Shown here: positions 1 through 64,000 of the stretch, one piece after another | Layout of the letters: every line of letters starts with the position of its first letter | How positions within the stretch are numbered: the stretch's first letter is position 1 | Assembly: GCA_038142205.1 (NCBI GenBank) | Contig: JAYQJO010000001.1 | Coordinates: 1,205,415 to 1,269,414, forward strand | From: Pseudomonadota bacterium | GTDB lineage: Bacteria; Pseudomonadota; Gammaproteobacteria; Eutrophobiales; Eutrophobiaceae | DNA length: 64,000 bases | Direction of reading: 5' to 3' | Position numbers and translations under genes: made by a program | The notes under the pieces: model-generated | What the model was told of the DNA's origin: nothing | Seen by the model: the letters and a program-made list of their open reading frames with translations, nothing else | Database searches by the model: none

Positions 1-490
1 TATCCAATGCCTTACCGATGTTTTCATTCATATCATCAATGGCTTCGTTATATTTAAATTCAGCAGTAACAGCAAATGCTGGCAAATACTGAGTTTCGTT
101 TGAAATGAGTGTTTTAAAATGAAAATTATGTAAATAGATATTATCTTCACCCACGTCAAACCCAGAACCACCTGCATTAATTAGATTAGCTCGCAATCTT
201 TTAAAGTCCATAATTTCATGAACATAACCAAATTCAAAACGAACTAAAAAAGATAAACTAATACCATTAGTATAGATATTACTGTCTTCTTCATTTAATC
301 GAATAATATCCCAATTAGAGATGACGGGTTTTCCAAAAACCGCTCCTTTCTCAGGGGCATTTAATCGATAAGCACCTGGAACAATTCCACCACCACCTAC
401 TCCTTCAAAATTCATAAAAGGTGGTGCCGCAAAAACCGGTGTCATAATTATTAATAAAATAAACAACGAAAAAATATTTTTAAATATCAT
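1..490 (-). CDS. Partial CDS (N-terminus in window, continues past position 1): secreted outer-membrane beta-barrel-like protein, possibly a MetA-pathway/phenol-degradation-type porin
   Basis: Reverse-strand translation from ATG at 490-488: MIFKNIFSLFILLIIMTPVFAAPPFMNFEGVGGGG... shows a signal peptide then Gly/aromatic-rich beta-strand-like sequence. Not in the ORF track because it runs off the window edge. Confidence 0.4.
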   Translation of the reverse strand, partial: MIFKNIFSLFILLIIMTPVFAAPPFMNFEGVGGGGIVPGAYRLNAPEKGAVFGKPVISNWDIIRLNEEDSNIYTNGISLSFLVRFEFGYVHEIMDFKRLRANLINAGGSGFDVGEDNIYLHNFHFKTLISNETQYLPAFAVTAEFKYNEAIDDMNENIGKALD

Positions 491-531
491 CAGTTTTTAA
501 CTCCCCAATTATTTTCATGATTAATATTTAT

Positions 532-1530
532 TTATAATGTGCCATCTTTAAGTTTCTGGTTTAACTCAGCCCAACCTGATCCTGCTTTTCTCGCACCTTC
601 GAGATAATCTTCAGGTGCAGTGATGTAAGGCGGGCGGCATGGTCCGGCTTTCATCCAGCCTGCCGCGTTAATTCGTTCTTTTTCTAACTGAATGTTATAC
701 CTCGAAAATTCAGGGAAACCACCTGGAGGAAAAAGATTTGCTAACACGCCAATCATTTGTGGATACAATGCATCGGGAATACTCCAGTCCCCTGTTTTAC
801 ATGCCTCTTTAACACTATCACGTAGATGAATAGTTAACTCCGGTCCGGTACACGCACAAGGTGACCAAAATGCAGTATGAAATTCGGGATCCATTTTTGC
901 GGCATCAATATAGTCAAACTCCAAAGGTAAAAATCGTATCTGTTTGCGTGATACCATCGTATGTAAATGAAGTTGCGCGATATTTATATACTTACAGGTG
1001 ATCACCTGTGGGATATTCGCAACTTGTGCCCAGAACGGGGTCGGGAATGAAAATTTAAATGCCTCCGGATTAGCATAAATACAGATTGCCATTTCTGGAA
1101 CTGCTTCTGCTACATCCTTATAAAAACGCACAGCACCCGGCACATCAATCTCCTGCCACATGGGTACACCTAACATTGTGCCATCAGCACCAATGTCTCG
1201 GGCATGCTTTAGTTGACGAATGGTTTCCCTTGTATTTAATGTCGTCACACCGATAAAAATCGGCACTCGCCCTGCAGCAGTCTCGACCATGACTTCCATC
1301 ATCTTTTTCTTTTCTTCCCAGGTGATGGATGCTCCCTCGCCAAAAGTCCCTTGGCACATTATTGCATCAACACCGGCACTGATTAAACCCTCAACAGCTT
1401 TGGCTACTTCGTCATAATCAACCGAATCTTCGGTACGCCAATCCGAAGCAGAATCAATAGCAGGAGTCGGAATAATTGCCCAGGCACCATTGACATCATC
1501 TACTGTTAATCTATCTCTTTTGGTCACCAT
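532..1530 (-). CDS. nahE: trans-o-hydroxybenzylidenepyruvate hydratase-aldolase (NahE/PhdJ type, DHDPS/NAL family)
   Basis: 332 aa with near-colinear similarity to NahE (DDVNGAWAIIPTP, GTFGE, VTTLNTRE, ANPEAFKF, AGWMKAGPCRPPY motifs recalled from NahE). Confidence 0.8.
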   Translation of the reverse strand: MVTKRDRLTVDDVNGAWAIIPTPAIDSASDWRTEDSVDYDEVAKAVEGLISAGVDAIMCQGTFGEGASITWEEKKKMMEVMVETAAGRVPIFIGVTTLNTRETIRQLKHARDIGADGTMLGVPMWQEIDVPGAVRFYKDVAEAVPEMAICIYANPEAFKFSFPTPFWAQVANIPQVITCKYINIAQLHLHTMVSRKQIRFLPLEFDYIDAAKMDPEFHTAFWSPCACTGPELTIHLRDSVKEACKTGDWSIPDALYPQMIGVLANLFPPGGFPEFSRYNIQLEKERINAAGWMKAGPCRPPYITAPEDYLEGARKAGSGWAELNQKLKDGTL

Positions 1531-1586
1531 CTTATTTTCCTCAAATACTTGTATATATTTTCTGCTAATTAATAGATGTAAATGGA

Positions 1587-2075
1587 TTACTGATTCCTAG
1601 CATTTTTCCAAGATGCCTGAACAATATTTAAAACAATGTTTATCTCATCTTCATCACGTGGTGCATATACCATGGCAATGGTTTCAGGAATCGGTCCTAA
1701 CCCCGCCAACGGATGTTTCTCACCCCATTTCTTTTCTATGACTTCATTAAAATCAACTTCTGACAAAGCCATATGCATACTGACATCATATGCTGGATGA
1801 ACATGTGCAAATTCTCGGCCTATGATATATCCATTTTTGCAATTACATGTCTGTTCTTCATCAAGCCAAAGTGCCTCTGCTCCGGGCACTGAAATAATAC
1901 TTGCCTGTCTAGTGACGCCTTCGAAATTAAATACTCTTGATTTAAATTGTTGATGAATTTCCATTTCTGGATTTTGGCTCAACTGCTCATGAGGGTTAGT
2001 GTTTGTCGTTTCTGGTCGAGAACCTTGCCTTTCGGGTAAATCAATCTTCATCACTGAGATGTTCCTGGATTTCAA
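1587..2075 (-). CDS. Hypothetical protein, 162 aa, with an HxH...H metal-site-like motif (EFAHVHPAYDVSMHMAL), possibly a small cupin. The 4-bp ATGA overlap with the upstream oxygenase alpha subunit suggests translational coupling.
   Basis: ORF sits between the Rieske alpha subunit and nahE on the same strand and overlaps the alpha-subunit stop. I do not recognise a family. Confidence 0.35.
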   Translation of the reverse strand: MKSRNISVMKIDLPERQGSRPETTNTNPHEQLSQNPEMEIHQQFKSRVFNFEGVTRQASIISVPGAEALWLDEEQTCNCKNGYIIGREFAHVHPAYDVSMHMALSEVDFNEVIEKKWGEKHPLAGLGPIPETIAMVYAPRDEDEINIVLNIVQASWKNARNQ

Positions 2076-3316
2076 TAGCCCATGGTTTCGCGATAATATT
2101 TCCAGAAACCTACTATTGTTCCTTCGGATACTAGATGGTCAACGTTTTCGGCTTTACCCCCACCCATGGCAATGTAGGAAGACTTGTCCTGCTCGCGAAT
2201 CACAGAATCATGAACGATCTCTACTGCCTCACCATCTTCCATTGAGATTAAACCAGCAGGTCCAATTAAATTTCCTTGTTTAAGTCTGATAGCTTGCATC
2301 TCTTCATCATCATCTTCGAAACCAAACTGAGTCCAGACCAATTCAAATCCATCGACGCCTTTTGTGCATGTTTGTCTAACCGCAAGAGTATTGGCAATTT
2401 GTTGTAGTACAAGATTAGGAAACACAGTGAGAATTACCAGACTCACGTCATCATCGAATTCTTTACGACCTGCGAGAAGAGATGGATCTTCAAGCTTAAA
2501 TTCTGTATTGAAACTACGCATATTCTTAAAATCTTCAGTACTATCATCTGAATCTTTAATCGCAGTAAGCATGGAATGTCGTTTACTGTCATCCATGTGA
2601 CTCACACCTTTTTGTGAAGAGCGATACAAACCAAAAGTCATATGGAATAAATGTAACAAACTAGCGTGGTAAGGATCGCGCGTATTCTCTGCATACAGTT
2701 TCCAGTTACCACGAATATATTGACGTTGATCTCCTAATATTTTGATGGGTTTATTACAGATACGTTTAATTGCAGTAACCGTCATAGGCCCAAGATAGTC
2801 TTCCAGTGATCCCACTGTCTCAGAGAATGTAGCAAACACCAAACCTGCAACAGAATCAACGCGTAGTTTTTTCAGCGAATGCTCCTGCATTTTAAAGCCT
2901 TTTGGCATACCACCATTACCCTGTATCCCTCGTCGGAAAGGAACACCGATCAGATCACCTTTAAGATTATAGGCCCATTGATGATAGACGCATTCGAGGT
3001 TAGGTTTATTACCTCGCAGTTCACGACACACAGCGGCGCCCCTATGAGCGCAGGAATTGACAACAACATTAACCTGTCCTTCCTCATCGCGCATGACAAT
3101 GACAGGCGTATCACCAATGAATGTGGTTTTATAATCACCGGAATTCGGAATCTCAGCTTCTATAGCAACAAAAGACCAATTGTCTCCACGGAATATTTTT
3201 TCCTGTTCTCTTTCATAAACCTGTTCATTTGTGAACACCTTGTATGGCACTTCACAAACACCTCGATCTACCGGCCAATTCACTTCGCTAGATTTATTTT
3301 CCAATACTGAGCTCAT
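2072..3316 (-). CDS. Rieske non-heme iron ring-hydroxylating oxygenase, large (alpha) subunit; size and motifs resemble salicylate 5-hydroxylase NagG / anthranilate-dioxygenase type
   Basis: 414 aa with a Rieske CxH...CxxH motif (CAHRGAAVC...CVYHQW), followed by a catalytic domain with conserved His/Asp and an adjacent beta subunit. Confidence 0.85.
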   Translation of the reverse strand: MSSVLENKSSEVNWPVDRGVCEVPYKVFTNEQVYEREQEKIFRGDNWSFVAIEAEIPNSGDYKTTFIGDTPVIVMRDEEGQVNVVVNSCAHRGAAVCRELRGNKPNLECVYHQWAYNLKGDLIGVPFRRGIQGNGGMPKGFKMQEHSLKKLRVDSVAGLVFATFSETVGSLEDYLGPMTVTAIKRICNKPIKILGDQRQYIRGNWKLYAENTRDPYHASLLHLFHMTFGLYRSSQKGVSHMDDSKRHSMLTAIKDSDDSTEDFKNMRSFNTEFKLEDPSLLAGRKEFDDDVSLVILTVFPNLVLQQIANTLAVRQTCTKGVDGFELVWTQFGFEDDDEEMQAIRLKQGNLIGPAGLISMEDGEAVEIVHDSVIREQDKSSYIAMGGGKAENVDHLVSEGTIVGFWKYYRETMGY

Positions 3317-3330
3317 TTGATTTGCCTCCT

Positions 3331-3828
3331 TTAAATTGGGGTAACCATCAAACTTTGAATCTGATAGGTGTCAAAAACAGCTTTCTTTTGCTTAAATCTA
3401 AGGCCATCTTCTGTTGCAACGATTTCATCCAGGTACTTTCCTGAATTATAAATTTCTGTTGCGCCGTTTAGTCGAGTTTGTAATACCAGATAATTAGTTT
3501 GTACCGATATCACTTCATCTATTACACCCTTGATATTGACGTTGCTGATAATGTGACGATAAAAATGTTCAGCGTATACATTAGCATTTCGTAGTGAAAC
3601 AATACGATCTACCAACATTGCATTACTATCACATACTATTGCTGAGACGGGTAAATCACGGTCTGGATTTTCCCTGGATATAATCTGGTATAGACAGTCT
3701 TCAATAAAAAATTCCGGCCATTGTTCAAGATGATCATCATCAATGCATTCAACATAATTATGTTGTAATTGCTCAACATGAAATTGCAACTCCATCGGAG
3801 TCATATCGGATAATTTTATAGTTGCCAT
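3331..3828 (-). CDS. Ring-hydroxylating dioxygenase small (beta) subunit
   Basis: 165 aa NTF2-like beta-subunit sequence immediately upstream of the alpha subunit on the same strand. Confidence 0.8.
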   Translation of the reverse strand: MATIKLSDMTPMELQFHVEQLQHNYVECIDDDHLEQWPEFFIEDCLYQIISRENPDRDLPVSAIVCDSNAMLVDRIVSLRNANVYAEHFYRHIISNVNIKGVIDEVISVQTNYLVLQTRLNGATEIYNSGKYLDEIVATEDGLRFKQKKAVFDTYQIQSLMVTPI

Positions 3829-3831
3829 ATC

Positions 3832-4158
3832 TCAAGAGTCCTTTGAATCCAGGGGGATACAAATATTACCTTCATCTACGGTAACAGGATAAGTCTTGAT
3901 TGGAACTTGACATGGGAATGAAACTGCTTCTCCGGTTTTTATATCAAAGGCACCGCCATGAAAAGGACATTCAATTTCACCATCTTCCTGATAACCATCA
4001 GTGAGTAAAGCCATGCCATGGGTGCATAGATTATCAGTGACATAATAATCACCTTCATGAAGATACACCGCCAATGGTGGGAAACCATCAATATTAACCG
4101 CCAATGGTTTTTCTTCCTCGACGGCATCCGTTTTGCAAAGGGTAATTAATTCACTCAT
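3832..4158 (-). CDS. Rieske [2Fe-2S] ferredoxin component of the oxygenase system
   Basis: 108 aa with CTHGMALL...CPFHGG Rieske ferredoxin motifs. Sits directly upstream of the beta subunit, giving the unusual order ferredoxin-beta-alpha. Confidence 0.8.
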   Translation of the reverse strand: MSELITLCKTDAVEEEKPLAVNIDGFPPLAVYLHEGDYYVTDNLCTHGMALLTDGYQEDGEIECPFHGGAFDIKTGEAVSFPCQVPIKTYPVTVDEGNICIPLDSKDS

Positions 4159-4233
4159 CCTTATTTCCTGTTAGATTGTATTCATGTTTTTGGGCTTAAT
4201 AGAAAAAATTTTAAAATTTGAATATATTATTAA

Positions 4234-5530
4234 TTAATTTATTGATATAGATAGTAACTGTAAAGCTATCATTGCAAAAACCATTATCTTCATAGCATAA
4301 GGAAAATTCCAACGGAGTATATCCATTGGTTTAACAAAATAACGACTCTGCATCGCTAAATGCATACCAGAAAACGGACTCGCCCCCAAACCAATTCCCC
4401 ATGCGAATAAAAAGACCATAGCAAGTAATTCAGGCGATGGATTTAGCGGCTCCAACCAGAATCCTAATATTCCGATAAAAACGATCGGATGAACACCAAT
4501 CACTGCAAATAAAATCATTATCAACAGGCATAAAGCAGCTTCATTTCCATGAAATTGCATAAAAGGTACGACGAAATTTGAATGGTTGAAAAATTCACTA
4601 ATACCAACCGCTAATAATCCAGCACTTAGAAATAAACTAATTTCTCCCACCATTTCCGGTAATCGATAAATAATATGTCCCCCGAAAGAGCAGATGTTCT
4701 TTTTCATGCCATTACGTATAAACAGGATAATTAAAGTTACTACTGGTGCCAAAATCGTTATTGACATCAAAGTACCCATGTCTGGAAATAATACACGGCA
4801 GATTAATACCAGGATTAAAAGCATTACAGGTATTAACAGAGATTCAAAATGAATTGGATAACCTTCAAATTTTTCCTGATGGGATTTTATATCTTGTAAA
4901 GTAATCAAATGTGCAATCAGGGCGACTGGTAAACCGACCATCAAAAGCACACCTATGCTTGCACCTGGAGAATAAGTCAATGCAGCTGCCATAGCAGCAA
5001 AAAATGGTGACCAAAATGCAGCTGTTGAAAAGGCTCTAGATAATACTATGAATTGTGTTTTTCCAAGTGAGTGTTTTTGTGTCAGTCTGTCAGCAACAAT
5101 CATAATTGCAGATAAGTTAAGAACTGAACTAAATAGATGCGTACCAAACAAGGTTCTTCTTAAAGCTCGATTGCCATAAGGTAGTTGTTCATTTTCTAAT
5201 GTATTAGTTTGCGTGACCAATCTTAAAAAACTAACACTGATAAGCAGTGCGATTAGATTTTGATTACTAGTCAGAGCTAGCGATGATTCAAAACTTCCTG
5301 TATCAAACCAGACGTGGACCAAAAAACTGATTCCCAGAGTAACTAACACAATACTTTGGATCAACTGAATTACTGACAAAAGCCTGATTAATAAAAAACA
5401 ACCTAACCAAGCCAGGACGCCGCTAAGCCATGTAGGTGATGAAGATATAATTTCCCTTGCTGTAGAACTAATAAGCGAAAGAAAAAAGCACGCCTGCTAC
5501 TTTGGTTAAAATTTTATTTTCATTAAACAT
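4234..5530 (-). CDS. Polytopic membrane transporter (family not recognised), frameshifted near its 5' end in an A6 run at 5487-5492
   Basis: Track ORF 4234..5379 is highly hydrophobic with about 12 TM segments. A hydrophobic in-frame extension continues upstream to ATG 5530 (MFNENKILTKVAGVL...) once one base is adjusted in the homopolymer. Confidence 0.5.
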
Positions 5531-5532
5531 TA

Positions 5533-6477
5533 TTACTGCAGGTTTTTTAATAAGGTATATATAGTGCGCGTATAAGGAGCATCTTTACCTAAGGTTTCGC
5601 AATTATTAATAACAACGCCACATATTGCATCTAATTCAAGTGTCCTGCCTTTTTCTCTATCGATGAGCATTGACGGTTTAATCGCATCAAAGTCATAAAT
5701 GAGTTGAAACATTTCTTGAGCATCCGTCTCTTTTAGATCGGAACCATCAATCTGTGACGCCAAGGTTGTTTCATTCATCATGTGCTTCATTAACATTGCA
5801 TATTCTTCATGATGCGATAAATATTTCGTATCTTTTTGTATCAAAGCCGACAATGGATTAGTGCCGTTATTGATCATCAGTTTTCGCCAGAGTTCTTTGC
5901 GTATGTCATCTGATTCTTTTGTTGGTATTCCTGCCTGATTAAACATCTCAACAGTTTTAGAAACAAACTTTATACGATCTGGATCTGCGTCAACATTATG
6001 TGGCCATGCTCCCATGATGATCTGTGCAATCCCGACAGCAGTTACATTAGCCGGTTTAATAACATCAGCACCAATACGAACGGCAAGTCCCCCAATGATT
6101 TTTGATTCATTAAGATGGTCACTAAAAACTTGTTCATTACCCATGCCATTTTGTAATGAAAGAATATACGGTGAACCGGATTTTGTATTAATCCATTCTT
6201 TCAATACATTAGCTATTTCAAAAGTTGATGTCGTTTTAATACATATCAACAAAAGATCGAAGTCCGAGGACTTATGTTTCACAATAAGGTCATCTAAAGA
6301 ACATGCTGAGACTTTTTGTTTAAAACTAAAGTCTGGATGGGTGACAGATAATCCATCTGCCTGCATTGCAGTTAAATGTTCGCCACGGGCAACAAAGGTA
6401 ACCTCATGTCTAGCATTGACGAGCTTTGCTCCGTAATAGCACCCTATCCCCCCAGCTCCAATTACGGCAATACGCAT
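5533..6477 (-). CDS. 2-dehydropantoate 2-reductase family (PanE/ApbA-like NAD(P)H oxidoreductase)
   Basis: 314 aa with N-terminal Rossmann fold MRIAVIGAGGIGCYYGAKL and PanE-like architecture. Confidence 0.65.
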   Translation of the reverse strand: MRIAVIGAGGIGCYYGAKLVNARHEVTFVARGEHLTAMQADGLSVTHPDFSFKQKVSACSLDDLIVKHKSSDFDLLLICIKTTSTFEIANVLKEWINTKSGSPYILSLQNGMGNEQVFSDHLNESKIIGGLAVRIGADVIKPANVTAVGIAQIIMGAWPHNVDADPDRIKFVSKTVEMFNQAGIPTKESDDIRKELWRKLMINNGTNPLSALIQKDTKYLSHHEEYAMLMKHMMNETTLASQIDGSDLKETDAQEMFQLIYDFDAIKPSMLIDREKGRTLELDAICGVVINNCETLGKDAPYTRTIYTLLKNLQ

Positions 6478-6490
6478 TGTTATATATCAA

Positions 6491-7321
6491 TTATGATTCT
6501 TCAGAAAAGAAATTAATCACAAGATCATTAAAACGTTTGTTGTGCTCAATCTGTGTCCAGTGACCACATTGACCAAATAAATGTAATTGTGAGCGTTCGA
6601 TTAATTCGAAAAGCCGTTGTGATGTTGAAACCGGAATGACCCTGTCTTCACGACCATGAACAATCAAAGTATCATGCTTCACCTTACGTATATCTTCTTC
6701 AGGGCTTTGCATTCCTTCTATCCACTGCTGTCTAGGTGCTGGGAACATGGCGCTAAACGCTTCTTGGAAACCGGGTTGAATACTTGCCTTATAACGTAGC
6801 TCAGCCAGTTCATCACTCACGAGGTTTCGATCATGAGCGAAATAATCCATTATCTTACGCATGTTTTCGCTCGAAGGTTGATAACCCCAAACCGCATCAA
6901 GACCTTCCGTTAGTTCAAAATGAACACCAACGCTACCCATTAATACCAGTTTTTTAACGCGTTCCGGATGACGTATCGTTAGTGCAAGTGCTAAAGCACC
7001 ACCGAAAGAATTACCTACCAGATGGGTTTGTTCAATATTCAACGCATCCATTAGATCGATTGCATGCTTGACCCAATTATCCATATTGTATTCGACATCA
7101 TCGGGACGTTCGGTAAATCCAAAACCGGACATATCAGGCGCAACAACACGAAAATATTCTGAAAATGCTGGAATACAAAGCCGCCAGTTTGCCCATGCTG
7201 TCACGCCGGGACCCGAACCATGGATTAAAAATACATTATCGCCATCACCTTCATCGTGATAGTTAGTTTTAAAACTGCCAGTCTGGATTGAATTTGCGAT
7301 TTCAGGATTGTTGTTACTCAT
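6491..7321 (-). CDS. meta-cleavage product hydrolase (2-hydroxy-6-oxo-2,4-dienoate / 2-hydroxymuconic semialdehyde hydrolase; DmpD/XylF/TodF family, alpha/beta hydrolase)
   Basis: 276 aa with nucleophile-elbow GNSFGG, HGSGPG oxyanion region and a C-terminal His. Confidence 0.8.
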   Translation of the reverse strand: MSNNNPEIANSIQTGSFKTNYHDEGDGDNVFLIHGSGPGVTAWANWRLCIPAFSEYFRVVAPDMSGFGFTERPDDVEYNMDNWVKHAIDLMDALNIEQTHLVGNSFGGALALALTIRHPERVKKLVLMGSVGVHFELTEGLDAVWGYQPSSENMRKIMDYFAHDRNLVSDELAELRYKASIQPGFQEAFSAMFPAPRQQWIEGMQSPEEDIRKVKHDTLIVHGREDRVIPVSTSQRLFELIERSQLHLFGQCGHWTQIEHNKRFNDLVINFFSEES

Positions 7322-7341
7322 AAAATGTCCTTAAATAATTT

Positions 7342-8328
7342 TTAATAAAACCGGTCATAATGTATTTGTTCAAAAGGCACTTTATAATCCATCATCAACA
7401 TTCTTGTCGTAGCATCCGTCATGGGCGGGGGGCCACAGAAATAAAACTCATGTTCTGACAATGATTCACCTAATTGTTTCGCGACTAATTCATGGATAAA
7501 GCAACATGCTCCACCCCATATACCTTCTTTATTCAAATCGGGATCAGAAATTGCGTTAAAACAAATTAGTCTTGTATTCAGTATCTTTTCATTTGCAACC
7601 AATTCAGGCGTACAAATATCATCAGGTCCACGACCACCATAAAATAGATATATTTTTCTATCGTTTAATCTAGCATCACTTGCAGCAGCCTTTGCAATTG
7701 ACATGATGGGAGATAAACCTGAACCACCGCCTATAAGAACGATATCGCGGGGTATTTCGGGTTTTAAAAAAGCAAGCCCATAAGGGCCGTCTAGATGAAT
7801 TTTTGTACCGATTACACAATCATCGAATAAATAATTTGTGGCCTTTCCCCCTGGCATTTTTTTGATAATAAAATTCCATAGCCCATCATCATTAGGCAGG
7901 TTAGACATGGAATAACCTCGTGAGCCAGTTATTCCAGTAAAGTCAAGTAATGCAAATTGGCCTGGTAAAAAATGAGCCGGATGTTCTGTACGAAAACAGA
8001 ATTCCTGCATGTCATCAGTAAGTTTATTAATCTGTACTAATTCAGCCTCAAGACGGTTTGGTTTATGTTCTGGAGTTGAGTGAGAATCAAGCCTTACTTT
8101 AATTGTGCAATCCTTTTTTGGAACACATTGGCAACCCAACATCTTACCTTTACGAATATCTCTTGCAGAACGGCCCGGAGCATCTTCCCAAAGATTATCT
8201 ATCTCTCCGTCTATCAGTTCGAATTTACAACTGCCACAACCACCAGAATTACATTCGTAGGGGAAAACCAATGCCTGCACGTAATGCAGACCGAAGTAGC
8301 GTGTCACCGTCTTCACACTGATACTCAA
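7342..8328 (-). CDS. tmoF: NADH:ferredoxin oxidoreductase of the monooxygenase (TmoF-like; N-terminal plant-type 2Fe-2S plus FAD/NAD-binding FNR domain)
   Basis: 328 aa with a CxxGxCGxC-like cluster near the N-terminus, RGYS FAD motif, GGSGLSP NAD motif and C-terminal CGPPPM. Confidence 0.75.
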   Translation of the reverse strand: MSISVKTVTRYFGLHYVQALVFPYECNSGGCGSCKFELIDGEIDNLWEDAPGRSARDIRKGKMLGCQCVPKKDCTIKVRLDSHSTPEHKPNRLEAELVQINKLTDDMQEFCFRTEHPAHFLPGQFALLDFTGITGSRGYSMSNLPNDDGLWNFIIKKMPGGKATNYLFDDCVIGTKIHLDGPYGLAFLKPEIPRDIVLIGGGSGLSPIMSIAKAAASDARLNDRKIYLFYGGRGPDDICTPELVANEKILNTRLICFNAISDPDLNKEGIWGGACCFIHELVAKQLGESLSEHEFYFCGPPPMTDATTRMLMMDYKVPFEQIHYDRFY

Positions 8329-8403
8329 ATTCCTGTCCTTCTAATAGAATTTTGTGTGAGACCATTCTATATTCTCCTTAAATTATTTAATAACCAAAAA
8401 AAT

Positions 8404-8459
8404 GACCCAGCTAATCTAAATAATGGGGGCCCAAGTATTAAATGAGAGATTAGCGGGTC
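8404..8459 (-). promoter_or_regulatory. Imperfect 13-bp inverted repeat (gacccagctaatct ... agattagcgggtc) with a ~29-nt loop in the 200-bp tmoE-tmoF intercistronic gap; possible mRNA structure or processing site
   Basis: Inverted repeat read directly from the sequence, inside a same-strand operon gap. Confidence 0.3.
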
Positions 8460-8531
8460 AACATACTCTTCTACTGTGGAAGTATTGGAGTAAACTTTAT
8501 GGTTATTGAGTGCATCTGATTAATATTTTTT

Positions 8532-9521
8532 TTAAACGCCCAGGTTTTCTCTGGATTTTTCCAATGCAGCTTTAGCATTGTTAATTGCATTTTCACTGTC
8601 GGGTAATTCAGCGCAATATTTTTCAACAGCATTGATACCCAGTGGCATCCACTTATCCAACCAGGAGGTTAATACTGCTTTATTTTCTGAATTTTCTAAT
8701 GCCAAATCTACTAATGCTTTAGACCAGCGCATATGGCGTTCACTGTCTCGGCATTGGCTATCACATAACATACCCAACAAAGTATCTGAATTATGACGAC
8801 CTGCCTCACCCAATTGATGTAAGACTGCCGCTTCAACGGCCGGTTTAAGCACCAGGTTAATCGCACAAAAAGATTCTCCCCAATCCCAGGCGGTCATAGC
8901 TCTCTCTGTTAACTCACGAAATCCTTGCCAGGCTTCGTCATCTTCCCAATGCTTTCTTTCGTCTTGTCCAAACCCTGCATCAGGATGCGTTAAAGACAGT
9001 TCATATGTACGATAGGCCGTGTGTGTTAACCAACGATGCGAATCGGCTGCCTGAAATGTTGAACAATTCGTGATGGTACTTGCAGGCGCCATTTGTCCAA
9101 TGTAGGCCGAACTCATCTGTAAGGCATGAAAAACATAACGTGCAGGTGTGTACAATTTCGCAAGGGTTCCTACCCATTCACGATCAATCGCTTTGTCGTG
9201 TTCTCTGTCGTTGAATTGATCCAGCAAACTTTTGACATACGTTTCTTGACCATCCTGCATAATATTATAAGTACGATAAACAATAGCATCAGGATCTCTG
9301 AATGTATCCCAATCCTCATGTTGTAAAGGACTCTTATTACGATAATTTAAATACCACTGATTCATATGCAGATTAGTATCCATTTCCCAGGGTTTATCTG
9401 GGTTGTTCATACTGGTGTGCAAGCGAACAGAAGTAATATCATATTCACTGGGACGGCGACGATTCTTTGCCAGATGTGACCAGGTTTTTAATGGTTTTAA
9501 AACTTCAGGTGAATCACTCAT
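8532..9521 (-). CDS. tmoE: Toluene-4-monooxygenase-type hydroxylase beta subunit (TmoE/TouE-like)
   Basis: 329 aa diiron-monooxygenase beta-subunit-like sequence, placed after effector and ferredoxin genes in T4MO order. Confidence 0.8.
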   Translation of the reverse strand: MSDSPEVLKPLKTWSHLAKNRRRPSEYDITSVRLHTSMNNPDKPWEMDTNLHMNQWYLNYRNKSPLQHEDWDTFRDPDAIVYRTYNIMQDGQETYVKSLLDQFNDREHDKAIDREWVGTLAKLYTPARYVFHALQMSSAYIGQMAPASTITNCSTFQAADSHRWLTHTAYRTYELSLTHPDAGFGQDERKHWEDDEAWQGFRELTERAMTAWDWGESFCAINLVLKPAVEAAVLHQLGEAGRHNSDTLLGMLCDSQCRDSERHMRWSKALVDLALENSENKAVLTSWLDKWMPLGINAVEKYCAELPDSENAINNAKAALEKSRENLGV

Positions 9522-9575
9522 ACTAACCTCTTAACTTTTAATTTTTTAATATGTAGTTAACTACTATTGGTAGTT

Positions 9576-9878
9576 TTATAAATGTTTCTCGAAATAGAAC
9601 CTGACGTAGTCCTTGGTATTTTCTATCTTGCCAGCAAAGGAACTCAGATTGATTTCCAGTTCACGCATTTCAAAAGAGTGCCCAAGTATTTCTTCCATGG
9701 TTTCTTTGCGTAAGATACATTCATCTTCAACAGAGATACGTAGATAGGCCATTTTGTCATCGACGATAACTTCCTTACCCGGGTTATCTATCTCCATCGC
9801 TTCTGCGACAGCATCAGCTATTTCACCGGCTCTGACGACAGGCCCGACCATATTGTTTAATGATGCATCTTGGCTCAT
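9576..9878 (-). CDS. tmoD: Monooxygenase effector/coupling protein (TmoD, MmoB family)
   Basis: 100 aa, MmoB/DmpM-family size and sequence, in T4MO gene order. Confidence 0.8.
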   Translation of the reverse strand: MSQDASLNNMVGPVVRAGEIADAVAEAMEIDNPGKEVIVDDKMAYLRISVEDECILRKETMEEILGHSFEMRELEINLSSFAGKIENTKDYVRFYFEKHL

Positions 9879-9914
9879 TTATTTAATCCTCATTTTTTTG
9901 TTGTTTGATCGTTA

Positions 9915-10253
9915 TTAGGCTGGTGCAACGTAAGGTGTCACACCTTCTATATCCACCAAAACATCATCACCCTCAACCTTGATTGGATACTGAGACAATT
10001 TGCAATCAACCGGGTTAATTCCCTTACCATTCGAGCAATCAAACTGCCATAAATGTGCTCTGCAAGTCAGTTGTTTACCATCAAACTCACCTTCAACTAA
10101 AGGAATATCCTGATGTGGGCACATAGCCTGATACGCTTTAACATCACCGCCATCAATCACAGTGATCAATACTTCAGTATTGTCTGTTGTTTCGAAGACC
10201 TCCATTTCACCTTCCCAAACATCATCCAGGGTACATATTTTTTCAAATGCCAT
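9915..10253 (-). CDS. tmoC: Rieske ferredoxin of toluene monooxygenase (TmoC)
   Basis: 112 aa with CPHQ...CRAHLWQF Rieske motifs, in T4MO gene order. Confidence 0.85.
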   Translation of the reverse strand: MAFEKICTLDDVWEGEMEVFETTDNTEVLITVIDGGDVKAYQAMCPHQDIPLVEGEFDGKQLTCRAHLWQFDCSNGKGINPVDCKLSQYPIKVEGDDVLVDIEGVTPYVAPA

Positions 10254-10272
10254 GTTTTATCTCTTTTCCTTA

Positions 10273-10531
10273 TCATTCATCAGCAAAAATAATGTCGATT
10301 GTTTCAGTTGGCTCTAACCCTGAATCAGCGACCTTCATATCTCTCGGAAAGAAATCATCAGCACCTTGTTTCCTGACTCTTAATATCTTGTCAGGTTGTG
10401 GTGCAACTCTACGACCAATCGAAATGCGCTGCTGCTGCAGCAACTTCATCCATGGTGTTTTCTGTATCGACTGGCACAAGTTGAATCACAAAGTCATGTT
10501 CAAAATTTGAAAGTAATGGAAATGCAGCCAT
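10273..10531 (-). CDS. tmoB: Toluene-4-monooxygenase gamma subunit (TmoB), frameshifted by one base at A3 run 10426-10428
   Basis: Two frames together recapitulate TmoB: MAAFPLLSNFEHDFVIQLVPVDTENTMDEVAAAAAH in one frame, then ISIGRRVAPQPDKILRVRKQ...FPRDMKVADSGLEPTETIDIIF in the other. An AGGAGA ribosome-binding site precedes ATG at 10531. Confidence 0.75.
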
Positions 10532-10558
10532 CAGTGTCTCCTGTATATCTGTATTTAA

Positions 10559-12060
10559 TTAACCGGCTTTTTTATGCGCCATTTCTTTATAAATGTTTGC
10601 CCATTCCAAACCATAGGCATCATCACCAATCTCACCCGGCGCCAGACTCATGTACTTCAGCGCTCCACTGAGATCCATGGGTTCCATCATCCCCGCCAGG
10701 AAGCGATCGATAAAACTCAGATGATCCGCATAGCGTTCTGGTTCCTGTTCAAAACACCAGCGATCCGGTTCAGAACCAAAATGATATAAACGATCTTTAT
10801 ACTTGAGAGGATAATCTTTGACATTCCAGCCATTACCTGGTGAACCCACAATGGGTATATTCGACATATTGCATATTGCAGGTAGAGTTTCCGGCAAAGT
10901 AAGCTCAACTTTATCATTGACCAAGTTATCGATAATGACATCCCAACACTTGCCAAATGTATCGTTCCAACCAGGATATTTTTCTTCCAGCCATTCTCGT
11001 TCATCCGGGTTTACACCGGCACGAGGATTCCACCAAACCGTAGGGCGCCAATACCAAACACCCATATGCATACCATGGTGAGTTTCATCGAGATCTCGTA
11101 AAAACTGATCCCAATACCAGGGTTTATCCAGGCCAAGATCGAGAATACTGCGTTCAAACTGCCCGACTATCCATTCTTCCATAAACTCTTTAAAAGACTG
11201 GCTTCGATGTTCAAGGGGTGTGTAGTAGTCCATCATGGGTCCCGTCAACACAGAAAACAATTTCCATGAACGCCAAAAAGCAATATCTATCAATCTCTGG
11301 GCATCGGCTTTTTTACCTTTTTCCACCAACAACTTGACCATTGGGCCACCCTGCTGAGCGTGACGTGATTCATCGGTCTGTATACTTGAGATTAAACTTG
11401 AAAATGTATGGTCACCGGCCTCCGAAGCATCAGCGGCTAAGCCCAGAAACTGCATATTGGTAAAACCTGTTTCAAAAGCAAACGTCAGCATAATACCCAT
11501 ACTGATCGCATCGCGGCTATGAATGATATCTTCAAAAAAATGCCTGCCAGCCAAAGCTGCCCATTCATTAGTATGTAATGCTTTTTGTGCCCAATCCCAT
11601 TTTCTATCCAAATTGCAGTTGGCATGTGGAAAAAACAATTGAAGTTGAGCATGACGAGTTTCATCCATCATGCCAAACGTGGCCATGTTACGGTTACCCG
11701 GCGCCTTGGAAAACGCGCCATTCTACCTTCGCCAACAATTGCGCCATATTCAGCCAAAGCTAAAGCACCATAATGTGCTTGTAGAATACTGATCCAGCCT
11801 GGATCAGCACGATCAAGAAATTTATCACGCGCTAATGCCGCTTTTACTGAATAAGCACCCGCATCTTTTTCACGTTGGGTCTCAACGTATTCAGGATAAG
11901 TCACTTTGTAAGGCTCATCATAGGTTTCCCAATCCTCAATTGAAATTCCGCGATGACCTGACATTTCCTCAGGAAATAATTCATCCTCAGTGACATATTT
12001 CGGCGTCCAGTTGGTTGCCCTTAATAAATCATACCATTCTGTTCTTTCGATCATGGCCAT
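10559..12060 (-). CDS. tmoA: Toluene-4-monooxygenase hydroxylase alpha subunit (TmoA), split into track ORFs 11668..12060 and 10559..11686 by a one-base error in A4 run 11710-11713
   Basis: The N-terminal ORF (MAMIERTEWYDLLRATNWTPKYVTEDELFPE...GEGRMARF) and the C-terminal ORF (MATFGMMDETRHAQLQLFFPH...) are colinear with TmoA. Diiron ligand motifs E..H are present. The frames rejoin if observed cgttttcc is read as cgtttttcc. Confidence 0.85.
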
Positions 12061-12131
12061 GGTTGTTATCCTCTCATTACCTTTTTTAATTTTCTAACTA
12101 TGTAATTAATATTTTGACATTAACTGTCGAT

Positions 12132-12322
12132 TTACTTACCAAGTTCCTTGGCCGATTTTCCAGCGATACCAAAATGCGATTTTGGTACTTCATTTAAAAT
12201 GACTCGAATACTTTCCCTGGGTGCGCCCAAACTTTCCTCTATTGCATCAGTGATGCTTGCAATTAAGTTTGCTTTTTCTCATCGTCTCTGCCTTCCATGA
12301 TGGTGATATTTGCTATGGGCAT
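12132..12322 (-). CDS. 4-oxalocrotonate tautomerase (DmpI/XylH family, ~63 aa), frameshifted at 12265-12266; not in the ORF track
   Basis: Reverse strand reads MPIANITIMEGRDDEKKQT then, in the other frame, LIASITDAIEESLGAPRESIRVILNEVPKSHFGIAGKSAKELGK. The N-terminal Pro1 after Met and the overall pattern match 4-OT. Confidence 0.7.
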
Positions 12323-12349
12323 ATTTTCAATCTCGTATATATAATTTAA

Positions 12350-13416
12350 TTAAATATTTTTAAATAACGGGCTTTTCGGTTTTTCATCTTTCGAGGCATT
12401 AGTATAGAAATGCTCCATGAATAAATGCTTTTCAAACAGACGTCCTTGCATCAAGGTCGTTATACAAGCATCTATCATTGGGGGTGGCCCACACATGTAG
12501 GCTTTATTGCCTTCAAACTTTCCATCATAAATAGAATTGGCAACTTCATGCACCATGCCTCGTTCACCTTGCCAGTCACTGTCTTCCGGTTCTTCTGATA
12601 AAGCGGGTATATATCTGAAATTTTCATGTTCTTCTGCTAATGCTTCGAACACTTCCCGGTAATACAACTCCTGTTGATTTCTTGCACCATAAATCAAAGT
12701 GATCTCTCTTTGCTCACCTTTTTCAAACTGATCCAGAATCATCGATTTTGGACTGGACAGACCTGATCCTCCTGCCAAAAATAACATCGGCTCAGGTGCA
12801 GAGTTACGCACAAAGAAACGACCATAAGGTCCTGAAAAATTTAATTCATCACCCACTTTTAATTGTTCATGGATATACGTTGTACCTGCACCACCCTGTA
12901 CCAGTGAAATATTCAGTTCGACAATTGAATTCTCAGAAGGAGAATTAGCAATAGAAAATGCACGAGCTGGTCCTGCAATTCCTGGAATTTCCAGATTAAT
13001 ATAATGACCGGCTTGAAATTCAATGGAGTCATTTTCTATCTCGAGAAAAATACCTTTGATTCTTGATTTAAATCGGTGATCTCAATCACCTTCGCTTTAA
13101 AATCTCTTACCTGATGTGATTCCGCATCAGGGTCTTCTTCGACGTCTGCTTCAATCACCAAGTCAGACGTTGGTGTGGCACAGCACGCCAAACATTTACC
13201 TTCACCTTTTTCCATATCCATCAAGGCAAATGGCGAAGCCTCGCCATGTTCAATATCACCTTCAAGCACATCGACTTTACAAGTGGCACATAAACCATGG
13301 CCACATGCATACGGTAGATAAATTCCAGCTCTTAATGAAGCATCAAGAATGGTTTGACCTTCTTCGACCTCAATAATCTCGCCCAAAGGTTCAATTTCAA
13401 CCTGATAAGTCAACAT
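12350..13416 (-). CDS. dmpP: Phenol hydroxylase reductase component (DmpP-like; 2Fe-2S ferredoxin plus FNR domains), frameshifted at A5 run 13046-13050
   Basis: N-terminal ORF 13036..13416 (ferredoxin domain CGHGLCATCKV) and C-terminal ORF 12350..12856 (GPYGRFFVR, AGGSGLSSP, CGPPPM) are colinear with DmpP. The middle segment reads correctly in a third frame (IEFQAGHYINLEIPG...). Confidence 0.85.
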
Positions 13417-13776
13417 TTAATTTCCATAGCCTTTCACACCATTTAAATCAGGTGTAATAAATCTTAATAATGATTTATGTCCAAAACCGTTGTCTTTTAA
13501 ACTGGCGCTTGTATCTGGTGTGAAATCTTCATCATCAAGAATCCAGTTGACGTTATCCCACTTTACTTTTTCATATTCTGGATGAGCCGAAAAAATACTC
13601 GGGATCACTTCCTCCAGCAAAGCACCAAAAGGCATCTCTGGTGGTAATGGAAAGGCTAATGCTGCAGTAAATAGATTGTGATTATCCCAATGGATATAGA
13701 CCAACTGATTTCCATGAAAATTTTCTACAGCATCTTTGTTAATATCGACGTAATCGCCTAAGGGGTTAATTGCCAT
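13417..13776 (-). CDS. dmpO: Phenol hydroxylase component P4 (DmpO, gamma subunit)
   Basis: 119 aa with VENFHG, PLPPEMPFG, HPEYEKVKWD motifs as recalled from DmpO. Confidence 0.85.
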   Translation of the reverse strand: MAINPLGDYVDINKDAVENFHGNQLVYIHWDNHNLFTAALAFPLPPEMPFGALLEEVIPSIFSAHPEYEKVKWDNVNWILDDEDFTPDTSASLKDNGFGHKSLLRFITPDLNGVKGYGN

Positions 13777-13788
13777 TATTTTATTCTC

Positions 13789-15318
13789 CTAGCCTGTAGC
13801 CACGTCGCCTTGTTTATCTTCACCCTTCCATTCCTGCCAGCGTTTGTGATCTGGTGAACCGACATATTCCAGATTATCTTCACCATCATTTAGATGGTAA
13901 TAATTCAGGACATCTGACAATTCAGCACCGCCACAATTACCCTGGAATATCTGATGAACTGGCAACCATGATTGAGTATATTTTTCTGGTTCATTCTCAA
14001 ACACATCTTTACAGCCATCAGAACAAGTGTGATATCGATCGCCCTTGTACATTGAAACGCGACGACTGATCTTCATTGGGTCAGACATGACTTCTGTAAA
14101 GAACATCGGTATCTGACAGGTCTGGCAAAGCTGCGGAAGACCCTTAACATAGTGTCGTTCGCCGGCTTTTTCCATCTCGCGCCATTGTTCAAAACGTGGA
14201 CGATAATACTGATCGAAGGTATTTGGATATTTTTCTGATAGCCAATCCATTTTCTTATCATCTGGCACCCAGGTATGGAATGCAGCTGCATGAGTGAAAT
14301 TATACAAATCACTCCAGGTCTGATGACTTAAATGTTCTGACTCAGCCGTAGCCAATTCATGATGTTTAGGCATACGTAAACCATAACGAGACAAGTCATT
14401 AAACAGAGCACCCATGTTTTCGACAAAATAGACTTGCCAGGCTTCGCCCCATGACATAGGAGAGTTGGGCAACATGTAATCCTGCATAGCAGAGATCAAT
14501 GCCAGTAAGCGATAGGCGCGCCAGAAATGTTTATCAATGTAACCCTGGATGATGGGCAGATTGTCTTCATGCTGTTCAACCATGAATTTTATAATCTCAA
14601 GACCTAATGTCATATGACGGGCTTCGTCAGACTGTGCTGAAAATCCAAAGGTCACCGTTGCCATATCACCGTTATAAGCCGCACCTGACATAAAAGGCAC
14701 GAACAACAGATTGGTCAATACATATTCAAATGAAAATGAAACCGAGGTAATAAACTCAAACGGTCCTGCTGTCATTGCATCTTCAAAATAGGATTTGGGT
14801 ACAGATAGATACCAGACACGGTCAAACTGATGAAACGCATCATGCATACCATTAAAGTGTTTATTGTAATGACTTAAGGTATGTAGTTGTGTCTGGCAAT
14901 GACGTAGTTCATCGATGGCCTGCATCTGGCAGGCAACCCGAGTGCCTTCACCACGGAAATGTCGGCCCAGGTGTGCGTAATGGCGATGTGCACCATATTC
15001 CAGAGGCGTGACACCCTGGATAAACAGTTTCAGGGCATTGACATAACGGGCATCAGAAACATTCAAATGACCATTATTCTGTGCAAAGCTATCGATAATG
15101 GCATAGAGTTTTTTCTCTTTTTCTGCCTGATATTTCCAGTATGCATCCACTGTTAAACGAAATGGATCTTCCCAGCCAGACCAGTCTTTAATTTTTATGC
15201 CTTCAAACTTATCGTAAGGAAAAACTTTATCCATCGGCTGATAAGTCGTGTCCCAACCCATACCACGGGTGAGAACTTCATAGCGTTTACGCATATTTAA
15301 TTTTTTCTTTGCTGCCAT
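13789..15318 (-). CDS. dmpN: Phenol hydroxylase component P3 (DmpN, diiron hydroxylase alpha subunit)
   Basis: 509 aa with diiron ExxH motifs (AIDELRH, SDEARH) and overall DmpN colinearity. Confidence 0.9.
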   Translation of the reverse strand: MAAKKKLNMRKRYEVLTRGMGWDTTYQPMDKVFPYDKFEGIKIKDWSGWEDPFRLTVDAYWKYQAEKEKKLYAIIDSFAQNNGHLNVSDARYVNALKLFIQGVTPLEYGAHRHYAHLGRHFRGEGTRVACQMQAIDELRHCQTQLHTLSHYNKHFNGMHDAFHQFDRVWYLSVPKSYFEDAMTAGPFEFITSVSFSFEYVLTNLLFVPFMSGAAYNGDMATVTFGFSAQSDEARHMTLGLEIIKFMVEQHEDNLPIIQGYIDKHFWRAYRLLALISAMQDYMLPNSPMSWGEAWQVYFVENMGALFNDLSRYGLRMPKHHELATAESEHLSHQTWSDLYNFTHAAAFHTWVPDDKKMDWLSEKYPNTFDQYYRPRFEQWREMEKAGERHYVKGLPQLCQTCQIPMFFTEVMSDPMKISRRVSMYKGDRYHTCSDGCKDVFENEPEKYTQSWLPVHQIFQGNCGGAELSDVLNYYHLNDGEDNLEYVGSPDHKRWQEWKGEDKQGDVATG

Positions 15319-15341
15319 ATTAATTCTCCAATATTGTCTGA

Positions 15342-15614
15342 TCAGCTAAGCCAGCTTAAAGCAAAATAATCATCGTCTTCATCGATATTGCCACTCAAGG
15401 AAACCAGATTAAGTTGTAATTCCATCGGATCCCAATCCTGCCCTTTAAATTCAGACACACTGTCGCGATTCACCACCAATCTCCCGGGAGATTCTATACG
15501 CACCATGCCCGGTTGGTAGTCTATCGTTGCATCTTGATTATCCTGTTCAATCGCCTCAATAATTGGTCGAGCATCTTCATTATCTTGTAAAATTAGAAAA
15601 ACATTGTCAGTCAT
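15342..15614 (-). CDS. dmpM: Phenol hydroxylase component P2 (DmpM, regulatory/effector protein, MmoB family)
   Basis: 90 aa acidic MmoB-like protein between the P1 and P3 genes. Confidence 0.85.
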   Translation of the reverse strand: MTDNVFLILQDNEDARPIIEAIEQDNQDATIDYQPGMVRIESPGRLVVNRDSVSEFKGQDWDPMELQLNLVSLSGNIDEDDDYFALSWLS

Positions 15615-15625
15615 GCCATTCCCCT

Positions 15626-16624
15626 TTATATATTGAGTCCCTGTTTAGACAGGCGCTCCAGCAATTGTTGTTTAACTTCATTCACAGCGACATCGCCATC
15701 ACCTGCAAAAGCAGCCTGGCCTATCGGCATTAAAGCTTCCGTCAGGCGGTCAGCCCATTTAGTTGTCCATTGTGTAAGTAAAGCAGCATTTTCTGGTGAC
15801 TCGTTTGCTGTGACTTTGATTAAGGCATTGGTCCAACGTACTGTTTCTGCATACCAGTCCGACATAAATTCAGTGAGCATGGCGAAGGTAGAACCACCTT
15901 CACGAGTTAATTCGTCTACAAAACGTTCGAACATAAGTGGATAGATCAGTCCATCCATAACAACATTTTGCGCCACCATAATTTCGAACCAGTCATCTAA
16001 AACAAACGTGTCCTCAACAGCATGTCGTAATTCTTGCCAGATATCTTCGTTCAACCAGGCTTCTTTGGCCGATTCAAGTGAAGTGGTTTCATTGCCATCA
16101 ACCATCAAGCCAATGCGACTGATATACTGCGCCAGTCCCAAACGATCAATTGCATTGAACATTGTCACCTGAGTAATAGCCGTGCCATAACCAAAATCGG
16201 TGATCGCGCAATTATTCATATTCGCGCCCCATTCAACATGACGTAGCGGAACAAGAAAATCGCGTACTTTTTGTTTGACTTCGTGAGATATTGATTCCAT
16301 CGTGTCACGTTTTTCTACGAAGTTATAATTACTTTCAGCTACTTCCTGTTGTTTTGAGCGAGCAATCGTGTAAGCACCATAATAAAACTGACGTGGATCC
16401 TTAAAGTCATACCAGTTCTTCATGACGATTGCAGTGCGACTTTCATCATAAACTTCATGTTCGGGATCCCAGAGAGGACGATAATGAAAATTAGTTGTCG
16501 GTTGAATACCAATAGTGGCTTCCTGATATCGAGAAGCAGGTTTGCCTTCGCCGATATGTCGTGCAACTTGATCGTAGGTTTCTCGAATCGGTTCTATTGT
16601 TTTTGCTGAAATTTCCAGACTCAT
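15626..16624 (-). CDS. dmpL: Phenol hydroxylase component P1 (DmpL, beta subunit)
   Basis: 332 aa beta-subunit-like sequence in dmp gene order. Confidence 0.85.
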   Translation of the reverse strand: MSLEISAKTIEPIRETYDQVARHIGEGKPASRYQEATIGIQPTTNFHYRPLWDPEHEVYDESRTAIVMKNWYDFKDPRQFYYGAYTIARSKQQEVAESNYNFVEKRDTMESISHEVKQKVRDFLVPLRHVEWGANMNNCAITDFGYGTAITQVTMFNAIDRLGLAQYISRIGLMVDGNETTSLESAKEAWLNEDIWQELRHAVEDTFVLDDWFEIMVAQNVVMDGLIYPLMFERFVDELTREGGSTFAMLTEFMSDWYAETVRWTNALIKVTANESPENAALLTQWTTKWADRLTEALMPIGQAAFAGDGDVAVNEVKQQLLERLSKQGLNI

Positions 16625-16667
16625 ATATCTATTTCCCGTATTTTAATTCTGTTATTAAAGCTTGCTA

Positions 16668-16949
16668 TTACTCATCGTCCCCAGTTAAACCATTACGCCA
16701 TTTGAGTTGGTCATAATCGACTTGTGCACATTGTTTAGTGGTTAATTCTTTGGCTTCATTACGCTTACAAAATTTTCTGAAATGTTCAAACGGCATCATT
16801 AATTCAACAAATAGCGTCGGATCCCCGATAGAAAAATTAAATTCTACAAATTTTTTATCCCGCACACCGGTGACTCTGACGTAGCGTTGATTATGGTTAT
16901 CGAATGAATCTCTCGTTGACACAATGTTTTTATTTATTGTATATACCAT
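16668..16949 (-). CDS. dmpK: Phenol hydroxylase component P0 (DmpK, assembly protein)
   Basis: 93 aa as the first gene of the dmp operon. A GGAAAG ribosome-binding site precedes the ATG. Confidence 0.8.
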   Translation of the reverse strand: MVYTINKNIVSTRDSFDNHNQRYVRVTGVRDKKFVEFNFSIGDPTLFVELMMPFEHFRKFCKRNEAKELTTKQCAQVDYDQLKWRNGLTGDDE

Positions 16950-16988
16950 TAAATAAGTACTTTCCTACCTTAAAATTATTATTAATTA

Positions 16989-17004
16989 GCAGTTACTGTA
17001 CCAA
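16989..17004 (-). promoter_or_regulatory. Candidate sigma-54 (-24/-12) promoter for the dmp/tmo supra-operon: TGGTAC-N5-CTGC on the minus strand
   Basis: Reverse complement ttggtacagtaactgc has GG and GC elements at the correct 10-nt spacing, ~40 nt upstream of the dmpK ATG. It has one mismatch in each element versus TGGCAC-N5-TTGC. Confidence 0.35.
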
Positions 17005-17247
17005 CTATAATTAACATATTAAAATCAATAATATAACTTAAATTTAATTTAAAACTTTGGTGCTAGTTTTTATCATATGATAAATTTTATAAATACATTT
17101 AATCGGAAATTTTAACGTCAATGCCTTATTATTTCTGCCTGTTAAAATTAATAAAATTTAATTTCATGGAATAAACCTAACTACTTATATGATTACAAAA
17201 GAAAAAATAGTTTGGTATGACTACAGTATGAATAAATAAATCTAATC

Positions 17248-17262
17248 TGGCATCAAGTTTGC
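17248..17262 (+). promoter_or_regulatory. Sigma-54 (-24/-12) promoter TGGCAT-N5-TTGC upstream of the alcohol dehydrogenase gene
   Basis: tggcatcaagtttgc matches the consensus TGGCAC-N5-TTGC with correct spacing, about 60 nt upstream of ATG 17324. Confidence 0.55.
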
Positions 17263-17323
17263 GATTAATAATTGCACTTGTCCTATACAACAATAAAACA
17301 ATGATTTAATAAGGGGAGAATCC

Positions 17324-18385
17324 ATGAAAGCAGCAGTTTATTTTAATCCTGAAGATATTCATTGTACCGATATCGATAGTCCGAAAATTAGTCAAGCACA
17401 TGAAGTACTGGTCAAGGTCATTGGCACTTCTATTTGTGGATCAGACCTGCATCTCTATAGCGGAGCCATGGATCCCATAATGGAAAAAGGACAATCACAA
17501 ACCGGCCATGAGTTGATTGGTGAAGTTGTCGAAACCGGAAACAACGTTGGTAATTTTAAAACAGGCGACAGAATTTCCATGGCTTATTCCTGTTCCTGTG
17601 GTGAATGTTATATGTGTGAGGTAGGACAAACGGCACACTGTGAAACCACTCAAAAAGCCGTGTATGGATTTGGTGTCCCCTTTGGAAATATGAATGGCAC
17701 ACATGCTGAATTTTTGACCTTACCTTATGCCGATGCACACGCCATAAAAGTTCCTGATTCTATTCCTGATCAGGCTGCTTTAACACTGTCTTGTAATCTA
17801 CCCTCCGCTATCATTGCTAATAATCTGGCTGATATTCAACCGGGCGAAAATGTTGCATTGATTGGTTGTGGGCCAACCGGTTTAATGAGCCTGGAAATCG
17901 CATTACAAAAAGCTGAAGGTAATGTAGTCGCCATTGATAAACTCGCCTATCGTTTAAAAGTCGCCGAAGAAAAAGGCGCTAAAGTCATTAATAGTAGTGA
18001 GGAAGGTTGGCACGAATTGGCTATGCAACATTGTCAGGGTCGTGGTTTCGATAAGGTCATTGAAGTTGTTGGTTATCCAGAGACCCTGCAAATGGCACTG
18101 GATCTAATTCGACCCGGTGGAACCATAGCAGCAATCGGTGTGTTCTGTGGTCAGGAATTTAATCTGGTACTTGCTGATGTGTTTCTAAGAGACATCAGCC
18201 TGCATATGAATGGTTTTGCTAATGTGCAGCCTTATATGTGGGAAAGTTTAAGATTAATGGAACGTGGCGTAATTAATCCCGCTTCTCTATTCACTCATGA
18301 ATATAAACTGGATGATGTTGATAAGGCTTTTAAAACTTTTTATGAAAAATCAGATAACGTCTTAAAAGTTATGCTAAGAGCATAG
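17324..18385 (+). CDS. Zinc-dependent alcohol dehydrogenase (MDR superfamily)
   Basis: 353 aa with GTSICGSDLH, structural-Zn Cys cluster (CSCGECYMCE) and GCGPTGL Rossmann motif. Good ribosome-binding site AAGGGGAG. Confidence 0.8.
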   Translation: MKAAVYFNPEDIHCTDIDSPKISQAHEVLVKVIGTSICGSDLHLYSGAMDPIMEKGQSQTGHELIGEVVETGNNVGNFKTGDRISMAYSCSCGECYMCEVGQTAHCETTQKAVYGFGVPFGNMNGTHAEFLTLPYADAHAIKVPDSIPDQAALTLSCNLPSAIIANNLADIQPGENVALIGCGPTGLMSLEIALQKAEGNVVAIDKLAYRLKVAEEKGAKVINSSEEGWHELAMQHCQGRGFDKVIEVVGYPETLQMALDLIRPGGTIAAIGVFCGQEFNLVLADVFLRDISLHMNGFANVQPYMWESLRLMERGVINPASLFTHEYKLDDVDKAFKTFYEKSDNVLKVMLRA

Positions 18386-18397
18386 AATCTGAATTTT

Positions 18398-20096
18398 TCA
18401 ACCTTGTTCAATATCCAGTTTCTTTAAACGATAGGCCAGTTGCGGTCGGGTGATATTTAATGTCCTCGCAGCTGCGCTTAAATTACCTTTGGCATTTTTT
18501 ATTGCTGTTTTTAGAATTTCTGTCTCAAGCTTTTCAAATCCAGGAAAATTATTATTATTCTGTAGCATAGTTTCTGCATATTCATGTAAATCAATAGAGC
18601 TAGCATTATTTTCAACCAAACCTTTCATTTCTCCCATTTTACGTCTGTCTATGCTTCCATCAAATGTACTAAAAATAAGGTTCGACAATTTAATTTTAGT
18701 TCCTTTTTTAGTCAGAATAATTCCTCGCTCAATAACATTTTCAAACTCTCTGACATTACCTGGCCACGAATAGGCTGCCAGTGCCTCTATCGCATCATCC
18801 TCAATACCTGGAATTACTTTATTGTATTTAATTCCTATTTTATTAATGAAATGATCAATTAATATCGGAATATCTTCTTTATGGTCTCGTAATGGCGGAA
18901 TGATGACCGGATAAACATTTAATCGAAAAAAAAGGTCTTTCCTAAAGCGTTCTTCTTTAACAGCCGTTTCCAGATCATTGTTGGTTGCGGCGACGATGCG
19001 CACATCAATACGCCTTGACCGTGTATCACCCACACGTTCTATTTCATGATTTTGTAAAACCCTTAATAGTTTCGCTTGTGCACTTTCTGAAAGCTCTGCG
19101 ATTTCATCAAGAAACAAAGTCCCCCCATGGGCACGTTCGAATTTACCAGGCCGAGATTTTTGCGCGCCGGTAAATGCCCCCTTCTCCACACCAAATAATT
19201 CAGACTCTATTAATTCTTCTGGAATCGCAGCGCAATTTATCGCAACAAAAGGCGCTTTTTTTCGCTCACTTGTGTCATGAATTTTACGTGCAAACAAATC
19301 TTTCCCCACTCCGGTTTCACCTATAAGTAGTATGGTGACCTGACTCTCTGCGACGTGATCCAACATTTTATGAACATCTTGTAATTTTTTAGAATCACCT
19401 ATGATATTGCTGATTTCATATCCCTGTTCTACATTTAATCGTAATTTTTCGAATTGATTTTGTAGTTGCAACATTTGATCTGCAAAATGTTCTGGTTTGA
19501 AGTATCGAATATGTCCGATATCAGAACCCCAATCTTCAATCGGCTTGCCAATGATCCGGCATGTTTTAACTCCCGTCCCGGCACATTCAATTTCCTTAAA
19601 AGGATCATATCGTCCATGAATGCACTTGCATAACCACTGGCATAACCTATTTGTAACCAACAAACGGGATCCTGACTAATACCAAATAGGTCGAAGTACA
19701 TTTTGGTTTCAAAAGAATTATTCCATAAATACTCCGCATAAAATTCTCCCTTAGCCACGTTCATTTCTAATTTTATTTCAGTGACTTCAACGCCGGTTTC
19801 AAATTGATGAAGTAGAGGGCCAATCTTAATGCATCAGTATCAGAGGCTTCTGGTCGTAATTCATGTGCTAGAACGGCATCCTTTTCTCCGGCAGCATAAC
19901 CCAACCGTGTGATTAATCCTCGTGTCCGATCTAATCCAAGATTTTCGATTAATTCTTTGCGTAAAGAAGCCATTGCCTGAATATTCAGCAATATCATCCG
20001 TTCACTCCCGAGGGTGATATCGCCTTCTCCTCCTGGCAGCGTAAATATTGAGGAGACTTCTTTAGACTCAGACTTAGTTGGATTTAATTTTTTCAT
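18398..20096 (-). CDS. XylR/DmpR-family sigma-54-dependent transcriptional activator (N-terminal aromatic-effector-sensing domain, AAA+ sigma-54 interaction domain, C-terminal HTH), split into three track ORFs by two one-base errors (CC at 19614-19615; TT at 19826-19827)
   Basis: ORF 19773..20096 resembles the XylR N-terminal domain (GEGDITLGSERMILLNIQAMASLR). ORF 19435..19764 continues it (GEFYAEYLW...DPVCWLQIGYASGYASAFM). ORF 18398..19663 carries the Cys-rich linker, GETGVGKDLFARKIH, GAFTGA and C-terminal HTH. Confidence 0.8.
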
Positions 20097-20290
20097 ATAA
20101 GCTAGTCATCACTATTCTGATAGAGAAATTTTCTTAATTTTTTATGATATGATGAATTAATTATATGGTGAATTATTTAAAAGTAAACCGAATATAGAGC
20201 TGGATTCTAGGTAGTTCCGGATGATTCTTCAGGAATTTTATCTAGATTGTGAGAATTTTGATTAAATTTTCAGCTGATTAGAACAGGAAA

Positions 20291-20710
20291 TCATTTTTGC
20301 TCGAAAAGGAGTTGATGTGTCAAGAAACCTATGAACATCATCACTACTACGATGTATGGGTTGGTTAAACCGAAACCCGTTGCAGTAATAGCAGGGCCCG
20401 GACAAAAACCAATCATCCCCCAACCAATGCCGAACAATGTTGCTCCGAGAATTAATTTAGCATCCAGATCTTTTTTTGCAGGCAATTGAAATTTTTCGGT
20501 AAATACAGGATGTTCTCGCTTTAAAACAAATCGAAATGTAATCAGAGTCACAGCTAATGCTCCACCCATTACCAACATTAAACTCGGATCCCAATTCCCG
20601 GTGACATCCAGAAAATTCAATACTTTGTTTGGATCAGCCATGCGAGAAATACAAAGACCAATGCCAAAAATAATTCCGGAAAGTAATGCAAGAATATTCT
20701 GTTTCATCAA
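20291..20710 (-). CDS. YeeE/YedE-family membrane protein (second of a two-gene pair; putative sulfur-compound transport)
   Basis: 139 aa with GFCPGPA motif. The ATGA 4-bp overlap with the upstream partner is typical of this two-protein family. Confidence 0.7.
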   Translation of the reverse strand: MMKQNILALLSGIIFGIGLCISRMADPNKVLNFLDVTGNWDPSLMLVMGGALAVTLITFRFVLKREHPVFTEKFQLPAKKDLDAKLILGATLFGIGWGMIGFCPGPAITATGFGLTNPYIVVVMMFIGFLTHQLLFEQK

Positions 20711-21135
20711 ACTACTCCCAAAACATGACGGAAGATATAAACAGTCAATACACCCGAGGCCATAAAAACCAGAGTCGCTATAATCGACCTTTTAGATAAA
20801 CGCCCAATCCCACAAACACCATGACCACTGGTACATCCACCGCCCATGCGAGTACCAAAACCGACAATGAATCCACCCGTCAGCAAAAGTAATAACGGGT
20901 AATCCGGAATATCTTGAAACGAACCCGGTAATAACATCTGGTAGGCGAAGCCGGAAGCGATCATTCCCAAAAGAAATAATAAGCGCCAGCTTCTATCTCC
21001 TGCAGTCGTAGTAAATACCCCGCTAATAATTCCGCTGATTCCAGCGATCCTGCCATTAAATAATAATAATAATGAAGCGCTGATGCCGATTAACATGCCA
21101 CCAATCAGTGCTGAATAGGGTGTAAAGTTTTCCAT
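20707..21135 (-). CDS. YeeE/YedE-family membrane protein (first of the pair)
   Basis: 142 aa with GGGCTSGHGVCG motif. Confidence 0.7.
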   Translation of the reverse strand: MENFTPYSALIGGMLIGISASLLLLFNGRIAGISGIISGVFTTTAGDRSWRLLFLLGMIASGFAYQMLLPGSFQDIPDYPLLLLLTGGFIVGFGTRMGGGCTSGHGVCGIGRLSKRSIIATLVFMASGVLTVYIFRHVLGVV

Positions 21136-21216
21136 AATTAATAAACCTTATTATTTAATATTGTAATTATCTAAGATGAACCTTCTGCATGTTGAGAGTT
21201 TTTGATTATATCCCTA

Positions 21217-21879
21217 TTAAGAGTTCCAATGCGACGGATAAGTTTTTTGATAATAGGGAAGCGCTTCAATCTGCTGAGACCATCTGAGGATATTGGGGTA
21301 TTGTTCTCTGAGGGGGCTAAAAGAAAGATTCAGTGGTTTCGCCTCTGGTTTATCCAAAGCACGTTCTTGAATTTTAAGTAAAGGGTAAAGTCCAATATCT
21401 GCTGCGCTCACCTGGTTTCCCGTAAACCATTTTTGTTCCTCCAATAATGCATCAAGATTGAGTAGCTCTTGTTGTATCCTGTCTGTTGCTTGAATGATGT
21501 CATTATGTGCCTCATCAACACCACCAAAAAATATCGGTCGAACAATTTGTAAGGTATCTGGTTCCATATAACTACACTGTTCCATCAGTAACCTCATGAT
21601 CAAAGCATGCTGTTCAGATGTTGAACCAAATAGTTCAGATTCAGGATACTTTCGATCAAGGTAAGACAGTATCGCAATTGATTCGTAGACGATTGTTTCT
21701 CCATCTTTGAGCACCGGCACCTTACCTCGTGGATTCATGGATAAATACCAATCAAGTTTATTTTCACCCTTTGATACTTCGAGACTAGTCAGCTCGTAGT
21801 TTAAGGATTTATGCTCAAGCGCAAGCATCACACGCCATACAAAAGGGCTACCACTGATTCCATATAAAGTAATTAGCAT
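21217..21879 (-). CDS. Glutathione S-transferase
   Basis: 220 aa with N-terminal thioredoxin-like GST fold (ITLYGISGSPFVWRV...VPVLKDGETIVYES). Confidence 0.75.
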   Translation of the reverse strand: MLITLYGISGSPFVWRVMLALEHKSLNYELTSLEVSKGENKLDWYLSMNPRGKVPVLKDGETIVYESIAILSYLDRKYPESELFGSTSEQHALIMRLLMEQCSYMEPDTLQIVRPIFFGGVDEAHNDIIQATDRIQQELLNLDALLEEQKWFTGNQVSAADIGLYPLLKIQERALDKPEAKPLNLSFSPLREQYPNILRWSQQIEALPYYQKTYPSHWNS

Positions 21880-21889
21880 AATATTTTTC

Positions 21890-22696
21890 CTAACGTTTCA
21901 AACCTTTATCTTGCATTATTTGCGAAGCAATTTCCTCGACAGAGGAATGAGTCACATCAAGGTAAGGGATTCGTTCAAACTGATACATTTCTTCCATGTC
22001 ATGAATCTCCTTTCTACACTGCCTGATAGATGCATAATTACTGTCAGGTTTACGTTTTTGTCGAATCTGTTGTAAGCGGTCAGGATCAATAATTAATCCA
22101 TAAAGTTTTTTGCGATGTGCGTGTAAAATTTTTGGCAGTCTTGCAGAGCCTATATCATCATCGGTTAATGGATAATTTGCTGCACGCATTCCGAATTGCA
22201 TGGCAAGAAAAACGCAAACAGGGGTCTTACCAGAACGTGAAACACCTATCAAAATTATTTGCGCATTTTTAAGTTGCTGTACACTTGCACCATCGTCATG
22301 AGTAAGCGTGAAGTTCATTGCTTCCATTCGTTTATCATAATTTTTTTTGTCAATTATACCGTGCGTACGGCCTGCAATATGGGTAGAATGGGCGCCTAAT
22401 TCAGTTTCTAGCGGATTAATAAAAACATTAAATAAATCAAGGACTAAGGAATTACTTTTTTTAAGTTTAATACTTAAATTAGGGTCTGTCAGAGTTGAAA
22501 ATACAAGCGGACGTATTCCTTCTTCGGCTGCACGGTTTATAAGCTCAATGACAGGTGAAAGTTTATCCAAGGTACGTACGAAAGGTATTGTCGTTTGCTC
22601 GAAATCATCACTTTCAAATTGGCTAAGTAATGTTCGACCAATGGTTTCAGCAGTGATAGCAGTACCGTCAGAAATAAAAAAAACATTACGTTTCAT
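21890..22696 (-). CDS. ppsR: Phosphoenolpyruvate synthase regulatory protein (PSRP/PpsR, DUF299 kinase/pyrophosphorylase)
   Basis: 268 aa with P-loop GVSRSGKT. Sits divergent to ppsA, the conserved arrangement. Confidence 0.8.
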   Translation of the reverse strand: MKRNVFFISDGTAITAETIGRTLLSQFESDDFEQTTIPFVRTLDKLSPVIELINRAAEEGIRPLVFSTLTDPNLSIKLKKSNSLVLDLFNVFINPLETELGAHSTHIAGRTHGIIDKKNYDKRMEAMNFTLTHDDGASVQQLKNAQIILIGVSRSGKTPVCVFLAMQFGMRAANYPLTDDDIGSARLPKILHAHRKKLYGLIIDPDRLQQIRQKRKPDSNYASIRQCRKEIHDMEEMYQFERIPYLDVTHSSVEEIASQIMQDKGLKR

Positions 22697-22743
22697 AAAT
22701 TATGGATATCGTAATTAAATGATTAATAAGTTGAGAATTATAC

Positions 22744-25114
22744 ATGAATAACTATGTAATTTGGTTTGAAAAACTGGGAATGAACGATGTCGAAATCGTT
22801 GGTGGTAAAAATGCCTCTTTAGGTGAAATGATTTCTAATCTTGCCGACTCTGGTGTCATGGTACCAGGAGGATATGCAACAACAGCTGATGCATATCGTG
22901 AATTTCTTAAACACGAAGGACTTTCAGATCGTATTAATAAAAACCTTTCTGATCTTGATGTCGACAATATTGAACACCTTACCGCCGCCGGTAAACAAAT
23001 CAGACAATGGATCATAGATGCCCCATTTCCGCCACAACTTGAAAAAGAGATCAGTGAAGGTTATGTAGAATTGGAAAAGAGAGCAGGTAAAAATGTATCT
23101 GTTGCTGTTCGCTCTTCAGCAACAGCAGAAGATCTCCCTGATGCCTCTTTTGCCGGTCAACAGGAAACCTTTCTCAATATTCGCGGCATTGATGACATTT
23201 TGTTTAGAGTAAAAGAAGTGTTTGCCTCACTTTATAATGATCGCGCTATCGCTTATCGCGTTCATCAGGGTTTCGAACATGAAGTGGTTGCATTATCCGC
23301 AGGCATACAACAAATGGTACGCAGCGATTTGGGCTCAAGTGGTGTCATGTTTACTTTGGATACTGAATCAGGTTTTGATGATGTTGTTTTTATTACCTCA
23401 TCATTTGGTCTGGGTGAGTGCGTTGTTCAAGGTTCAGTTAATCCTGATGAATTCTACGCCTACAAACCTGCACTTGTAGCAGGTAAGCAATCTATATTAC
23501 TGAGAAATATATATGGGTAGTAAGGCAGAGAAAATGATCTTTGATGAGTCAGGAGATAACCCCACGATAATTATCAAGACTTCAGAGTCTGAACGTACAA
23601 ACTTCTCCCTCAATGATGAAGACATAGAAGAGTTGGCACGCTATGCCTTAACAATAGAAAAACATTACGGCCGTCCGATGGATATCGAATGGGGTAAAGA
23701 TGGCGAAAATGGCAAACTCTATATCTTGCAAGCCAGACCTGAAACCGTCAAAAGCCGCACAGCAGGCAAAAGCATAGAACGTTATATCATGAATGAACGC
23801 TCTGATATTTTAGTAACAGGAAGAAGTATTGGCCAACGCATAGGTAGCGGACCTGTAAAAATTATTTCAGATATAAAATATATGGATGAAGTAAAAGAGG
23901 GAGATGTGCTGGTAACGGATATGACTGATCCTGATTGGGAACCCATCATGAAACGCGCTTCGGCAATTGTCACCAATCGTGGTGGTCGTACCTGTCATGC
24001 AGCAATTATTGCCAGAGAACTCGGTATCCCTGCTGTAGTTGGAACGTCCAACGGAACAGAAAAACTTGCTGATATCGATGAAGTTACCGTTTCATGTTCT
24101 GAAGGCGATACAGGTTTTATCTATGAAGGCATATTGCCGTTTGAATTAAAAAATATTCAACTCGATTCTATGCCGGAAATTGATTTAAAGGTGATGATGA
24201 ATGTGGGTAATCCCGATCGCGCTTTTGACTTTGCCTCTTATCCAAACCACGGCGTCGGTTTGGCACGACTCGAATTTATTATTAACAGAATGATCGGCGT
24301 ACATCCCAAAGCCTTGATCAACATTGATACTATGCCAAACAACATCAAGACAACTATTCAAAAAAGAATTTCAGGTTATCGTACACCCGTTGATTTTTTT
24401 ATCGAAAAATTAACAGAAGGTATTGCAACATTAGGGGCTGCCTTTGCACCTAACCCTGTCATTGTTCGCATGTCTGATTTTAAATCTAATGAATATTACA
24501 ATCTCATTGGCGGAGATCAGTTTGAACCAAAAGAAGAAAATCCGATGCTTGGCTTTCGTGGTGCGTCTCGATATATTTCAGAATCATTCAGAGACTGTTT
24601 CGAAATGGAATGTAAGGCGTTTGTGAAAGTCCGTAATGATATGGGACTCAGCAATGTTCAATTAATGGTACCATTTGTACGAACGGTAGACGAAGCAAAA
24701 CAAGTCACCGAACTGCTAAAAGATAATGGTCTGGAACGAGGTAAAGATGGCCTTAAGGTGATTATGATGTGTGAATTACCTTCAAATGCATTATTAGCAA
24801 AAGATTTCCTTGAATATTTTGATGGGTTCTCTATAGGTTCCAATGATTTAACACAATTAACATTGGGATTGGATCGAGACTCAGGTCTGGTTGCAGATAA
24901 ATTTGATGAAAGAAATCCAGCAGTAAAAGCAATGCTACAGATGTCTATCAAAGCCTGTTTGGAAGCTAAAAAATATATTGGCATTTGTGGTCAAGGTCCA
25001 TCGGATCATCCTGATCTGGCGCAATGGTTAATGGAACAAGGCATCGAAAGTGTTTCTCTTAATCCAGACACGGTCATTGAAACATGGTTATCATTAGCAG
25101 GGGAATCTATTTAA
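22744..25114 (+). CDS. ppsA: Phosphoenolpyruvate synthase (PpsA), frameshifted in an A/AT low-complexity stretch at 23495-23510
   Basis: ORFs 22744..23520 and 23513..25114 are colinear with PpsA: ATP-grasp N-domain, phosphohistidine domain ...[24 protein letters not shown], and PEP-utilizing C domain. The junction ...[13 protein letters not shown] maps to the linker. Confidence 0.85.
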
Positions 25115-25158
25115 AATTTATTTTTAAATAAATTCCATTTTATCCCGGGAGAATAAAA

Positions 25159-25788
25159 ATGGCAAAATTACTCTATATTGAAGCATCACCACGTAAAGAG
25201 CGTTCTCATTCTATACAAGTCGCTCACGCATTCATTGATACTTATAAAACAGCAAACCCAGAAGATGAAATAGAAACTTTAGATTTGTGGTCAATTGATC
25301 TCCCCTCTTTTGATAACAATACGATCAATGCAAAGTACGCTGTACTACACGGTGAAACACATACTCAAGAAGAAGCTGATGCATGGAAAACAATTGTTAC
25401 TCATGCCGAAAATTTCAAATCTGCTGATAAATATCTATTAAGTATTCCTATGTGGAACTTTGGCATCCCCTATAAACTAAAACATTATATAGACGTTATT
25501 ACCCAACCCGGCCTGACCTTCAGCTTCACTCCCGAAGAAGGTTTTTCTGGCCTGGTTAATGATAAACCTGCTACTGTTATTTTTTCCCGAGGGGGTGAGT
25601 ATGCACCCGGCACACCGACAGAAGCTTTTGATTTCCAAAAGCCCTCTATTTTAGGCTGGTTAGGATTCATTGGTTTTACTTCTATAAATGCTCAGGAAAT
25701 TGAACCAACACTTGCACCACCCGAAGTAGTTGAATCAATTCTTAAAGAAAACTGTACTAAAGCTAGCAATATTGCTAAAAGCTTTTAG
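25159..25788 (+). CDS. azoR: FMN-dependent NADH-azoreductase (AzoR / flavodoxin-like fold)
   Basis: 209 aa with N-terminal LYIEASPR and overall AzoR-like pattern. Confidence 0.7.
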   Translation: MAKLLYIEASPRKERSHSIQVAHAFIDTYKTANPEDEIETLDLWSIDLPSFDNNTINAKYAVLHGETHTQEEADAWKTIVTHAENFKSADKYLLSIPMWNFGIPYKLKHYIDVITQPGLTFSFTPEEGFSGLVNDKPATVIFSRGGEYAPGTPTEAFDFQKPSILGWLGFIGFTSINAQEIEPTLAPPEVVESILKENCTKASNIAKSF

Positions 25789-25818
25789 AAAGAGATAGAT
25801 AATAATAACTTATTAAAA

Positions 25819-26883
25819 TCAGGTTTTAATATCCGTTTTATCTTTGTTTGATAAATGCTTATTTAATTCGAATTCTTCAGCTAGTAATTGGTATGATCGT
25901 TTTCGATCTTCAAAATCATAACAGACATTAACCACTGTTATTTCATCTGCATCATATTCTTCAGCAAGTTTATCCATTTTGTTACGACATTCTTCCGCAG
26001 TACCAATGATCATTGAATTCAACGTTTCATCATAATAAGCCTGATCTTCAATCGATAATGTTTGTTTAAGATTTAAGCAATCTTCAGGTGGCAACAGTGG
26101 AATACGTACACCATGTCGAAACGCCTGTACTTTCCAGTATGTGTGAGTGCTGGCAATACGAATAGCCTCATCCCTATCCTCAGCACATATCACTGCAACT
26201 GCTAGCATTACTTTTGATTTCTGTTGATCTGTCATTGGTTTAAATGCATTTCGATAAGCATCAATAATCCCTGTTGGTCTATCATGTGTGCCAATAAATA
26301 AAGCCAACGCAAAACCAGCACCAACTTGTCCGGCAAATTCAGCGCTACCTGCACCAGAGCCCAGCAACCATAATTCAGGAACGACTTCTGCTTCGGGGAT
26401 TGTTTTTAAATTATAATAAGGATGGTCCGTAGGTAAACTATCATGTAAAAAACCACTCAAGTCAGATACTTGTTGCACATACAACTCAGCACTATTTGGA
26501 TAGTTTGGATAGGCTAATGCTGATGCAGCAATTGAATTTCCACCGGGAGCCCTGCCCACACCAATATCTATTCGATTTGGATGCAAGCTTGATAATAGAC
26601 GAAATGTCTCAGCAACTTTATAAGGACTATAATGAGTTAACATAACACCACCGCTACCGACACGTAGGTTTTTTGTAGCGCCAGCAACTTCAGCAATCAT
26701 AATCTCAGGACAAGAACAAGCGTAGCCCTCAGTATCGTGGTGTTCTGCAATCCAGTACCGATAATAACCCAGGGCATCACATTGTTTTGCTAATTCTATC
26801 GTCTGGGCTGGCGCTAAATGAGAAGGTAAATCGTTATGAATGGGTATTTGATCTAAAACATTGAACTTATATGAACGGCTCAT
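25819..26883 (-). CDS. Luciferase-like monooxygenase (LLM-class flavin-dependent oxidoreductase)
   Basis: 354 aa with TIM-barrel LLM signature (YWIAEHH, GVGRAPGG). Confidence 0.7.
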   Translation of the reverse strand: MSRSYKFNVLDQIPIHNDLPSHLAPAQTIELAKQCDALGYYRYWIAEHHDTEGYACSCPEIMIAEVAGATKNLRVGSGGVMLTHYSPYKVAETFRLLSSLHPNRIDIGVGRAPGGNSIAASALAYPNYPNSAELYVQQVSDLSGFLHDSLPTDHPYYNLKTIPEAEVVPELWLLGSGAGSAEFAGQVGAGFALALFIGTHDRPTGIIDAYRNAFKPMTDQQKSKVMLAVAVICAEDRDEAIRIASTHTYWKVQAFRHGVRIPLLPPEDCLNLKQTLSIEDQAYYDETLNSMIIGTAEECRNKMDKLAEEYDADEITVVNVCYDFEDRKRSYQLLAEEFELNKHLSNKDKTDIKT

Positions 26884-27036
26884 ATGATATTTAAAAGAAA
26901 AAAAATATTACGTTGTTATTAAATGATTTAAATATATCAACCAATATAAGTGAGGTTATCAAAAGGTTTTTACACCTTCACTCGAATACATATTAAAACA
27001 TCGGCATGATGGTATACATCATGCCGATAATAGTGA

Positions 27037-27956
27037 TTACGTTACAACCTGTAGGAATCTATCATTAAGCTCTCTGCTATGATAAAAAATTGCCTGACCA
27101 AGATGATCGGGAGTCCATGTTAAAACGGGACTATCTGGATATCGATAACTGTCTTCACAGAAAACTTCATTACGATTACCAGAAGGATCAAAGAAGTAAA
27201 TCGTTTGTCCCCGAGTTAAGCCATGTCGTGTTGGTCCAATATCCAGTGGGATATCTTTCATCGAAATGATGTCTGCCGCACGTAATACATTTTCCCATGT
27301 GTTCAACATAAATGAAGCATGATGCATTTTATTTTTTCTTCATGACGGATAAATGCAACGTCATGGGCCTTATGTGAACAACTTAGAAATGCAGCAATCT
27401 GTAATTCACCATCGACAACCTGTTCAGCCACATCAAATTCCAGAGCTTCTGTAAAAAGTTTAACGGTACCATCTATATCATCACCATAGAGTAAACAATG
27501 GTCAAAACGCACTGCTTGCATTCCTTGCAAACCCTCTGGCCAGGGTCCAGGATTTGTTGTTGGTAATCCATTGCCATACACCTCTTTTTCTGCATACAGT
27601 TCAAAAGTATGACCCGTTGGCGAATCAAATCGGACACGTTCACCACAGTGGTTTAATTCACCAGCAGCAATACGTTCAACATTACAACCAAATTTCTTAA
27701 TGTTATCCTCAAGTCGCAGTAACGATGCTTCGTTGTCTACCTTGAACGCCATGTGATCCATGCCCGGGCTATCGTTCTTTTGTAATACCACCGAAAACCA
27801 ATCATGTTCATCCCAGCATTTCAAATAAACACGCCCTTGATCGTCTCTATCCGTTTCAATTAAACCCATATTCTCAGAATAATGTTTTACCGATTCATCT
27901 AAATCCAACACATTAATCATTACATGTCCTGGTCTCATTACGCCTGTTATTGCCAT
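27037..27956 (-). CDS. Catechol 2,3-dioxygenase (extradiol, XylE/DmpB type), frameshifted in the T4/T6 runs at 27327-27338
   Basis: ORFs 27303..27956 and 27037..27327 are colinear with XylE: GVMRPGHV...DDQGRVYLK...AHDVAFI then [22 protein letters not shown]...[22 protein letters not shown]. The junction lies in poly-A on the coding strand. Confidence 0.85.
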
Positions 27957-27997
27957 TATTATTTACCTCTTTTAAACATAATTTATTATCAAGTGTA

Positions 27998-28339
27998 CTA
28001 ACTATTTTTGTTTGTGTTTAATGATTTTACATGTGTTTCACTAAACTCAGATTTCATCTTTCCTAATACGTTTAATTTGATATCCGATCTGGGAAACACC
28101 CTGCATGCTAGTACAATATCTTCATTTTGTTCTTCTTCACTAACATGATTACGACTCATGATTCCAGTTTGATACTGCCCGGATACAATCCTTATTTTAC
28201 ACACGCCACAACCACCATTACGACAACCTACCGGAATACCCTTTCGCCCTAATCTGAGCATGCCTTTAAGCAAATGTTCCTGCTCATAACATTCAAACAT
28301 TTCATTACTATCGTTGATGGATATATTAAATTTTTTCAC
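27998..28339 (-). CDS. Plant-type [2Fe-2S] ferredoxin of the XylT/DmpQ type (catechol 2,3-dioxygenase reactivation)
   Basis: 113 aa with CRNGGCGVCK...C cluster, immediately upstream of the C23O gene as in xylTE/dmpQB. Confidence 0.75.
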   Translation of the reverse strand: MKKFNISINDSNEMFECYEQEHLLKGMLRLGRKGIPVGCRNGGCGVCKIRIVSGQYQTGIMSRNHVSEEEQNEDIVLACRVFPRSDIKLNVLGKMKSEFSETHVKSLNTNKNS

Positions 28340-28369
28340 TAAAACAGATTATTGAAATAGCTTACTTTT

Positions 28370-28414
28370 AAAAAAAAAAAAAGGTAATAGTCTTAAATTA
28401 TTAAGACTATTACC
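28370..28414 (-). terminator. Rho-independent terminator (perfect 14-bp stem, 4-nt loop, then T13 on the minus strand) downstream of the DUF1329 gene
   Basis: ggtaatagtcttaa-atta-ttaagactattacc with A13 on the plus strand (T13 on the transcribed strand). Confidence 0.8.
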
Positions 28415-28481
28415 CAATTTGTCTTTATTTATTAAATGGCATAATTTTATATTTAAAAAACTATGTCATCCAGTTACATAG

Positions 28482-29906
28482 CTATTTATAGTCGCGTAAC
28501 TGATCCACATCAAACATTTCTTCAGAAATACGACCTTCTCTGTCATCCCATTGTGGATCCATGAACAGAGATGACATACGTTTGGTGATGTAATTGTTCA
28601 CCATTACATAGCGCCACTGAGCATCACCCTCGGTTGGTCTCCAAGCACGACTATCTTCCCAGTTTCTAAATTTATTACCGCGTGGGTCCTCAGTTACATG
28701 ATACTGCATGTAGTAAAATTCTTTATCGACCCAGGTACGTCGTTTTGAATACATATACTTCCCAGTCTTGTCTTTAATATCAAGAATCCAGACAGGTCGA
28801 AGTTCAAGCTCTAATGATTTGTAGTTACATTGATCATCCGTCAATACAGCTGAATCATAGATATAACCGACTTCAGGCGAAGCCAATATCCAGCCTTCAC
28901 CGGCAATTTCATAATCAAATTTAGTGACATCCGTTTTACCCCAATAAGCACGCCAGTCGTCCCAGGTAAGTTCCTGCCCGGATGCAATTGGATCTTGTGC
29001 ATCTGAGCCTGTCAACGTACGAGTTCGACGTAGGCTCGGAATGAATACTTTAAAGTCATCATCCTTATCTGCTTCAGGATAACGTTGTCTCACACCTGCT
29101 AGGCCACGTATATCATTTGGCTCAAGAAAGAAAATTGAACCACCCTCAATAAAATCTTCTTTACCCTCAACGTCTCCAACAGGACCGACATTCTGTCGAT
29201 TATGGTAATGCCACCACCACAAATCAGCCTTGTATTCAGAATCAAGTTTACCGTTTGCCGTACATGCACGCATGTGAATGGGTTCAAAATCAAGCGTGTC
29301 CGTATTGACCGAGTGAGCAACATAAGACCAGTTCAATTCCAGACCGTTTTTAGGATTTAAAAATGGAACAGAAGTAGCACCCGGACCACTCATCAAGGCA
29401 TAACTGCCATCAGGATAGAGTAACTCGCCTCTTTCATTCACTTGAAGCTCGATATTCTTTTCTTTTAATTCTTTTGTACCCGCCAAGTAACCTTTATGCA
29501 TGTAATAAGTATTGGTAGGGACAATCGTAATTTCCTTGATGTTGCTCCAGTCAGACGTCAGATGGTCTAACATTTCAGCTGGCAAATAATCTTTTAACCA
29601 GGGAAATTGCGCCATATTATCTTTGGTAATTTTAAGACCGGGTTTTAAATCGTCCGGTAAATTTGCGTTTTCCATAAGGTCATAAGCGTCATACCCACGC
29701 ACGTCTTTCCATTCTTTAGCAAGCGCAATTGCTTCCGGTTTTGAAATTTCATCGACCCATTTTTGGTGGTTTGGATTGCCACTAGTTGCAGCAAAGGCTT
29801 TCCAGGCTTCTAATGCCTTATTGGTGTCTGCACTGACGATTGGTGACAGCAGCAATGATGCTAAAGCTATTGCTGTCACTGTTGATTTTACTAATAGTTT
29901 CCTCAT
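28482..29906 (-). CDS. DUF1329-family secreted protein (partner of DUF1302; annotated in databases as outer-membrane lipoprotein-sorting-like)
   Basis: 474 aa with signal peptide and conserved C-terminal motifs (WDDWRAYWGK, EFYYMQYHVTED, RNWEDSRAWRP). Sits directly downstream of a DUF1302 gene. Confidence 0.75.
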   Translation of the reverse strand: MRKLLVKSTVTAIALASLLLSPIVSADTNKALEAWKAFAATSGNPNHQKWVDEISKPEAIALAKEWKDVRGYDAYDLMENANLPDDLKPGLKITKDNMAQFPWLKDYLPAEMLDHLTSDWSNIKEITIVPTNTYYMHKGYLAGTKELKEKNIELQVNERGELLYPDGSYALMSGPGATSVPFLNPKNGLELNWSYVAHSVNTDTLDFEPIHMRACTANGKLDSEYKADLWWWHYHNRQNVGPVGDVEGKEDFIEGGSIFFLEPNDIRGLAGVRQRYPEADKDDDFKVFIPSLRRTRTLTGSDAQDPIASGQELTWDDWRAYWGKTDVTKFDYEIAGEGWILASPEVGYIYDSAVLTDDQCNYKSLELELRPVWILDIKDKTGKYMYSKRRTWVDKEFYYMQYHVTEDPRGNKFRNWEDSRAWRPTEGDAQWRYVMVNNYITKRMSSLFMDPQWDDREGRISEEMFDVDQLRDYK

Positions 29907-29982
29907 CTTTGTTTCTCCTCAACATTATTGTTGGGTATTAATTACATTTAAAAATAGCTTAATTTAATACTGTTACTTGACC

Positions 29983-31994
29983 TTAGAATTGATAAGTTAA
30001 AGAAAATTCAACAAAATCCTTATCATCATATATTCCAATCGGGGCAGTTTCTGCTCCACCATCAAAAAACATCGCTTCTATTCTTGGACGCCAGTTTTTA
30101 CCGAAGTAGTTAAAATCAATTCTCTGTCGATAAAACGTGCCTTGTTGATCAAAGTCGCGGATGAACAGACCTTCGAAAACCAAGCGTTGTTGATGCAAAG
30201 GCGCACTCCATAGGAGAGTCACATATTGATGATCCTCAGCCACTTCACTAAAGGCATAGGGTGCTTGTACCAATAATCCTTCATCAGCATCAAAAGTATG
30301 GATATTGAAAAACTGAAAACTGGTAAAGATAGACTTTTCCTGAGTATCCCAGCCCGGTATCCATAAAGGATAATCAAAACCAATCATGGTAGAAAGAACA
30401 TCACTTTCTGTAATAGCATCACCAGATAATTGTGCTAATGCACCACTGCCTCCCACTGTACCTCCATTAAGAGGCAATGCAGTTCCTGGGGGTAGAATCC
30501 CTAATGCTTCAGCTAAAGGTACTGTACCCGTCGTTGGACTTGCAACTCTTGAACGGTTGAATTTCTTACCAAATTCATAAGAAGCCTCGAATCGAAGTGA
30601 AGGTGAGGTGTTTTTTGGTCCAAAGCGGAGGGCTTTGAAATCACCCATGTCTCGAGTAAAGGTAAAACCAAGTACTCTCTGTCGAGCTGTATAATCCAAA
30701 TTAACAATACCATTGATGGAACAAGGTACTGTACCAGCAATTAGTCCTGTTGGGTCAATACATGTTGGTGTTCCTAGAACACCCCCTGCCGCTGCTGACA
30801 AAACTGATAATGGGCTAGCTATCGTAGGTGCAGCGCCTGATTGGAATTGTCTGAGAAACGCTAAATACCCACCTGTACCAGGACCTAAAAAGCCAGCCGC
30901 CCCATTTACGACGGTCGCTACATCAGCTGCTGATAAAGGGACTGCACCAGCGGCACCACTTGAGTTGTTAAAGGCATCTCCAAGGAATAACGTTCCTCCT
31001 TCTAATGTCAATACTGGTAGATCTTGTCTACCATAAAAACCATTAATCGTCGCTTGACCACCGAGGGTGTCAAACTTCAAACGAGCTGAATATTCCGCAT
31101 CATCTAGACTCCAACGTTTTGATGTCTCTTCTCTGATATCAAAACCAAAACCAACAAAACCGGCCCCTGAAACATTATCACGAACATCTGGATAAGGCAG
31201 ACCAAAGGCACCACCTGAGGTAGGACCACCGGCAGTACTTGGAGTAGGATTGTTGATATTAAAACGACTATGATGAACCTCTGGTGTTATATTAACTTCA
31301 AGACTGGGCGCTTCATTCCTAATGATTCGAAAGCCTTCCCAATGCCCATTTTTTTTAGGTTAAAGTCAGCAGAGATCATGAAAGCTTGCACGCGTAATTC
31401 ATCTGAATCACGAAATGCAAATCTTTCACGCAGATCTTGTGCATGCAGTATATCCATTAATCGCAGCCCATCTGATTGACCCCAACCACGCTGTTGTTTA
31501 CCAATTTTGATAGTAAAGCGATTTTTCTTATCACGATATTTGACCGACAATTCCCGTAGAACTTCATTTAAATCATTAAACTGACTTTGTTCATGTGAGT
31601 TTGAACAAAAGGTATCTGTCAAAGATCCTGTACAGTTGCCCCTGTTCACATGATATGGCAAACCTTGACGAAACAAAGCAGAAGGATTTGTTACATCAAA
31701 AGGATTTTTGATACTACTATTTTGCCTAAGAAAATCGCCGCTTTTAGGCGCAAAATCACCTCGTAGCCATGCATTTGCAACAAACGTCCATTGTCTACTT
31801 GGTCGCCATGACCATTTGGCTTCAGCCAAATAATTGGTCGGACCATTGGTGACACCCTGATTATCGAGATCAAACAGTGCCGATGTCCCTTGTTTAATAC
31901 GGCCATTAAGCGTGTATTTTTTACCTGCAGCTGTGGCCTGAAAACTGGTAAGGATTAACACCAGAGTGATAAGAAAACCTATACTGTTTTTCAT
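29983..31994 (-). CDS. DUF1302-family outer-membrane protein (~670 aa), frameshifted in T8 run 31349-31356
   Basis: N-terminal ORF 31287..31994 has a signal peptide. C-terminal ORF 29983..31080 ends in an aromatic C-terminal residue typical of beta-barrels. The intervening segment reads through in-frame (NGHWEGFRIIRNEAPSLEVNITPEVHH...RLKFDTLGG) if the A-run is 9 rather than 8. Confidence 0.7.
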
Positions 31995-32100
31995 TTTTTG
32001 ACTCCCCTCAAATCAAATAATAATAAGAATGATAAAAAAAATTATTTATTTTTAACAATTTCAATCAGTTAAATTTTGTTTATCATTTAAAAACTTAAAA

Positions 32101-32141
32101 ATAACACCAAATAACACCAAAATAACACCAAATAACAACAG
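32101..32141. repeat. Tandem direct repeat, 3 perfect plus 1 degenerate copies of ATAACACCAA(A), upstream of the DUF1302 operon
   Basis: ataacaccaa ataacaccaa aataacaccaa ataacaacag, read directly. Confidence 0.7.
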
Positions 32142-32359
32142 TTTCTTGATGATACAAAAAAGATTGATTAATAAATTACAATACTATTAAGCAAAAAATA
32201 CACCAAATAATTTTTTCTTTTATTATCAATAACTTAATATATAAACAATAAATATTATTTTATAAATTTTGCCATATTATTAATTCTGATTATCTATATG
32301 ATAATTTATATTTATTGTTTTCTTGTCTCGTTTCTCCAAATTCAGTTTAAATACGCATT

Positions 32360-34678
32360 CTATTTGTTTATTTTAAATATCGCGCGTGGTTTAAATATGG
32401 TTAATGCTGCTGGTATAAATAATAAGGAACCCAGCATATTCATAAATAAGACGACGCCTAATAGCATGCCCATTTCTGATTGGAAGCGTAACGGCGACAT
32501 AAATGCCCAGGGTAACAACGGACCAATCATGGTAATTGCCGTAATAAAAATGGCGTTACCGGATGTACGAAATGCATTTTGAACAGCCTCGTAGATACTC
32601 TCTATATTTTTGCCGTATTCCTCTTTGATCCTGTCTACCATGTATATACCGTAATCAACACCTAGTCCGACACCTAGCGCGGTCAATGGTAAAGTGCTCA
32701 CATTCAAACCAACACCCTTCCAAGCCATAAAAGCATAAGTCAGCGCATTAGCAGTTGCTAAACTCAATAACAGAATTAATGCCACGACCAGTGAGCGGTA
32801 ATAGAGCACAATACAGGCACCGATTACTAACACAATAGCTATCATGATATTCCGATTTGATCTGGTGATTTCTGCATTCAATGCCTCAACAATGCCCACT
32901 TGCCCGCCTGAGTATAGGAAAGTAGCTTTACTGACCTGTTCAGCCTTGTTATCAAAAAATCCTTTGAGGGTATTCGTCATTTTTTCAATTGTTTCTACGC
33001 TATGATCTTCTAGAAAGAATGAAATATTACCTATTTCCCATTCCTTGTTAGTAAAGGCTGCAAAGTCACCCGGCTCACCACGGGAGCGATACATATAAAT
33101 ATCGAAACCTACCTCTTTTGTGGTATCAGGTATCAACTCATAAGAAGGGTCACCTTCAAACAGTACCGTGTTTACCAATTTGATGATGGGAACCAGACTT
33201 TGAGCAGGGCGCACTTCAGACATATGTTCATACATATAACGATCCATTGCCTCAGTCTGATGATAAACACTAGGATCTAGCATGGTGTTTTCATCACCTT
33301 CGATATAAACCTGCATCATATCTGAACCTAAAAATGAAAAGCGGGTATTAATAGACTCTGAATCGAGATTAAATCTGGAATCAGGCCAAAGAATAGCACT
33401 CCCCTTAGTATCACCAACTGCCAAATTACTCGAGTAAGACATACCAAGGACCAATAAGGTTAAGGTTGCAACCATCATTATATATTTATGATGTTCAAGA
33501 TTGATCACGGCTGACCAGATTGAGTTAAGAATAACCGAACCGGTTTTATGTGTTTTAGGGATTTTAATTACACATAATAAGCATGAACCAAAGATAAGGG
33601 CAGGAATGATAGACAATAACCAGACACCGCAGATCAATGCCAAACCTTTAATACTTGGAATCGCCACTAGTCCCAATACCAGAAAACCTGCTGCATCAGT
33701 AATAATGGCAGCGGTACTGGGTACTAATAATCGTCCTAGTCCTTGCCGTGTGCACTCCCGGAGATTTTTTTGTCTAGTTTTACAAGCATTAAGATTATCA
33801 AGAATACGAGTTGTTAATTGAACAGCATGTGACAATACGATAGCAAAGATAAAGGCCGGTAACAGGATCAAAAGTGGATCTAGATTATAGTGCAAAAATC
33901 CCATTGCCCCTAGTCCCCAGATGGTTGCCACTGTTGCGGTTGTCATAGGTACAATTACCCCAACCCATGTTTTAAAATATAAAAACAAAACCAGAGCAAC
34001 AATTAAAAAAGAAACGAGCATAATGCCAAAGACGGCATCCAATGATTGGTAAATATAACCCAGTAGTATAGGTCTGCCGACTACATTAATAGACAGGCTC
34101 TCATCTTCCATCTCTGCTTTTAGATCATCGAAAAATTTTAATATTTCTTCAAAATCAGCCTCATCTTTAAAATCGGCAATCACCATCGCAGAATTTTCAT
34201 CGTCAGAGACTAGAAAACCTCGGTATTGAGCATTGACAGCTTGGCGAAATTTAAGCATATCTTGTTCATTCTGAGGAATATTTGGCCACATGATAGCGGT
34301 AACATTAACGGTACCACCTGACCCAGTAATTGCCTTTGTTTTCTTTAAAACTAAAGACTGGCTTAAATGTCGGTGTGTATCTGGATGGTAGTAAATATCT
34401 TCTGCAATTTTCTTATATTTATTAAGAAACTCTACGTCATAGATGTCACCCTGTTCATTTTTAATTTCGATTAGCGTCGTATTCGCACCACCAAATTGGG
34501 CACCAAATCTTAAGAATAAATCAACATTTTTTGCACCTGCAGGTAGCATTTCTTCTAATACAACATCAAGGGATAACCCATGATAAGCATAATAAGCAGG
34601 GACACTAGTGAGAGTCAGGAGGATAAGAAGAACGGTCCAAGCTCGCTTGCAAACAAAATCGGCAAATCGTTGTATCAT
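32360..34678 (-). CDS. RND-superfamily / MMPL-type (sterol-sensing-domain-like) membrane exporter
   Basis: 772 aa, two blocks of ~6 TM helices each preceded by large periplasmic loops, as in MMPL/HpnN-type RND proteins. The 4-bp overlap with the upstream BNR gene indicates an operon. Confidence 0.7.
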   Translation of the reverse strand: MIQRFADFVCKRAWTVLLILLTLTSVPAYYAYHGLSLDVVLEEMLPAGAKNVDLFLRFGAQFGGANTTLIEIKNEQGDIYDVEFLNKYKKIAEDIYYHPDTHRHLSQSLVLKKTKAITGSGGTVNVTAIMWPNIPQNEQDMLKFRQAVNAQYRGFLVSDDENSAMVIADFKDEADFEEILKFFDDLKAEMEDESLSINVVGRPILLGYIYQSLDAVFGIMLVSFLIVALVLFLYFKTWVGVIVPMTTATVATIWGLGAMGFLHYNLDPLLILLPAFIFAIVLSHAVQLTTRILDNLNACKTRQKNLRECTRQGLGRLLVPSTAAIITDAAGFLVLGLVAIPSIKGLALICGVWLLSIIPALIFGSCLLCVIKIPKTHKTGSVILNSIWSAVINLEHHKYIMMVATLTLLVLGMSYSSNLAVGDTKGSAILWPDSRFNLDSESINTRFSFLGSDMMQVYIEGDENTMLDPSVYHQTEAMDRYMYEHMSEVRPAQSLVPIIKLVNTVLFEGDPSYELIPDTTKEVGFDIYMYRSRGEPGDFAAFTNKEWEIGNISFFLEDHSVETIEKMTNTLKGFFDNKAEQVSKATFLYSGGQVGIVEALNAEITRSNRNIMIAIVLVIGACIVLYYRSLVVALILLLSLATANALTYAFMAWKGVGLNVSTLPLTALGVGLGVDYGIYMVDRIKEEYGKNIESIYEAVQNAFRTSGNAIFITAITMIGPLLPWAFMSPLRFQSEMGMLLGVVLFMNMLGSLLFIPAALTIFKPRAIFKINK

Positions 34679-35874
34679 TTTTCATCTCCCCAACGGTTTG
34701 TCACTAATTTCACATTCTTTGAAGACGCGAGATTAAAATCCGGTACATATGTCATCTCTTTTAAACTTCCAGATACTACAAGACCGCGTATTCCAGGTGA
34801 CCATATCGTTCCGTTTGGTGTAATAGCGACGCCACCCAACCAGATATAAGCAAGCGGAAAGCTAGCTTCCGTTTTCAGCTCACTCACTATTGCGCCGTTA
34901 ACTTTCAACATCGTTGATTTACCTGCCACAATCGCCTCACCATTATCGGACATGGCAATATCAAAAAGATGTTCATTCGTATTCGATTCAATTTTTTCTA
35001 TATGATACTCAATCTCACTCGTCGGTAATTGTTCAACCATAGAGGGAATGTATTCTTTTTTGAGTCGTTTCGCTTTTGCCCGAGCTTTCTTTTCTTTTTT
35101 TGCCGCATCTTTCAAGAGCTTTGCTGCAATCTCTTCACGTTGTTCATCTGTTGCAATACTCAACTGCGCGATATTGCCATCAAGCCCGACAACATAAGCT
35201 CTATCACCTACACCAGAAATAGCTAACCAGGTGGTTTTATATTCATTAGGGGAGACTAACCAGGTAACTCCAGCATTTTCGGTATGTGCAATGGTGCCGA
35301 ACTCACCCACCAAAATGGCATTGTTAGCATCTTTCGCGTAGATACCATGTAATCTCGGTTTATCACGTCCAATAAAGCCAAGTAGATTTTGTTGTTGCCA
35401 TGAGTGACCCCCGTCACTGGTATGCCAGATACCTGTATTATGCCCAACTATCCAACCATTGTTTTCATCCACAAAATCAATGTCTCTCAAATAGATGCCT
35501 GGGATTTCCTTTTGAACTTCCCAGGTTTGTCCTGCATCTGAGGTATGAAAAATTGAACCACGATGACCTACAGCCCAACCCGTATTCTCATTGACAAATG
35601 AAAGTCTACGAATAAGTTCATTTCGACCTATATAAAATGCATCCCAGTTTTTACCGCCATCTTTCGTGCGTAAAACAGTGCCGCTATATCCTGCAATAAA
35701 ACCAACATCATTATTTACAAACTCTACGGCATAGAGATTATCTGGCCAAAAACGATGGAAATTGCCTGGTTCTGCCTCATTTTGAGAGAAGGTAACCACT
35801 GGAGATAAAAATATCAGAACCAGGCAAATAAACCGTATTATAAAGTATGATTGATTTGAATATGTATGTTGCAA
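34675..35874 (-). CDS. Ycf48-like / BNR-repeat beta-propeller protein with signal peptide and a Lys/Ala-rich coiled segment
   Basis: 399 aa with repeated GxxG[WY]xVG, TxDGGxTW and S[DN]G..W BNR/Ycf48-type motifs. Confidence 0.6.
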   Translation of the reverse strand: MQHTYSNQSYFIIRFICLVLIFLSPVVTFSQNEAEPGNFHRFWPDNLYAVEFVNNDVGFIAGYSGTVLRTKDGGKNWDAFYIGRNELIRRLSFVNENTGWAVGHRGSIFHTSDAGQTWEVQKEIPGIYLRDIDFVDENNGWIVGHNTGIWHTSDGGHSWQQQNLLGFIGRDKPRLHGIYAKDANNAILVGEFGTIAHTENAGVTWLVSPNEYKTTWLAISGVGDRAYVVGLDGNIAQLSIATDEQREEIAAKLLKDAAKKEKKARAKAKRLKKEYIPSMVEQLPTSEIEYHIEKIESNTNEHLFDIAMSDNGEAIVAGKSTMLKVNGAIVSELKTEASFPLAYIWLGGVAITPNGTIWSPGIRGLVVSGSLKEMTYVPDFNLASSKNVKLVTNRWGDEK

Positions 35875-36149
35875 AATGGCTCCACAAACTTAAAGCAAAA
35901 ATACGAAGATATTATTTTTTTTAATTCTAGCACTTTGTATGCCACTCTATTTTTATGATTAATTTCAATATATTACTTAAATTTCTATATTATTTTTTAT
36001 TATAATTTTATCATATCATTAATTAGACTGCCTTCTTAAACAAGCGTCAACTTTTGATCACTAATTGCTATTATGTGATTAGGTATACTTAGGTTATCAA
36101 ATTTAATCTGTTACTCTACAATTTACCTTTAATTTAATGGATTGCAGAT

Positions 36150-37558
36150 TTGATGAACCAATATTTATTATCTCTTTGTATCTTGCTTATTTGGTCAGTT
36201 TCAGTCACTGCTGACACGAATAAAGCGCTGGACGAATGGCGCACTTTTTCAGAAAAAACAGGAAATTCGAATCATGCTAAATGGGTCGAAGAGATTTCTA
36301 AACCAGAAGCAATTGAACTAGCCAAACGCTGGAAAACGCTACGAGGTTATGATGCACATGACTTGATTGCTGAAGTTGATCTACCAGCAGATCTCAAAGC
36401 CGGTTTAACTATTAAAAAATCAGATGCCACTAATTTTCCATGGTTAAAAAAATACATGGCAGATGAGATGTATCGGGCGTTATCTACAAAAGAAGGGTAT
36501 ATAAACTCTATAACGATAGTTCCAACAAATACTTATTACATGCATGCTGGCGTATTAAGTGCGACACAAACTATGCTTGATAATGGCATTGTCCCTAAGA
36601 CAGACGCTAGCAGCACGTTGCTAAACCCTGATGGCACGGTTACCTTGCTAAATAATGAAACCGCTAGCGCTATTCCTTACCTGCATCCCAAAAATGGTTT
36701 GGAACTGAACTGGTCCTATGTTGCGCATGGCGTGGGCACAGAAACATTATACTTTGATCCGATTCAAGCAAACGCATGTGATGCTAATGGAAAAATAGAT
36801 CGTGAATATACTGCTGTCATGTGGTGGCAGAAATTTCACGGCAGATCACAGATTGGAGATGAAAAAGAAGTATTTGGCATGGAAGAATTTATTGAAGGGG
36901 ATCAATCTTTGCGCAATCACCTTATGACGTCCGTGGTTTTACTGGTGTCAGGCTTCGCTATGGTGATGGCACAAAATCTGATGATTTTAAAATATATTTA
37001 CCCGCCACAAATCGAACTCGCACTTTAACCGGGACAGATTCGCAAGATCCAATGTGGGCTGGACTTGAAATATCATGGGATGATTGGCGAGCCTATTGGG
37101 GGAAAACGAATATAGATCAATTTGAGTACAAGCTACTTGGTGAAACACTCATTCTTGCATCCCCGGAGGTCGGTTATGTTTATGATTCAAGAAAATTAAC
37201 CGATTCAGGATGCAAAATAGAATCGATGGAACTGGAACTGCGTCCCGTTTGGATATTGGAGATCACTGATAAAACCGGTGCTTATCAATATAAAAAGCGT
37301 ACAACTTACATTGATAAAGAATTTTATTACATGCAGTACCATGTGACGACAGATCAACGTGATAATGTATTTCGAACCTGGGAAGATAGTCGCGCCTGGC
37401 GACCTTCCGATGGTGATTCCCAATGGCGACATATTACCATCCACAACGAAATGAATAACCGAATCAATATCATCGATGCCACGGCTGTATGGGAAGGCCG
37501 TGCAGAAGAAGTAACCGAAGAGCAATTTGATGTTGATCAATTACGCGACTATCAATAA
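36150..37558 (+). CDS. Second DUF1329-family paralogue, frameshifted at G4 run 36897-36900
   Basis: ORFs 36150..37028 and 37052..37558 are colinear with the 28482..29906 protein. An alternative frame across 36900-37080 restores GSIFAQSPYDVRGF...TNRTRTLTGTDSQDP...SWDDWR. Confidence 0.7.
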
Positions 37559-37585
37559 CGTTACGTTTAATAACCTAACCTTAAA

Positions 37586-38566
37586 ATGAAAAAAACCAAT
37601 GCCTCGGTAATTCACAAAACTGGAGGCCCTGAAGTTTTCAAGTTTGATGAAGTTAATCTTCCTTCTCCAAACAAAGATGAAGTGATCATCCGTCATACTG
37701 CAATAGGTGTAAATTATCTTGATACCTATTACCGCTCCGGATTATACCCTATCGACTTACCGGCAATTTTGGGAGATGAGGGTGTCGGGATTATTACAAA
37801 AACTGGTAAGGGCGTTACTGACTTTAATATCGGTGACCGAGTCGCCTACCCTGCTTGTAGTGGTGGTGGTTACGCTGAGACACGTGTAATAAGTAGCAAG
37901 CATATTGTTCCAGTACCTGAAACAATTACAGATGAAATAGTTGCGGCAAGTTTATTACGTGGAATGACTGTAGAGTATCTAGTGCGTCGCTTATATCAAA
38001 TAAAATCGGGCGACACGATTCTTGTACACGCAGCCGCAGGAGGAGTGGGTTTAATATTATGTCAATGGGCCAAACATTTGGGTGCAACGGTCATTGGAAC
38101 TGTTAGCACTGAAAGTAAGGCAAGAATTGCTGCTGAACATGGCTGCGATTTTCCCATTATTTATACCGAAGTAGATTTTGTTAAAGAGGTTAAAGAAATT
38201 ACCAAAGAAAAAATGGTCGATGTTGTTTATGACGGCATTGGCAAAAAAACGTTCATGGACTCTCTTGATTGTTTGCGACCAAGAGGATTGATGGTAAGTT
38301 TTGGCAATGCTTCCGGCAAACCTGAGCCAATTGATGTGCTGGAACTGGCAAAAAGAGGTTCTTTATTTGTTACACGACCAACATTATTTGAATACGCCAG
38401 AAAACAATCAGAATTACTCGCTGGAGCAAAAGCTTATTTTAATATGCTTGAGCAGGGCATCATTAAAATAACAATTGGTAAGCGCTTTCCTTTAAGAGCT
38501 GCCTCTGAAGCGCATCAATACCTGCAAGATAGAAACCAAATCGGCGCACCTATTTTATTACCTTAA
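37586..38566 (+). CDS. qor: NADPH:quinone oxidoreductase (Qor, zeta-crystallin-like MDR family)
   Basis: 326 aa with AAAGGVG Rossmann motif and quinone-oxidoreductase-type MDR layout (no catalytic zinc ligands). Confidence 0.75.
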   Translation: MKKTNASVIHKTGGPEVFKFDEVNLPSPNKDEVIIRHTAIGVNYLDTYYRSGLYPIDLPAILGDEGVGIITKTGKGVTDFNIGDRVAYPACSGGGYAETRVISSKHIVPVPETITDEIVAASLLRGMTVEYLVRRLYQIKSGDTILVHAAAGGVGLILCQWAKHLGATVIGTVSTESKARIAAEHGCDFPIIYTEVDFVKEVKEITKEKMVDVVYDGIGKKTFMDSLDCLRPRGLMVSFGNASGKPEPIDVLELAKRGSLFVTRPTLFEYARKQSELLAGAKAYFNMLEQGIIKITIGKRFPLRAASEAHQYLQDRNQIGAPILLP

Positions 38567-38617
38567 CTGCTGATGTGAGTGCGATAGTGTTTACTATGAT
38601 CAAATATAATTTATTAA

Positions 38618-38640
38618 CTTAACCAGCTGAGCTACGCGCC
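38618..38640 (-). other. Orphan tRNA 5'-end fragment (acceptor stem plus D-arm GGCGCGTAGCTCAGCTGGTTAAG), not continued into a full tRNA
   Basis: Minus-strand sequence matches the conserved tRNA 5' region including the D-loop TAGCTCAGCTGG, but no anticodon or T arm follows. Confidence 0.35.
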
Positions 38641-39064
38641 TATATAATTATCTCGGACATCTAATTATTGTCCTTAAATAAAGGCGGCATAGAATACAAA
38701 ATTGCAGATAAAATACAACGTATATTTAATTATTGATTTTATCCTAACTTACTTTTTTAAATCCGATTGAACCATATCATTGACCAATTCTTCACAAAGA
38801 GGCTTTTATATTTCCAACTAAGCTCTTTTTTGCTATAGATGGCTATCCTAGCAACGTTTCAACCTCAGTAGGAAGGTAATAACAAGAATCTATTTCTATT
38901 AAAGCGCGATATATTCCATATGGCTCACGATAGCTTACAGTTATCCAGTACGTGTAAATTTTTGCCGCGTCTATTTAGAAACTCAGCTAATAAAACACCA
39001 TCTTATTCGGCGACTACTGCAATCAATGCACGTTTACTCATTAAACAATCATTCCTCATAAAAT

Positions 39065-40011
39065 TTACATTCTTACTATGTCGTTATTATTAGTAAACCA
39101 TTCATAATATTTTTCCAATCCTTCGCGAAGTTTAAATTTGGCTGTCCACCCAATCTTTGTAAGTTTGCTAACATCTAGTACTTTTCTAGGCATACCGTCA
39201 GGTTTAGTGTTATCAAAAACTAATTCACCTTGATAACCAATACATTCTTTTACTCTGTAAGCAAAATCTTTTATTGAAATATCCGTCCCAGTGCCAATAT
39301 TTATATGAGAATCATCTGAATAATGTTTCATTAAAAATACTAAAGCATCCGCCAAATCATCCACATATAGGAATTCACGTTTAGGTTTCCCCGAACCCCA
39401 CACAATACATTCTTTTTCATCATTAATTTTTGCATTATGAAATCGTGATAATAATGCCGCTGGCACATGCGAATTTTCAGGATGAAAATTATCACCGGGC
39501 CCAAATAAGTTTGTCGGCATTGCGGAAATGAAATCGACACCATATTGCCGTCTATATGATTGACATAGCTTAATACCTGCTATTTTGGCTATGGCATACC
39601 ATTCGTTAGTAGGTTCAAGTTCGCCTGTTAGTAATGCATCCTCCGTGACAGGTTGTGTCGCATTTCTTGGATAGATACAAGAAGCTCCTAAAAACAACAG
39701 CTTTTCTACATCATTAATAATGCATTATGTATAAGATTAGTTTCGATCATCAAATTGTCATAAAGAAACTCAGCGGGATAATGACTATTCGCATATATTC
39801 CGCCTACCTTTGCAGCAGCGATAATTACCACATCTGGTTTATTTTTCTTTAACCATTTTGATACAGAATGACCATCTCTTAAATCCAGTTTATCTTTAGT
39901 TACAGTTAGAATTTCACAATCTTCACTATTTAATCTGTTAATAATTGCACTTCCCACCATTCCATTATGACCTGCAATCCATACGCGCTTGTTTTTTAAT
40001 TCATAAATCAT
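39065..40011 (-). CDS. fcl: GDP-L-fucose synthase (Fcl; GDP-4-keto-6-deoxy-D-mannose 3,5-epimerase-4-reductase), frameshifted at ~39714-39719
   Basis: ORFs 39706..40011 ([24 protein letters not shown]) and 39065..39697 ([55 protein letters not shown]) are colinear with Fcl. Confidence 0.8.
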
Positions 40012-40039
40012 CCAATCACCAACTGATTCTTAACAATTA

Positions 40040-42061
40040 TTAACCTGCAATGTTACCACCAGTTCCTAACTGTTGGTTATGAATTAATTTTATTTCATCC
40101 CGTAACTTCGCGGCAGCTTCGAAATCCAGATCTCGTGCGTGTTGATACATTTGTTCTTCCAGTTTTTTGATTTTTTTCATCATCATTTCAGGTGACATTG
40201 CATCATACTTGGCACTATCTTCAGCTACTTTTTTATAGGCATTACTGATTGTTTGCCTATCAGTGTATGCGCCTTCCATAATATCCGTTATGGCTTTTTT
40301 TATACCTTTTGGAACGATACCATTTTCCTTATTAAAGCTAATCTGTTTCTCACGTCGCCGTACTGTTTCATTAATCGCATACTTCATTGAATCTGTTATT
40401 TTGTCAGCATATAAAATGGCTTTGCCATTTAGATTTCTTGCGCCACGACCTATGGTTTGAATTAATGTCGTTCCCGATCTTAGGAAACCTTCTTTATCTG
40501 CATCTAATATCGCGACAAGAGAGACCTCAGGCATATCCAGACCTTCTCTAAGCAGGTTAATACCGACCAGTACATCAAACTCACCTTTGCGAAGGTCGCG
40601 AATGATTTCGACACGTTCAACTGTGTCAATATCTGAGTGTAAATAACGTATTCGCACGCCATGTTCAGAAAGGTATTCAGTTAAGTCTTCTGACATACGT
40701 TTTGTTAGCGTTGTGATCAGAACTCTTTCATCAATAGCCACGCGTTTATTAATCTCTGATAAAACATCATCGACTTGTGTTGTTACCGGGCGCACTTCAA
40801 TTTCAGGATCCAGTAGACCTGTAGGGCGAACTACTTGCTCCACTACTTGATCAGCATGTTCACCTTCGTATTTACCCGGTGTTGCTGAAGTGAAAATCAT
40901 TTGTGGCGCGAGTTTTTCGAACTCTTCAAACCGTAAAGGGCGATTATCCAGTGCAGAAGGTAATCTGAAACCATATTCGACTAGGTTCTCTTTGCGTGCG
41001 CGATCACCTCGATACATCGCGCCTAACTGAGGAATAGTCACATGGCTTTCATCGACAACCAATAGGGCATCATCAGGCAGGTAATCAAACAATGTCGGTG
41101 GTGGTTCACCGGCTTCGCGACCGGATAGATAACGAGAATAGTTTTCGATGCCAGAGCAATAACCTATCTCATTGATCATTTCGATATCAAAGCGCGTTCG
41201 TTGCTCCAGTCGTTGCGCTTCGACTAATTTATTCAGAGACTCCAGTTGTTCCAGCCTCTCTTTCAATTCAACTTTAATCTTTTCCACAGCATCAATCAGA
41301 ATTTGTCGTTCTGTTACATAATGCGTTTTCGGATGTATTGTGATTCGAGGAAGTTTTCGTAAAACTTCACCGGTTAAAGGATCAAACTGGCTTATCGATT
41401 CAATCTCATCATCAAATAGTTCGACACGAACGGCTTCTCGATCAGATTCAGCAGGAAAAATATCAACCACTTCGCCTCTAACTCGAAATGTACCTCGGTG
41501 CAGTTCCACATCATTGCGCGCATATTGAATTTCAGCTAAGCGTCGCAACAGTTTTCTTTGGTCAATTAAATCACCACGACTTAGGTGTAGCACCATTTTT
41601 AAATATCTATCCGGATCACCTAAGCCATAAATAGCAGAAACTGTCGCAACAATAATAGTATCCCTACGCTCTAAAATAGCCTTTGTTGCAGACAAACGCA
41701 TTTGTTCAATATGTTCATTTACAGACGCATCTTTTTCGATGTAGGTATCGGAACTCGGGACATAGGCTTCAGGCTGATAATAATCATAATAAGAGACAAA
41801 GTATTCAACAGCATTATTTGGAAAAAACTCACGCATTTCACCATAGAGTTGGGCGGCTAGCGTCTTATTTGGAGCCAAAATCATTGTTGGGCGCTGTTGC
41901 TCTTGAATGACATTGGCCATGGTAAATGTCTTACCCGACCCCGTCACACCCAGCAGCGTTTGATAGGCCAGACCATCACCTAAACCTTCAATGAGGCTTT
42001 TAATTGCGACAGGCTGGTCGCCTGCAGGAACGTAGTTCGAAATTAGTGCAAATTCTTTCAT
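40040..42061 (-). CDS. uvrB: Excinuclease ABC subunit B
   Basis: 673 aa with GVTGSGKT Walker A, helicase motifs and C-terminal UVR domain. Confidence 0.9.
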
Positions 42062-42135
42062 TTCTCTATTTAGTCTATTGAGTCTTTCGAGTATATTACA
42101 TCGCTTTTATAACAAGCTATTTTAAATCGAAGACA

Positions 42136-43326
42136 ATGTCAGACATATCATTATCACAACGAACACAAAGCATAAAACCCTCCCCTACATTAGCAGTAAC
42201 CGCGCGTGCCGCTGAATTACGTGCTGAAGGGAAAGATATCATTGGCCTTGGTGCTGGAGAGCCAGATTTTGATACGCCGGAACATATAAAAGCAGCAGCA
42301 ATCGAATCACTAAATAAAGGTCAGACCAAATATACTGCGGTCGATGGTACCGTTGAATTAAAAAATGCCATTATTGATAAATTCAAACGTGAAAACAATC
42401 TTGAATATAACAGTAACCAAGTATTGGTTTCATGTGGCGCAAAACACAGTCTTTATAACTTGTTTCAAGCAATTTTAAATCCTGGCGATGAAATTATTAT
42501 TCCAGCACCATATTGGGTATCTTATCCTGATATGGCTAAGCTCGCTGGAGCAGAGCCGGTTATCATCAAAACCAACATTGATGATCATTTTAAAATCACA
42601 CCAAACAAATTACGTGGTGCAATTACTGATAAAACGAGACTGCTTGTTTTTAACAGCCCTTCTAATCCCACTGGTGTGAGTTACAATAAAGAAGAGTTAG
42701 TGGAACTAGGTAAGGTATTGGTTGAGTTTCCTGACGTACTTATTGTCACTGATGATATTTACGAACATATTCTATGGGGACAAGATAAGTTTATTAATAT
42801 TGTTAATGCCTGCCCTGAACTTTATGACCGAACAATTGTTGTTAATGGTGTCTCTAAAGCCTATTCGATGACAGGCTGGCGTATTGGTTATGTTGGCGGC
42901 CCAGAATCAATCGTTAAAGGCATGAAAAAAATTCAGTCTCAAAGCACATCAAATGCAAGTTCCATGGCTCAGGCTGCAGCTATAGCCGCTTTAAATGGCC
43001 CCCAAACCTATATTGAAGAAAGCACAGGTGTTTTTAAGGAAAGGCATGATTTTGTTTTAACATCGCTGCAACAAATTGACGGCATTAACTGTATACCTTC
43101 TGAAGGAACGTTCTATATCTTTCCTGATATGAATGGATTGATAGAAAGGCTCGATGGTATTTCTAACGATATTGAGTTGGCAGAGTTCTTTTTGGAAAAA
43201 GCAGAAGTGGCGATGGTTCCTGGGTCCGCATTTGGCGCGCCAGGCTGCATGAGAATTTCTTTTGCAACGAGTATGGAAAACCTTGAAAAGAGCATAGAAA
43301 GAATAAAGAAGTCATTGAATGCTTAA
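42136..43326 (+). CDS. Aspartate/aromatic aminotransferase (class I PLP-dependent aminotransferase)
   Basis: 396 aa with SKAYSMTGWRIGY lysine-PLP region and NPTG motif. Confidence 0.8.
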   Translation: MSDISLSQRTQSIKPSPTLAVTARAAELRAEGKDIIGLGAGEPDFDTPEHIKAAAIESLNKGQTKYTAVDGTVELKNAIIDKFKRENNLEYNSNQVLVSCGAKHSLYNLFQAILNPGDEIIIPAPYWVSYPDMAKLAGAEPVIIKTNIDDHFKITPNKLRGAITDKTRLLVFNSPSNPTGVSYNKEELVELGKVLVEFPDVLIVTDDIYEHILWGQDKFINIVNACPELYDRTIVVNGVSKAYSMTGWRIGYVGGPESIVKGMKKIQSQSTSNASSMAQAAAIAALNGPQTYIEESTGVFKERHDFVLTSLQQIDGINCIPSEGTFYIFPDMNGLIERLDGISNDIELAEFFLEKAEVAMVPGSAFGAPGCMRISFATSMENLEKSIERIKKSLNA

Positions 43327-43377
43327 TGATGGTTGACCATACTTATCACCATCAGTAGACTACACACCCTTAGATAT

Positions 43378-43453
43378 TCCCCGGTAGCTCAGTCGGTAGA
43401 GCGGGTGACTGTTAATCACTAGGTCGGCAGTTCGAGCCTGTCCCGGGGAGCCA
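43378..43453 (+). tRNA. tRNA-Asn (anticodon GTT)
   Basis: Manually folded cloverleaf: acceptor TCCCCGG/CCGGGGA, D-arm GCTC-AGTCGGTA-GAGC, anticodon loop CTGTTAA, T-arm GGCAG-TTCGAGC-CTGTC, discriminator G, encoded CCA. Confidence 0.85.
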
Positions 43454-43460
43454 TATAATA

Positions 43461-43490
43461 GCCTTAAAGTAATAACTTTAAGGCTTTTTT
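43461..43490 (+). terminator. Rho-independent terminator after aspC/tRNA-Asn
   Basis: gccttaaag-taataa-ctttaaggc followed by T6. Confidence 0.7.
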
Positions 43491-43788
43491 ATTTCGTTGA
43501 GAAATATATAACTATTAAGTTAGTTATCTCTCTGAATCCTATATAACCTGTATTACTATAATCTTTCTAAAACTCTTTTCTAAACCCATTTCGAAACTGT
43601 TAAATATAAAAACAGCATTTAGCCATGCAACAACAAGAGCAAAATATTAGTCTTGAAAAACGAGTAAAAAGTTTAGCTAATTATCTATAGAAATTTAATT
43701 TATTATTCTGTTTTATAACTCTCAAAGAATTTAACAAGCTCAACCATTGCCTCAGTATCAAATTTACAATACCGCTTTAATTGGCTTT

Positions 43789-45186
43789 CTAGTTCTTTTT
43801 TCTATCAGAATCAGTTTCACTTTTAATTGCTTCAATAAAACCTTCTGATGCTGCGGAACCTTCTTTTATTCCGTCTAACTTTGCGTAATCAAACTCTGTG
43901 TTAATCGTTGGCATGACTTTTTTTATAGACCAGGAACCTAGCATATCAGGGTGGTAATAGGAGTTCTTAACTATTGGTAATAAATCTACCAATCTATCAA
44001 TAATAGCGTCCAAAGAAGCTTTCTTATCCGGAAAAATATCTATGAGCGCCTGTATCATTTTTTTCTCATAGTCCGAATACATAAACACAGGACCTTTATC
44101 ACCTAAGTCTGATATTAATTGGTCTGCCAGTTTCTCTAACGGAGGCATATCTTCTAATTCTAGAAACTCAACATGATCAAGCGAATCATAATCGCTGTTA
44201 TGTTGAATATGACATGAATACTGTATTGGCACTGCTAGATAGGGTCGAAACCCAAGCCAAATTGGTATAGCCGGGTTGATAGATTCAAAATCTAAATAAT
44301 ATCTGGGGTATGGCAGGCTATTCAATTCATTCTTAGCCTGTGCATTAACCTCTGGCTTTTCCAATAGTGTAGTCGCATGAATGCGGTGATGCGTCTCACT
44401 AGTAATGTCATCAGACGCCACATCACGAATGTCCTTGATGCCTGCATTGGCCCATTCGGCAAGTTTTTTCTTATCGCCGCCTAAACCTGTTAATGGATAT
44501 TTCGTATCACTCGGCCAACATTGTTTTGTAAATCGGCAATCATAAGGACTTGAACAATGAGAACCGACACTAACATCTAACTTTGTCTCAGCTGAGTACT
44601 TTGAGTCAAATACCATTTTTCCGACTGAGGGTCGTAATTCTTTGGCACGTTCCGTTAAGTCTACCTCTTGCAAAAAGCCTTCATAGCAACCTTCTTTTTC
44701 ATATACAAACTGATTATTAATATGAGCTAAAAAAACACCAGTTAATTCAACGCCACATCTAGACATAACCCAGTATTGAATTGCACATTCTAATTCATGA
44801 TGAAATTCCTTACTGGTTGTTGCTTTTACTTCAATTAATTTATAACCCTCTTTATATGGCTGCAAAATATCAGCGCGGACTAGTATGCCTTCGAACTCAA
44901 AAGCTGCATCATAAATAACTTCATCGTTATTATCTTCTATAATTTCTTTTGTCTCTTCTATAGCATCCTCTAATCCATTGTCATATCCTACTTCTATATT
45001 AATATCACTTTTATAAAGTTCTTTCGCAATATCACCAACCGCACGCCCTGACGCAAATAAAGATTCGACTTGGGGATCATAATCGGCTAATTCGGGCTCG
45101 TTAATTTCAAAATAGAGCATTTTTGGGCATTGCCATACAGAAATCAGGTTAGATTTCGAGAGATACGGATCTTCTTCAGTTGACAT
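43789..45186 (-). CDS. DUF2779-family protein (Cas4/RecB-like PD-(D/E)XK nuclease fold with Fe-S cysteine cluster)
   Basis: 465 aa with an N-terminal Cys (WQCP) plus a C-x5-C-x5-C cluster (HCSSPYDCRFTKQC), the Cas4-like arrangement. I do not recognise any characterised enzyme family. Confidence 0.55.
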   Translation of the reverse strand: MSTEEDPYLSKSNLISVWQCPKMLYFEINEPELADYDPQVESLFASGRAVGDIAKELYKSDINIEVGYDNGLEDAIEETKEIIEDNNDEVIYDAAFEFEGILVRADILQPYKEGYKLIEVKATTSKEFHHELECAIQYWVMSRCGVELTGVFLAHINNQFVYEKEGCYEGFLQEVDLTERAKELRPSVGKMVFDSKYSAETKLDVSVGSHCSSPYDCRFTKQCWPSDTKYPLTGLGGDKKKLAEWANAGIKDIRDVASDDITSETHHRIHATTLLEKPEVNAQAKNELNSLPYPRYYLDFESINPAIPIWLGFRPYLAVPIQYSCHIQHNSDYDSLDHVEFLELEDMPPLEKLADQLISDLGDKGPVFMYSDYEKKMIQALIDIFPDKKASLDAIIDRLVDLLPIVKNSYYHPDMLGSWSIKKVMPTINTEFDYAKLDGIKEGSAASEGFIEAIKSETDSDRKKN

Positions 45187-45559
45187 AATAATTATGAGTA
45201 AATTGCTTTACATTTATTTAGATAATTTAAAACGTTCATTAACATAGCTACCTTTCCATTAATTGAAAGCTTACGCGTTGAGTTTACACTACACATAAAA
45301 AAAAATTCTACATTTTATATCCCCTTACTAAATCCTATTCCAGCAACTACAGGGAAACGTATAGTAATCCGTATTTTTTATTTGGCTTCTTAAAACAAGA
45401 CTAGGCTTACCTTGACACCGAACAAGTGGTTGATAGTCATGACTCATGAAAAACGCTTCAGAATAAAATAAAGTTAGCTGCTGATATTAGCTATTCAAAG
45501 CAGAAAAAATACCCAAAAAACACTATAAACTACTGATTATAAAAGCATTAAATACCAGC

Positions 45560-45598
45560 AAATCATTAGTTTGTAGTTCGAACCTGTGCTGGGGAAGC
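45560..45598 (+). repeat. Degenerate direct repeat of the 3' half of tRNA-Asn (anticodon loop through acceptor end): candidate attR-like scar
   Basis: aatcattagtttgtagttcgaacctgtgctggggaagca versus tRNA 43414..43453 aatcactaggtcggcagttcgagcctgtcccggggagcca, about 75-80% identity over ~40 nt. Confidence 0.5.
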
Positions 45599-45651
45599 AT
45601 ATACAACGCTCATGTACTCTGTACGGGCGACATACATGACATTCTCATAAA

Positions 45652-45684
45652 CAAAAAAAGGGTTTCACAATGAAACCCTTTTTT
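45652..45684 (-). terminator. Bidirectional rho-independent terminator downstream of galU
   Basis: A7-gggtttca-caa-tgaaaccc-T6. Confidence 0.7.
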
Positions 45685-45705
45685 ATTTATCTTGTTTAAC
45701 TGTAT

Positions 45706-46587
45706 CTACTTTACTGTTTCGAGATAAGTTTTAAACGCTTCTTTTATATCTGGATCTTTTAATGCATATTCAACTGAAGCCTGCATATAACCTAGTTTCG
45801 AACCACAGTCATATCTTTTTCCTTCAAATTCATAAGCAAAAACAGATTCTTTTTTTAATAATAAACTTATTGCATCGGTAAGCTGTATTTCATTACCCGC
45901 ACCCTTTGGTGTTTCTTCTAAGCAAGAAAATATTTCGGGACTCAACACATATCTTCCTACGACACCTAAAGTAGAGGGTGCTTTTTTCGGCTCAGGCTTT
46001 TCAACAATACTATTTATGTTAAATAACGACGCATCATCTGTTGATGATGTTTCAACAATGCCGTATTTAGAGGTATCTTCTTTGGGTACATTTTCAACAG
46101 CAATAACACTTTTTATTTGTTGTTGATATTTTTCAACCATCTGTTTGGTAACACCCCGCCCACCATCATCAATTAAATCATCAGGTAAAATGACAGCAAA
46201 TGGTGAATTACCTACAACAGGTTTTGCACATAAAACAGCATGACCCAGTCCTAATGGTTCAGCTTGACGTATGTATATACAAGTAACATTACCAGGAATT
46301 ATCTCTCTAACAATTTGAAGTTTTTCTGTTTTTCTTTTTTTCTCTAACTCTGTCTCAAGCTCATAAGCTTTATCAAAGTGATCTGTAATCGAGCGCTTTG
46401 TTCTACCTGTGATAAAGATGAGTTCTGTCATTCCTGCAGCAATCGCTTCTTCAGCAGCATACTGAATAAGGGGTTTATCAACTATAGGAAGCATTTCTTT
46501 TGGATTTGCTTTTGTAGCGGGCAAAAAACGGGTACCCATGCCTGCTACAGGGAAAACTGCTTTAGTTATTTTTTTCATACGTTTCAT
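45706..46587 (-). CDS. galU: UTP--glucose-1-phosphate uridylyltransferase
   Basis: 293 aa with [34 protein letters not shown] signature. Confidence 0.9.
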
Positions 46588-46690
46588 TTACTGACATGAA
46601 TCACGTTATCGCAATCTGTTTTTAATGATGGTATTAAAATACAAAGAGACTCTTTTAGTTTGTTATCGTCAACTTTATTAATAGAATCTA

Positions 46691-48429
46691 TTATTTCTTA
46701 ACTTTAGCTTCTATTTCTTTCAAATTAATTACAGGGTGTTTTGCGAGTAAAATTTTACTATGCGATGTTTGTTCTCGGCACTCATCATCGTAAAATAATT
46801 CTTCATACATTTTCTCGCCTGGACGCAAGCCGGAATATTCAATATTTATATCGCTATATGGAAGCAAGCCGGAAAGTTTAATCATTTGTTCAGCAAGATA
46901 ATTAATTTTTACCGGCATTCCCATATCTAAAACATAAATTTCACTACCGCTCCCCATAGCATTTGCTTGCAATATTAACTGGCATGCCTCAGGTATAGTC
47001 ATGAAATAACGTGTTATATCTTTATGAGTAACAGTTACAGGCCCACCTTTTCTTATTTGTTCTTTAAACAATGGTACAACACTACCTTCTGAGTCTAAAA
47101 CATTACCAAAACGTACTGTTATAAAATGCGTACTACTGCTTTCACTAATAATTTCCGTATATATTTCAGCTATACGCTTTGTGGCTCCTAAAATATTAGT
47201 TGGTTTAACTGCTTTATCAGTAGAAATTAAAACAAAACTTTCACAACTGTTTTCGTGAGCCGCTATAGCTATATTCTTTGTTCCTAATATATTATTTCTA
47301 ACAGCTTCACGAGGTTGTCTTTCTAGAATCGGAACATGCTTATATGCCGCCGCATGAAAAATAATATCTGGCTGATACTGTTTAATAGTTTTATCGACTA
47401 AAGTTTTATCGCACAAATCACCCAGTATAAATTCGCATTTTACATTTAATTGTGACAAAGACTGTTCAGTCCGATACAAGTTAAATTCATTTATTTCAAA
47501 TACTATTAATAAAGATGGTTCTAATGAAGCAATTTGTTTACATAGCTCAGAACCAATAGACCCCCTCCTCCAGTTACTAAAATCACTTTATTACTAGTAC
47601 TAGTTTGTATCTCCTGCCAATCTAATTCAACCTTTTCTCTGCCCAATAAATCCTCAATAGATACCTCACGAAGTTTAGAAAGAGCTTCTTGACTTCCAAC
47701 CATATCTTGAATACTTGGTAGTGTTCGAATTGGCAGACCCGTTCCCTCACATATATTCACTATTTTCTGCATTTGAATACTTGTTGCAGATGGAATCGCT
47801 ATTATTATTAGATTTATATCAAATTGCTGTATAAATTCTTGTACATGTTTAATCTCTCCATAAATTTTTATTCCATGAATTTGCGAACCTTTTAGTGAAA
47901 CATTATCATCTAATATAGCTATGGGCATATAACTACCTTCTCTTAAGCTTTCCCTAATTAGTAATTCTGCAGCTCGCCCAGCACCAATTATTAATACACG
48001 TTTATTATCTATCATTGAATTCATAGATAATCTGCGATCTTTCCATAGGCGATAACCTAATCTAGGAGCGCCAAGTAAAAATATTAGAAATACCGGATAT
48101 AAAATTAGTATAGATCTAGGAACACCATCCAATCGATTAATGTAAAATAAAAAGATAGCTATTATTATTGTCCCTACGAAAGAAGCGCGAAATATATTCC
48201 ATAGATCGGGCAAACTCGCAAAACGCCATAACCCGCGATAAAAACCAAATAATTTTGAAATACCGCCCTGAACAAGAATTATTAGCGGGATTGTCCATAG
48301 CATTGGGCTCCAAACATCGATTAACTGATAATCAAAGTTAAATCTTGCCATCCAGGCTAATAACCATGCGAACACGATCATTATTAAATCGTGAATAATT
48401 GCTAAGTGACGGTTATTTATACGGGGCAT
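46691..48429 (-). CDS. Membrane-anchored UDP-sugar 4,6-dehydratase / polysaccharide biosynthesis protein (WbpM/CapD/PglF family), frameshifted at C5 run 47561-47565
   Basis: ORF 47521..48429 gives the N-terminal TM region plus the start of a Rossmann motif (VILVTGGGG). One extra G restores GSIGSELCKQIASLEP... into ORF 46691..47479 (HAAAYKHVP etc.). Confidence 0.8.
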
Positions 48430-48489
48430 AACTTATTTAAAATATATATATTAATTAATCAAAAAACTATATCAAACTTTACCATACGG

Positions 48490-49704
48490 CTATTTTGAAC
48501 ATGCATGCAAAAATACTTTATGCACTGCTTTAGCCACATCCATTAAGTCGTTTTCAGTATTTCCAGGATGTATTAAAAAAGCAAGGCTGGATCTACCCAA
48601 TTTGTTAGCATTATGCAGAGATGAATAATCTTTTAGTTTTAAATTTTCAAATGCCGTTTCACGATATACTTCCGGACAACTACCAATAAAGCAAGGAACT
48701 CCTTCTGCGCATATTGCACCTAGAATTTTTAATTGATCCCAATTCGATTTTAAATAACTTGACTCTATAAAAGCATATAAACGGTAATAGCTATGCTTAA
48801 TATCTTCTGGTGGATTAGGTATAGTTAGAGCGGGGATATTTTGCAGTTCTGAAGTTAAAAGCTCAGCATTACGTCTACGTTGCACCAACCATTGTGGTAA
48901 TTTTTTTAGTTGAATACGTCCTATAGCAGCCTGCATTTCTGTCATTCTATAATTTGAACCAAAAGAATCATGCAGCCATCTAAACCCAATTTTTTCAGCT
49001 GGGCTATGGCACAAAGTATAGTTTTTTCCATGATCTTTATATGACCATGCCCGTTCAAATACTTCTTGATTGTTGGTTAGCAACATTCCACCTTCCCCGC
49101 CAGTAGACATAATCTTGTCTTGGCAAAAAGAGTATGCTGCTACATCTCCAAATGAGCCTACTACTCTATTCTTATAGGTCGCTCCATGAGCTTGTGCACA
49201 ATCTTCAACAATATATAAATTTTTCTGCTTGGCATATTCAGATATTGATGTCATGTCACAAGGCCACCCACCAAGATGTACAACGATTATTCCTTTTGTT
49301 CTTTCAGTTAATACTTCACTAATTGTCTCAACACTAATATTTTGTGAAACAGGTTCTATATCTGCAAAAACAGGTGTAGCACCGCATGCCACTACAGAAC
49401 TTGCAGATGCAAAAAATGTTCGACTTGGCACAATAACTTCATCACCCTTTCCAATTCCTAATGAACGAAGAGCTAACTCAAGCGCTACTGTTCCATTTGC
49501 AACGGCAACAGCATATTCAACGCCTACATGACTTGCATATTCTTTTTCAAATGTTTTGCATTCTGTACCTGTCCAATAATTAACTTTTCCACTGCGTAAT
49601 ACATTCATCGCAGCGTCGACTTCATCTTTTTCGTAGACAGGCCAAGGTGGGTTTTGATTGACCCTTATTTTTTCACCACCATCAATTGCTAATAAATTAC
49701 TCAT
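48490..49704 (-). CDS. DegT/DnrJ/EryC1/StrS-family PLP-dependent sugar aminotransferase
   Basis: 404 aa; DegT-family sugar aminotransferase signature (the PLP-binding Lys region is not pinned to a specific residue). Confidence 0.75.
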   Translation of the reverse strand: MSNLLAIDGGEKIRVNQNPPWPVYEKDEVDAAMNVLRSGKVNYWTGTECKTFEKEYASHVGVEYAVAVANGTVALELALRSLGIGKGDEVIVPSRTFFASASSVVACGATPVFADIEPVSQNISVETISEVLTERTKGIIVVHLGGWPCDMTSISEYAKQKNLYIVEDCAQAHGATYKNRVVGSFGDVAAYSFCQDKIMSTGGEGGMLLTNNQEVFERAWSYKDHGKNYTLCHSPAEKIGFRWLHDSFGSNYRMTEMQAAIGRIQLKKLPQWLVQRRRNAELLTSELQNIPALTIPNPPEDIKHSYYRLYAFIESSYLKSNWDQLKILGAICAEGVPCFIGSCPEVYRETAFENLKLKDYSSLHNANKLGRSSLAFLIHPGNTENDLMDVAKAVHKVFLHACSK

Positions 49705-50350
49705 TATTTTTTACTACACGAGCAGGTGAACCAACAACAATTTTACCAGATGGAACATCATTAATCACGGTAGAGTTAGCGCCAACTACTGAACCCTCTC
49801 CGACTCTCACCCCTGATAAAATAACAGAGCCTGCACCTATAAATACGTTTTTTTCTACAACAACTCCGCCACACAGTGTAGAACTTGGCGCGACATGTAC
49901 ACCACTATGAATTTCACAATCATGCTCGATTACTGCATTAGAATTTATAATCACGTTTTTATTAATTTTAACGTCAGGATTAATTACAGCTGAAGGCATT
50001 ATCATTGAACCACATTCAATATCTACATCACTACTAACATATGCACTTGGGTGCACAACTGTAGTCAATTTAAAATCATTTTTAACAAGCCACTCTGCAA
50101 CTTTCAACCTTACTTGATTATTTCCTATTGCTACAATACCAGCATCCACATTATTACGCTGAGCAATCAACTCTTCTCTCCCACCAATACACTTATAGTT
50201 GAGAACCTTAGTGTTCCTTGTGTTTTCATTATCATCAATTAAAAATGTTAACTCAAACTCGTCAATACTACGTACAGAATCTGCAACGATTTTTGCATGA
50301 CCACCAGCCCCATAAATAAATATCGATAACTTATTCATCTGCTGACTCAT
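49697..50350 (-). CDS. Sugar N-acetyltransferase (left-handed beta-helix hexapeptide repeat; PglD/NeuD family)
   Basis: Rossmann-like N-terminus IFIYGAGGHAK followed by hexapeptide repeats. The start was chosen at an internal Met to avoid overlapping the upstream gene; the track ORF extends to 50380. Confidence 0.65.
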   Translation of the reverse strand: MSQQMNKLSIFIYGAGGHAKIVADSVRSIDEFELTFLIDDNENTRNTKVLNYKCIGGREELIAQRNNVDAGIVAIGNNQVRLKVAEWLVKNDFKLTTVVHPSAYVSSDVDIECGSMIMPSAVINPDVKINKNVIINSNAVIEHDCEIHSGVHVAPSSTLCGGVVVEKNVFIGAGSVILSGVRVGEGSVVGANSTVINDVPSGKIVVGSPARVVKNNE

Positions 50351-50922
50351 TCCCTTTGAATTTTGGCATAGTATTATCACTTGAATTATTCACACCGCTT
50401 CCTTTTACCACATTTAAAACAGTCAATATTAAAATTTTAACATCAAATAAAAGGTTATGATTATTAACATAATACACATCCAATCTTAATCGTTCGCCCC
50501 AAGATGTATCATTTCTTCCATTAACCTGAGCCCAACCCGTTATCCCGGGCTTAACATCATGTCGACGACTTTGTTCTTTATTATATAACTCTAAATACTC
50601 AATCAATAATGGTCTCGGGCCTACAATACTCATTTCTCCTTTGATCACATTATAGAGCTGAGGAAATTCATCAATACTAAATTTACGTATAAATTGACCT
50701 AGTGGAGTCATTCTTTCCATATCAGGTAGTAGCTCACCATTGGCATCTCTGAGATCTTTCATAGTTCTAAACTTATATAATTTAAAAGGCTTTGCATGCT
50801 TCCCTGGTCTTTTTGAACAAACAAGATTGGAGAGCCGAGAGACACTAAGATTAATAAAGCAGCAACAACCAAAACAGGAAAGAGAAGTATCAATAGTGAT
50901 ACAGATAAAACCAGATCAAATA
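50331..50922 (-). CDS. Undecaprenyl-phosphate sugar phosphotransferase (PglC/WbaP C-terminal domain family; initiating transferase), frameshifted at T5 run 50810-50814
   Basis: The track ORF holds the catalytic domain (PRPLLIEYLELYNKEQ, VKPGITGWAQV). The upstream frame encodes the PglC-type N-terminus VKRIFDLVLSVSLLILLFPVLVVAALLILVSLGSPILFVQK from a GTG start. Confidence 0.75.
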
Positions 50923-50928
50923 TTCTTT

Positions 50929-52047
50929 TCACAGCTTCATTACTTTTATTATTTCATTATTAATCAGTCTGACATCAAACTTACTTTCTACAATTTCACG
51001 GCTAACCTTACCCATAGTTGAAGCTAAATTATTTGATGAAATGAAGTTTTCCATTGCAATAACTAACTCATCAACATTTTTGACTGTTATCAAAAACCCG
51101 TTCTTTTTATCAATAACTGTTTCACGGCAGCCCGGAACATCTGTTGTAATAATAGCTCGTCCCATTGACATTGCTTCCAAAACTGATCTTGGCATTCCTT
51201 CACGATAAGAGGGCAATACAACTACAGATGCATCTCTTACATAGGGCCTTACATCATCCGTCTCTCCTAAATAATCAATCATATTTTTATCCTTTAATTT
51301 TTTCAAATCATCAAAAGATATTGCAGACGGGTTATCATCGAGAGGCCCTAGAACCTTAAACTCAATCTTAGGGTACTTTTTTTTTCAATCTTCTTGCTGC
51401 TTCTATATACTCCATTATTCCCTTATCTTTTAATAGCCTGGCGACCATCAAAAACACTAGATCTCGTTGTGGTAATGGCTGAATCTGAAAAAAGTCTGTA
51501 TCAACACCAGAGCCATTAGTGATCGAGTAGCTCGACTCTTTCTTAATAATTTTATTACTAATAAAAACATCCCTATCATCTTTATTTTGAAAAAAACATT
51601 CGTATTATTTTTCAATGCCAGCTTATACATTCTTGGCACTATTAGTTTTACTACTTTTTGTCTAAATGTTCTTGCTTTAAGAAAAGTACTACCTAAGCCT
51701 GTTATTAATGCATATTGACGCTTCACTCTACAAATTTTTGCTGCAATCAATCCATATACAACTGGTTTAATTGTATAACCGACAACAATATCTGGCTTAA
51801 TTTTTAAAATTAATTTAATAAACCAAATAATTAAGACTAAATCCTTAAATGGATTAATCCCCGTCCGCTCTAATGGTAATGAGTAGTAATGACTTCCCCT
51901 ATTATTAAACCACTCACTTACCTGCCTATCTTTCCCACCTGCGCATGCGAACACATCATGCTTTCGATTCAATAATTCATCTATCAGATTACCTCTAAAA
52001 TTGATGAGTGAACGAGGCCAACTTCCAATAATTAATATTCTTGACAC
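50929..52047 (-). CDS. Glycosyltransferase family 1/4 (GT-B fold), carrying two homopolymer frameshifts (T9 at 51377-51385; A7 at 51590-51596)
   Basis: ORF 51457..52047 is the N-domain. A third frame gives GSGVDTDFFQIQPLPQRDLVFLMVARLLKDKGIMEYIEAARRLKKK. ORF 50929..51306 holds the EGMPRSVLEAMSMGRAIITTDVPG C-domain motif. Confidence 0.7.
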
Positions 52048-52137
52048 AGTTAATTAATTTTAATTTTCATATTCAATAGAACACTTGAATATGTGCTTTT
52101 AAACAATGAATAGTTTACTAAAATTGTACTTATTACA

Positions 52138-52865
52138 TTAAGTTGGTCTGCATACTAATATGAATGACTGAGCAAATTTTTCTGGTATTTTTAAAAACCT
52201 GCATATTTTTTCAATGGGGATTATTAGCTTTGATGCTAATAAACCTAGCCATGGACCTGTCCTAGGATAAAAACTATAAAACATTACTTTTTCTATTTTA
52301 AAACCAGATTCTTTCAACTCAGTTTCAATGCAGCTTAAACTCATCGTGTTTGCTATATTTTTATTCTTTATTTTGTTTCTAATTCTATAAACCATGCCAA
52401 GCGGACTATCAGAATTAACATGTACATTAATCACCAAATACCCATTTTTGTTGATCATATTATACATTTCATTCAAAACATCGAGCCTTAACTGTTTTTG
52501 AGCATTTAAGAAAAACGAAATGCAGTTATTACATCAAATTTTTCATTCAAACTATTTGAAGTAATGTCTTGCTTTAGAAGCTTAGAATTGACGCAGTTAG
52601 CCTTCGAGATCTCAAGCATACTATCAGAAACATCAACTCCACACGTATCATCAAAATAACTTTCAGCTAATTTTATAATTCGACCAGTACCACAAGCAAA
52701 ATCTAAATATTTCACTTTATTTTCGCTTGAAATTTTTTCAAAGATATTTTCTAAAAGAGGCTTTTCTAATAAAGACCACTGTGAACCATAAAATCCTACC
52801 TTATAAGTTTCTGAGTAGAATTTTCCATACCCATCACTAGAGTGGCTTTCTCGATAATCTTGCAT
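52138..52865 (-). CDS. Class I SAM-dependent methyltransferase, frameshifted at A5 run 52511-52515
   Basis: N-terminal ORF has motif I LDFACGTGR. One added base joins ...AFRFFLNAQKQLRLDVLNEMYNMINKNGYLVI to the C-terminal ORF. Confidence 0.7.
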
Positions 52866-52902
52866 ATAACTAACCTGATAAAATTTAAATAGACTTCAGT
52901 TA

Positions 52903-54033
52903 TTAAGTAGAAAACAAACTTCTGTATGTTTGGTCATATGATTCTAGACATTTACTCCAGCCAAAATTTTCTTCAACTCTAATACGACTATTATTAGCCA
53001 TCTTCTCCCTAAGTTGCTTATCATTGCCCAAACGAACAATTGCATTACATATTTGTTCTGGGTTTTTAGAGTCCACCAGAATCCCATTAAAGTCATTAAT
53101 AACAGCTTCTGGATTACCACCTACTTTAGTTGCTATAACTGGGAGGCAATTACTCATCATTTCAAGAATACTGTTGGAAAAACCTTCTTCATGTGAACAT
53201 AACAACCCGATATCAGCTGCTTCTAAATACTCAGTCACATTGTTTTGTGGACCAAACCAACGAACATTATTTATTAAATTAAGTTCCCTTGTTTTTTCTC
53301 TAAGCATCAAGCCATAGCCATCATCTCTTCCCACACATAATACTTCCCAATTCTGTTTAATTTTACCCTTTAATTTGACCAGCGCATTTAACAAGTCCAT
53401 ATGCCCTTTGTATGTCATTAAGTTTGCTACCACTACTATTACCAAGCTATCTTGACTGATTTTAAGTTCATCTCTTTGCCTTATTTTAACTTCACTTGTA
53501 ACTCTATCTCTCAGAGTTACACCGTTATATATAAGACCTAACTTATGCTCAGGAACATTCTCTTTCTTTAATTGTTCTAGCACACAATTTGAATTACCTA
53601 ACATAAAATCAATTTTATTGTGCAACCAATATTCTAGTTTTTTTAGCAATTTATATTTACTTTGATAATTGTTAAGACATCTTCTGCTCATCACTCGTTT
53701 ACTACCAGGGAAAAATAAAGAACATAGTCCCCCTACTAAATAAGCTTCAGGCAAGAAATAATGTGTCACATCCGGTTTTATTTTATGAATATAAAAGAAT
53801 AATTTTGAAAAGTTTGTAAGTAAATTAAGAGCTTTATTGGTTTTAATAGTACCAGTTAACATCGTCACATCAGCAGTTAAATATTTACTTTTCTGAACCT
53901 CATTTCCTTTCATAACATACAGATAAACATCATATTTTGACTTATCAAGCATATTTGATAGATGTATCAAATGATTTTCAGTGCCACCTATTCCCAGTTG
54001 ATTGATCACGAATAATATTTTTATTTTTTGCAT
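52903..54033 (-). CDS. Glycosyltransferase family 4 (GT1 superfamily)
   Basis: 376 aa; C-terminal EGFSNSILEMMSNCLPVIATKVGGNPE motif. Confidence 0.75.
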   Translation of the reverse strand: MQKIKILFVINQLGIGGTENHLIHLSNMLDKSKYDVYLYVMKGNEVQKSKYLTADVTMLTGTIKTNKALNLLTNFSKLFFYIHKIKPDVTHYFLPEAYLVGGLCSLFFPGSKRVMSRRCLNNYQSKYKLLKKLEYWLHNKIDFMLGNSNCVLEQLKKENVPEHKLGLIYNGVTLRDRVTSEVKIRQRDELKISQDSLVIVVVANLMTYKGHMDLLNALVKLKGKIKQNWEVLCVGRDDGYGLMLREKTRELNLINNVRWFGPQNNVTEYLEAADIGLLCSHEEGFSNSILEMMSNCLPVIATKVGGNPEAVINDFNGILVDSKNPEQICNAIVRLGNDKQLREKMANNSRIRVEENFGWSKCLESYDQTYRSLFST

Positions 54034-54051
54034 TTGATCTATTCTCTGCTA

Positions 54052-54885
54052 CTAATCAACAGTATTATGCTTAAACTTATTGAATAACATATTAATTGCT
54101 GCTTTTTGTTTAAGGCTCTCACCATACTGTTTATTAAAATAACAATATGCAGTCGCATATGAAAACTTGTCAGCCCAACTCATGTCCACATCACATTCTG
54201 ACTTATCTCTATAACCTTTTAAAAATGCTTCTTTTAATGCAGGAAGCTTATTCCATTTCATATGAAAATAGTTCCATACTGGTACTAACCCATTCAAACA
54301 AGAAATCATATTTCCAATATCGATATATATTGGACCTAAATTACTTGTCCTAAATGTTGTGAAGTTATTAGGAGAGGCATCATATATTACGATATTATTC
54401 TCTCCGTTTATATTATTTACACTAATATTCGAAAAACCAAAATCACAATGCATGTATGTCATAGGCAATCTTCTTGTATAACTATCAATGTCATTAACCC
54501 CGCATTTCCTCATTGCTTTGATAAACGGCTCAGAAGGGAACCAGTAATTTCTTTCATTAAGCATCATACTATTGTGCAATGTTGCTAATACGCCTCCTAC
54601 TCTCTCAAATAATGAAACAGCATCTCTTTCTTTAATAAGATCTTTCATGAAAGCAATATATTCTTCTCTTATAGATTTTTCTGATTTTATATTCTCAAAC
54701 TTTACGGTATTTCCATTCTTTTCGAGTGGCTCAGGAAATATAAACGCGAGCTTTTTAGACAAATCAAATATATGCCTCGATTTTATGTACTCCTTATCAG
54801 AGTCAACATCATATTTTTTTATAACCTCATTATCTTTTAGAAATACATTCTTACTTTTATTTAAATATATATTCTTATCTTCCAT
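54052..54885 (-). CDS. Protein-kinase-like fold phosphotransferase (APH/choline-kinase/LPS-kinase-like) embedded in the polysaccharide cluster
   Basis: 277 aa with Brenner catalytic motif HCDFGFSN (HxDxxxxN) and downstream IDIGN (DxG-like metal-binding) motif. Confidence 0.5.
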   Translation of the reverse strand: MEDKNIYLNKSKNVFLKDNEVIKKYDVDSDKEYIKSRHIFDLSKKLAFIFPEPLEKNGNTVKFENIKSEKSIREEYIAFMKDLIKERDAVSLFERVGGVLATLHNSMMLNERNYWFPSEPFIKAMRKCGVNDIDSYTRRLPMTYMHCDFGFSNISVNNINGENNIVIYDASPNNFTTFRTSNLGPIYIDIGNMISCLNGLVPVWNYFHMKWNKLPALKEAFLKGYRDKSECDVDMSWADKFSYATAYCYFNKQYGESLKQKAAINMLFNKFKHNTVD

Positions 54886-55003
54886 ATTTTATACTCTATA
54901 CATCATTTTATTTTCCAATAGACATTTTCTAATTAATAAGAAAAAACATGCAGACTGAATCAATGCAACCACCAACTCAATAATTACTGCACCTACAATT
55001 CCA

Positions 55004-56166
55004 TTATCTGGAACCACCATAAAACAGCCGATAGAAAGCAACAGCAAAGAGAAAAAAACTTACAATCAATTGTGCTTTAAATTGCCTAATCGCGGTTAAC
55101 ACATATACCATGTATAAAACCATATTATTTGCAGCAGCAGCAAACATTATTAATAAAAGCTTGTCTGAATGGCCTGACAATTTGTCTCCATAGATTACTG
55201 AAATAATAAAATCGCCAAAAAAATAGATGAAAAACATTCCTAGCGTACCAATTACCATGCCTGTTATTGCAAGCCTATATAACAACCCCATAAATTCTTT
55301 ACTGTTTTTTTTCATGATAACACTTTGATAATTTAGATAAATAAGGTGTTCCAAATGAAGCTGCAATAAGTGAAGAAGCTACAGAAAAATATACAAGTGC
55401 AGCATAAATACCCAATGTACTTGTGCCATTATAAAAAGCTATAAAATATTTTGAAATATTTGGTAATAAAGAAGAAAAGAAAGCAACTCCACACAGGGGT
55501 AATGCTAAAAAGAAAATTTCTTTTATACTCTCAAGACGACCTTTGAAAAAAAAAATTCAGTACCGAAGGAGATGATAACTCTGTTTTTAATAATACTGCA
55601 TTCAAATCATATAATAATAATATAATCACATGACTAACAATCAACCCCAACGCAATATGAATTAAATTCCCACCTTTATAGATAATTAAAATTGAAATGA
55701 TTACTGAAACAATTGATTTCAATATTAACGATAACCCAACATTGAATAAATCATCGTTCTTTTGAAAAAAACCATAAATAATATCACTTAATGATTCAAA
55801 ACACTTTGCGCCCGCGATTATCAGCAAAACCCAACGCATATGAGCATTATCAATAAAAACAAATGAATAACTTATAATTATAAACAGGGCTGTCAAAGAA
55901 GTGATAAATCGCAAACTATAATAATCCGTGTTGGCATGCTCTGCTTTAGCATCAGATGTTATCACAAGCCTCAAACGCATATTTGTTAACATAAATACAG
56001 GGGCAGAAATAGCAAAAGCTAGTGCGTATATACCTACTGAATCTAAACCTAATACATTTGTAATTAATATTACTATTAACCATGAACTTGCCGCATAGCC
56101 AATATTACCAGCTGTATACCAAAGTGAATTTTTTAGTATTGAATTACTTAATAAACTTCTTAACAT
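55004..56166 (-). CDS. wzx: Wzx-type O-antigen/polysaccharide flippase (MOP/PST family), with at least two frameshifts in A10 (55546-55555) and T8 (55305-55312) runs
   Basis: Hydrophobic N-terminal ORF 55531..56166 and C-terminal ORF 55004..55366. A third frame across 55367..55530 gives membrane-protein-like sequence (LALPLCGVAFFSSLLPNISKYFIAFYNGTSTLGIYAALVYF...). Confidence 0.6.
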
Positions 56167-56218
56167 AAATATTAATACAACTATATTTTAATGCCGCATT
56201 TTCATATAGAAAAAATAT

Positions 56219-58170
56219 TTAACTTATCCACTTTTCATACCAAGATTGAAACATAATAACATTCCATAATTGATGATGACAATTTCTTACGCCAGACTGA
56301 TGATCTTCCCATGCTTTCTTTATTACATTGCTGTCTAACACTCCTTGTTCTTTAATTTTTTCATAATCTAATAAATCCATTGCCCATTTTTTTAAAGGCC
56401 CTCTCAACCATTTATCTAATGGAATACCAAAGCCCATTTTGGGTCGATTTACCAACTCTTCAGGGACATGCTTATACAATACCTGTCTCAATAAATACTT
56501 GCCTTGATTATTTTGTATTTTATATTTGATTGGAATCTGCCAAGCAAAATCAATCAAGTTGTGATTTAAATAGGGAACCCTACTTTCTAAACTAACAGCC
56601 ATCGAAGCTCTGTCTACTTTAACAAGTACGTCATCGGATAAATATTTAACAGTATCGTTATATAACATTTTTTTGGTTGCTGTTAAATTCTTCATGACTT
56701 CATCTTCTACACGGTTATTAACAGTATTATGATTAATCACAATTTTAGAATTAAACCACGTTGAAGTAAGCGATCTATAGAGTTCATCATCACTTTCCAT
56801 ATTTAGTACGCGACCAATTTTATGAATTTTTTCGCCGGCTAATCGCAATTGATAATTTACTGGAATATATTTTGATAAAGTCTTATAAATTGTATCCCAC
56901 TTTTCTGGTGAAACACCTAACAGTATATTCCCAAGAAACATACGTATGCTAGAAGGTAGTTTATTAGCTCTTTCACTAATATTATAGCTATATACATGTC
57001 GGTTGTAGCCGCAAAATAATTCATCAGCCCCATCACCAGATAACGCTACTTTAACTTTTGTTTTAGCTAATTTTGAAACCAAATAAGTAGGGATTTGCGA
57101 AGAATCTGCAAAAGGTTCATCATATATATCGGCTAATAAAGGAATGGTTGCCATTGCGTCGGCAGATGACACTATCATTTCTGTATGATCTGTCTTTAGG
57201 TGCTCAGCTACAGCACGTGCTTGTATCGACTCATCATATCCAACTTCAGAAAAACCCATAGAAAATGTTTTAATAGGGTTTACTGATTGTTTTTGCATCA
57301 AAGCTACAACCAACGATGAATCAATACCTCCAGATAAAAATGCACCTATCGGAACATCAGAAACCATACATGATTTAACTGCACTTTTAAGCCGTATTTC
57401 CAATTCATTAACAAGTTCATTTTCATTGAGGCCAGTGATAGGATTTTGTTCTCCATGTTCAACTACATCTTTAAGGGACCAATATGATTTAACATCAGGT
57501 AGCTTACCTACTGAATTTAAATTAACCTTGCAAAATGAGCCAGACTCTAATTTACGGAAACCTTTGAAAATACAGAATGGAGAAGGGACATAAGAATATT
57601 GAAAAAATCCTGATAGCGATTCAATGTCTAACTCTGGCTTGAAGTCAGGCCAAGCTTTGAAAGCTTTGAGCTCAGATGCAAACATAAAAACACCTTTATA
57701 CCAGCCATAGTACAATGGCTTCTCACCAAGCCTATCCCTACATAAATATAACGTTTTATTTTTTTATCCCATACAGCTATCGCAAACATTCCTATTGTTT
57801 TTTTTATAGTTTTTTCAATCCCCCATTTTGATACACTTTCAATCAATACCTTGGTATCTGAATGGCCATCAAATTCAACACCCTCTGCTGATAATTGCTT
57901 ACGCAGCTCTAAAAAGTTATAGATTTCTCCGTTAAACACCATTACATAGCGACCACATGTTGAGTGAATTGGTTGTCCGCCAGTTTCACTAAGGTCAATA
58001 ATAGAAAGCCTTCTGTGCCCCATTGCAATACTATTATTTTCTCCGCACCATATCCCTATTGCATCTGGTCCACGGTGAGTTAAAGATTTAGCTGATTCTC
58101 TAACAATAGAGTCGACGGGCCGTTCTGGCATTGAGTTTGGGTGGATTAAAAAGCCCGTTAGACCGCACAT
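56219..58170 (-). CDS. Asparagine synthase (glutamine-hydrolysing)-family amidotransferase (AsnB/WbpS-like), frameshifted at T7 run 57759-57765
   Basis: ORF 57628..58170 has the N-terminal Cys2 GATase domain (MCGLTGF...). ORF 56219..57715 has the synthetase PP-loop SGGIDSS. The junction ...FAIAVWDKK/NKTLYLCRDRLGEKPLYYGW is restored by one added base. Confidence 0.8.
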
Positions 58171-58248
58171 GATAATTTTTTTTTCATAGGAATTGATTCT
58201 TAAAAATAACTTTCAGCAGTAGAAAAATATAAATTTCTAGTATTTATA

Positions 58249-59613
58249 TTACTTAGATGATGTAGTACTTATTCTTGAAGCTGCATATAGTAGAATTATC
58301 ACAAACCAAAATAAGGGATGCCTTAAGGTTAGATGTGCCGAAGAGAATATTAATAAAGCAGTTAAAGCAAAAAGACCGTGAAAGTCTTTTTTTAACAAAG
58401 TTAAATAAGCTACCCTACCAGCGAACAGAAAAAATATTAATACGCCAACGATGCCAGCATTGGTTAATAAGTCCAAGTATGTGTTATGAGATTCCATACC
58501 CATAAATGGAGCTTCTATACCTGAGTAGGCACCAGGGCCAAATCCGAATACAGGTGAGTATTTCCACGCTTCAATACTATTTTCATATAAATACAATCGT
58601 GCATTTATCTTCCCTTCCTCACCCCCAGTGACTTTCTTAGTCATACTATCCTTCTTATTCTTATTCTTATTCTTATTCTTATTCTTATTCTTATTCTTAT
58701 CGTCAGCATAAATTCCATCATTTTTAACATCAATTTTTTTAATTATTCCTGATGCGACTTTCGAATACAAAATTCCAGACATATACATTGAGCTATTACC
58801 TGGCCTCTTAAAAATATCATCAGCGAGCATATAAAACATCACGCCTGTTATCAAAACTAGCAAGGGGTAAAGCCAAAAGTAGTTTGTTTTTTTTCTACAT
58901 GATAGATAGGCAATAAACATGATTAAATAAAATACTGCTATTATTTCTACAGCACTACTTAATGCATCCGATCTTATATGCCATCCCATCCAAAATATTA
59001 AGGTTATAAAAATAGCGAATATGATTTTATTTTCCTTAGTTATTTGCCTTATTGCTAAAAATGGCAACAGACAAAATAAAAGGGCTAACTGATTTGGGTT
59101 TTTCGACCAAGCGCTGAAACGTGTAGCATTATGATAAGAAGTTAATCGCAAATTCTGGTACCAGTCAGTACTCAAACTAAAATGCTTTATTGATATCTCA
59201 ATAGAATACGCAACTAATAGTAATGACACAGAAATATATATTAGATATTTTACTATTCTTTCCGCGCTTTCTGAAAAAAAACAAATCCTCGTATAAATTA
59301 ATAAACTTACAAATGCTGCATAACAATAACCGATCGTGCTGTGTAAGACAATTGAGCCTTTAGGTAAATTCAAATACTGGCTCATAAAAACGCCCAACAA
59401 TATTGATGTTAATAATGCCGACCAAAAGTATAAAATCGGCTTTATTTTAACCATCAATTCTTTATAGCCTGCTTTTTGCAGCACTTGATAAAATATGCTG
59501 AAACTTAAAAGTATCATTAATACTTCACTAAGCCCGACAGGAAGATCAAAAAATCTTAAATTAGTTGCAGCAGATAAGAATAGAGCAAGAGCAAAAATAA
59601 AATCAATCATCAT
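58249..59613 (-). CDS. wzy: O-antigen polymerase/ligase-family membrane protein (Wzy_C domain) with an internal (Lys-Asn)8 low-complexity loop
   Basis: 454 aa polytopic protein with Wzy_C-type motif ESHNTYLDLLTNAGIVG in a large loop. The KNKNKNKNKNKNKNKK stretch is encoded by the hexanucleotide repeat at 58654..58701. Confidence 0.65.
   Translation of the reverse strand: MMIDFIFALALFLSAATNLRFFDLPVGLSEVLMILLSFSIFYQVLQKAGYKELMVKIKPILYFWSALLTSILLGVFMSQYLNLPKGSIVLHSTIGYCYAAFVSLLIYTRICFFSESAERIVKYLIYISVSLLLVAYSIEISIKHFSLSTDWYQNLRLTSYHNATRFSAWSKNPNQLALLFCLLPFLAIRQITKENKIIFAIFITLIFWMGWHIRSDALSSAVEIIAVFYLIMFIAYLSCRKKTNYFWLYPLLVLITGVMFYMLADDIFKRPGNSSMYMSGILYSKVASGIIKKIDVKNDGIYADDKNKNKNKNKNKNKNKKDSMTKKVTGGEEGKINARLYLYENSIEAWKYSPVFGFGPGAYSGIEAPFMGMESHNTYLDLLTNAGIVGVLIFFLFAGRVAYLTLLKKDFHGLFALTALLIFSSAHLTLRHPLFWFVIILLYAASRISTTSSK
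58654..58701. repeat. Hexanucleotide tandem repeat (CTTATT)7 plus one imperfect unit inside the wzy coding region
   Basis: Read directly; in-frame and encodes (NK)n. Confidence 0.9.
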
Positions 59614-59708
59614 TGTTATGATTTATTAGTCATATTCTAATGAATATCTATAAATAATTTTTATTGTGTTTTTATATAAGTCTATCAACATATTTTATGT
59701 CATTAAAA

Positions 59709-60596
59709 TCATACAAGATACTTAACTTCTGAACCTTCGCCGATTTCTTCTTGCAAAATTAATTTTTCATTTTCTTTTTTCCACAAACTTCCTTGCTCAA
59801 CTTCGATTCCTTTTGATAGCACATTTCGAGATATTGCGACCACTCCTCCTTCTTTTAAATACATTCTTATATTTTCAATCCCTAATCTAATTTGATCATC
59901 TGAAAAATATTGTTTATTTAGAAGGTTACTAACTCTTATCACATCAAATTTATGATGTAGCTTTACATTATATTTGAAACAATCCTGTTCTATTAAAGAA
60001 ATACTTTTGTTGTTACAAACCAGTGGATTAAGTAAAGATATTGTATGTGACTCAACGAAGGAACTACGGAATTTACTTAATTTTAAATAAATACTGGAAA
60101 AAAAATTAGAAAATATGCACCACTTGTGTTCTGAATCAGGCAGCCTTAATCCCAAGCGCCAAACTCTTAAAAGTACAGGACCCCCTGTAGTTGCGCGATA
60201 TTCTTTAAGAAAATATTTTTTATAAACCTTTAATTCTAGAAATTTATCCATGATTGTTACGCTTATTTTTTTTTCCATAAATTCTGTTTGCAGGAACTCC
60301 TGAAGCTCTAGCGTTGTTATTCCATCAGATGCGCCTAAATCCAATATAGTTATAGAATCATAATTGTGTTTTTTTAAGTTACGTAATAAAAGTTTAGATA
60401 CTCCTACTAATCTTCCTGAATTTGTTCTTTTCCATGTATTTTCAATTCGCACGTCGTCTAAGATTTTACTAAATTTTTTAGTCAGCTCAGGAGTCCAATC
60501 TCCTGATTGATACTTTCTCAAACATTCAAAATCAGCATGAAAAACATACCTCCAAATCCTCTGATCAGGGATTGCTCCTTTAGAAATTATTTTCAT
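59709..60596 (-). CDS. Putative SAM-dependent methyltransferase-like protein (FkbM-like?)
   Basis: 295 aa; the only recognisable element is a glycine-rich motif-I-like segment ILDLGASDGITT. Confidence 0.35.
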   Translation of the reverse strand: MKIISKGAIPDQRIWRYVFHADFECLRKYQSGDWTPELTKKFSKILDDVRIENTWKRTNSGRLVGVSKLLLRNLKKHNYDSITILDLGASDGITTLELQEFLQTEFMEKKISVTIMDKFLELKVYKKYFLKEYRATTGGPVLLRVWRLGLRLPDSEHKWCIFSNFFSSIYLKLSKFRSSFVESHTISLLNPLVCNNKSISLIEQDCFKYNVKLHHKFDVIRVSNLLNKQYFSDDQIRLGIENIRMYLKEGGVVAISRNVLSKGIEVEQGSLWKKENEKLILQEEIGEGSEVKYLV

Positions 60597-60608
60597 GAAT
60601 AAAAATGA

Positions 60609-61781
60609 TTAGATATTGTTTAATGTCATTTGTGTTGCATTAATCATTTTTCTTTTGGAATACTTACCTATAATATAATTTCTAATCTCTGATGAATCAT
60701 AATTTCCGGACTTATAATCAGAGACAACTGATGACCATGCACTGGCTAACTCACTTGGGGAACCAATAGGCACAACCTTTCCAAATATAGAAATAATTTC
60801 TTTGACATCACTAACATCTGTCGAAACGCAAGGGTTCCCACAAGACATACCTTCTATAATAACATTTGGGAATCCTTCTGATTTTGAGGTTAGAGTAAGA
60901 ACATCGATCGCATTATAGATTTCAACCATGTTTTCTTGTTTACCTAACCAAGTCACGTTATTTTCTAATCCTAATGACATTGATAAGCTTTGTAATTTTT
61001 CAAGTTCTTTATCCGCCCCTTCTCCAACACATATCAATTTAATATTATTATCATGCTGACAATAAATTGAAGCTGCTTTTAAAAATACGTCATGTGCCTT
61101 TAATGGGTGAATTCTTGCAACCAAGCCAATGATTATCACTTCATCAGCAACACCTATTTTTTTGCGCCAAGACTTGCCCTGTTCTGGCTCATATTTATAT
61201 TCGTCTGTGTCTACGCCATTATTAATAACTGTCCAGTTTTTGCATTTGAACCCTTTATCAATATGAAACTGCATAACTTTATTAGAATTAGCAATAACAT
61301 TTTCAATCATACCAGAGACATATTTACAAAATAAAAATGGAATTTTTACTTTTAAACTGCCGCCAATCCCAGTAGATCTCACACCCCATACTAACTTACA
61401 GTTACTTAAACTTAAGCTTACTAATAATGCAATAAAATTTGTTAACTCTAGCATGCTATAAAGAATAACTGATTCATTCTTTTTAAGTAATTTTCTAAAT
61501 TTAAAAAACCAAAAAACTGGAAATAAAAAATCTAGATACTTTAAAGAACATCTATTCAATAAAGGTATAACATCAATTTCACTATTAACTTCTTTACTTA
61601 GAATCAAAGGATCGCTCTTCAACAAAGTAATGATGGTTACTTTAAATTCTTTCTTGCTTAACCCATTAGCTAATTCTATTAGTTGTCGCTCAGTACCCGC
61701 ATACTCGATACTGCCAATAAAAAATACTAAATTTTTCAGCTCTAAACCTTTCTCTAGTTCTAAATTACATCCAGCGTTCAT
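60609..61781 (-). CDS. Glycosyltransferase family 4
   Basis: 390 aa; C-terminal EGFPNVIIEGMSCGNPCVSTDV motif. Confidence 0.75.
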   Translation of the reverse strand: MNAGCNLELEKGLELKNLVFFIGSIEYAGTERQLIELANGLSKKEFKVTIITLLKSDPLILSKEVNSEIDVIPLLNRCSLKYLDFLFPVFWFFKFRKLLKKNESVILYSMLELTNFIALLVSLSLSNCKLVWGVRSTGIGGSLKVKIPFLFCKYVSGMIENVIANSNKVMQFHIDKGFKCKNWTVINNGVDTDEYKYEPEQGKSWRKKIGVADEVIIIGLVARIHPLKAHDVFLKAASIYCQHDNNIKLICVGEGADKELEKLQSLSMSLGLENNVTWLGKQENMVEIYNAIDVLTLTSKSEGFPNVIIEGMSCGNPCVSTDVSDVKEIISIFGKVVPIGSPSELASAWSSVVSDYKSGNYDSSEIRNYIIGKYSKRKMINATQMTLNNI

Positions 61782-63687
61782 GCCATGCCTGAAAAACGAG
61801 AATATCCCATAAATAATATTGCCAATTCTTTTTGCCAGATAAATGCTCTTGCCATTTTTTACTTATCAATTTTGAATTTAAATATCCTTCTTGTCGAATT
61901 CTATTTTCATTTAACAGACTATCTGCCCACTCTCTTAAAGGACCTCGTAACCAATTATCAAGAGGAACTCCAAAACCCATCTTTGGCCGTTCAAATAATT
62001 CTTGGGGCACGTACTTCTGCAACACTTGCCTCATCAACCATTTACTTTTTCCATTTCTAATCTTGAATTTCAATGGTAATTGCCACGAAAACTCTACTAC
62101 CCTATGGTCAATTAATGGTACTCGTGCTTCTAAAGAATTAGCCATACTGGCTCTATCAATTTTAGTAAGAATATCATCTGGTAAATATGTGTGATAATCT
62201 AAATACTCCATTCTTTCTATATATTCAGGAAGAAAACCTTGTATTGCCTCATCCCAAATAGCCCCTTTCTTTTCTTCACTGTTTAATACCAACTCATTAG
62301 GATTTTTCCAATGACTTAACAGGTATCGATAAAGCTCATCATCATTCTGCAGGAGTATGTCAGGGATTTTTCTAATTTTTTCGCCGAATTTAGAATCAGT
62401 TAAGCATGTTGGCATGGCATTTGAAAAAGCTCTTAAACGACCAGATTTTATGGAATTAATCATTAAAGATAATCCGTTTAAAAATGAATCAGGAAGTCTT
62501 TTTCTACTACGTTGTATTCGTTCAGCTAAAAAGTACCTATCATATCCAGCAAAACACTCATCACCACCGTCTCCAGATAATGCAACAGTGACATGTTGTC
62601 GTGCTAACTCAGAAACTAAAAATGTAGGGATCTGTGACGAATCAGAAAATGGTTCATCGTAAATATCCGGTAATTTTGGAATAACATTAAGCGCATCATC
62701 AGACGATACATATAATTCTGAATGATTTGTTTTTAAATGTTTTGCAATTATCGCTGCATGTTCTGCCTCATTATAGTTACTCTCTTCAAAACCTATGGTG
62801 AATGTGTTTATTGGACTTGATGATTGTGCTTGCATAAGAGCGACAACTAATGACGAATCAATGCCTCCAGAAAGAAAAGCACCCAATGGAACATCTGATA
62901 TCATTCTTCGTCCGACAGCATCTAACAATAATTCATTTAGTTTATTTGTAGCTTCAAAATCATTGAAATCAATTCTATTATAACTAGCTCGTTGAACAAT
63001 ATTAGATAACGACCAGTATGAATTTATTTTTGGTTCTTCTCCTAACCTGACTTTAAGAATACAACCTGCTTCAAGTTTAAATACGTTTTGATAAATAGAC
63101 ATAGGTGCTGGCACATAATTATGTCTCATAAAGCTGGCGAGAGCATCACGGTTTATACACGGACTCCATCCTTTATGTGCTCTTAATGCTTTTAGTTCTG
63201 AACCAAATAGGAAAAGACCATTAAAATTCCCATAGTACAATGGTTTTATTCCCATCCTATCTCTTACTAATGATAGTAAATTTAATTTACTATCCCATAC
63301 AGCAAAAGCAAACATTCCAATTAGTTTAGATACTGTATTTTCAACTCCCCACGTAGCGATAGCTTCAAGAAGTGTTTCTGTATCGGAATCACCTCGAAAA
63401 TTAATACCTAGTGATATTAATTCCTTCCTGATCTCAATGTGATTATAAATTTCACCATTATAAACCAAAACCCAACGGCCATTGTTTGACATCATTGGCT
63501 GCCGTCCAGACTTTGAAAGATCTATGACAGCTAGCCGAGTATGTCCAAGAGTAATCCCTTTATTCTTATCTACCCAAACACCTTGATCATCAGGCCCCCT
63601 CTTTCTAAGGATCTCAGTCATTGCAGAACAATCCGACTGCAATGATTCAATCGAATTATTAGTAAGTATTCCAGTAAGACCACACAT
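61765..63687 (-). CDS. Asparagine synthase (glutamine-hydrolysing)-family amidotransferase, second intact paralogue
   Basis: 640 aa: MCGLTGIL... GATase domain, SGGIDSS PP-loop, colinear with the 56219..58170 gene. Confidence 0.85.
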   Translation of the reverse strand: MCGLTGILTNNSIESLQSDCSAMTEILRKRGPDDQGVWVDKNKGITLGHTRLAVIDLSKSGRQPMMSNNGRWVLVYNGEIYNHIEIRKELISLGINFRGDSDTETLLEAIATWGVENTVSKLIGMFAFAVWDSKLNLLSLVRDRMGIKPLYYGNFNGLFLFGSELKALRAHKGWSPCINRDALASFMRHNYVPAPMSIYQNVFKLEAGCILKVRLGEEPKINSYWSLSNIVQRASYNRIDFNDFEATNKLNELLLDAVGRRMISDVPLGAFLSGGIDSSLVVALMQAQSSSPINTFTIGFEESNYNEAEHAAIIAKHLKTNHSELYVSSDDALNVIPKLPDIYDEPFSDSSQIPTFLVSELARQHVTVALSGDGGDECFAGYDRYFLAERIQRSRKRLPDSFLNGLSLMINSIKSGRLRAFSNAMPTCLTDSKFGEKIRKIPDILLQNDDELYRYLLSHWKNPNELVLNSEEKKGAIWDEAIQGFLPEYIERMEYLDYHTYLPDDILTKIDRASMANSLEARVPLIDHRVVEFSWQLPLKFKIRNGKSKWLMRQVLQKYVPQELFERPKMGFGVPLDNWLRGPLREWADSLLNENRIRQEGYLNSKLISKKWQEHLSGKKNWQYYLWDILVFQAWHERWM

Positions 63688-63806
63688 AATTAGAACCTAA
63701 TCAATAATTAAGGGTTAATTAAAATACTATTAGTAAGTAAGGAATGAAGAAAAAACGGTATTGGAAAAACATTAACTAAGATGGAATTATATTTACTAGA
63801 AAAATC

Positions 63807-64000
63807 TTTACTTAATATTTTGAAAAACGAACTCATTACACCCAATTCCACCTGCACATGTAATCAATTTTAATAATTGAAACTTTTGCATGTGATAAAA
63901 ATTAAATATTTCTTCTGGTTTTGCAACTTCAAAAGGCAAACCACCAACCCAATCAATAACGTCATACCAAGGAGACATACCGCGAACACTACTATAAGAA
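63807..64000 (-). CDS. Partial CDS (C-terminal end only; gene continues beyond position 64000), possibly a methyltransferase-like polysaccharide-modification protein
   Basis: Reverse translation ...SYSSVRGMSPWYDVIDWVGGLPFEVAKPEEIFNIF... ends in a stop near 63807. Confidence 0.3.

What the first reader, a model, noticed from the sequence alone, without database searches (positions are those of the whole stretch)
43378..45598. tRNA-Asn followed by a 2.1-kb insert carrying only a DUF2779 Cas4-like nuclease and bounded by a degenerate copy of the tRNA 3' half
A ~40-nt sequence at 45560..45598 aligns to the anticodon-loop-to-CCA portion of tRNA-Asn (43414..43453) at roughly 75-80% identity. That is the classic footprint of a tyrosine-integrase-mediated insertion at a tRNA gene. 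The bounded segment contains no integrase, only a 465-aa DUF2779 protein with a Cas4/RecB-like Cys cluster. It may be a decayed island remnant whose surviving cargo is a stand-alone nuclease, a possible minimal defence or anti-plasmid function. Alternatively the repeat marks one end of a larger island that includes the low-GC polysaccharide cluster downstream.
Basis: partly seen in the sequence, partly recalled or inferred. Interest (0 to 1): 0.65.

Follow-up and report, generated by a model that had tools for sequence, protein, structure and literature searches.

The report
Decayed tRNA-Asn island carrying one nuclease
A 2.1-kb leftover of an old mobile element sits next to a tRNA-Asn gene in an uncultured marine gammaproteobacterium and keeps only one gene, an uncharacterised double nuclease; this is an ordinary kind of genomic scar, but here it is well documented.

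Summary
tRNA-Asn(GTT) lies at 43378..43453. A 77%-identical direct copy of its 3' part (anticodon loop to CCA, plus TATA) lies at 45561..45603. It scores above every shuffle and above 45 of 48 comparable real loci. Between the two copies there is only a DUF2779 gene and no integrase.

Comparative data support an old insertion:
- Distant gammaproteobacteria have tRNA-Asn directly next to the NTP-transferase/capD polysaccharide cluster, which is the empty site.
- Four lineages of the window's own clade share the DUF2779 insert and independently decayed copies of the repeat.
- Other genomes carry intact integrase-bearing islands at the same tRNA, with repeats of the same extent.
- One lineage (L170) has a second island stacked in front of the DUF2779 segment.

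The alternative of a larger island that includes the polysaccharide cluster is refuted.

The protein is a fusion of a Cas4-like, four-cysteine PD-(D/E)XK nuclease and a DEDDy 3'-5' exonuclease. This architecture has already been described computationally for PF11074. The gene is under purifying selection (dN/dS 0.14-0.20). In the window a 1-nt homopolymer deletion removes its last 29 residues, including the Y-x3-D motif; this may be an assembly error. A defence role is untested and has no specific support. The finding is a new member of a known kind and of low to moderate interest.

The parts
43378..43453 (+). tRNA-Asn (GTT), the intact target gene
   Evidence: ARAGORN; Rfam RF00005, 65.7 bits. 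The uvrB-aspC-tRNA-Asn order is conserved in 58 of 80 related loci.
43414..43457 (+). Proximal repeat (attL-like core): tRNA positions 37-76 plus TATA
   Evidence: Aligns to 45561..45603. It has the same extent as the intact att repeats in L046 (positions 28-80) and L016 (positions 32-79).
43460..43491 (+). Intrinsic-terminator hairpin directly after the tRNA, inside the insert and presumably brought in by the element
   Evidence: Terminator scan: 11-bp stem plus T tail. Conserved in L081, L083 and L170.
43702..45186 (-). DUF2779 gene: Cas4-like 4-Cys PD-(D/E)XK nuclease fused to a DEDDy 3'-5' exonuclease. The intact allele is 494 aa. As sequenced, the ORF is 43789..45186 (465 aa).
43796..43801 (-). 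Homopolymer (T6 here, T7 in the conspecific contigs) whose 1-nt deletion frameshifts the gene and removes residues 465-494, including Y473 and D477
   Evidence: Alignment with L081 and L082. The next frame encodes the missing 29 residues identically.
45187..45560 (.). 374-nt non-coding region upstream of the DUF2779 start, with patches conserved between lineages. It holds no integrase remnant.
   Evidence: Alignment of window, L081, L082 and L083. tblastn with four recombinases gives only noise. No Rfam hit. The promoter scan shows no enrichment over shuffles.
45561..45603 (+). Distal degenerate repeat (decayed attR-like copy of the tRNA-Asn 3' part plus TATA)
   Evidence: 34 of 44 columns identical to the tRNA segment, while only 2 of the 7 columns 5' of it match. 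At least one lineage keeps the tRNA base at 39 of 44 positions. Statistics.
45654..45684 (.). Bidirectional terminator between the distal repeat and the NTP-transferase gene; ancestral flank
   Evidence: Terminator scan: 14-bp stem on both strands. Conserved in L083 and L170.
45706..46587 (-). NTP-transferase, first gene of the polysaccharide cluster. It is the ancestral neighbour of tRNA-Asn and is not part of the insert.
   Evidence: Pfam PF00483. It lies 34-158 nt from tRNA-Asn in L005, L019, L036 and L037.

Best explanation
The segment is a fixed, decayed remnant of an integrative element that entered the 3' half of tRNA-Asn by site-specific (tyrosine-integrase type) recombination.

Proposed history:
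- Integration happened in the common ancestor of a small clade of uncultured marine gammaproteobacteria.
- It duplicated the tRNA segment from the anticodon loop to just past CCA.
- The proximal copy is part of the working tRNA and stays conserved. The distal copy has no function and has drifted to 77% identity.
- The integrase and any other element genes were deleted before the four known lineages split.
- What survived is about 2.15 kb: a terminator, the DUF2779 gene and its upstream region.

DUF2779 has been kept by purifying selection. I infer that it is a stand-alone DNA-end-processing enzyme that joins a Cas4-like Fe-S PD-(D/E)XK nuclease to a DEDDy 3'-5' exonuclease, able to resect both strands of a DNA end. 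Whether it serves repair or recombination, or the degradation of foreign linear DNA, is not shown.

In the window itself the gene carries a homopolymer frameshift that would disable the exonuclease site. This is more likely an assembly error than a real pseudogene.

Shown: the repeat, the empty sites, the shared ancestry, the lack of an integrase, the fold and motifs, and the selection. Inferred: the type of integrase, that DUF2779 was cargo of the element, and its biochemical role.
For: - The repeat is real and directional.
- Similarity stops at the anticodon loop in all lineages: only 2 of the 7 columns 5' of it match. Intact att repeats at the same tRNA in L046 and L016 start at positions 28 and 32 and end 3-4 nt past the CCA end. 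Those two islands encode P4-type integrases.
- Empty sites: tRNA-Asn is followed after 34-158 nt by the NTP-transferase gene in L005, L019, L036 and L037. None of 80 related loci has a DUF2779 gene within 10 kb.
- The closest species representatives, L001 and L002 (aspC 87% and 79% identical), lack it. L001 carries a different element there: a serine recombinase, a tyrosine integrase, a primase and an HNH protein.
- The insert and its repeat are present in the conspecific contigs L081 and L082, and in L083, L170-172 and L173. The distal copies decay independently.
- In L170 the proximal copy is itself only a partial tRNA (positions 27-81). It is preceded by an integrase fragment, IS fragments and other genes, which is tandem accretion.
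- dN/dS is 0.14-0.20. Flanking uvrB and aspC are 96% identical where DUF2779 is 86%.
- Fold and motifs. The two-domain architecture is as described in PMC3985635 and PMC13621843.
Against: - No integrase or fragment of one survives in the insert, so the recombinase type is inferred only from the geometry of the repeat and from neighbouring genomes.
- The composition of the insert (GC 0.36-0.38) barely differs from the surroundings.
- All empty-site genomes are distant (aspC 62-69% identical). The nearest relatives have other DNA at the site, so a clean empty/occupied pair at close range is missing.
- No donor element carrying a close DUF2779 homologue was found; the next hit is 55% identical, on a 1.7-kb contig. 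Elsewhere the family shows no association with mobile elements. DUF2779 as cargo is therefore parsimonious but not proven.
Confidence: 0.8

Rival explanations
1. The distal sequence is the remnant of a second, tandem tRNA-Asn gene that decayed. DUF2779 simply lies between two former tRNA genes, and no mobile element was involved.
For: Multiple tRNA-Asn copies are common in gammaproteobacteria (general knowledge). No integrase is present.
Against: Similarity begins abruptly at tRNA position 37 in all four lineages, and the 5' side matches no better than chance, at 2 of 7 columns. The extent equals that of genuine att repeats in L046 and L016. None of the 58 loci that have a tRNA-Asn after aspC shows a second tRNA-Asn gene nearby. 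The same site receives islands repeatedly.
Confidence: 0.06
2. DUF2779 is ancestral core at this locus and was lost in the genomes that show tRNA-Asn directly beside the NTP-transferase gene. The repeat is unrelated to its presence.
For: Within the window's clade the gene is conserved at this locus in every contig found and is under purifying selection.
Against: This would need many independent, precise losses in distant lineages (L005, L019, L036, L037). It leaves the flanking tRNA-half repeat unexplained. DUF2779 homologues in other gammaproteobacteria sit in unrelated contexts.
Confidence: 0.05
3. The repeat marks one end of a larger island that includes the low-GC polysaccharide cluster.
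For: GC drops to 0.29-0.35 from about 45.7 kb to 64 kb. The inner part of the cluster differs between conspecific strains.
Against: The cluster lies outside the interval bounded by the tRNA and the repeat. Its NTP-transferase/capD end abuts tRNA-Asn in distant genomes. There is no further tRNA-Asn-like repeat up to 64000. Low GC and strain variability are normal for O-antigen and capsule clusters (general knowledge).
Confidence: 0.03
4. The similarity is a chance match.
For: The match is short (44 columns) and only 77% identical.
Against: None of 300 shuffles reaches the score. It lies above 45 of 48 real-locus controls. The copy is conserved at the same position in four lineages, which together retain 39 of the 44 tRNA bases.
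Confidence: 0.01

Closest known systems
Genomic islands integrated in the 3' end of tRNA genes by tyrosine integrases, for example islands at asparagine tDNAs in Klebsiella (PMC4891358) and the integrative elements mapped by Islander/TIGER (PMC7192596)
   Same: It sits directly 3' of a tRNA gene. It is bounded by a direct repeat of the tRNA 3' part that starts at the anticodon loop and runs a few bases past CCA. The site is empty in other genomes, and the same tRNA is used repeatedly by other islands (L001, L016, L030, L046, L170).
   Different: It has no integrase and only one gene. The distal repeat is 23% diverged, and the insert is fixed in a whole clade. It is a fossil, not an active element.
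CIMEs (cis-mobilizable elements): decayed ICE or IME remnants that keep attL and attR and can form tandems by accretion (PMC5704250; ICEberg 2.0, PMC6323972)
   Same: [quoted passage not shown] In L170 a second element has integrated next to it, giving the tandem predicted by the accretion model.
   Different: A CIME is defined by att sites that can still recombine. Here the distal site is heavily mutated, and no excision or mobilisation can be shown. CIMEs were described in Firmicutes at other target genes.
PF11074/DUF2779 proteins: RNase H-like family F.17 (PMC3985635) and MMSYN1_0389 of JCVI-syn3.0 (PMC13621843)
   Same: It has the same two-domain architecture: an N-terminal Cas4-like PD-(D/E)XK domain with D...E.K (D106, E119, K121) and a C-terminal DEDD-type exonuclease with Tyr in the h/y position (D299, E301, Y473, D477).
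   Different: This gammaproteobacterial branch keeps all four Cas4 cysteines (C20, C211, C217, C223), whereas the Mycoplasma protein has only two. Here the gene arrived as island cargo. The window's copy is frameshifted.
CRISPR-associated Cas4 (SSO0001 4ic1; type I-C Cas4 8d3l; Cas4-Cas1 7mi4) and the Cas2-DEDDh fusion (8fyc)
   Different: There is no CRISPR-like array in the 64-kb window, and none of the ORFs of the window that were scanned against Pfam is a Cas protein. The cas genes themselves were not searched for across the whole window, and some neighbouring ORFs, such as the one at 49697..50380, were not scanned. It is a solo fusion protein of 494 aa.

Membership tests
tRNA-integrated genomic island (tyrosine-integrase type) | Lies immediately 3' of a tRNA gene | tested here: met
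   The insert starts at the 3' end of tRNA-Asn at 43453.
tRNA-integrated genomic island (tyrosine-integrase type) | Bounded by a direct repeat of the tRNA 3' segment | tested here: met
   43414..43457 against 45561..45603: 34 of 44 identical, none of 300 shuffles reaches the score, and it lies above 45 of 48 real-locus controls.
tRNA-integrated genomic island (tyrosine-integrase type) | Encodes an integrase | tested here: not met
   tblastn with two P4-type integrases, one XerC-like integrase and one serine recombinase gives only noise in the insert (E > 0.4). Across the whole window there is no real hit: the one match with a low E-value is the tRNA-Asn sequence itself, which the L001 recombinase ORF overlaps. 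The only ORF of 60 aa or more inside the bounded interval is DUF2779.
tRNA-integrated genomic island (tyrosine-integrase type) | Absent from the same site in other genomes (empty site) | tested here: met
   In L005, L019, L036 and L037 the tRNA-Asn is 34-158 nt from the NTP-transferase gene. None of 80 loci has a DUF2779 gene.
tRNA-integrated genomic island (tyrosine-integrase type) | Atypical base composition | tested here: inconclusive
   GC is 0.355-0.377 in 43-45 kb, against 0.39-0.42 upstream and 0.33-0.35 downstream.
CIME (cis-mobilizable element) | Has lost its recombination and transfer genes but keeps both att sites | tested here: inconclusive
   The genes are lost. Both repeats are present, but the distal one is 23% diverged with an indel.
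CIME (cis-mobilizable element) | Can be excised or mobilised in cis by an element integrated alongside it | not testable with these tools
   A tandem arrangement exists in L170, but excision cannot be assessed from the sequences.
PF11074 / DUF2779 | Pfam match above the gathering score | tested here: met
   121.8 bits against a cut-off of 23.3.
PF11074 / DUF2779 | N-terminal Cas4-like PD-(D/E)XK domain with D...E.K | tested here: met
PF11074 / DUF2779 | C-terminal DEDD(h/y) exonuclease motifs | tested here: inconclusive
CRISPR-associated Cas4 | Four cysteines for an Fe-S cluster | tested here: met
   C20 is nearly invariant. C211, C217 and C223 are invariant.
CRISPR-associated Cas4 | Encoded with cas1/cas2 or next to a CRISPR array | tested here: not met
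   There is no CRISPR-like tandem array in the window. The neighbours scanned are aspC, uvrB and sugar-nucleotide enzymes. The 86 other DUF2779 loci have no recurrent partner. The window was not searched specifically for cas genes.
Known anti-phage defence systems (PADLOC-DB v2) | Significant match to a defence-system protein model | tested here: not met
   Only weak Cas4 hits, the best at E 8.6e-5 and 21 bits.

The most novel reading that the evidence does not exclude
DUF2779 could be a single-gene immunity or genome-policing nuclease that was delivered by a tRNA-targeting element and then domesticated. The Cas4-like Fe-S domain and the DEDDy exonuclease would together destroy linear or nicked foreign DNA from both strand ends without a helicase partner. 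The att-flanked one-gene module would be the minimal surviving, and possibly once cis-mobilisable, form of a defence island.
Probability: 0.12. Interest if true: 0.6.

Novelty: new member of a known kind. Interest (0 to 1): 0.25.

Why it matters
The case gives a clean, datable example of how a tRNA-integrated element decays to a single retained gene. The att scar decays independently in four lineages, and a second island has stacked on top in one of them. It also shows that a member of the widespread but uncharacterised DUF2779 (Cas4-DEDD fusion) family was acquired horizontally and then kept under selection. That makes this clade a natural presence/absence system for asking what the protein does. 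Neither point changes current understanding: tRNA-Asn hotspots, decayed islands and the domain architecture of DUF2779 are all already described.

Tried and rejected
- The exact-sequence look-up of the window's 465-aa product found nothing, because the window copy is frameshifted. The 494-aa P0001 did work.
- Sequence searches of the PDB, with the single protein and with the profile, gave nothing useful. Only fold comparison worked.
- A search for integrase remnants in the insert of the window, L081 and L083 gave only noise. The one 'hit' of the L001 serine recombinase in the window (43415..43471) is just the tRNA sequence, because that ORF overlaps tRNA-Asn in L001.
- Phage records and IMG/VR contigs contain no DUF2779 relatives. 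Plasmids: 32 of 72,556 records, all below 37% identity.
- Neighbourhood analysis of 86 DUF2779 loci found no conserved partner, no adjacent tRNA (only tRNA-Gln 3.7-5.3 kb away in one clade) and no integrase-like neighbour.
- Rfam found only the tRNA.
- The promoter scan found no more sites than the shuffles, so no promoter is assigned.
- Base composition did not discriminate the insert.
- The larger-island, tandem-tRNA, core-gene-lost-elsewhere and chance readings were each considered and rejected, for the reasons given under the rival explanations.
Full report
**1. The observation**

ARAGORN finds a single tRNA in the window, tRNA-Asn(GTT) at 43378..43453 on the + strand. Rfam agrees at 65.7 bits.

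A local alignment of the tRNA against every 200-nt tile of the window, on both strands, gives a score of 30 at 45.5-45.6 kb. The next best score anywhere is 21. None of 300 shuffles of the 10 kb downstream reaches 30; the Gumbel p is about 7e-4, or about 3e-3 for the whole window on both strands.

As a control on real sequence, I ran the same test on 48 uvrB-aspC-tRNA-Asn loci from other genomes. In 45 of them the best score is 23 or less. The other three have obvious att repeats.

The match runs from tRNA position 37, just after the anticodon, to the CCA end and four bases beyond: 43414..43457 against 45561..45603. It is identical at 34 of 44 columns, with one 1-nt gap. Only 2 of the 7 columns on the 5' side match. 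Seven of the nine substitutions are G/C to A/T.

The only ORF of 60 aa or more inside the interval is 43789..45186 on the minus strand: 465 aa, PF11074 DUF2779, E 2.7e-35.

**2. Where the window comes from, and the state of the locus elsewhere**

The aspC-like aminotransferase upstream of the tRNA retrieves 80 loci from species-representative genomes. The best are uncultured gammaproteobacterial MAGs: OFTM147 at 87% and IP29b_bin.112 at 79%.

The uvrB-aspC-tRNA-Asn order is widely conserved; 58 of the 80 loci have the tRNA after aspC. In L005, L019, L036 and L037 the tRNA is followed after 49, 103, 158 and 34 nt by the orthologue of the window's NTP-transferase gene (45706..46587), and in L005 and L019 by capD as well. 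That is the empty site. The polysaccharide cluster is therefore the ancestral neighbour of tRNA-Asn and not part of an island.

None of the 80 loci has a DUF2779 gene within 10 kb.

**3. The same insert in the window's own clade**

The 494-aa protein P0001, 99% identical to the window's product, is encoded on two independent contigs (L081, L082) in exactly the same place. Over 38620..46572 they are 99.3% identical to the window.

Proteins about 86% identical (P0002, P0003, P0004) are also encoded between the NTP-transferase gene and the tRNA-Asn side, in L083, L170-172 and L173-175. In L083, uvrB and aspC are 96% identical to the window. In the species representatives that lack the gene, L001 and L002, they are 79-87% identical. 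The insertion is therefore shared by one clade and absent from its nearest sampled relatives.

The distal repeat is present in every lineage and is decaying independently. Identity to the tRNA segment is 80% in L081, 68% in L083 and 64% in L170. Taken together, at least one lineage keeps the tRNA base at 39 of 44 positions. This excludes chance and shows a single ancestral event.

**4. tRNA-Asn is a recurrent integration site**

- L046 carries a 7.3-kb island bounded by a 53-nt repeat (tRNA positions 28-80).
- L016 carries a 9.1-kb island bounded by a 48-nt repeat (positions 32-79).
- Each of these two encodes a P4-type integrase (Arm-DNA-bind_3, Phage_int_M, Phage_integrase) next to the distal repeat. 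L046 also has scaffold-like and small-terminase-like genes.
- L030 has a 1.7-kb integrase-less insert (Exo_endo_phos plus DUF5329) bounded by a 26-nt repeat.
- L001 has a serine recombinase, a tyrosine integrase, a primase and an HNH protein after the tRNA.
- In L170 and L172 the sequence that forms the 3' half of the working tRNA in the window is only a partial tRNA (positions 27-81), and ARAGORN finds no gene there. It is preceded by a C-terminal integrase fragment, IS fragments and methyltransferase genes. So a second element has integrated in front of the DUF2779 segment. This is the tandem accretion described for decayed elements (PMC5704250).

**5. No recombinase is left**

tblastn with four recombinases from these loci finds nothing in the insert of the window, L081 or L083. 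Across the whole window it finds nothing except the trivial tRNA overlap of the L001 serine recombinase ORF.

The 374-nt region upstream of DUF2779 and the roughly 210 nt downstream of it contain no Rfam family. An element-side terminator follows the tRNA at 43460..43485, and a bidirectional terminator at 45654..45684 precedes the NTP-transferase gene.

**6. The protein**

- An AlphaFold model built on 28 homologues is confident: pLDDT 89.5, pTM 0.85.
- The conserved residues fit both active sites. They are C20, D106, E119, K121, C211, C217 and C223 for the Cas4-like domain, and D299, E301, Y473 and D477 for the exonuclease.
- This is the architecture already inferred for PF11074 by Majorek et al. 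(PMC3985635, family F.17) and for MMSYN1_0389 (PMC13621843). One difference is that all four Cas4 cysteines are kept here.
- PADLOC gives only weak Cas4 hits.
- The family is absent from 50,697 phage records and from IMG/VR, and is present on 32 of 72,556 plasmids.
- In 86 other loci it has no conserved neighbour, no adjacent tRNA and no integrase-like neighbour.
- Within the clade, dN/dS is 0.14-0.20, so the gene is maintained by selection.

**7. State of the gene in the window**

A single-base deletion in a T run (43796..43801, T6 against T7) ends the ORF at residue 465. The next frame encodes the missing 29 residues identically to P0001. They include the invariant YCxFDTxAM stretch with Y473 and D477.

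Two more genes within 10 kb are split relative to L081: the epimerase at 39718 and capD between 47479 and 47587. Of these three breaks, the two mapped to the base (39718 and 43796..43801) are 1-nt deletions in short single-base runs, and both independent conspecific assemblies that cover the DUF2779 site (L081 and L082) are intact there. I therefore consider assembly error more likely than real pseudogenes, but the tools cannot decide this.

**8. Interpretation**

The best explanation is an ancient site-specific integration into the 3' half of tRNA-Asn, followed by loss of the integrase and all other element genes, and retention of DUF2779 under selection.

By the standard model for 3'-end tRNA integration, the proximal copy (now part of the tRNA) came from the element, and the distal copy is the displaced chromosomal 3' half. 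This follows from established knowledge of such elements and was not tested here.

The function of DUF2779 remains inferred: a helicase-independent DNA-end nuclease with both polarities. The defence reading is possible but unsupported.

**9. Novelty and score**

Everything here belongs to known kinds: tRNA-Asn hotspots (PMC4891358), decayed att-flanked remnants and accretion (PMC5704250, PMC6323972, PMC7192596), and the DUF2779 architecture (PMC3985635, PMC13621843). It is a new, well-resolved member. Interest is 0.25.

Noticed in passing
window 38620..38641 (minus strand): Only the first 22 nt of tRNA-Val(GAC) are present. Colinearity with the conspecific contig L081 stops exactly inside this gene, and the other 55 nt are nowhere in the window. 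To the left the window has ADH_zinc and DUF1329-type genes where L081 has thrS-infC-rpmI-rplT-pheST. This could be a rearrangement, an insertion into tRNA-Val, or an assembly chimera.
   Followed up: partly
window 39718; 43796..43801; 47479..47587: Three genes within about 10 kb are split relative to the conspecific contig L081: the epimerase (101 + 210 aa), DUF2779 (465 instead of 494 aa) and the capD/PglF-like gene (302 + 262 aa instead of 612). The two breaks mapped to the base are 1-nt deletions in short single-base runs. They are either assembly errors or real pseudogenes.
   Followed up: partly
window ~48130..64000: The inner part of the low-GC polysaccharide cluster is not colinear with the conspecific L081; only patches of about 70% identity remain. 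The cluster end next to tRNA-Asn is shared. This looks like a strain-variable O-antigen or capsule cluster.
   Followed up: partly
L001 11253..12900: In the closest species representative, a 537-aa large serine recombinase ORF (11287..12900, minus strand) ends inside the 3' half of tRNA-Asn (11253..11328). A tyrosine integrase, a primase and an HNH protein follow. This is a different element using the same tRNA.
   Followed up: partly
L030 11330..13034: A second integrase-less mini-insert at the same tRNA-Asn: 1.7 kb with an Exo_endo_phos protein and a DUF5329 protein, bounded by a 26-nt repeat of the tRNA 3' end.
   Followed up: partly
L084, L087/L088, L089, L128: In another gammaproteobacterial clade DUF2779 sits at a fixed border (DUF2779, 2-Hacid_dh, SSF transporter..., tRNA-Gln, prs, rplY, pth). 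Variable genes of defence-island type lie immediately upstream: Mrr_cat, a NERD/UvrD-like helicase, AAA_14/DUF4143, a ResIII helicase, WYL and Fic.
   Followed up: no
window 58652..58700: A perfect TTCTTA x 8.2 hexamer repeat lies inside a Wzy_C (O-antigen ligase/polymerase-like) ORF at 58249..59613. It stays in frame, and it is a possible site of length variation.
   Followed up: no

Follow-up and report, generated by a model that had tools for sequence, protein, structure and literature searches.

Gene content of the locus

Positions 45706-64000 of the window (the whole stretch of DNA analysed, 64,000 nucleotides) hold a single minus-strand operon of 16 genes with little intergenic spacing. 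It belongs to an uncultured gammaproteobacterium and is an ordinary AT-rich locus for making a decorated polysaccharide of the cell surface. The right end of the window cuts the operon within a methyltransferase gene that runs off at 63999, so the cluster continues upstream. The preliminary description rightly read the cluster as unidirectional, but it placed the genes downstream of galU; every gene is on the minus strand, and galU is therefore the last gene of the operon. Families were called by Pfam, NCBIfam and PDB searches of the cluster proteins, and the genes were compared with those of a relative, L085 (metagenome contig Ga0675948_0000484, JGI 3300082588).

45654-45684, either strand: bidirectional intrinsic terminator hairpin, 14-bp stem, just past galU; conserved in L085
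45706..46587, minus: galU, UTP-glucose-1-phosphate uridylyltransferase (TIGR01099, 381 vs cut-off 327)
46691..48429, minus: WbpM/PglF-type UDP-GlcNAc 4,6-dehydratase, membrane-anchored; 605 aa in L085, broken here
48490..49704, minus: DegT-family aminotransferase predicted to make a UDP-4-amino sugar; nearest solved relative 7L7X
49697..50380, minus: PglD/NeuD-family sugar N-acetyltransferase (PglD_N and Hexapep; TIGR03570, 223 vs cut-off 161)
50331..50932, minus: small PglC-type phosphoglycosyl transferase (Pfam Bac_transf); 200 aa in L085, broken here
50929..52047, minus: glycosyltransferase GT4a; 372 aa in L085, broken here
52138..52865, minus: class I SAM methyltransferase, partner of the kinase-like protein; 242 aa in L085, broken here
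52903..54033, minus: glycosyltransferase GT4b, 376 aa, GT4 family; 70% identical to L085
54052..54885, minus: phosphotransferase of protein-kinase-like fold, 277 aa; matches no Pfam family
54886..56166 (3' end approximate), minus: Wzx flippase (Pfam Polysacc_synt on the N-terminal piece)
56219..58170, minus: amidotransferase AsnB1, 650 aa after repair; two overlapping ORFs in different frames
58249..59613, minus: Wzy polymerase, 454 aa (Pfam Wzy_C)
59709..60596, minus: divergent class I SAM-methyltransferase-fold protein, 295 aa; no Pfam family
60609..61781, minus: glycosyltransferase GT4c, 390 aa (Pfam Glyco_transf_4 and Glycos_transf_1)
61765..63687, minus: glutamine-dependent amidotransferase AsnB2, intact, 640 aa (Pfam GATase_6/7 and Asn_synthase)
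63808..63999, minus: class I SAM methyltransferase, C-terminal 63 codons and stop; frame open to the window edge

The hairpin past galU is the sole strong intrinsic terminator of the operon, and a tRNA-Asn gene lies 2.2 kb from the operon end. The galU gene is 83% identical to its counterparts in the loci L001, L002 and L085. For the most part the family searches bore out the gene content described earlier, including the Wzx/Wzy character of the locus, which was confirmed by the Pfam matches of both proteins; gene order relative to galU and the number of glycosyltransferases did not stand. Three GT4 genes were found in place of the four GT1/GT4 genes reported, because pieces of one broken GT4 gene had been counted separately. 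GT4c is 77% identical to L085 GT4_382, and its first 17 nt lie within the end of AsnB2. A hydrophilic loop of Wzy contains (KN)8, encoded by the perfect tandem repeat (AAGAAT)8 at 58652-58700; L085 Wzy has no such repeat. No gene for Wzz, WaaL or Wza/Wzc lies within the window, so O-antigen and capsule are indistinguishable here.

Frameshifts in the cluster and elsewhere in the window

Nine ±1 frameshifts, overlooked when the cluster was first described, interrupt 6 of the 16 genes (wbpM, pglC, GT4a, the methyltransferase at 52138..52865, wzx and AsnB1). Homopolymer runs of 5-10 bases account for eight of them; the remaining one is in GGGGG, which L085 reads as GGTGG.

about 47565, minus: wbpM, 1-nt deletion in GGGGG (GGTGG in L085)
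about 50814, minus: pglC, 1-nt deletion in an A5 run (A6 in L085)
about 51596, minus: GT4a, deletion at T7
about 51384, minus: GT4a, insertion at an A8/A9 run
about 52515, minus: methyltransferase, 1-nt deletion at a T5 run
about 55555, 55312 and 55058, minus: wzx, three +1 insertions, at T10, A8 and T7 respectively
57760-57766, minus: AsnB1, 1-nt deletion in an A7 run (A8 in L085)

The cluster contains all four insertions; three fall in wzx, where the L085 Wzx (about 417 aa) matches four frame segments in a tblastn search. Every cluster gene is intact in L085, which is one base longer or shorter exactly at the lesions where the alignment is clear, and the fragments downstream of the lesions are conserved against L085 like intact genes. 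Outside the cluster the same window holds at least 6 further frameshifts, with at least 5 genes broken alike (phenol hydroxylase dmpN, dmpP, a XylR-type regulator, catechol 2,3-dioxygenase and fcl). The window total is thus at least 15 lesions in at least 11 genes of unrelated function; all are ±1, and no nonsense codons, deletions or IS elements were found among them. That the DNA comes from one NCBI contig of 2.66 Mb points to a long-read assembly. Homopolymer-length errors of such an assembly are the most likely origin of the cluster frameshifts, and the genes are therefore probably intact in the organism.

The frameshifts could instead be real, arising from decay of the cluster or genome in a host-restricted or relaxed lineage, or from slipped-strand phase variation of wzx and GT4a, in which switching at long A/T tracts would turn the polysaccharide off or alter it. 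Four cluster lesions do fall in the most slippage-prone tracts (T10, A8, A8/A9 and T7), although phase variation would leave the lesions in A5, T5 and G5 runs and those in catabolic genes unexplained. Frameshift density is also about 3.7-fold higher in the cluster (9 in 18 kb vs at least 6 in 46 kb elsewhere). The cluster has 2.2 times the density of homopolymers of at least 7 bases seen in the rest of the window, in line with this excess, yet the excess is greater than homopolymers alone predict. Two lesions outside the cluster, at xylR 19773-19833 and fcl 39706-39724, lie outside runs of at least 4 bases and are less typical of pure homopolymer miscalls. Real frameshifts of either kind have to be set against the breadth of unrelated genes affected across the window, catabolic ones included, the confinement of the lesions to single-base changes, the equal conservation of broken and intact genes and the signs of long-read sequencing. 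We regard real frameshifts as rather unlikely.

Composition and history of the locus

GC content is 0.330 (33.0%) at 45706-64000 and 0.390 (39.0%) at 1-45705. Windowed GC had been named beforehand as the check on whether the cluster is more AT-rich than the catabolic region, and it was not uniform: the mean over 2-kb windows was 0.329 (sd 0.020) in the cluster vs 0.391 (sd 0.019) in the rest, with the lowest-GC core at 50763-61781 (0.318). Low GC is the usual signature of polymorphic polysaccharide loci. The locus varies among relatives in the manner of serotype-specific genes, as proposed earlier: in the two closest species-representative genomes, other central genes occupy this site.

Horizontal acquisition, also proposed on the basis of composition, found no support in the comparison with L085. 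The L085 cluster is collinear from GT4c to galU and then through aspC and uvrB, and its proteins are 57-89% identical to those encoded here. Nucleotide identity is 75.4% over 16.3 kb, and the cluster (75.43%) has diverged equally with the aspC-uvrB flank (75.37%), so the locus has long been low in GC. This suggests that cluster and flank have been co-inherited since the two lineages split. The L085 contig differs in lacking AsnB2 and the upstream methyltransferase, in whose place other genes stand, and in lacking the DUF2779 gene found here between galU and tRNA-Asn.

A recently acquired genomic island, with its low GC taken from a foreign donor, would account for a GC 6 points under the rest of the window, the nearby tRNA-Asn gene, the exchange of central genes between close genomes and the AsnB2 module missing in L085. 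We consider such an origin quite unlikely given the collinear, equally diverged L085 cluster. Integrases, IS elements and direct repeats were looked for and not found, and GC3 is low also in the conserved galU and wbpM genes.

Predicted assembly and decoration of the polymer

The region is probably the 3' part, 18 kb long, of a locus for a surface heteropolysaccharide made by the Wzx/Wzy route, and its frameshifts are most likely artefacts. The pathway would run as follows. UDP-GlcNAc would be converted to a UDP-2,4-diacetamido-2,4,6-trideoxyhexose (diNAcBac/QuiNAc4NAc) by the PglF/WbpM-like dehydratase, the Pcryo_0638-like aminotransferase and the PglD-like acetyltransferase, and the PglC-type enzyme would move the diNAcBac-type sugar 1-phosphate onto undecaprenyl phosphate. 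The identity of this sugar is inferred from the nearest characterized relatives. The L085 orthologue of the dehydratase has PglF (5BJU) as its top PDB match (E 2e-95), and the aminotransferase matches 7L7X (Pcryo_0638) over its full length (E 3e-131), an enzyme shown biochemically to yield UDP-2-acetamido-4-amino-2,4,6-trideoxy-D-glucose (PMC8040287). PDB matches of the acetyltransferase include PerB, N. gonorrhoeae PglB-ATD, C. jejuni PglD and VioB, and the L085 PglC orthologue is nearest to the diNAcBac-1-P transferase 8G1N (E 3e-62; WbaP 1e-32).

These are the same four activities as in C. jejuni PglF/PglE/PglD/PglC and Psychrobacter cryohalolentis Pcryo_0612/0638/0637, here encoded consecutively (pglC-pglD-degT-wbpM), with an N-terminal membrane domain on the dehydratase as in PglF and WbpM and a transferase of the small monotopic PglC type. 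The genes here differ in that their product would enter a polymer of the Wzx/Wzy type instead of a glycan N- or O-linked to protein, and the acetyltransferase is nearer PerB and PglB-ATD than Pcryo_0637. The C4 stereochemistry of the sugar (gluco vs galacto) is not predictable from sequence. A locus that starts from an N-acetylated 2,4-diamino-2,4,6-trideoxyhexose agrees with the N-acetylated amino-sugar polymer anticipated earlier. The repeat unit would be extended by the three GT4 enzymes, possibly with more encoded upstream, flipped by Wzx and polymerised by Wzy.

Both AsnB-type proteins may then convert carboxyls to amides in a glutamine- and ATP-dependent reaction. Of the two paralogous amidotransferases first described, both were confirmed as to family, but AsnB1 is broken as written and only AsnB2 is intact. 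They are 48% identical to each other; AsnB1 is 77-90% identical to the L085 AsnB and AsnB2, which sits in the variable 5' module absent from L085, 49%. Each keeps the catalytic Cys2 and the PP-loop (N-terminal MCG and SGGIDSS in AsnB2). AsnB2 aligns at 41% identity over its full length with the AsnB of the E. coli O65 O-antigen cluster, whereas it matches E. coli AsnB (1CT9) in partial stretches only (132 bits) and stays below the cut-off of the NCBIfam AsnB model NF006949 (280 vs 499 bits), upholding the view that the paralogues are of the polysaccharide type and not housekeeping enzymes. The E. coli O65 antigen contains GalNAcAN. All 11 AsnB homologues with inspected neighbourhoods lie among polysaccharide genes: those of L001, L081, L082, L083 and L085 lie among glycosyltransferase or Wzx/Wzy genes, and those of L003, L004, L007, L010, L011 and L021 lie a few kb upstream of wbpM-galU. 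WbuX, also considered as an identity for the paralogues, belongs to another family (TIGR03573), which was unmatched in the NCBIfam search.

Hexuronate carboxyls are the most likely substrates, by analogy with WbpS (P. aeruginosa O6), WbqG (E. coli O121) and PGN_1234 (P. gingivalis), a long-form AsnB clade with genetic links to uronamide formation (PMC7468200). Like these proteins of about 630-650 aa, AsnB1 and AsnB2 combine an Ntn glutamine amidotransferase, a PP-loop synthetase domain and a C-terminal extension, and they are encoded inside a glycan cluster beside GT4 genes. WbpS and WbqG have been assigned to TIGR03108 (PMC7468200), the best NCBIfam model here as well, although this likeness through a family model comes with an AsnB2 score below the curated cut-off (606 vs 817). 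In a Bordetella locus that makes GalNAcAN, one gene encodes a putative asparagine synthase (PMC12407052). The present cluster is unlike those of WbpS, WbqG and PGN_1234 in holding two diverged copies and in showing no uronate-forming genes in the window: neither a UDP-sugar 6-dehydrogenase nor a uronate epimerase is found among its genes, which leaves the amidotransferase substrate without local support. The nearest AsnB2 homologues, those of L082 and L083, likewise have no uronate-forming dehydrogenase within 10 kb.

These gaps would be expected if the proteins acted on some other carboxylate, for instance that of a pyruvyl, lactyl or amino-acid group, that of a nonulosonate, or one linked to a lipid or peptide, or if one of the two proteins were a plain asparagine synthetase whose gene sits in the operon. 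The AsnB2 score on the generic asparagine-synthase model TIGR01536, above its threshold (513 vs cut-off 267), would agree with this, and the nearest solved relative, 7YLZ, a hydroxyamidotransferase of secondary metabolism, illustrates the functional breadth of the family. We think this unlikely given the uronamide genetics of the clade, the O65 homologue and the low score on the housekeeping model. UDP-sugar dehydrogenases, moreover, are often encoded off-cluster or further upstream, and the window end cuts the cluster here.

Besides the predicted amidation of uronates, non-sugar decorations may come from the kinase-like protein with its partner methyltransferase and from one or two further methyltransferases. 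With three methyltransferase-fold proteins and a kinase-like protein in the cluster, the suggestion of a methylated and phosphorylated polymer is plausible. The 295-aa methyltransferase-fold protein is the best-conserved protein of the cluster (89% identical to L085), and only 10 homologues were found; its AlphaFold model has a pLDDT of 90, and its top PDB fold matches are all SAM methyltransferases. The fragment at 63808..63999 is 68% identical to the end of the L082 gene at 6852-7676 (Methyltransf_23/11/25).

The pairing of a kinase-fold protein with a SAM methyltransferase in a polysaccharide cluster recalls WbdD of E. coli O9a, an enzyme with both kinase and methyltransferase activity that adds a methyl phosphate cap to the O-antigen (PMC3482155). 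No sequence similarity of the module to WbdD was detectable, and unlike WbdD it has no coiled coil, stands in a Wzx/Wzy rather than an ABC-transporter context and has a small, Bud32/APH-like kinase domain. The kinase-like protein has an HxDxxxxN catalytic loop, a Mg-binding Asp and an N-terminal Lys; H146, D148, N153 and D189 are invariant in its family, whose profile matches TP53RK/Bud32 (E 5e-6) and of whose members 13 of 60 match Pfam APH. The kinase-like protein and methyltransferase form a conserved module, and their homologues are sometimes fused. The methyltransferase at 52138..52865 matches the methyltransferase domain of P0259, which is fused to a kinase-like domain (E 7e-52), and the L087 methyltransferase adjoining a kinase-like gene (E 7e-59), at 34-35% identity. 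The kinase-like family counts 274 representatives among 1.84 billion proteins, with members found fused to GT4, Wzx or methyltransferase.

Organization of the polysaccharide locus

The region at 45706-64000 is a genuine, ordinary Wzx/Wzy polysaccharide locus and belongs to a known kind of system. GC content was 33.0% in this region vs 39.0% in 1-45705 (0.329 ± 0.020 and 0.391 ± 0.019, respectively, in 2-kb windows) and 31.8% in the core at 50763-61781. The ORFs of the cluster are nearly contiguous and all on the minus strand, as expected from the preliminary description of an AT-rich, unidirectional cluster. That description had placed the cluster downstream of galU; galU is instead its last gene, and the cluster is read from the right end of the window. 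The sole strong intrinsic terminator, a 14-bp hairpin at 45654-45684, lies directly after galU. The cluster extends past the window, since 63808-63999 encodes the C-terminus of a gene cut by the edge, a peptide with 68% identity to the end of a methyltransferase in a related public metagenome locus (L082). A promoter scan returned fewer sites than shuffled sequence and was uninformative, and the only Rfam match was a tRNA-Asn.

Gene order was obtained from Pfam, NCBIfam and PDB sequence searches. From 5' to 3' on the minus strand, the first half contains the partial methyltransferase at the window edge, the amidotransferase AsnB2 (61765-63687, 640 aa), the glycosyltransferase GT4c (60609-61781), a 295-aa protein, Wzy (58249-59613), the amidotransferase AsnB1 (56219-58170), Wzx (54886-56166) and a 277-aa protein. 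The second half contains GT4b (52903-54033), a class I methyltransferase, GT4a (50929-52047), a small PglC-type phosphoglycosyl transferase, a PglD/NeuD-type N-acetyltransferase, a DegT aminotransferase, a membrane-anchored WbpM/PglF-type dehydratase and GalU. The gene families named earlier were largely right, except that there are three GT4 genes and not four. Both a Wzx flippase (Polysacc_synt match; orthologue of 417 aa) and a Wzy polymerase (Wzy_C score 39.6, cut-off 31.7) are encoded in the cluster. The presence of Wzz and WaaL or of Wza, Wzb and Wzc would tell an O-antigen from a capsule; no family match to any of these was found among the cluster proteins scanned, with the ORFs of 1-45 kb scanned in part and the upstream part of the cluster lying beyond the window.

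The wzy gene carries a perfect hexanucleotide repeat, (AAGAAT)8.2, at 58652-58700, which encodes (KN)8 in a hydrophilic loop and is a potential in-frame length-variable tract. At this site, the Wzy of a related metagenome contig has a non-repetitive stretch that is 9 aa shorter. Many surface polysaccharides that are diNAcBac-initiated and amidated are already catalogued; the locus is one more of serotype type, from an uncultured gammaproteobacterial lineage, and has little significance beyond annotation.

Conservation and age of the locus

The related contig (L085; JGI 3300082588, Ga0675948_0000484), a 132-kb metagenome sequence reached through a homologue of the 277-aa protein, was collinear with positions 61736-45654 of the window over 16.3 kb, with 75.4% nucleotide identity. 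Its genes are all intact: GT4 (382 aa), the 295-aa protein, Wzy (444), AsnB (651), Wzx (417), the 277-aa protein's orthologue (281), GT4 (397), methyltransferase (242), GT4 (372), PglC (200), PglD (212), DegT (403), WbpM (605) and GalU (290). Protein identities between the window and L085 were 57-89%, and in both sequences galU is followed by aspC and then uvrB. In a galU-anchored scan of genome contigs, no relative exceeded 83% identity, and all were MAGs. Gene content at the locus is polymorphic: wbpM-galU occupies the same site in the two closest species-representative genomes (L001 and L002; galU 83%, uvrB 82%), and neither has homologues of degT, pglD, pglC, wzx, wzy or either orphan protein (the 295-aa and 277-aa proteins).

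The AT-rich composition had been taken to suggest horizontal acquisition, a reading that the comparison with L085 does not bear out. Nucleotide identity was 75.43% in the cluster and 75.37% in the flanking aspC-uvrB region, so that both have diverged equally, and a search for att-like direct repeats around the tRNA-Asn and a DUF2779 gene gave nothing convincing; mobility genes were not found. A recent genomic island was rejected on these grounds, and the low GC is therefore the long-standing property usual for loci of this type and not evidence of recent import.

Two features of the flank were observed in addition. A 2.2-kb segment between the 3' end of the tRNA-Asn and the galU terminator (43457-45653) is absent from L085; its one gene (43789-45186; 465 aa) weakly matches RecB-like nucleases of the UU173 and TM0106 families and is flanked by imperfect 20-nt inverted repeats (43679-43698 and 45208-45227), and no integrase was found. 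A broken GDP-L-fucose synthase gene, fcl (39065-40011), stands alone beside uvrB without an adjacent gmd on the same strand, and its sugar may feed the nearby polysaccharide locus.

Single-base frameshifts

As the sequence is written, six of the 16 cluster genes are split, which the preliminary description had overlooked. They carry nine ±1 lesions (five deletions and four insertions), and at least six further lesions, all 1-nt deletions, lie outside the cluster.

Frameshifted genes in the cluster (minus strand) and in the rest of the window
~47565, minus, wbpM split: G run (GGGGG/GGGG) vs GGTGG in L085
~50814, minus, pglC split: A5 vs A6 in L085
~51596, minus, GT4a, first split: T7 vs T8 in L085
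~51384, minus, GT4a, second split: A8/A9 run
~52515, minus, methyltransferase split: T5
~55555, ~55312 and ~55058, minus, wzx, three splits: T10, A8 and T7, respectively
57760-57766, minus, AsnB1 split: A7 vs A8 in L085
10559-12060, phenol hydroxylase large subunit dmpN, frameshifted
12350-13416, phenol hydroxylase reductase dmpP, frameshifted
18398-20096, XylR/DmpR-type sigma-54 activator, two frameshifts
27037-27956, catechol 2,3-dioxygenase, frameshifted
39065-40011, GDP-fucose synthase fcl, frameshifted

Wherever the alignment at a frameshift site was clear, L085 differed by exactly one base. No nonsense codon, larger deletion or insertion element interrupts any gene in the window, and the segments past the frameshifts are as conserved relative to L085 as the intact genes are. 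The cluster has 2.2 times the density of homopolymers of at least 7 bases, which accords with its higher density of lesions. The frameshifts are probably homopolymer-length errors of a long-read assembly, because they consist of ±1 indels only, fall almost without exception in homopolymer runs and affect unrelated genes, because no other kind of lesion and no extra divergence of the broken genes accompany them, because the sequence comes from one NCBI contig of 2.66 Mb, and because long homopolymers are denser in the cluster, where lesions are too. Genuine gene decay, or phase variation acting at tracts T10, A8 and A9, is considered unlikely, given the unrelated genes affected and the undiminished conservation past the frameshifts. 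A weaker possibility is that wzx and GT4a truly carry their homopolymer frameshifts, which would then serve as switches for phase variation. If the lesions are assembly errors, as we prefer, their number suggests an assembly-wide rate of ~1 indel per 4 kb, and pseudogenes or "split genes" annotated in this assembly should be distrusted before polishing.

A segment at 1587-16949 is dense in aromatic-catabolism genes, including Rieske ring-hydroxylating dioxygenase subunits, ferredoxins and a dmp-like multicomponent phenol hydroxylase with MmoB/DmpM. The organism appears to be a degrader of aromatic compounds with ~39% GC.

Predicted chemistry of the glycan

The adjacent genes pglC-pglD-degT-wbpM (46691-50932) provide the four enzyme types of the PglF/PglE/PglD/PglC set. 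The best solved relatives of their products were 8G1N, PglD/PerB, 7L7X and 5BJU, respectively. The aminotransferase matched the characterised Pcryo_0638 (7L7X) at E 3e-131, and the acetyltransferase scored above the cut-off for the NeuD/PglB/VioB family. Among the L085 orthologues, that of the dehydratase matched PglF, and that of the transferase gave a much better match to the diNAcBac-1-P transferase PglC (8G1N) than to WbaP. This set points to UDP-diNAcBac (QuiNAc4NAc), in a stereochemistry that we infer, as the donor of the first sugar placed on undecaprenyl phosphate. Related enzyme sets yield the galacto isomer (AAT sugars) or N-acyl variants.

Judged by their domains (TIGR01536; GATase_6/7 and Asn_synthase), AsnB1 and AsnB2 are AsnB-type glutamine-hydrolysing amidotransferases. 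Both start with MCGLTG, which places the Cys nucleophile directly after Met, and both contain the PP-loop SGGIDSS; GATase_6 and GATase_7 matched at E 1e-32 to 1e-44 and Asn_synthase at E 1e-114 and 1e-119, and AsnB2 scored 513.5 against TIGR01536 (cut-off 267.1). Repair of AsnB1 gave a clean reading frame of 650 aa that retains the MCG nucleophile and the PP-loop. Repaired AsnB1 and AsnB2 are 48% identical and are therefore old paralogues. AsnB1 lies in the block common to L085, at 77-90% identity, and AsnB2 in a 5' module absent from L085, with 49% identity to the L085 AsnB. The nearest relatives of AsnB2, at ~62% identity, lie between GT4 genes of other polysaccharide clusters, and polysaccharide genes surrounded the AsnB homologues in every case inspected. 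The best NCBIfam match was TIGR03108 (eps_aminotran_1), at 605.7 and under the cut-off of 816.9.

Two other assignments were rejected. For housekeeping asnB, AsnB2 reached 280.5 on NF006949 (cut-off 499), split over three stretches, and 132 bits against E. coli AsnB (1CT9), in two partial stretches. For the WbuX/PseA/WbpG-type amidotransferases, which form another family (TIGR03573), neither AsnB gave a match at E up to 0.001. Over 640 aa, AsnB2 shares 41% identity with the AsnB of the E. coli O65 O-antigen cluster; together with the score below the NF006949 cut-off, this favours the earlier placement of the two genes with polysaccharide-associated amidotransferases. WbpS and WbqG have been assigned to the TIGR03108 family, and genetic evidence links WbqG and PGN_1234 to uronamide formation (PMC7468200); in Bordetella, GalNAcAN is the product of a locus that encodes a putative asparagine synthase (PMC12407052). 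Like WbpS, WbqG and PGN_1234, AsnB2 is cluster-encoded and similar over its full length to a homologue from an O-antigen cluster; its TIGR03108 score is below the cut-off. The part of the cluster inside the window, past whose end it continues, had no recognisable UDP-sugar 6-dehydrogenase gene.

The 277-aa protein (54052-54885) belongs to a family with 274 representatives among 1.84 billion proteins and no Pfam model. An HxDxxxxN catalytic loop and a downstream Asp are invariant in the family, a search with its profile gave Bud32/TP53RK kinases at E 5e-6, and Pfam APH was matched by 13 of 60 members. The catalytic-loop motif and these matches therefore indicate a small phosphotransferase with a protein-kinase-like fold, an assignment based on profile searches (single-sequence AlphaFold pLDDT 36). 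Members of the family are fused to GT4 (P0171), to Wzx (P0186, P0228 and P0271) or to a methyltransferase (P0259), and the methyltransferase domain of P0259 shares 34% identity (E 7e-52) with the L085 orthologue of the broken methyltransferase of the cluster. In another contig (L087, 6724-9586), wzx and the kinase-like gene are followed by the same type of methyltransferase. These fusions and this gene order point to a kinase-plus-methyltransferase decoration module. We propose only tentatively, and with more doubt than confidence, that the kinase-like protein and the methyltransferase (52138-52865) form a conserved module for glycan decoration in Wzx/Wzy-dependent clusters, one not described so far.

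On the model of WbdD, the kinase/methyltransferase of E. coli O9a (PMC3482155), such a module might add phosphate to a sugar in the lipid-linked repeat unit and methylate either that phosphate or another position. The kinase-plus-methyltransferase logic is all that WbdD and the pair have in common: the WbdD pathway uses an ABC transporter, whereas the cluster has Wzx and Wzy. Membership in the WbdD family was rejected, WbdD being absent from the PDB matches of both the kinase-like profile and the methyltransferase, with no detectable sequence relationship. The pair is a candidate for learning how phosphate or methyl-phosphate is added in Wzy-dependent pathways.

The 295-aa protein (59709-60596) matched no family; its AlphaFold model had a pLDDT of 90, and the top solved-structure matches were all class I SAM methyltransferases. 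Compared with L085, no other protein of the cluster is as well conserved (89%; galU 83%, aspC 87%), and it has only about 10 homologues in 5.8 billion proteins.

Follow-up and report, generated by a model that had tools for sequence, protein, structure and literature searches.

A small kinase-like protein encoded within a polysaccharide operon is partnered, across several phyla, with a methyltransferase of one particular family. I propose that the protein, found in the 64,000-nt stretch of DNA analysed here (the window), is an ATP-dependent kinase that acts on the lipid-linked repeat unit of a polysaccharide, and that the partner methyltransferase methylates the newly added phosphate. This is the best explanation overall, held with slightly less than even confidence. 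More tentative still is a generalization: that there is an undescribed two-gene module, consisting of the methyltransferase and a kinase of interchangeable fold (the APH-like family described here, canonical APH, or P-loop), often next to or fused with Wzx, that installs methyl phosphate on undecaprenyl-linked repeat units of Wzx/Wzy pathways in several phyla. If this is true, then methyl phosphate, or a phosphate installed by a kinase, is a decoration of Wzx/Wzy repeat units and not only a chain-end signal of ABC-transporter pathways. The annotation of such Wzx/Wzy clusters would change, a family now called 'hypothetical protein' everywhere would gain a name and a testable activity, and a charged substituent of the immunodominant type would become predictable from sequence. 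An initial annotation of the same DNA recognized the kinase but overlooked that it is tightly paired, across phyla, with a SAM methyltransferase dedicated to it, the best clue to its function.

A kinase-like gene in a polysaccharide operon

The gene lies within an operon of the Wzx/Wzy-dependent type (Table 1). The order of genes is AsnB-like, GT4, an unknown protein of 295 aa, Wzy, a second AsnB-like, Wzx, kinase, GT4 and methyltransferase, followed by GT, PglC-like, PglD-like, aminotransferase, WbpM/PglF-like dehydratase and GalU. Judging from this content, the product would be a surface polysaccharide, either O-antigen or capsule/EPS. The initial annotation had placed the gene in an O-antigen cluster. 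That it lies in a polysaccharide cluster holds up, by Pfam and NCBIfam, but the choice of O-antigen over capsule/EPS cannot be made from sequence. All recovered loci of the kinase family are clusters of the Wzx/Wzy/Wzz type.

The open reading frame is a real gene and not a chance frame, as judged by a 73%-identical ortholog in synteny, within a collinear metagenome cluster (L001), and by a dN of 0.17 between the two at a point where synonymous sites are saturated (pS 0.74). Its family is rare, yet it is found in several phyla. An exhaustive HMMER search of 1.84 billion representatives gave 274 members at E<=1e-3, of which 98 reached E<=1e-30; most members are 260-290 aa in length. A scan of genomes led to four MAG loci, and the MAG and metagenome loci belong to an uncultured proteobacterium and to Phycisphaerae, Pirellulaceae and Myxococcota. 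A protein search with a profile of 127 sequences returned 7 proteins, none of them named or cultured.

It had been remarked earlier that the protein belongs to no close family that could be recognized, and this is borne out: neither Pfam nor NCBIfam gives a significant match to the 277-aa protein. A Pfam hit to guanylate kinase (E 0.068) is noise. There is no Pfam match to PF01636, the gathering score not being reached, and 58 of the 127 relatives match that model weakly at E<=0.1, the best at E 1.2e-7. By these profile scores the family is a remote branch near PF01636, with no Pfam or NCBIfam model of its own.

Table 1. Features of the window discussed in the text. Interruptions are scored relative to L001.
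Feature	Position	Strand	State or detail	Basis or remark
Wzx/Wzy-dependent polysaccharide operon	45706..63687	minus		Pfam and NCBIfam; collinear with L001
Strong hairpin terminator	45654-45684		just past galU
Kinase-like gene, 277 aa	54052..54885	minus	intact; single ORF, ATG start	unannotated family of APH/choline-kinase-like fold
K23 codon, in VIKKY	54817..54819	minus	putative ATP-binding beta3 lysine	>=90% conserved; model strand 20-24
Catalytic loop HCDFGFSN, residues 146-153 (H146, D148, N153)	54427..54450	minus	Brenner motif	sequence and 127-sequence alignment
D169 codon, in IVIYDAS	54379..54381	minus	DFG-equivalent Asp	invariant in 127 sequences
IDIGN, residues 188-192	54310..54324	minus		D189 opens helix 186-197 of the model
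GT4 glycosyltransferase	52903..54033	minus	intact; between kinase and methyltransferase	Pfam; order identical in L001
Partner class I SAM methyltransferase	52144..52865	minus	one frameshift, at T5 run, giving ORFs of 119 and 112 aa	Pfam methyltransferase matches
Wzx flippase	54910..56166	minus	three frameshifts, at T10, A8 and T7 runs; directly upstream of kinase	Pfam Polysacc_synt
AsnB-like, copy 2			one frameshift, at A7 run
PglC-like (initiating) transferase			one frameshift
WbpM-like dehydratase			one frameshift, at G5 run
One GT			two compensating shifts

Interrupted genes around an intact kinase

In the window, the reading frames of the kinase and of the GT4 next to it are unbroken, and six genes neighboring the kinase are interrupted, mostly at homopolymer runs. 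The frameshifts lie at 47.56, 50.9, 51.4, 52.51, 55.03-55.55 and 57.76 kb of the window. With tblastn, the intact 242-aa methyltransferase of L001 finds its counterpart in two frames, 73-75% identical, and the 417-aa Wzx of L001 finds its own in four frame segments. The polysaccharide pathway may be dead in this genome. Homopolymer indel errors of long-read sequencing are at least as likely an explanation as true pseudogenization, since other genes in the window, too, fall short of the length of their cluster mates at 90% identity. The consequences for this particular genome are limited, as its cluster is possibly inactive or misassembled. Proteins of the source organism cluster with those of MAGs labeled 'Thiotrichaceae bacterium'.

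The kinase fold and its active site

An AlphaFold (AF2) model, built with twelve homologs, has a mean pLDDT of 85.4 and a pTM of 0.86, and it gives the window protein the bilobal fold of a kinase. Compared with known structures, the model scores 14.5 against Bud32, 12.5 against WaaP and about 10 against RIO kinases. Small-molecule kinases outscore Bud32 and RIO, and the structural matches include choline/ethanolamine kinases, LicA and PsiK. Foldseek is in agreement. As for sequence profiles, the best PDB matches of the 127-member profile are to TP53RK/Bud32 (E 1.5e-8), and hhalign pairs the kinase with APH(3')-IIIa (its sequence verified against 1j7i) at 76% probability over the pre-catalytic insert and the catalytic loop. 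The insert that APH-type enzymes carry ahead of this loop is found in the kinase by both the model and hhalign. Identity to solved kinases is 8-16%. That the protein has a kinase fold of the APH/choline-kinase group is nearly certain. This is the fold that the initial annotation had supposed, and the structure prediction it suggested as a check, along with Foldseek and the profile matches to TP53RK/Bud32 and APH, delivered a kinase fold.

Which residues do the work can be judged from an alignment of 127 relatives, whose mean column identity is 24%. Against this background of divergence five residues are invariant: H104, H146, D148, N153 and D169. A few others, including K23, K35, D189 and Y225, are conserved in at least 90% of sequences. 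The motif HCDFGFSN aligns by hhalign with HGDLGDSN of APH(3')-IIIa (H188/D190/N195), and H-x-D-x4-N is present in 146 of the 150 best family matches, the remaining four being fragments that do not extend to the region. HCDFGFSN had been read earlier as a Brenner motif, with the presence of its catalytic Asp in alignments as the point to check, and D148 is indeed invariant in the 127 relatives. A pseudokinase is hard to reconcile with the invariance of all catalytic residues, and I predict with good confidence that the kinase is catalytically active.

The second metal ligand is another matter. The initial annotation assigned metal binding to IDIGN, but D189 within that motif is about 90% conserved and not invariant. 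On the strength of the alignment and the model, the Mg-binding Asp is D169, not the Asp of IDIGN, because D169 is invariant, stands straight after model strand 162-167 (21 residues past D148), and falls on the DFG Asp of TP53RK (in IVLIDFG) when the two are aligned. D189 is probably a structural Asp at the N-terminus of a helix, presumably equivalent, by its position, to that in WYDIA of APH and FDIGNHF of choline kinases. This reassignment of the metal ligand, from IDIGN to D169, bears on any mutagenesis of the protein.

A methyltransferase that travels with the kinase

In every readable locus of a close relative, a class I SAM methyltransferase, some 245-270 aa long, abuts the kinase or lies one gene away. 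No gene separates the two in L003, L004 (partial), L005-L009 and L011-L013, and a single GT4 gene does so in the window and in L001, where the kinase ortholog occupies 10001-10846 and the methyltransferase 12041-12769. These methyltransferases belong to a single family. Across Proteobacteria, Planctomycetota and Myxococcota its members are 34-48% identical, and they share motifs beyond those of SAM binding (YRxSH, LDFACGTGR, FRFFLNAE, NxHxN and PRxG). L010, whose kinase (P0176, 312 aa) is the most remote of the relatives looked up, has no methyltransferase of this family, only an unrelated class I enzyme two genes upstream of the kinase. Over 44 loci the kinase and methyltransferase genes usually overlap or abut, with a median spacing of -3 nt when the kinase comes first and -9 nt in the reverse order.

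Natural fusions point in the same direction. The kinase is fused to a methyltransferase of the partner family in P0157 (524 aa), to GT4 in P0071, and to Wzx in P0086, P0126 and P0169. Five further representatives carry the kinase fused to an unannotated multi-TM domain, so that fusions with Wzx or another multi-TM domain make up 8 of the 150 best family matches. The fusions with Wzx and GT4 suggest that the substrate of the kinase is a membrane-bound glycan.

The association can also be approached from the other side. When a metagenome scan was started from the methyltransferase by itself, 80 loci came back. Where the methyltransferase was full length, 29 loci had the kinase directly adjacent, 11 did not (a class that required a flank of at least 1.5 kb on each side of the methyltransferase), and 20 were too short to judge. 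This kinase therefore stands beside the methyltransferase in 29 of the 40 decisive loci. At least 6 of the 11 loci that lack it have another kinase-like gene that either adjoins the methyltransferase or is fused to it. In L046 a canonical PF01636 (APH) protein, with HGDLWPGN, comes right after the methyltransferase; in L082 a P-loop domain (GGPGSGKT; SKI/AAA_28-like) and the methyltransferase share one ORF; in L021 a P-loop domain, joined to a membrane domain resembling Wzx, lies just upstream; and in L026, L063 and L067 small P-loop proteins resembling dNK, AAA_33 or thymidylate kinase lie alongside. Four methyltransferase loci have no recognizable kinase at all.

One family of methyltransferase is thus teamed repeatedly with unrelated ATP-dependent phosphotransferases, and the same logic of fusion recurs (kinase with methyltransferase, kinase with Wzx). 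This is a clean case of non-orthologous replacement and provides a ready comparative test. It is also the strongest evidence that the kinase and methyltransferase catalyze consecutive steps.

A third partner was considered. An AsnB-like amidotransferase might complete a three-part module whose product is a phosphoramidate, akin to MeOPN, but whereas 6 of 8 close relatives have AsnB close to the kinase, only 1 of 16 more distant loci with both kinase and methyltransferase (8 kb or longer) does. Its presence is a correlate of cluster type.

A model for the kinase and methyltransferase

The model supposes that K23 holds ATP, that D148 serves as the catalytic base, that N153 and D169 bind Mg2+, and that D189 of IDIGN is structural. 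The kinase would work at the cytoplasmic face of the inner membrane, beside the Wzx flippase, where it would phosphorylate a sugar hydroxyl of the repeat unit linked to undecaprenyl diphosphate. The class I SAM methyltransferase would then act on the product of the kinase, most likely methylating the phosphate to leave a methyl-phosphate substituent. The fold, the conserved catalytic residues, the genetic coupling to the methyltransferase and the setting in a polysaccharide cluster are observations; that the acceptor is a lipid-linked glycan, that the kinase precedes the methyltransferase, and that methylation falls on the phosphate rather than on a hydroxyl are things I infer. The parts of the model do not stand or fall together. 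It is probable that the kinase acts on a glycan or repeat unit, and phosphorylation of a repeat-unit sugar was the most plausible part of the initial annotation. That methyl phosphate is what the pair produces comes a little short of an even chance.

The main alternative is that the two enzymes decorate the repeat unit independently, one leaving a phosphomonoester on one hydroxyl and the other an O- or N-methyl group elsewhere, the genes being inherited together because they make a single epitope or a substrate for Wzx. I consider this unlikely. The PDB profile matches of the methyltransferase are to ordinary O- and N-methyltransferases, generic class I enzymes that include sugar N,N-dimethyltransferases and phosphoethanolamine N-methyltransferases, so the profile does not fix the acceptor atom. 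A search for residues specific to the kinase-linked methyltransferases, which might betray phosphate binding, found none that separate the two decisive groups. Since conserved residues are alike in members with and without the kinase, and since four loci possess the methyltransferase without a recognizable kinase, the enzyme may methylate a hydroxyl independently of any phosphate. What independence leaves unexplained is why the kinase and methyltransferase genes overlap or abut, why the methyltransferase should be found fused both to this kinase and to a P-loop domain, and why unrelated kinases should repeatedly replace this one next to the same methyltransferase. These are the facts expected of consecutive steps.

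Three other possibilities divorce the kinase from the repeat unit. One has it phosphorylating soluble ethanolamine, choline or another amino alcohol, with the methyltransferase N-methylating the phospho-product, as in phosphoethanolamine N-methyltransferase or PsiK/PsiM, towards a phosphocholine-like substituent. The structural matches to choline/ethanolamine kinases, LicA and PsiK could be read in this way, as could the match of the methyltransferase profile to phosphoethanolamine N-methyltransferases at about 1e-6 and the PLP decarboxylase and NTP_transf_2 protein present at one methyltransferase locus (L062). I find the idea improbable nonetheless. Neither a cytidylyltransferase nor a LicD-like transferase is found in the window, L001, L011 or L012, no member of the kinase family matches PF01633, and fusions to Wzx and GT4 are not what one would look for in an enzyme with a soluble substrate. 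The initial annotation had noted that no LicC-like nucleotidyltransferase is adjacent, and a check agrees: the sole NTP-transferase of the operon is the housekeeping GalU (TIGR01099, 381 bits vs an equivalog cut-off of 327). Its suggestion that phosphocholine or phosphoethanolamine is added thus goes unsupported, for want of LicC/LicD and PF01633 and in view of the Wzx and GT4 fusions in relatives, as does the metal-binding role of IDIGN, while its fold and catalytic Asp stand. It is also conceivable that the protein is a regulatory kinase or ATPase of the Bud32/RIO type directed at the assembly machinery, or a scaffold that has lost catalysis, and I give this very little weight. That the best PDB sequence-profile match is TP53RK/Bud32 speaks for a regulator, but small-molecule kinases score higher structurally and the APH-type insert is present before the catalytic loop, while a dead scaffold would hardly keep every catalytic residue invariant. 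The last possibility, and one to which I give scarcely any credence, is an anomeric sugar kinase like NahK, AmgK or maltokinase, supplying a sugar-1-phosphate for the synthesis of nucleotide sugars. No locus has a dedicated nucleotidyltransferase linked to the kinase, and neither the pairing with the methyltransferase nor the Wzx and GT4 fusions would be explained.

Comparison with known systems

The APH/choline-kinase group (PF01636) includes APH(3')-IIIa, AmiN, LicA, maltokinase and PsiK. Compared with these, the window kinase is short (277 aa), lacks the glycine-rich loop, and spaces its Mg-binding Asp and structural Asp by 20 residues, whereas the distance in APH(3')-IIIa is 12. The setting differs as well: resistance or metabolism for the group, polysaccharide assembly for the window kinase. 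The LPS kinases of the WaaP/Kdo-kinase type (PF06293) also have a kinase fold and, working on the cytoplasmic side, phosphorylate LPS sugars, but the signature of PF06293 is absent from the window kinase.

There are closer parallels in what the pair might do. WbdD, of E. coli O9a and Klebsiella O3, is a bifunctional methyltransferase-kinase serving as a chain terminator; its kinase is Src-like, and it forms a methyl phosphate at the hydroxyl of a sugar in a glycan linked to undecaprenyl (PMC3482155). It resembles the present case in the genetic coupling, within an O-polysaccharide locus, of a kinase fold to a class I SAM methyltransferase. The architecture is different, however. WbdD is a single protein of 708 aa with a coiled-coil ruler, which caps chain ends in an ABC-transporter pathway, while the window kinase and methyltransferase are two small, stand-alone proteins of a Wzx/Wzy cluster, and their product would be a substituent of the repeat unit. 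No coiled-coil extension is seen in the 277-aa model, and the loci carry Wzx, Wzy or Wzz, not Wzm/Wzt. With hhalign, WbdD (the sequence taken from E. coli HS) matches the kinase at 9% probability and the methyltransferase at 48%, the latter through the SAM motif only, which is no detectable homology in either case. The resemblance is therefore one of functional analogy and not of detectable sequence homology.

In the literature searched, methyl phosphate has been reported only at the chain termini of ABC-transporter-dependent O-polysaccharides and in lipid A of Leptospira. The kinase and methyltransferase module is an unannotated version of a known theme, that of a kinase and methyltransferase modifying a glycan. 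A second instance of the theme is ORF6 of Klebsiella O7, which combines a methyltransferase with a cryptic AmiN-like kinase (catalytic residue D441) and in vitro makes first phospho-rhamnose and then methyl-phospho-rhamnose (PMC11231755). Like WbdD, it is a coiled-coil chain terminator of an ABC-transporter pathway (PMC3482155, PMC11231755). AmiN is a close structure both of its kinase domain (PMC11231755) and of the window kinase, an indirect likeness of structure.

Interrupted and short genes

Six genes of the polysaccharide operon, lying in window 46691-58170, are broken when set against the intact, collinear cluster on metagenome contig L001, and most of the breaks lie at homopolymer runs (A7, T10, A8, T7, T5, G5). 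One GT carries two shifts that compensate each other. Genes beyond the cluster are also short in comparison with members of the same 90%-identity clusters: a DUF2779 protein has 465 amino acids in the window against 494, and the ORF at 18398-19663 has 421 against 566. Breaks mostly at homopolymers, together with short genes elsewhere, suggest either indel errors of long-read sequencing or a decay of genes throughout the genome.

Other partners of the methyltransferase family

At loci without the APH-like kinase, members of its partner methyltransferase family are flanked by, or fused to, either a canonical APH protein or domains that resemble P-loop kinases; in one case the P-loop domain is joined to a membrane protein of the Wzx-like kind. 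The kinase seems to have been replaced, within a single module, by non-orthologous ones. The partnership at metagenome locus L062, with a PLP decarboxylase and an NTP_transf_2 protein, differs from these kinase pairings. Where the kinase-methyltransferase pair itself occurs in a Pirellulaceae MAG (L008), the sulfotransferase directly upstream suggests that the polysaccharide made there is heavily anionic.

Other genes of the operon and the window

There are two AsnB-like amidotransferases in the operon, and both probably amidate uronic acids. The second is the ortholog of the sole L001 copy (77-90% identity); the first has just 49% identity to it. The first, the only copy covered by the NCBIfam scan, has as its top match the XrtA/PEP-CTERM system amidotransferase, below the cut-off. 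The 295-aa ORF, which found no match in Pfam and NCBIfam scans, may be a second, unrecognised methyltransferase of the cluster; its identity to the L001 ortholog is 89%, while neighbouring genes are lower, at 57-83%. A hairpin just past galU marks the 3' boundary of this minus-strand operon.

Elsewhere, the 509-aa protein is the large subunit of a soluble di-iron monooxygenase, a hint that the host is a marine gammaproteobacterium that oxidises hydrocarbons or phenol. Its 90%-identity cluster also holds Thiotrichaceae MAG proteins named 'phenol hydroxylase P3 / YHS domain'.

Positions of features in the window and in related loci
Feature	Position	Strand	Remark
509-aa protein	window 13789-15318	-	has 90%-identity cluster mates
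tRNA-Asn	window 43378-43453
Hairpin terminator	window 45654-45684		strong, 14-bp, bidirectional
Operon gene breaks	window, near 47560, 50900, 51300-51460, 52512, 55035, 55312, 55440-55550, 57760
AsnB-like glutamine amidotransferase, second copy	window 56219-58170	-	frameshifted
295-aa ORF	window 59709-60596	-	SAM-binding-like motif 'ILDLGASDG'
AsnB-like glutamine amidotransferase, first copy	window 61765-63687	-
Sulfotransferase (PF13469)	L008:9027-9926
Alternative kinase-like partners	L082:4251-5729, L021:3-2669, L026:5743-6447, L046:5639-7372
Group II PLP decarboxylase and NTP_transf_2 (Pol-beta-type nucleotidyltransferase) protein	L062:5783-8024		immediately downstream of methyltransferase

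Follow-up and report, generated by a model that had tools for sequence, protein, structure and literature searches.

The classical SSR contingency loci in LPS and LOS genes, e.g. those of Haemophilus and Neisseria, are tetranucleotide or homopolymer tracts. Insertions of low complexity that are rich in asparagine and lysine are known in proteins of A+T-rich genomes, and both in-frame coding VNTRs and low-complexity loop insertions are already well known. The polymerase Wzy joins Und-PP-linked repeat units, the modal length being set together with a Wzz partner. The gene for the ligase WaaL lies with the core-LPS (waa) genes, and the enzyme acts a single time on each molecule.

The VNTR loci of E. 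coli O157 change by whole units at rates of 4.4e-5 to 1.8e-3 per generation, and alleles of up to 13 units show low and roughly constant rates (PMC3777172). In the catch-and-release model for P. aeruginosa Wzy the charge carried by its two large periplasmic loops plays a central part, and residues in the loops of S. flexneri Wzy were reported to affect the modal length (PMC12004945). Mutations of large periplasmic loops in other Wzy proteins change both polymerisation and modal length (PMC12004945; PMC3854497). The residues R288, H338 and R215 are important for the function of WaaL, as described for its large periplasmic loop (PMC3643930, citing Perez et al. 2008). Protein O-oligosaccharyltransferases are marked by PglL_A (PF15864) or PglL_B flanking Wzy_C (PMC3643930).

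Here we describe a hexanucleotide repeat inside a putative wzy gene of a gammaproteobacterium. It is located in a stretch of 64,000 nt with a G+C content of 37%, which was analyzed as a whole and is referred to as the window. Our literature search found no published in-frame coding VNTR in a Wzy polymerase.

Sequence and extent of the repeat tract

The window contained a perfect period-6 array from 58652 to 58700 on the minus strand with the sequence AT(AAGAAT)7AAGAA, i.e. 49 nt and 8.2 copies with 100% matches and 0 indels. Its TRF score of 98 was the highest in the window. By exact regular expression (TTCTTA)8 was found at 58652-58699 and (CTTATT)7 at 58654-58695. An earlier note on this DNA had placed the array at 58654-58701; the site was right, but the exact span differs and base 58701 falls outside the perfect tract. 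When the window was simulated 100 times with a dinucleotide-Markov model, the longest perfect period-6 tract per simulation had a mean length of 14.3 nt and a maximum of 17 nt. A perfect-tract scan of the whole window revealed no tract of any other period longer than 24 nt.

The tract is contained in frame in the ORF 58249..59613 on the minus strand, which encodes 454 aa. The coding strand reads GAC G[AT (AAG AAT)x7 AAG AA]G GAT, with the tract in brackets, and the encoded peptide is D304 D305 (K-N)7 K320 K321 D322. The Lys-Asn codons are located at 58657..58698 and correspond to residues 306-319. Eight Lys-Asn pairs had been proposed previously, but the translation gives (KN)7 followed by KK. 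With several perfect copies of a unit divisible by three and a length beyond chance the tract is an in-frame coding microsatellite. The description as a perfect tandem hexamer array inside the polymerase gene was thus confirmed by the TRF result and the simulations.

Since the unit comprises six bases and is in frame, a slippage event would lengthen or shorten the protein by one Lys-Asn pair without ever inactivating the gene, as the earlier note had correctly argued. Classical phase variation involves a unit not divisible by three or a promoter site, whereas here a 6-bp unit lies in frame within an ORF. No promoter-like or terminator-like sites were found in a site scan of the tract, and the ORF list of the window contained no plus-strand ORF covering it. 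A regulatory role of the tract was therefore rejected.

Two other repeats were noticed in the window. The tandem 10-bp unit AAATAACACC is present in 3.8 copies (or 21 bp x 1.9) at 32098-32137, in the intergenic region between ORFs ending at 31994 and 32360. A trivial second in-frame repeat, (AAT)5 at 21059-21073, is located inside a membrane ORF of 142 aa on the minus strand (20707-21135), where it appears to encode a leucine run (SLLLLF).

Family and putative function of the host gene

The ORF carrying the tract (58249..59613, minus strand) is intact in the window and encodes a polytopic membrane protein of the Wzy_C family with 12 predicted TM helices. The Pfam family Wzy_C (PF04932) matched residues 224-395 with 39.6 bits at a gathering cutoff of 31.7, and all homologues found were PF04932 carriers or close relatives of carriers. 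NCBIfam, including its ligase families, gave no match to the 454-aa ORF. The sole sequence match in the PDB was a weak one (29 bits) to the oligosaccharyltransferase 9rmk_A.

An AlphaFold2 model based on 24 homologues was confident overall (pLDDT 84.8, pTM 0.84), and the predicted fold is of the WaaL/SEDS type. When compared to the cryo-EM structures of WaaL (7TPG/7TPJ), sequence identity was 12-13%. The RX10G and RX15G spacings were looked for as well. Two arginines, R165 and R339, are invariant, one in each of the two large loops; R339 and G357 form an RX17G spacing and no glycine follows R165.

Based on the gene context we assign the protein putatively as the O-unit polymerase Wzy and not as a WaaL ligase, because the neighbours of its gene are wzx and other O-unit genes and not core-LPS genes. 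The identity as WaaL O-antigen ligase was rejected, since no heptosyl- or core glycosyltransferase genes are located nearby and no NCBIfam ligase family matched. Likewise, a PglL-type protein O-oligosaccharyltransferase was rejected as the PglL_A motif was not detected: at E up to 1 neither PglL_A (PF15864) nor PglL_B was present, and besides Wzy_C only two unrelated families appeared below their thresholds. Among the subset of window ORFs scanned no Wzz-like gene was identified.

The TM9-TM10 loop

The AlphaFold2 model and a hydropathy scan agreed on 12 helices. The short loops rich in lysine and arginine alternate in such a way that both termini are predicted to be cytoplasmic and the loop between TM9 and TM10 (residues 269-377, 109 residues) to face outward. 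This loop is most likely periplasmic, judged from the alternation, the model and homology. Of the two possibilities named in the earlier note, a large periplasmic loop is thus favoured over a cytoplasmic linker.

The loop can be separated into two parts. Its first part, residues 269-337 (58603..58809, minus strand), is variable and rich in indels according to the family alignment and the model. The KN tract (residues 306-319) is located here, about 20 residues upstream of R339. All residues of the 60-residue segment that holds the tract (271-330) had pLDDT values below 50 in the otherwise confident model, so this half of the loop is probably disordered. The second part (58483..58599, minus strand) is conserved and carries R339...G357xGxGA...E374-x-H376-N377, with R339 and H376 being invariant in 24 sequences. 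In a profile alignment with hhalign (E 0.0019, probability only 14%) these two residues pair with R288 and H338 of E. coli WaaL, a pairing which is supportive rather than decisive.

The tract changes the net charge of the loop from +2 to +9, corresponding to +1 per KN unit, and the pI from 8.8 to 9.7. The loop of the closest relative, which is free of the repeat, also has a net charge of +9. The equivalent loop of a more distant relative (P0002, see below) has a net charge of -3.

The surrounding polysaccharide cluster

The gene belongs to an O-antigen-type polysaccharide gene cluster (45706..63687, minus strand). The cluster starts with an AsnB-like gene followed by a GT4 glycosyltransferase, a hypothetical gene, wzy, a second AsnB-like gene, wzx, a hypothetical gene, GT4, a methyltransferase and another GT4. 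It continues with a small Bac_transf initiating transferase, a PglD-like acetyltransferase, a DegT aminotransferase, a PglF/WbpM-like dehydratase and galU. Thereafter follow tRNA-Asn, aspC and uvrB, a flank which we take to resemble that of the P. aeruginosa O-antigen locus. The presence of Polysacc_synt (wzx), three GT4 genes, Bac_transf and PglD-, DegT- and PglF-like genes identifies the cluster as belonging to the Wzx/Wzy type. The same gene order was found in a JGI metagenome contig (L001) with 76% nucleotide identity.

The two AsnB-like glutamine amidotransferase genes (56219-58170 and 61765-63687) flank the wzy block and are paralogues with 49% protein identity, as determined via L001. 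Their presence points to a repeat unit containing amidated uronic acid or acetamidino sugars.

Compared to the window, the synonymous divergence of L001 (window 48490-61781, L001 7860-21155) was 0.3-0.5 for GT390, hyp295 and wzy and 1-3 for hyp277, GT376 and DegT. This uneven divergence suggests a mosaic cluster which may have been shaped by recombination. In a contig of a relative (L096; ENA ERZ23498511 scaffold_12, 13572-21191) the uvrB-galU flank was 93% identical to the window (45706-53000). Here galU, PglF, DegT, PglD and Bac_transf were kept, with DegT only ~70% identical, and different glycosyltransferases followed. We hence regard the locus as a serotype-variable hotspot with the KN-bearing wzy specific to one variant.

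At the edge of the O-antigen locus a small indel was observed: about 122 nt at 43495-43616, just downstream of tRNA-Asn (43378-43453), were present in the window but missing in L097 and L098, two contigs with 99% identity to it. Proteins exactly matching UvrB and AspC (window 40040-43326) were also present in the metagenome assemblies SRR11524960, ERZ27264259, DRR796587 and SRR18653131. Among species-representative genomes the best matches to UvrB reached 75% identity and came from assorted Gammaproteobacteria.

Frameshifts within the window

Several genes of the cluster were frameshifted when compared to L001, namely an AsnB-like gene, wzx (three times), the methyltransferase, a GT, the initiating transferase and the PglF-like gene. 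The wzx-like flippase gene (Polysacc_synt; 54910..56166, minus strand) consisted of four reading-frame pieces broken at T10, A8 and T7 runs, while its homologue in L001 was intact with 417 aa. Further gene-breaking sites were 55058-55578 (wzx), 51376/51597, 50814 and about 47500. The gene ppsA, located elsewhere in the window, was split as well (23513-23520).

Contigs of the same organism assembled from short reads (L083, L087, L089, L097 and L098) were used for comparison. At 57758 the window carried A7 and the short-read contig A8. This run splits the AsnB-like amidotransferase gene directly downstream of wzy (56219..58170, minus strand), which was intact with 650 aa in L089. The corresponding pairs were T5 and T6 at 52514, T6 and T7 at 43800 and G4 and G5 at 36897. 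One nucleotide was deleted from the window at 46697 and at 39719, both sites being intact in the short-read contigs. Every gene-breaking site that could be checked was thus a 1-nt deletion in the window with the gene intact in the other assembly, and most but not all of these deletions were located in homopolymer runs (A/T or G).

Most simply, the frameshifts are consensus errors of the long-read assembly. Since the genes that could be checked are intact in the short-read contigs, the cluster should not be read as decaying; a pseudogenised cluster was rejected on these grounds, and the apparent decay probably arose as an artefact in sequencing the window. The gene wzy probably belongs to a functional pathway. 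The copy number of a hexamer is less error-prone than the length of a homopolymer.

Some further differences were recorded in the same regions. The DUF2779-family gene has 494 aa in L083, L096, L097 and L098 and 465 aa in the window, with the deletion at 43800 lying within the gene; in the region of this gene, position 44237 belongs to a TAG in the window and to an AAG in L083. The longest homopolymer of the window, A13 at 28370-28382, is located between the minus-strand ORFs 27998-28339 and 28482-29906, and its true length is uncertain because of the indel errors elsewhere in the window.

The tract in an independent sample and the search for other alleles

By exact look-ups of neighbouring proteins, Logan contigs of the same organism with 99.9-100% identity were found in SRR15322231, SRR15322237, SRR15322238, SRR15322241 and SRR15322242. 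As a de Bruijn assembly with k=31 must break in a period-6 tract of 49 nt, the look-up for the tract itself was started inside it, using the C-terminal 143 residues, a query that begins 30 nt within the tract. One contig matched, SRR15322242_46442 (L089). Its first 30 nt are exactly tract sequence, and beyond the tract it corresponds to window positions 58681..56124, being identical with the exception of one homopolymer base. As this contig carries the end of the tract together with the identical flank, the tract is not an artefact of the window assembly. A break at k=31 needs a repeated 31-mer, from which we infer a tract of at least 37 nt in SRR15322242, i.e. at least (KN)5.

A second full-length allele was found neither with the 454-aa and 453-aa products as exact queries nor by protein and profile homologue searches. 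The same result was obtained with a DNA pattern of flanks plus variable gap in metagenome_contigs, with profile-based locus searches of genome_contigs, metagenome_contigs and viral_contigs and with tblastn against plasmids. Because the tract breaks short-read assemblies at k=31, a full-length copy of this wzy is systematically missing from such data.

Relatives and selection

The closest relative (P0001, 78% identical) does not carry the repeat; the equivalent stretch is NSVVNNIEIKQRKVQVDVNKKT. In P0002 (43% identical) the stretch is different again and likewise without the repeat. Within the variable loop segment neither sequence could be aligned with the window protein. The family alignment comprised 168 members obtained from word-index searches and an exhaustive profile search, the latter yielding 834 matches at E below 1e-30 from 1.84 billion representatives. 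Tandem di-, tri- or tetrapeptide repeats were present in none of the 168 relatives. The segment from TM9 to the conserved arginine measured 70 aa in the window protein, the longest among the 168 (median 24), and 61 aa in P0001 and 65 aa in P0002.

For the comparison of wzy with its homologue in L001 the whole-gene dN/dS was 0.20, and dN amounted to 0.32 in the variable segment and 0.08 in the rest of the gene. Hence the gene is under purifying selection while the segment is relaxed. Taken together, the lack of the repeat in relatives, the variable length of the segment and the raised dN indicate that the tract is a lineage-specific expansion in what the alignment suggests to be the most insertion-tolerant part of the protein.

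Possible origin and role of the tract

Within the loop the tract occupies the portion with the lowest conservation, which is rich in indels and of low model confidence, and the closest homologue lacks the repeat; this argues for tolerance rather than function. In our opinion the tract is rather probably an in-frame coding microsatellite that arose by slippage, in a part of the large Wzy loop that is disordered and tolerates insertions. An AAG-AAT seed would have been expanded in this lineage by replication slippage to 8.2 perfect copies within the poorly conserved first half of the TM9-TM10 loop. Each slippage event would add or remove one Lys-Asn pair with the gene staying active. Since the catalytic Arg/His segment about 20 residues further on would be left untouched, the insertion would be tolerated, with little or no effect on polymerase function. 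The locus would then behave like an ordinary in-frame VNTR, for which length polymorphism is assumed and rates may be as low as those of short 6-bp VNTR alleles. Mutability and near-neutrality of the tract are what we infer from these data; selection for the tract would explain the purity of its eight copies equally well, and the loop charge of +9 common to the window protein and P0001 (n = 2) hints that the lysines may be doing something.

Alternatively, the tract may be a fixed functional insertion, i.e. a lysine-rich stretch kept by selection near its present length and not serving as a variable element, for instance as charge compensation for nearby acidic substitutions (DGIYADD...KKD). 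We regard this as unlikely. The two loops reach the same +9 despite their different sequences, the whole gene is under purifying selection with a dN/dS of 0.20 and an independent sample carries the tract too, at an estimated length of 37 nt or more. However, the charge argument consists of two sequences, the model confidence of the region is low and selection on the peptide would not require the same codons in each unit. As all units are identical in their nucleotides, recent slippage rather than an old maintained sequence is indicated. Along the lines of the earlier note, the tract may also be a length-variable polycationic extension of the Wzy capture loop: slippage would alter its reach and charge, and these would tune the binding of acidic or pyrophosphate-linked O-units and with it the polymerisation efficiency or modal length. 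The presumably periplasmic loop adjoins the conserved Arg/His segment, the tract lifts its charge from +2 to +9, by +1 per unit, the loop of P0001 has +9 too and the array is as perfect as would be expected of an actively slipping locus. Moreover, loop charge and residues matter in the Wzy proteins of P. aeruginosa and S. flexneri (PMC12004945). We nevertheless consider such a tunable arm distinctly unlikely, given that no copy-number variant was found in the protein, genome and metagenome collections searched and that the tract sits where the loop is least conserved and the model confidence low. Furthermore, the loop of P0002 has a charge of -3, so that charge is not conserved in the subfamily, and eight 6-bp copies fall in the low-rate VNTR range. 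No other SSR-bearing gene was seen in the 64 kb, which therefore does not look like part of an SSR-rich contingency genome.

An in-frame rheostat, in which slippage yields sub-populations that differ in polymerisation efficiency or modal chain length of the O-antigen while the gene is never switched off, appears very improbable to us, and the designation of the tract as a contingency locus is conjecture. The idea that phages or antibodies recognise the loop itself fails as a direct effect: Wzy is an inner-membrane enzyme, so recognition could be altered only via the O-antigen product. That the tract is an assembly error, or an expansion in an already non-functional cluster, is hardly credible. 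The many frameshifts of the cluster relative to L001 would fit such a view, but L089 carries the last 30 nt of the tract with the identical flank, the frameshifts that could be checked are absent from the short-read contigs and wzy is intact with a dN/dS of 0.20.

Should the tract be only a tolerated slippage product, the reading we prefer, it would provide a strain-typing marker for this marine-type gammaproteobacterium. It would also indicate that the large Wzy loop takes up arbitrary insertions in its first half, a point of use in engineering and modelling Wzy. If, on the other hand, the copy number tunes loop charge and polymerase, this would be a new graded way to vary LPS chain length and would supply a natural series of alleles on which the catch-and-release model could be tested. 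A true rheostat would represent a contingency mechanism of a graded kind that is undescribed in O-antigen polymerases.

Comparison with known systems

With the SSR contingency loci of LPS and LOS genes the tract shares the simple repeat in a surface-glycan gene. In contrast to these, the unit is a multiple of three so that no ON/OFF switching results, and the genome window is not rich in SSRs. The insertions in proteins of A+T-rich genomes are similar in that the same AAT/AAG-type codons are expanded by slippage into tolerant surface loops. Here, however, a single isolated case was found in 64 kb, and it is a strictly periodic dipeptide and not a ragged run.

When compared to WaaL (7TPG/7TPJ; E. 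coli K-12 R215/R288/H338) the loop has a far longer variable part, and the gene is located in an O-unit cluster beside wzx. The loops PL3 and PL5 of Wzy from P. aeruginosa and S. flexneri are a further counterpart (PMC12004945, PMC2932511, PMC3854497): these are polytopic inner-membrane polymerases with large periplasmic loops that carry essential arginines and in which charge is relevant. The cationic loop described here (pI 9.7) fits this picture. It differs by the lack of a literal RX10G/RX15G spacing and by a Lys-Asn tract of low complexity that is not conserved.

The repeat itself resembles the in-frame 6-bp coding VNTRs used for MLVA, e.g. those of E. coli O157:H7 (PMC3777172). In both cases perfect hexamers are arranged head to tail within an ORF with the frame kept, and gain or loss of whole units by slipped-strand mispairing is to be expected. 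For the O157:H7 loci measured rates and allele series exist, while the present locus is represented by one known allele. Unlike those loci, it is hosted by a putative polysaccharide polymerase, and its unit encodes a charged dipeptide in a loop near the catalytic segment.
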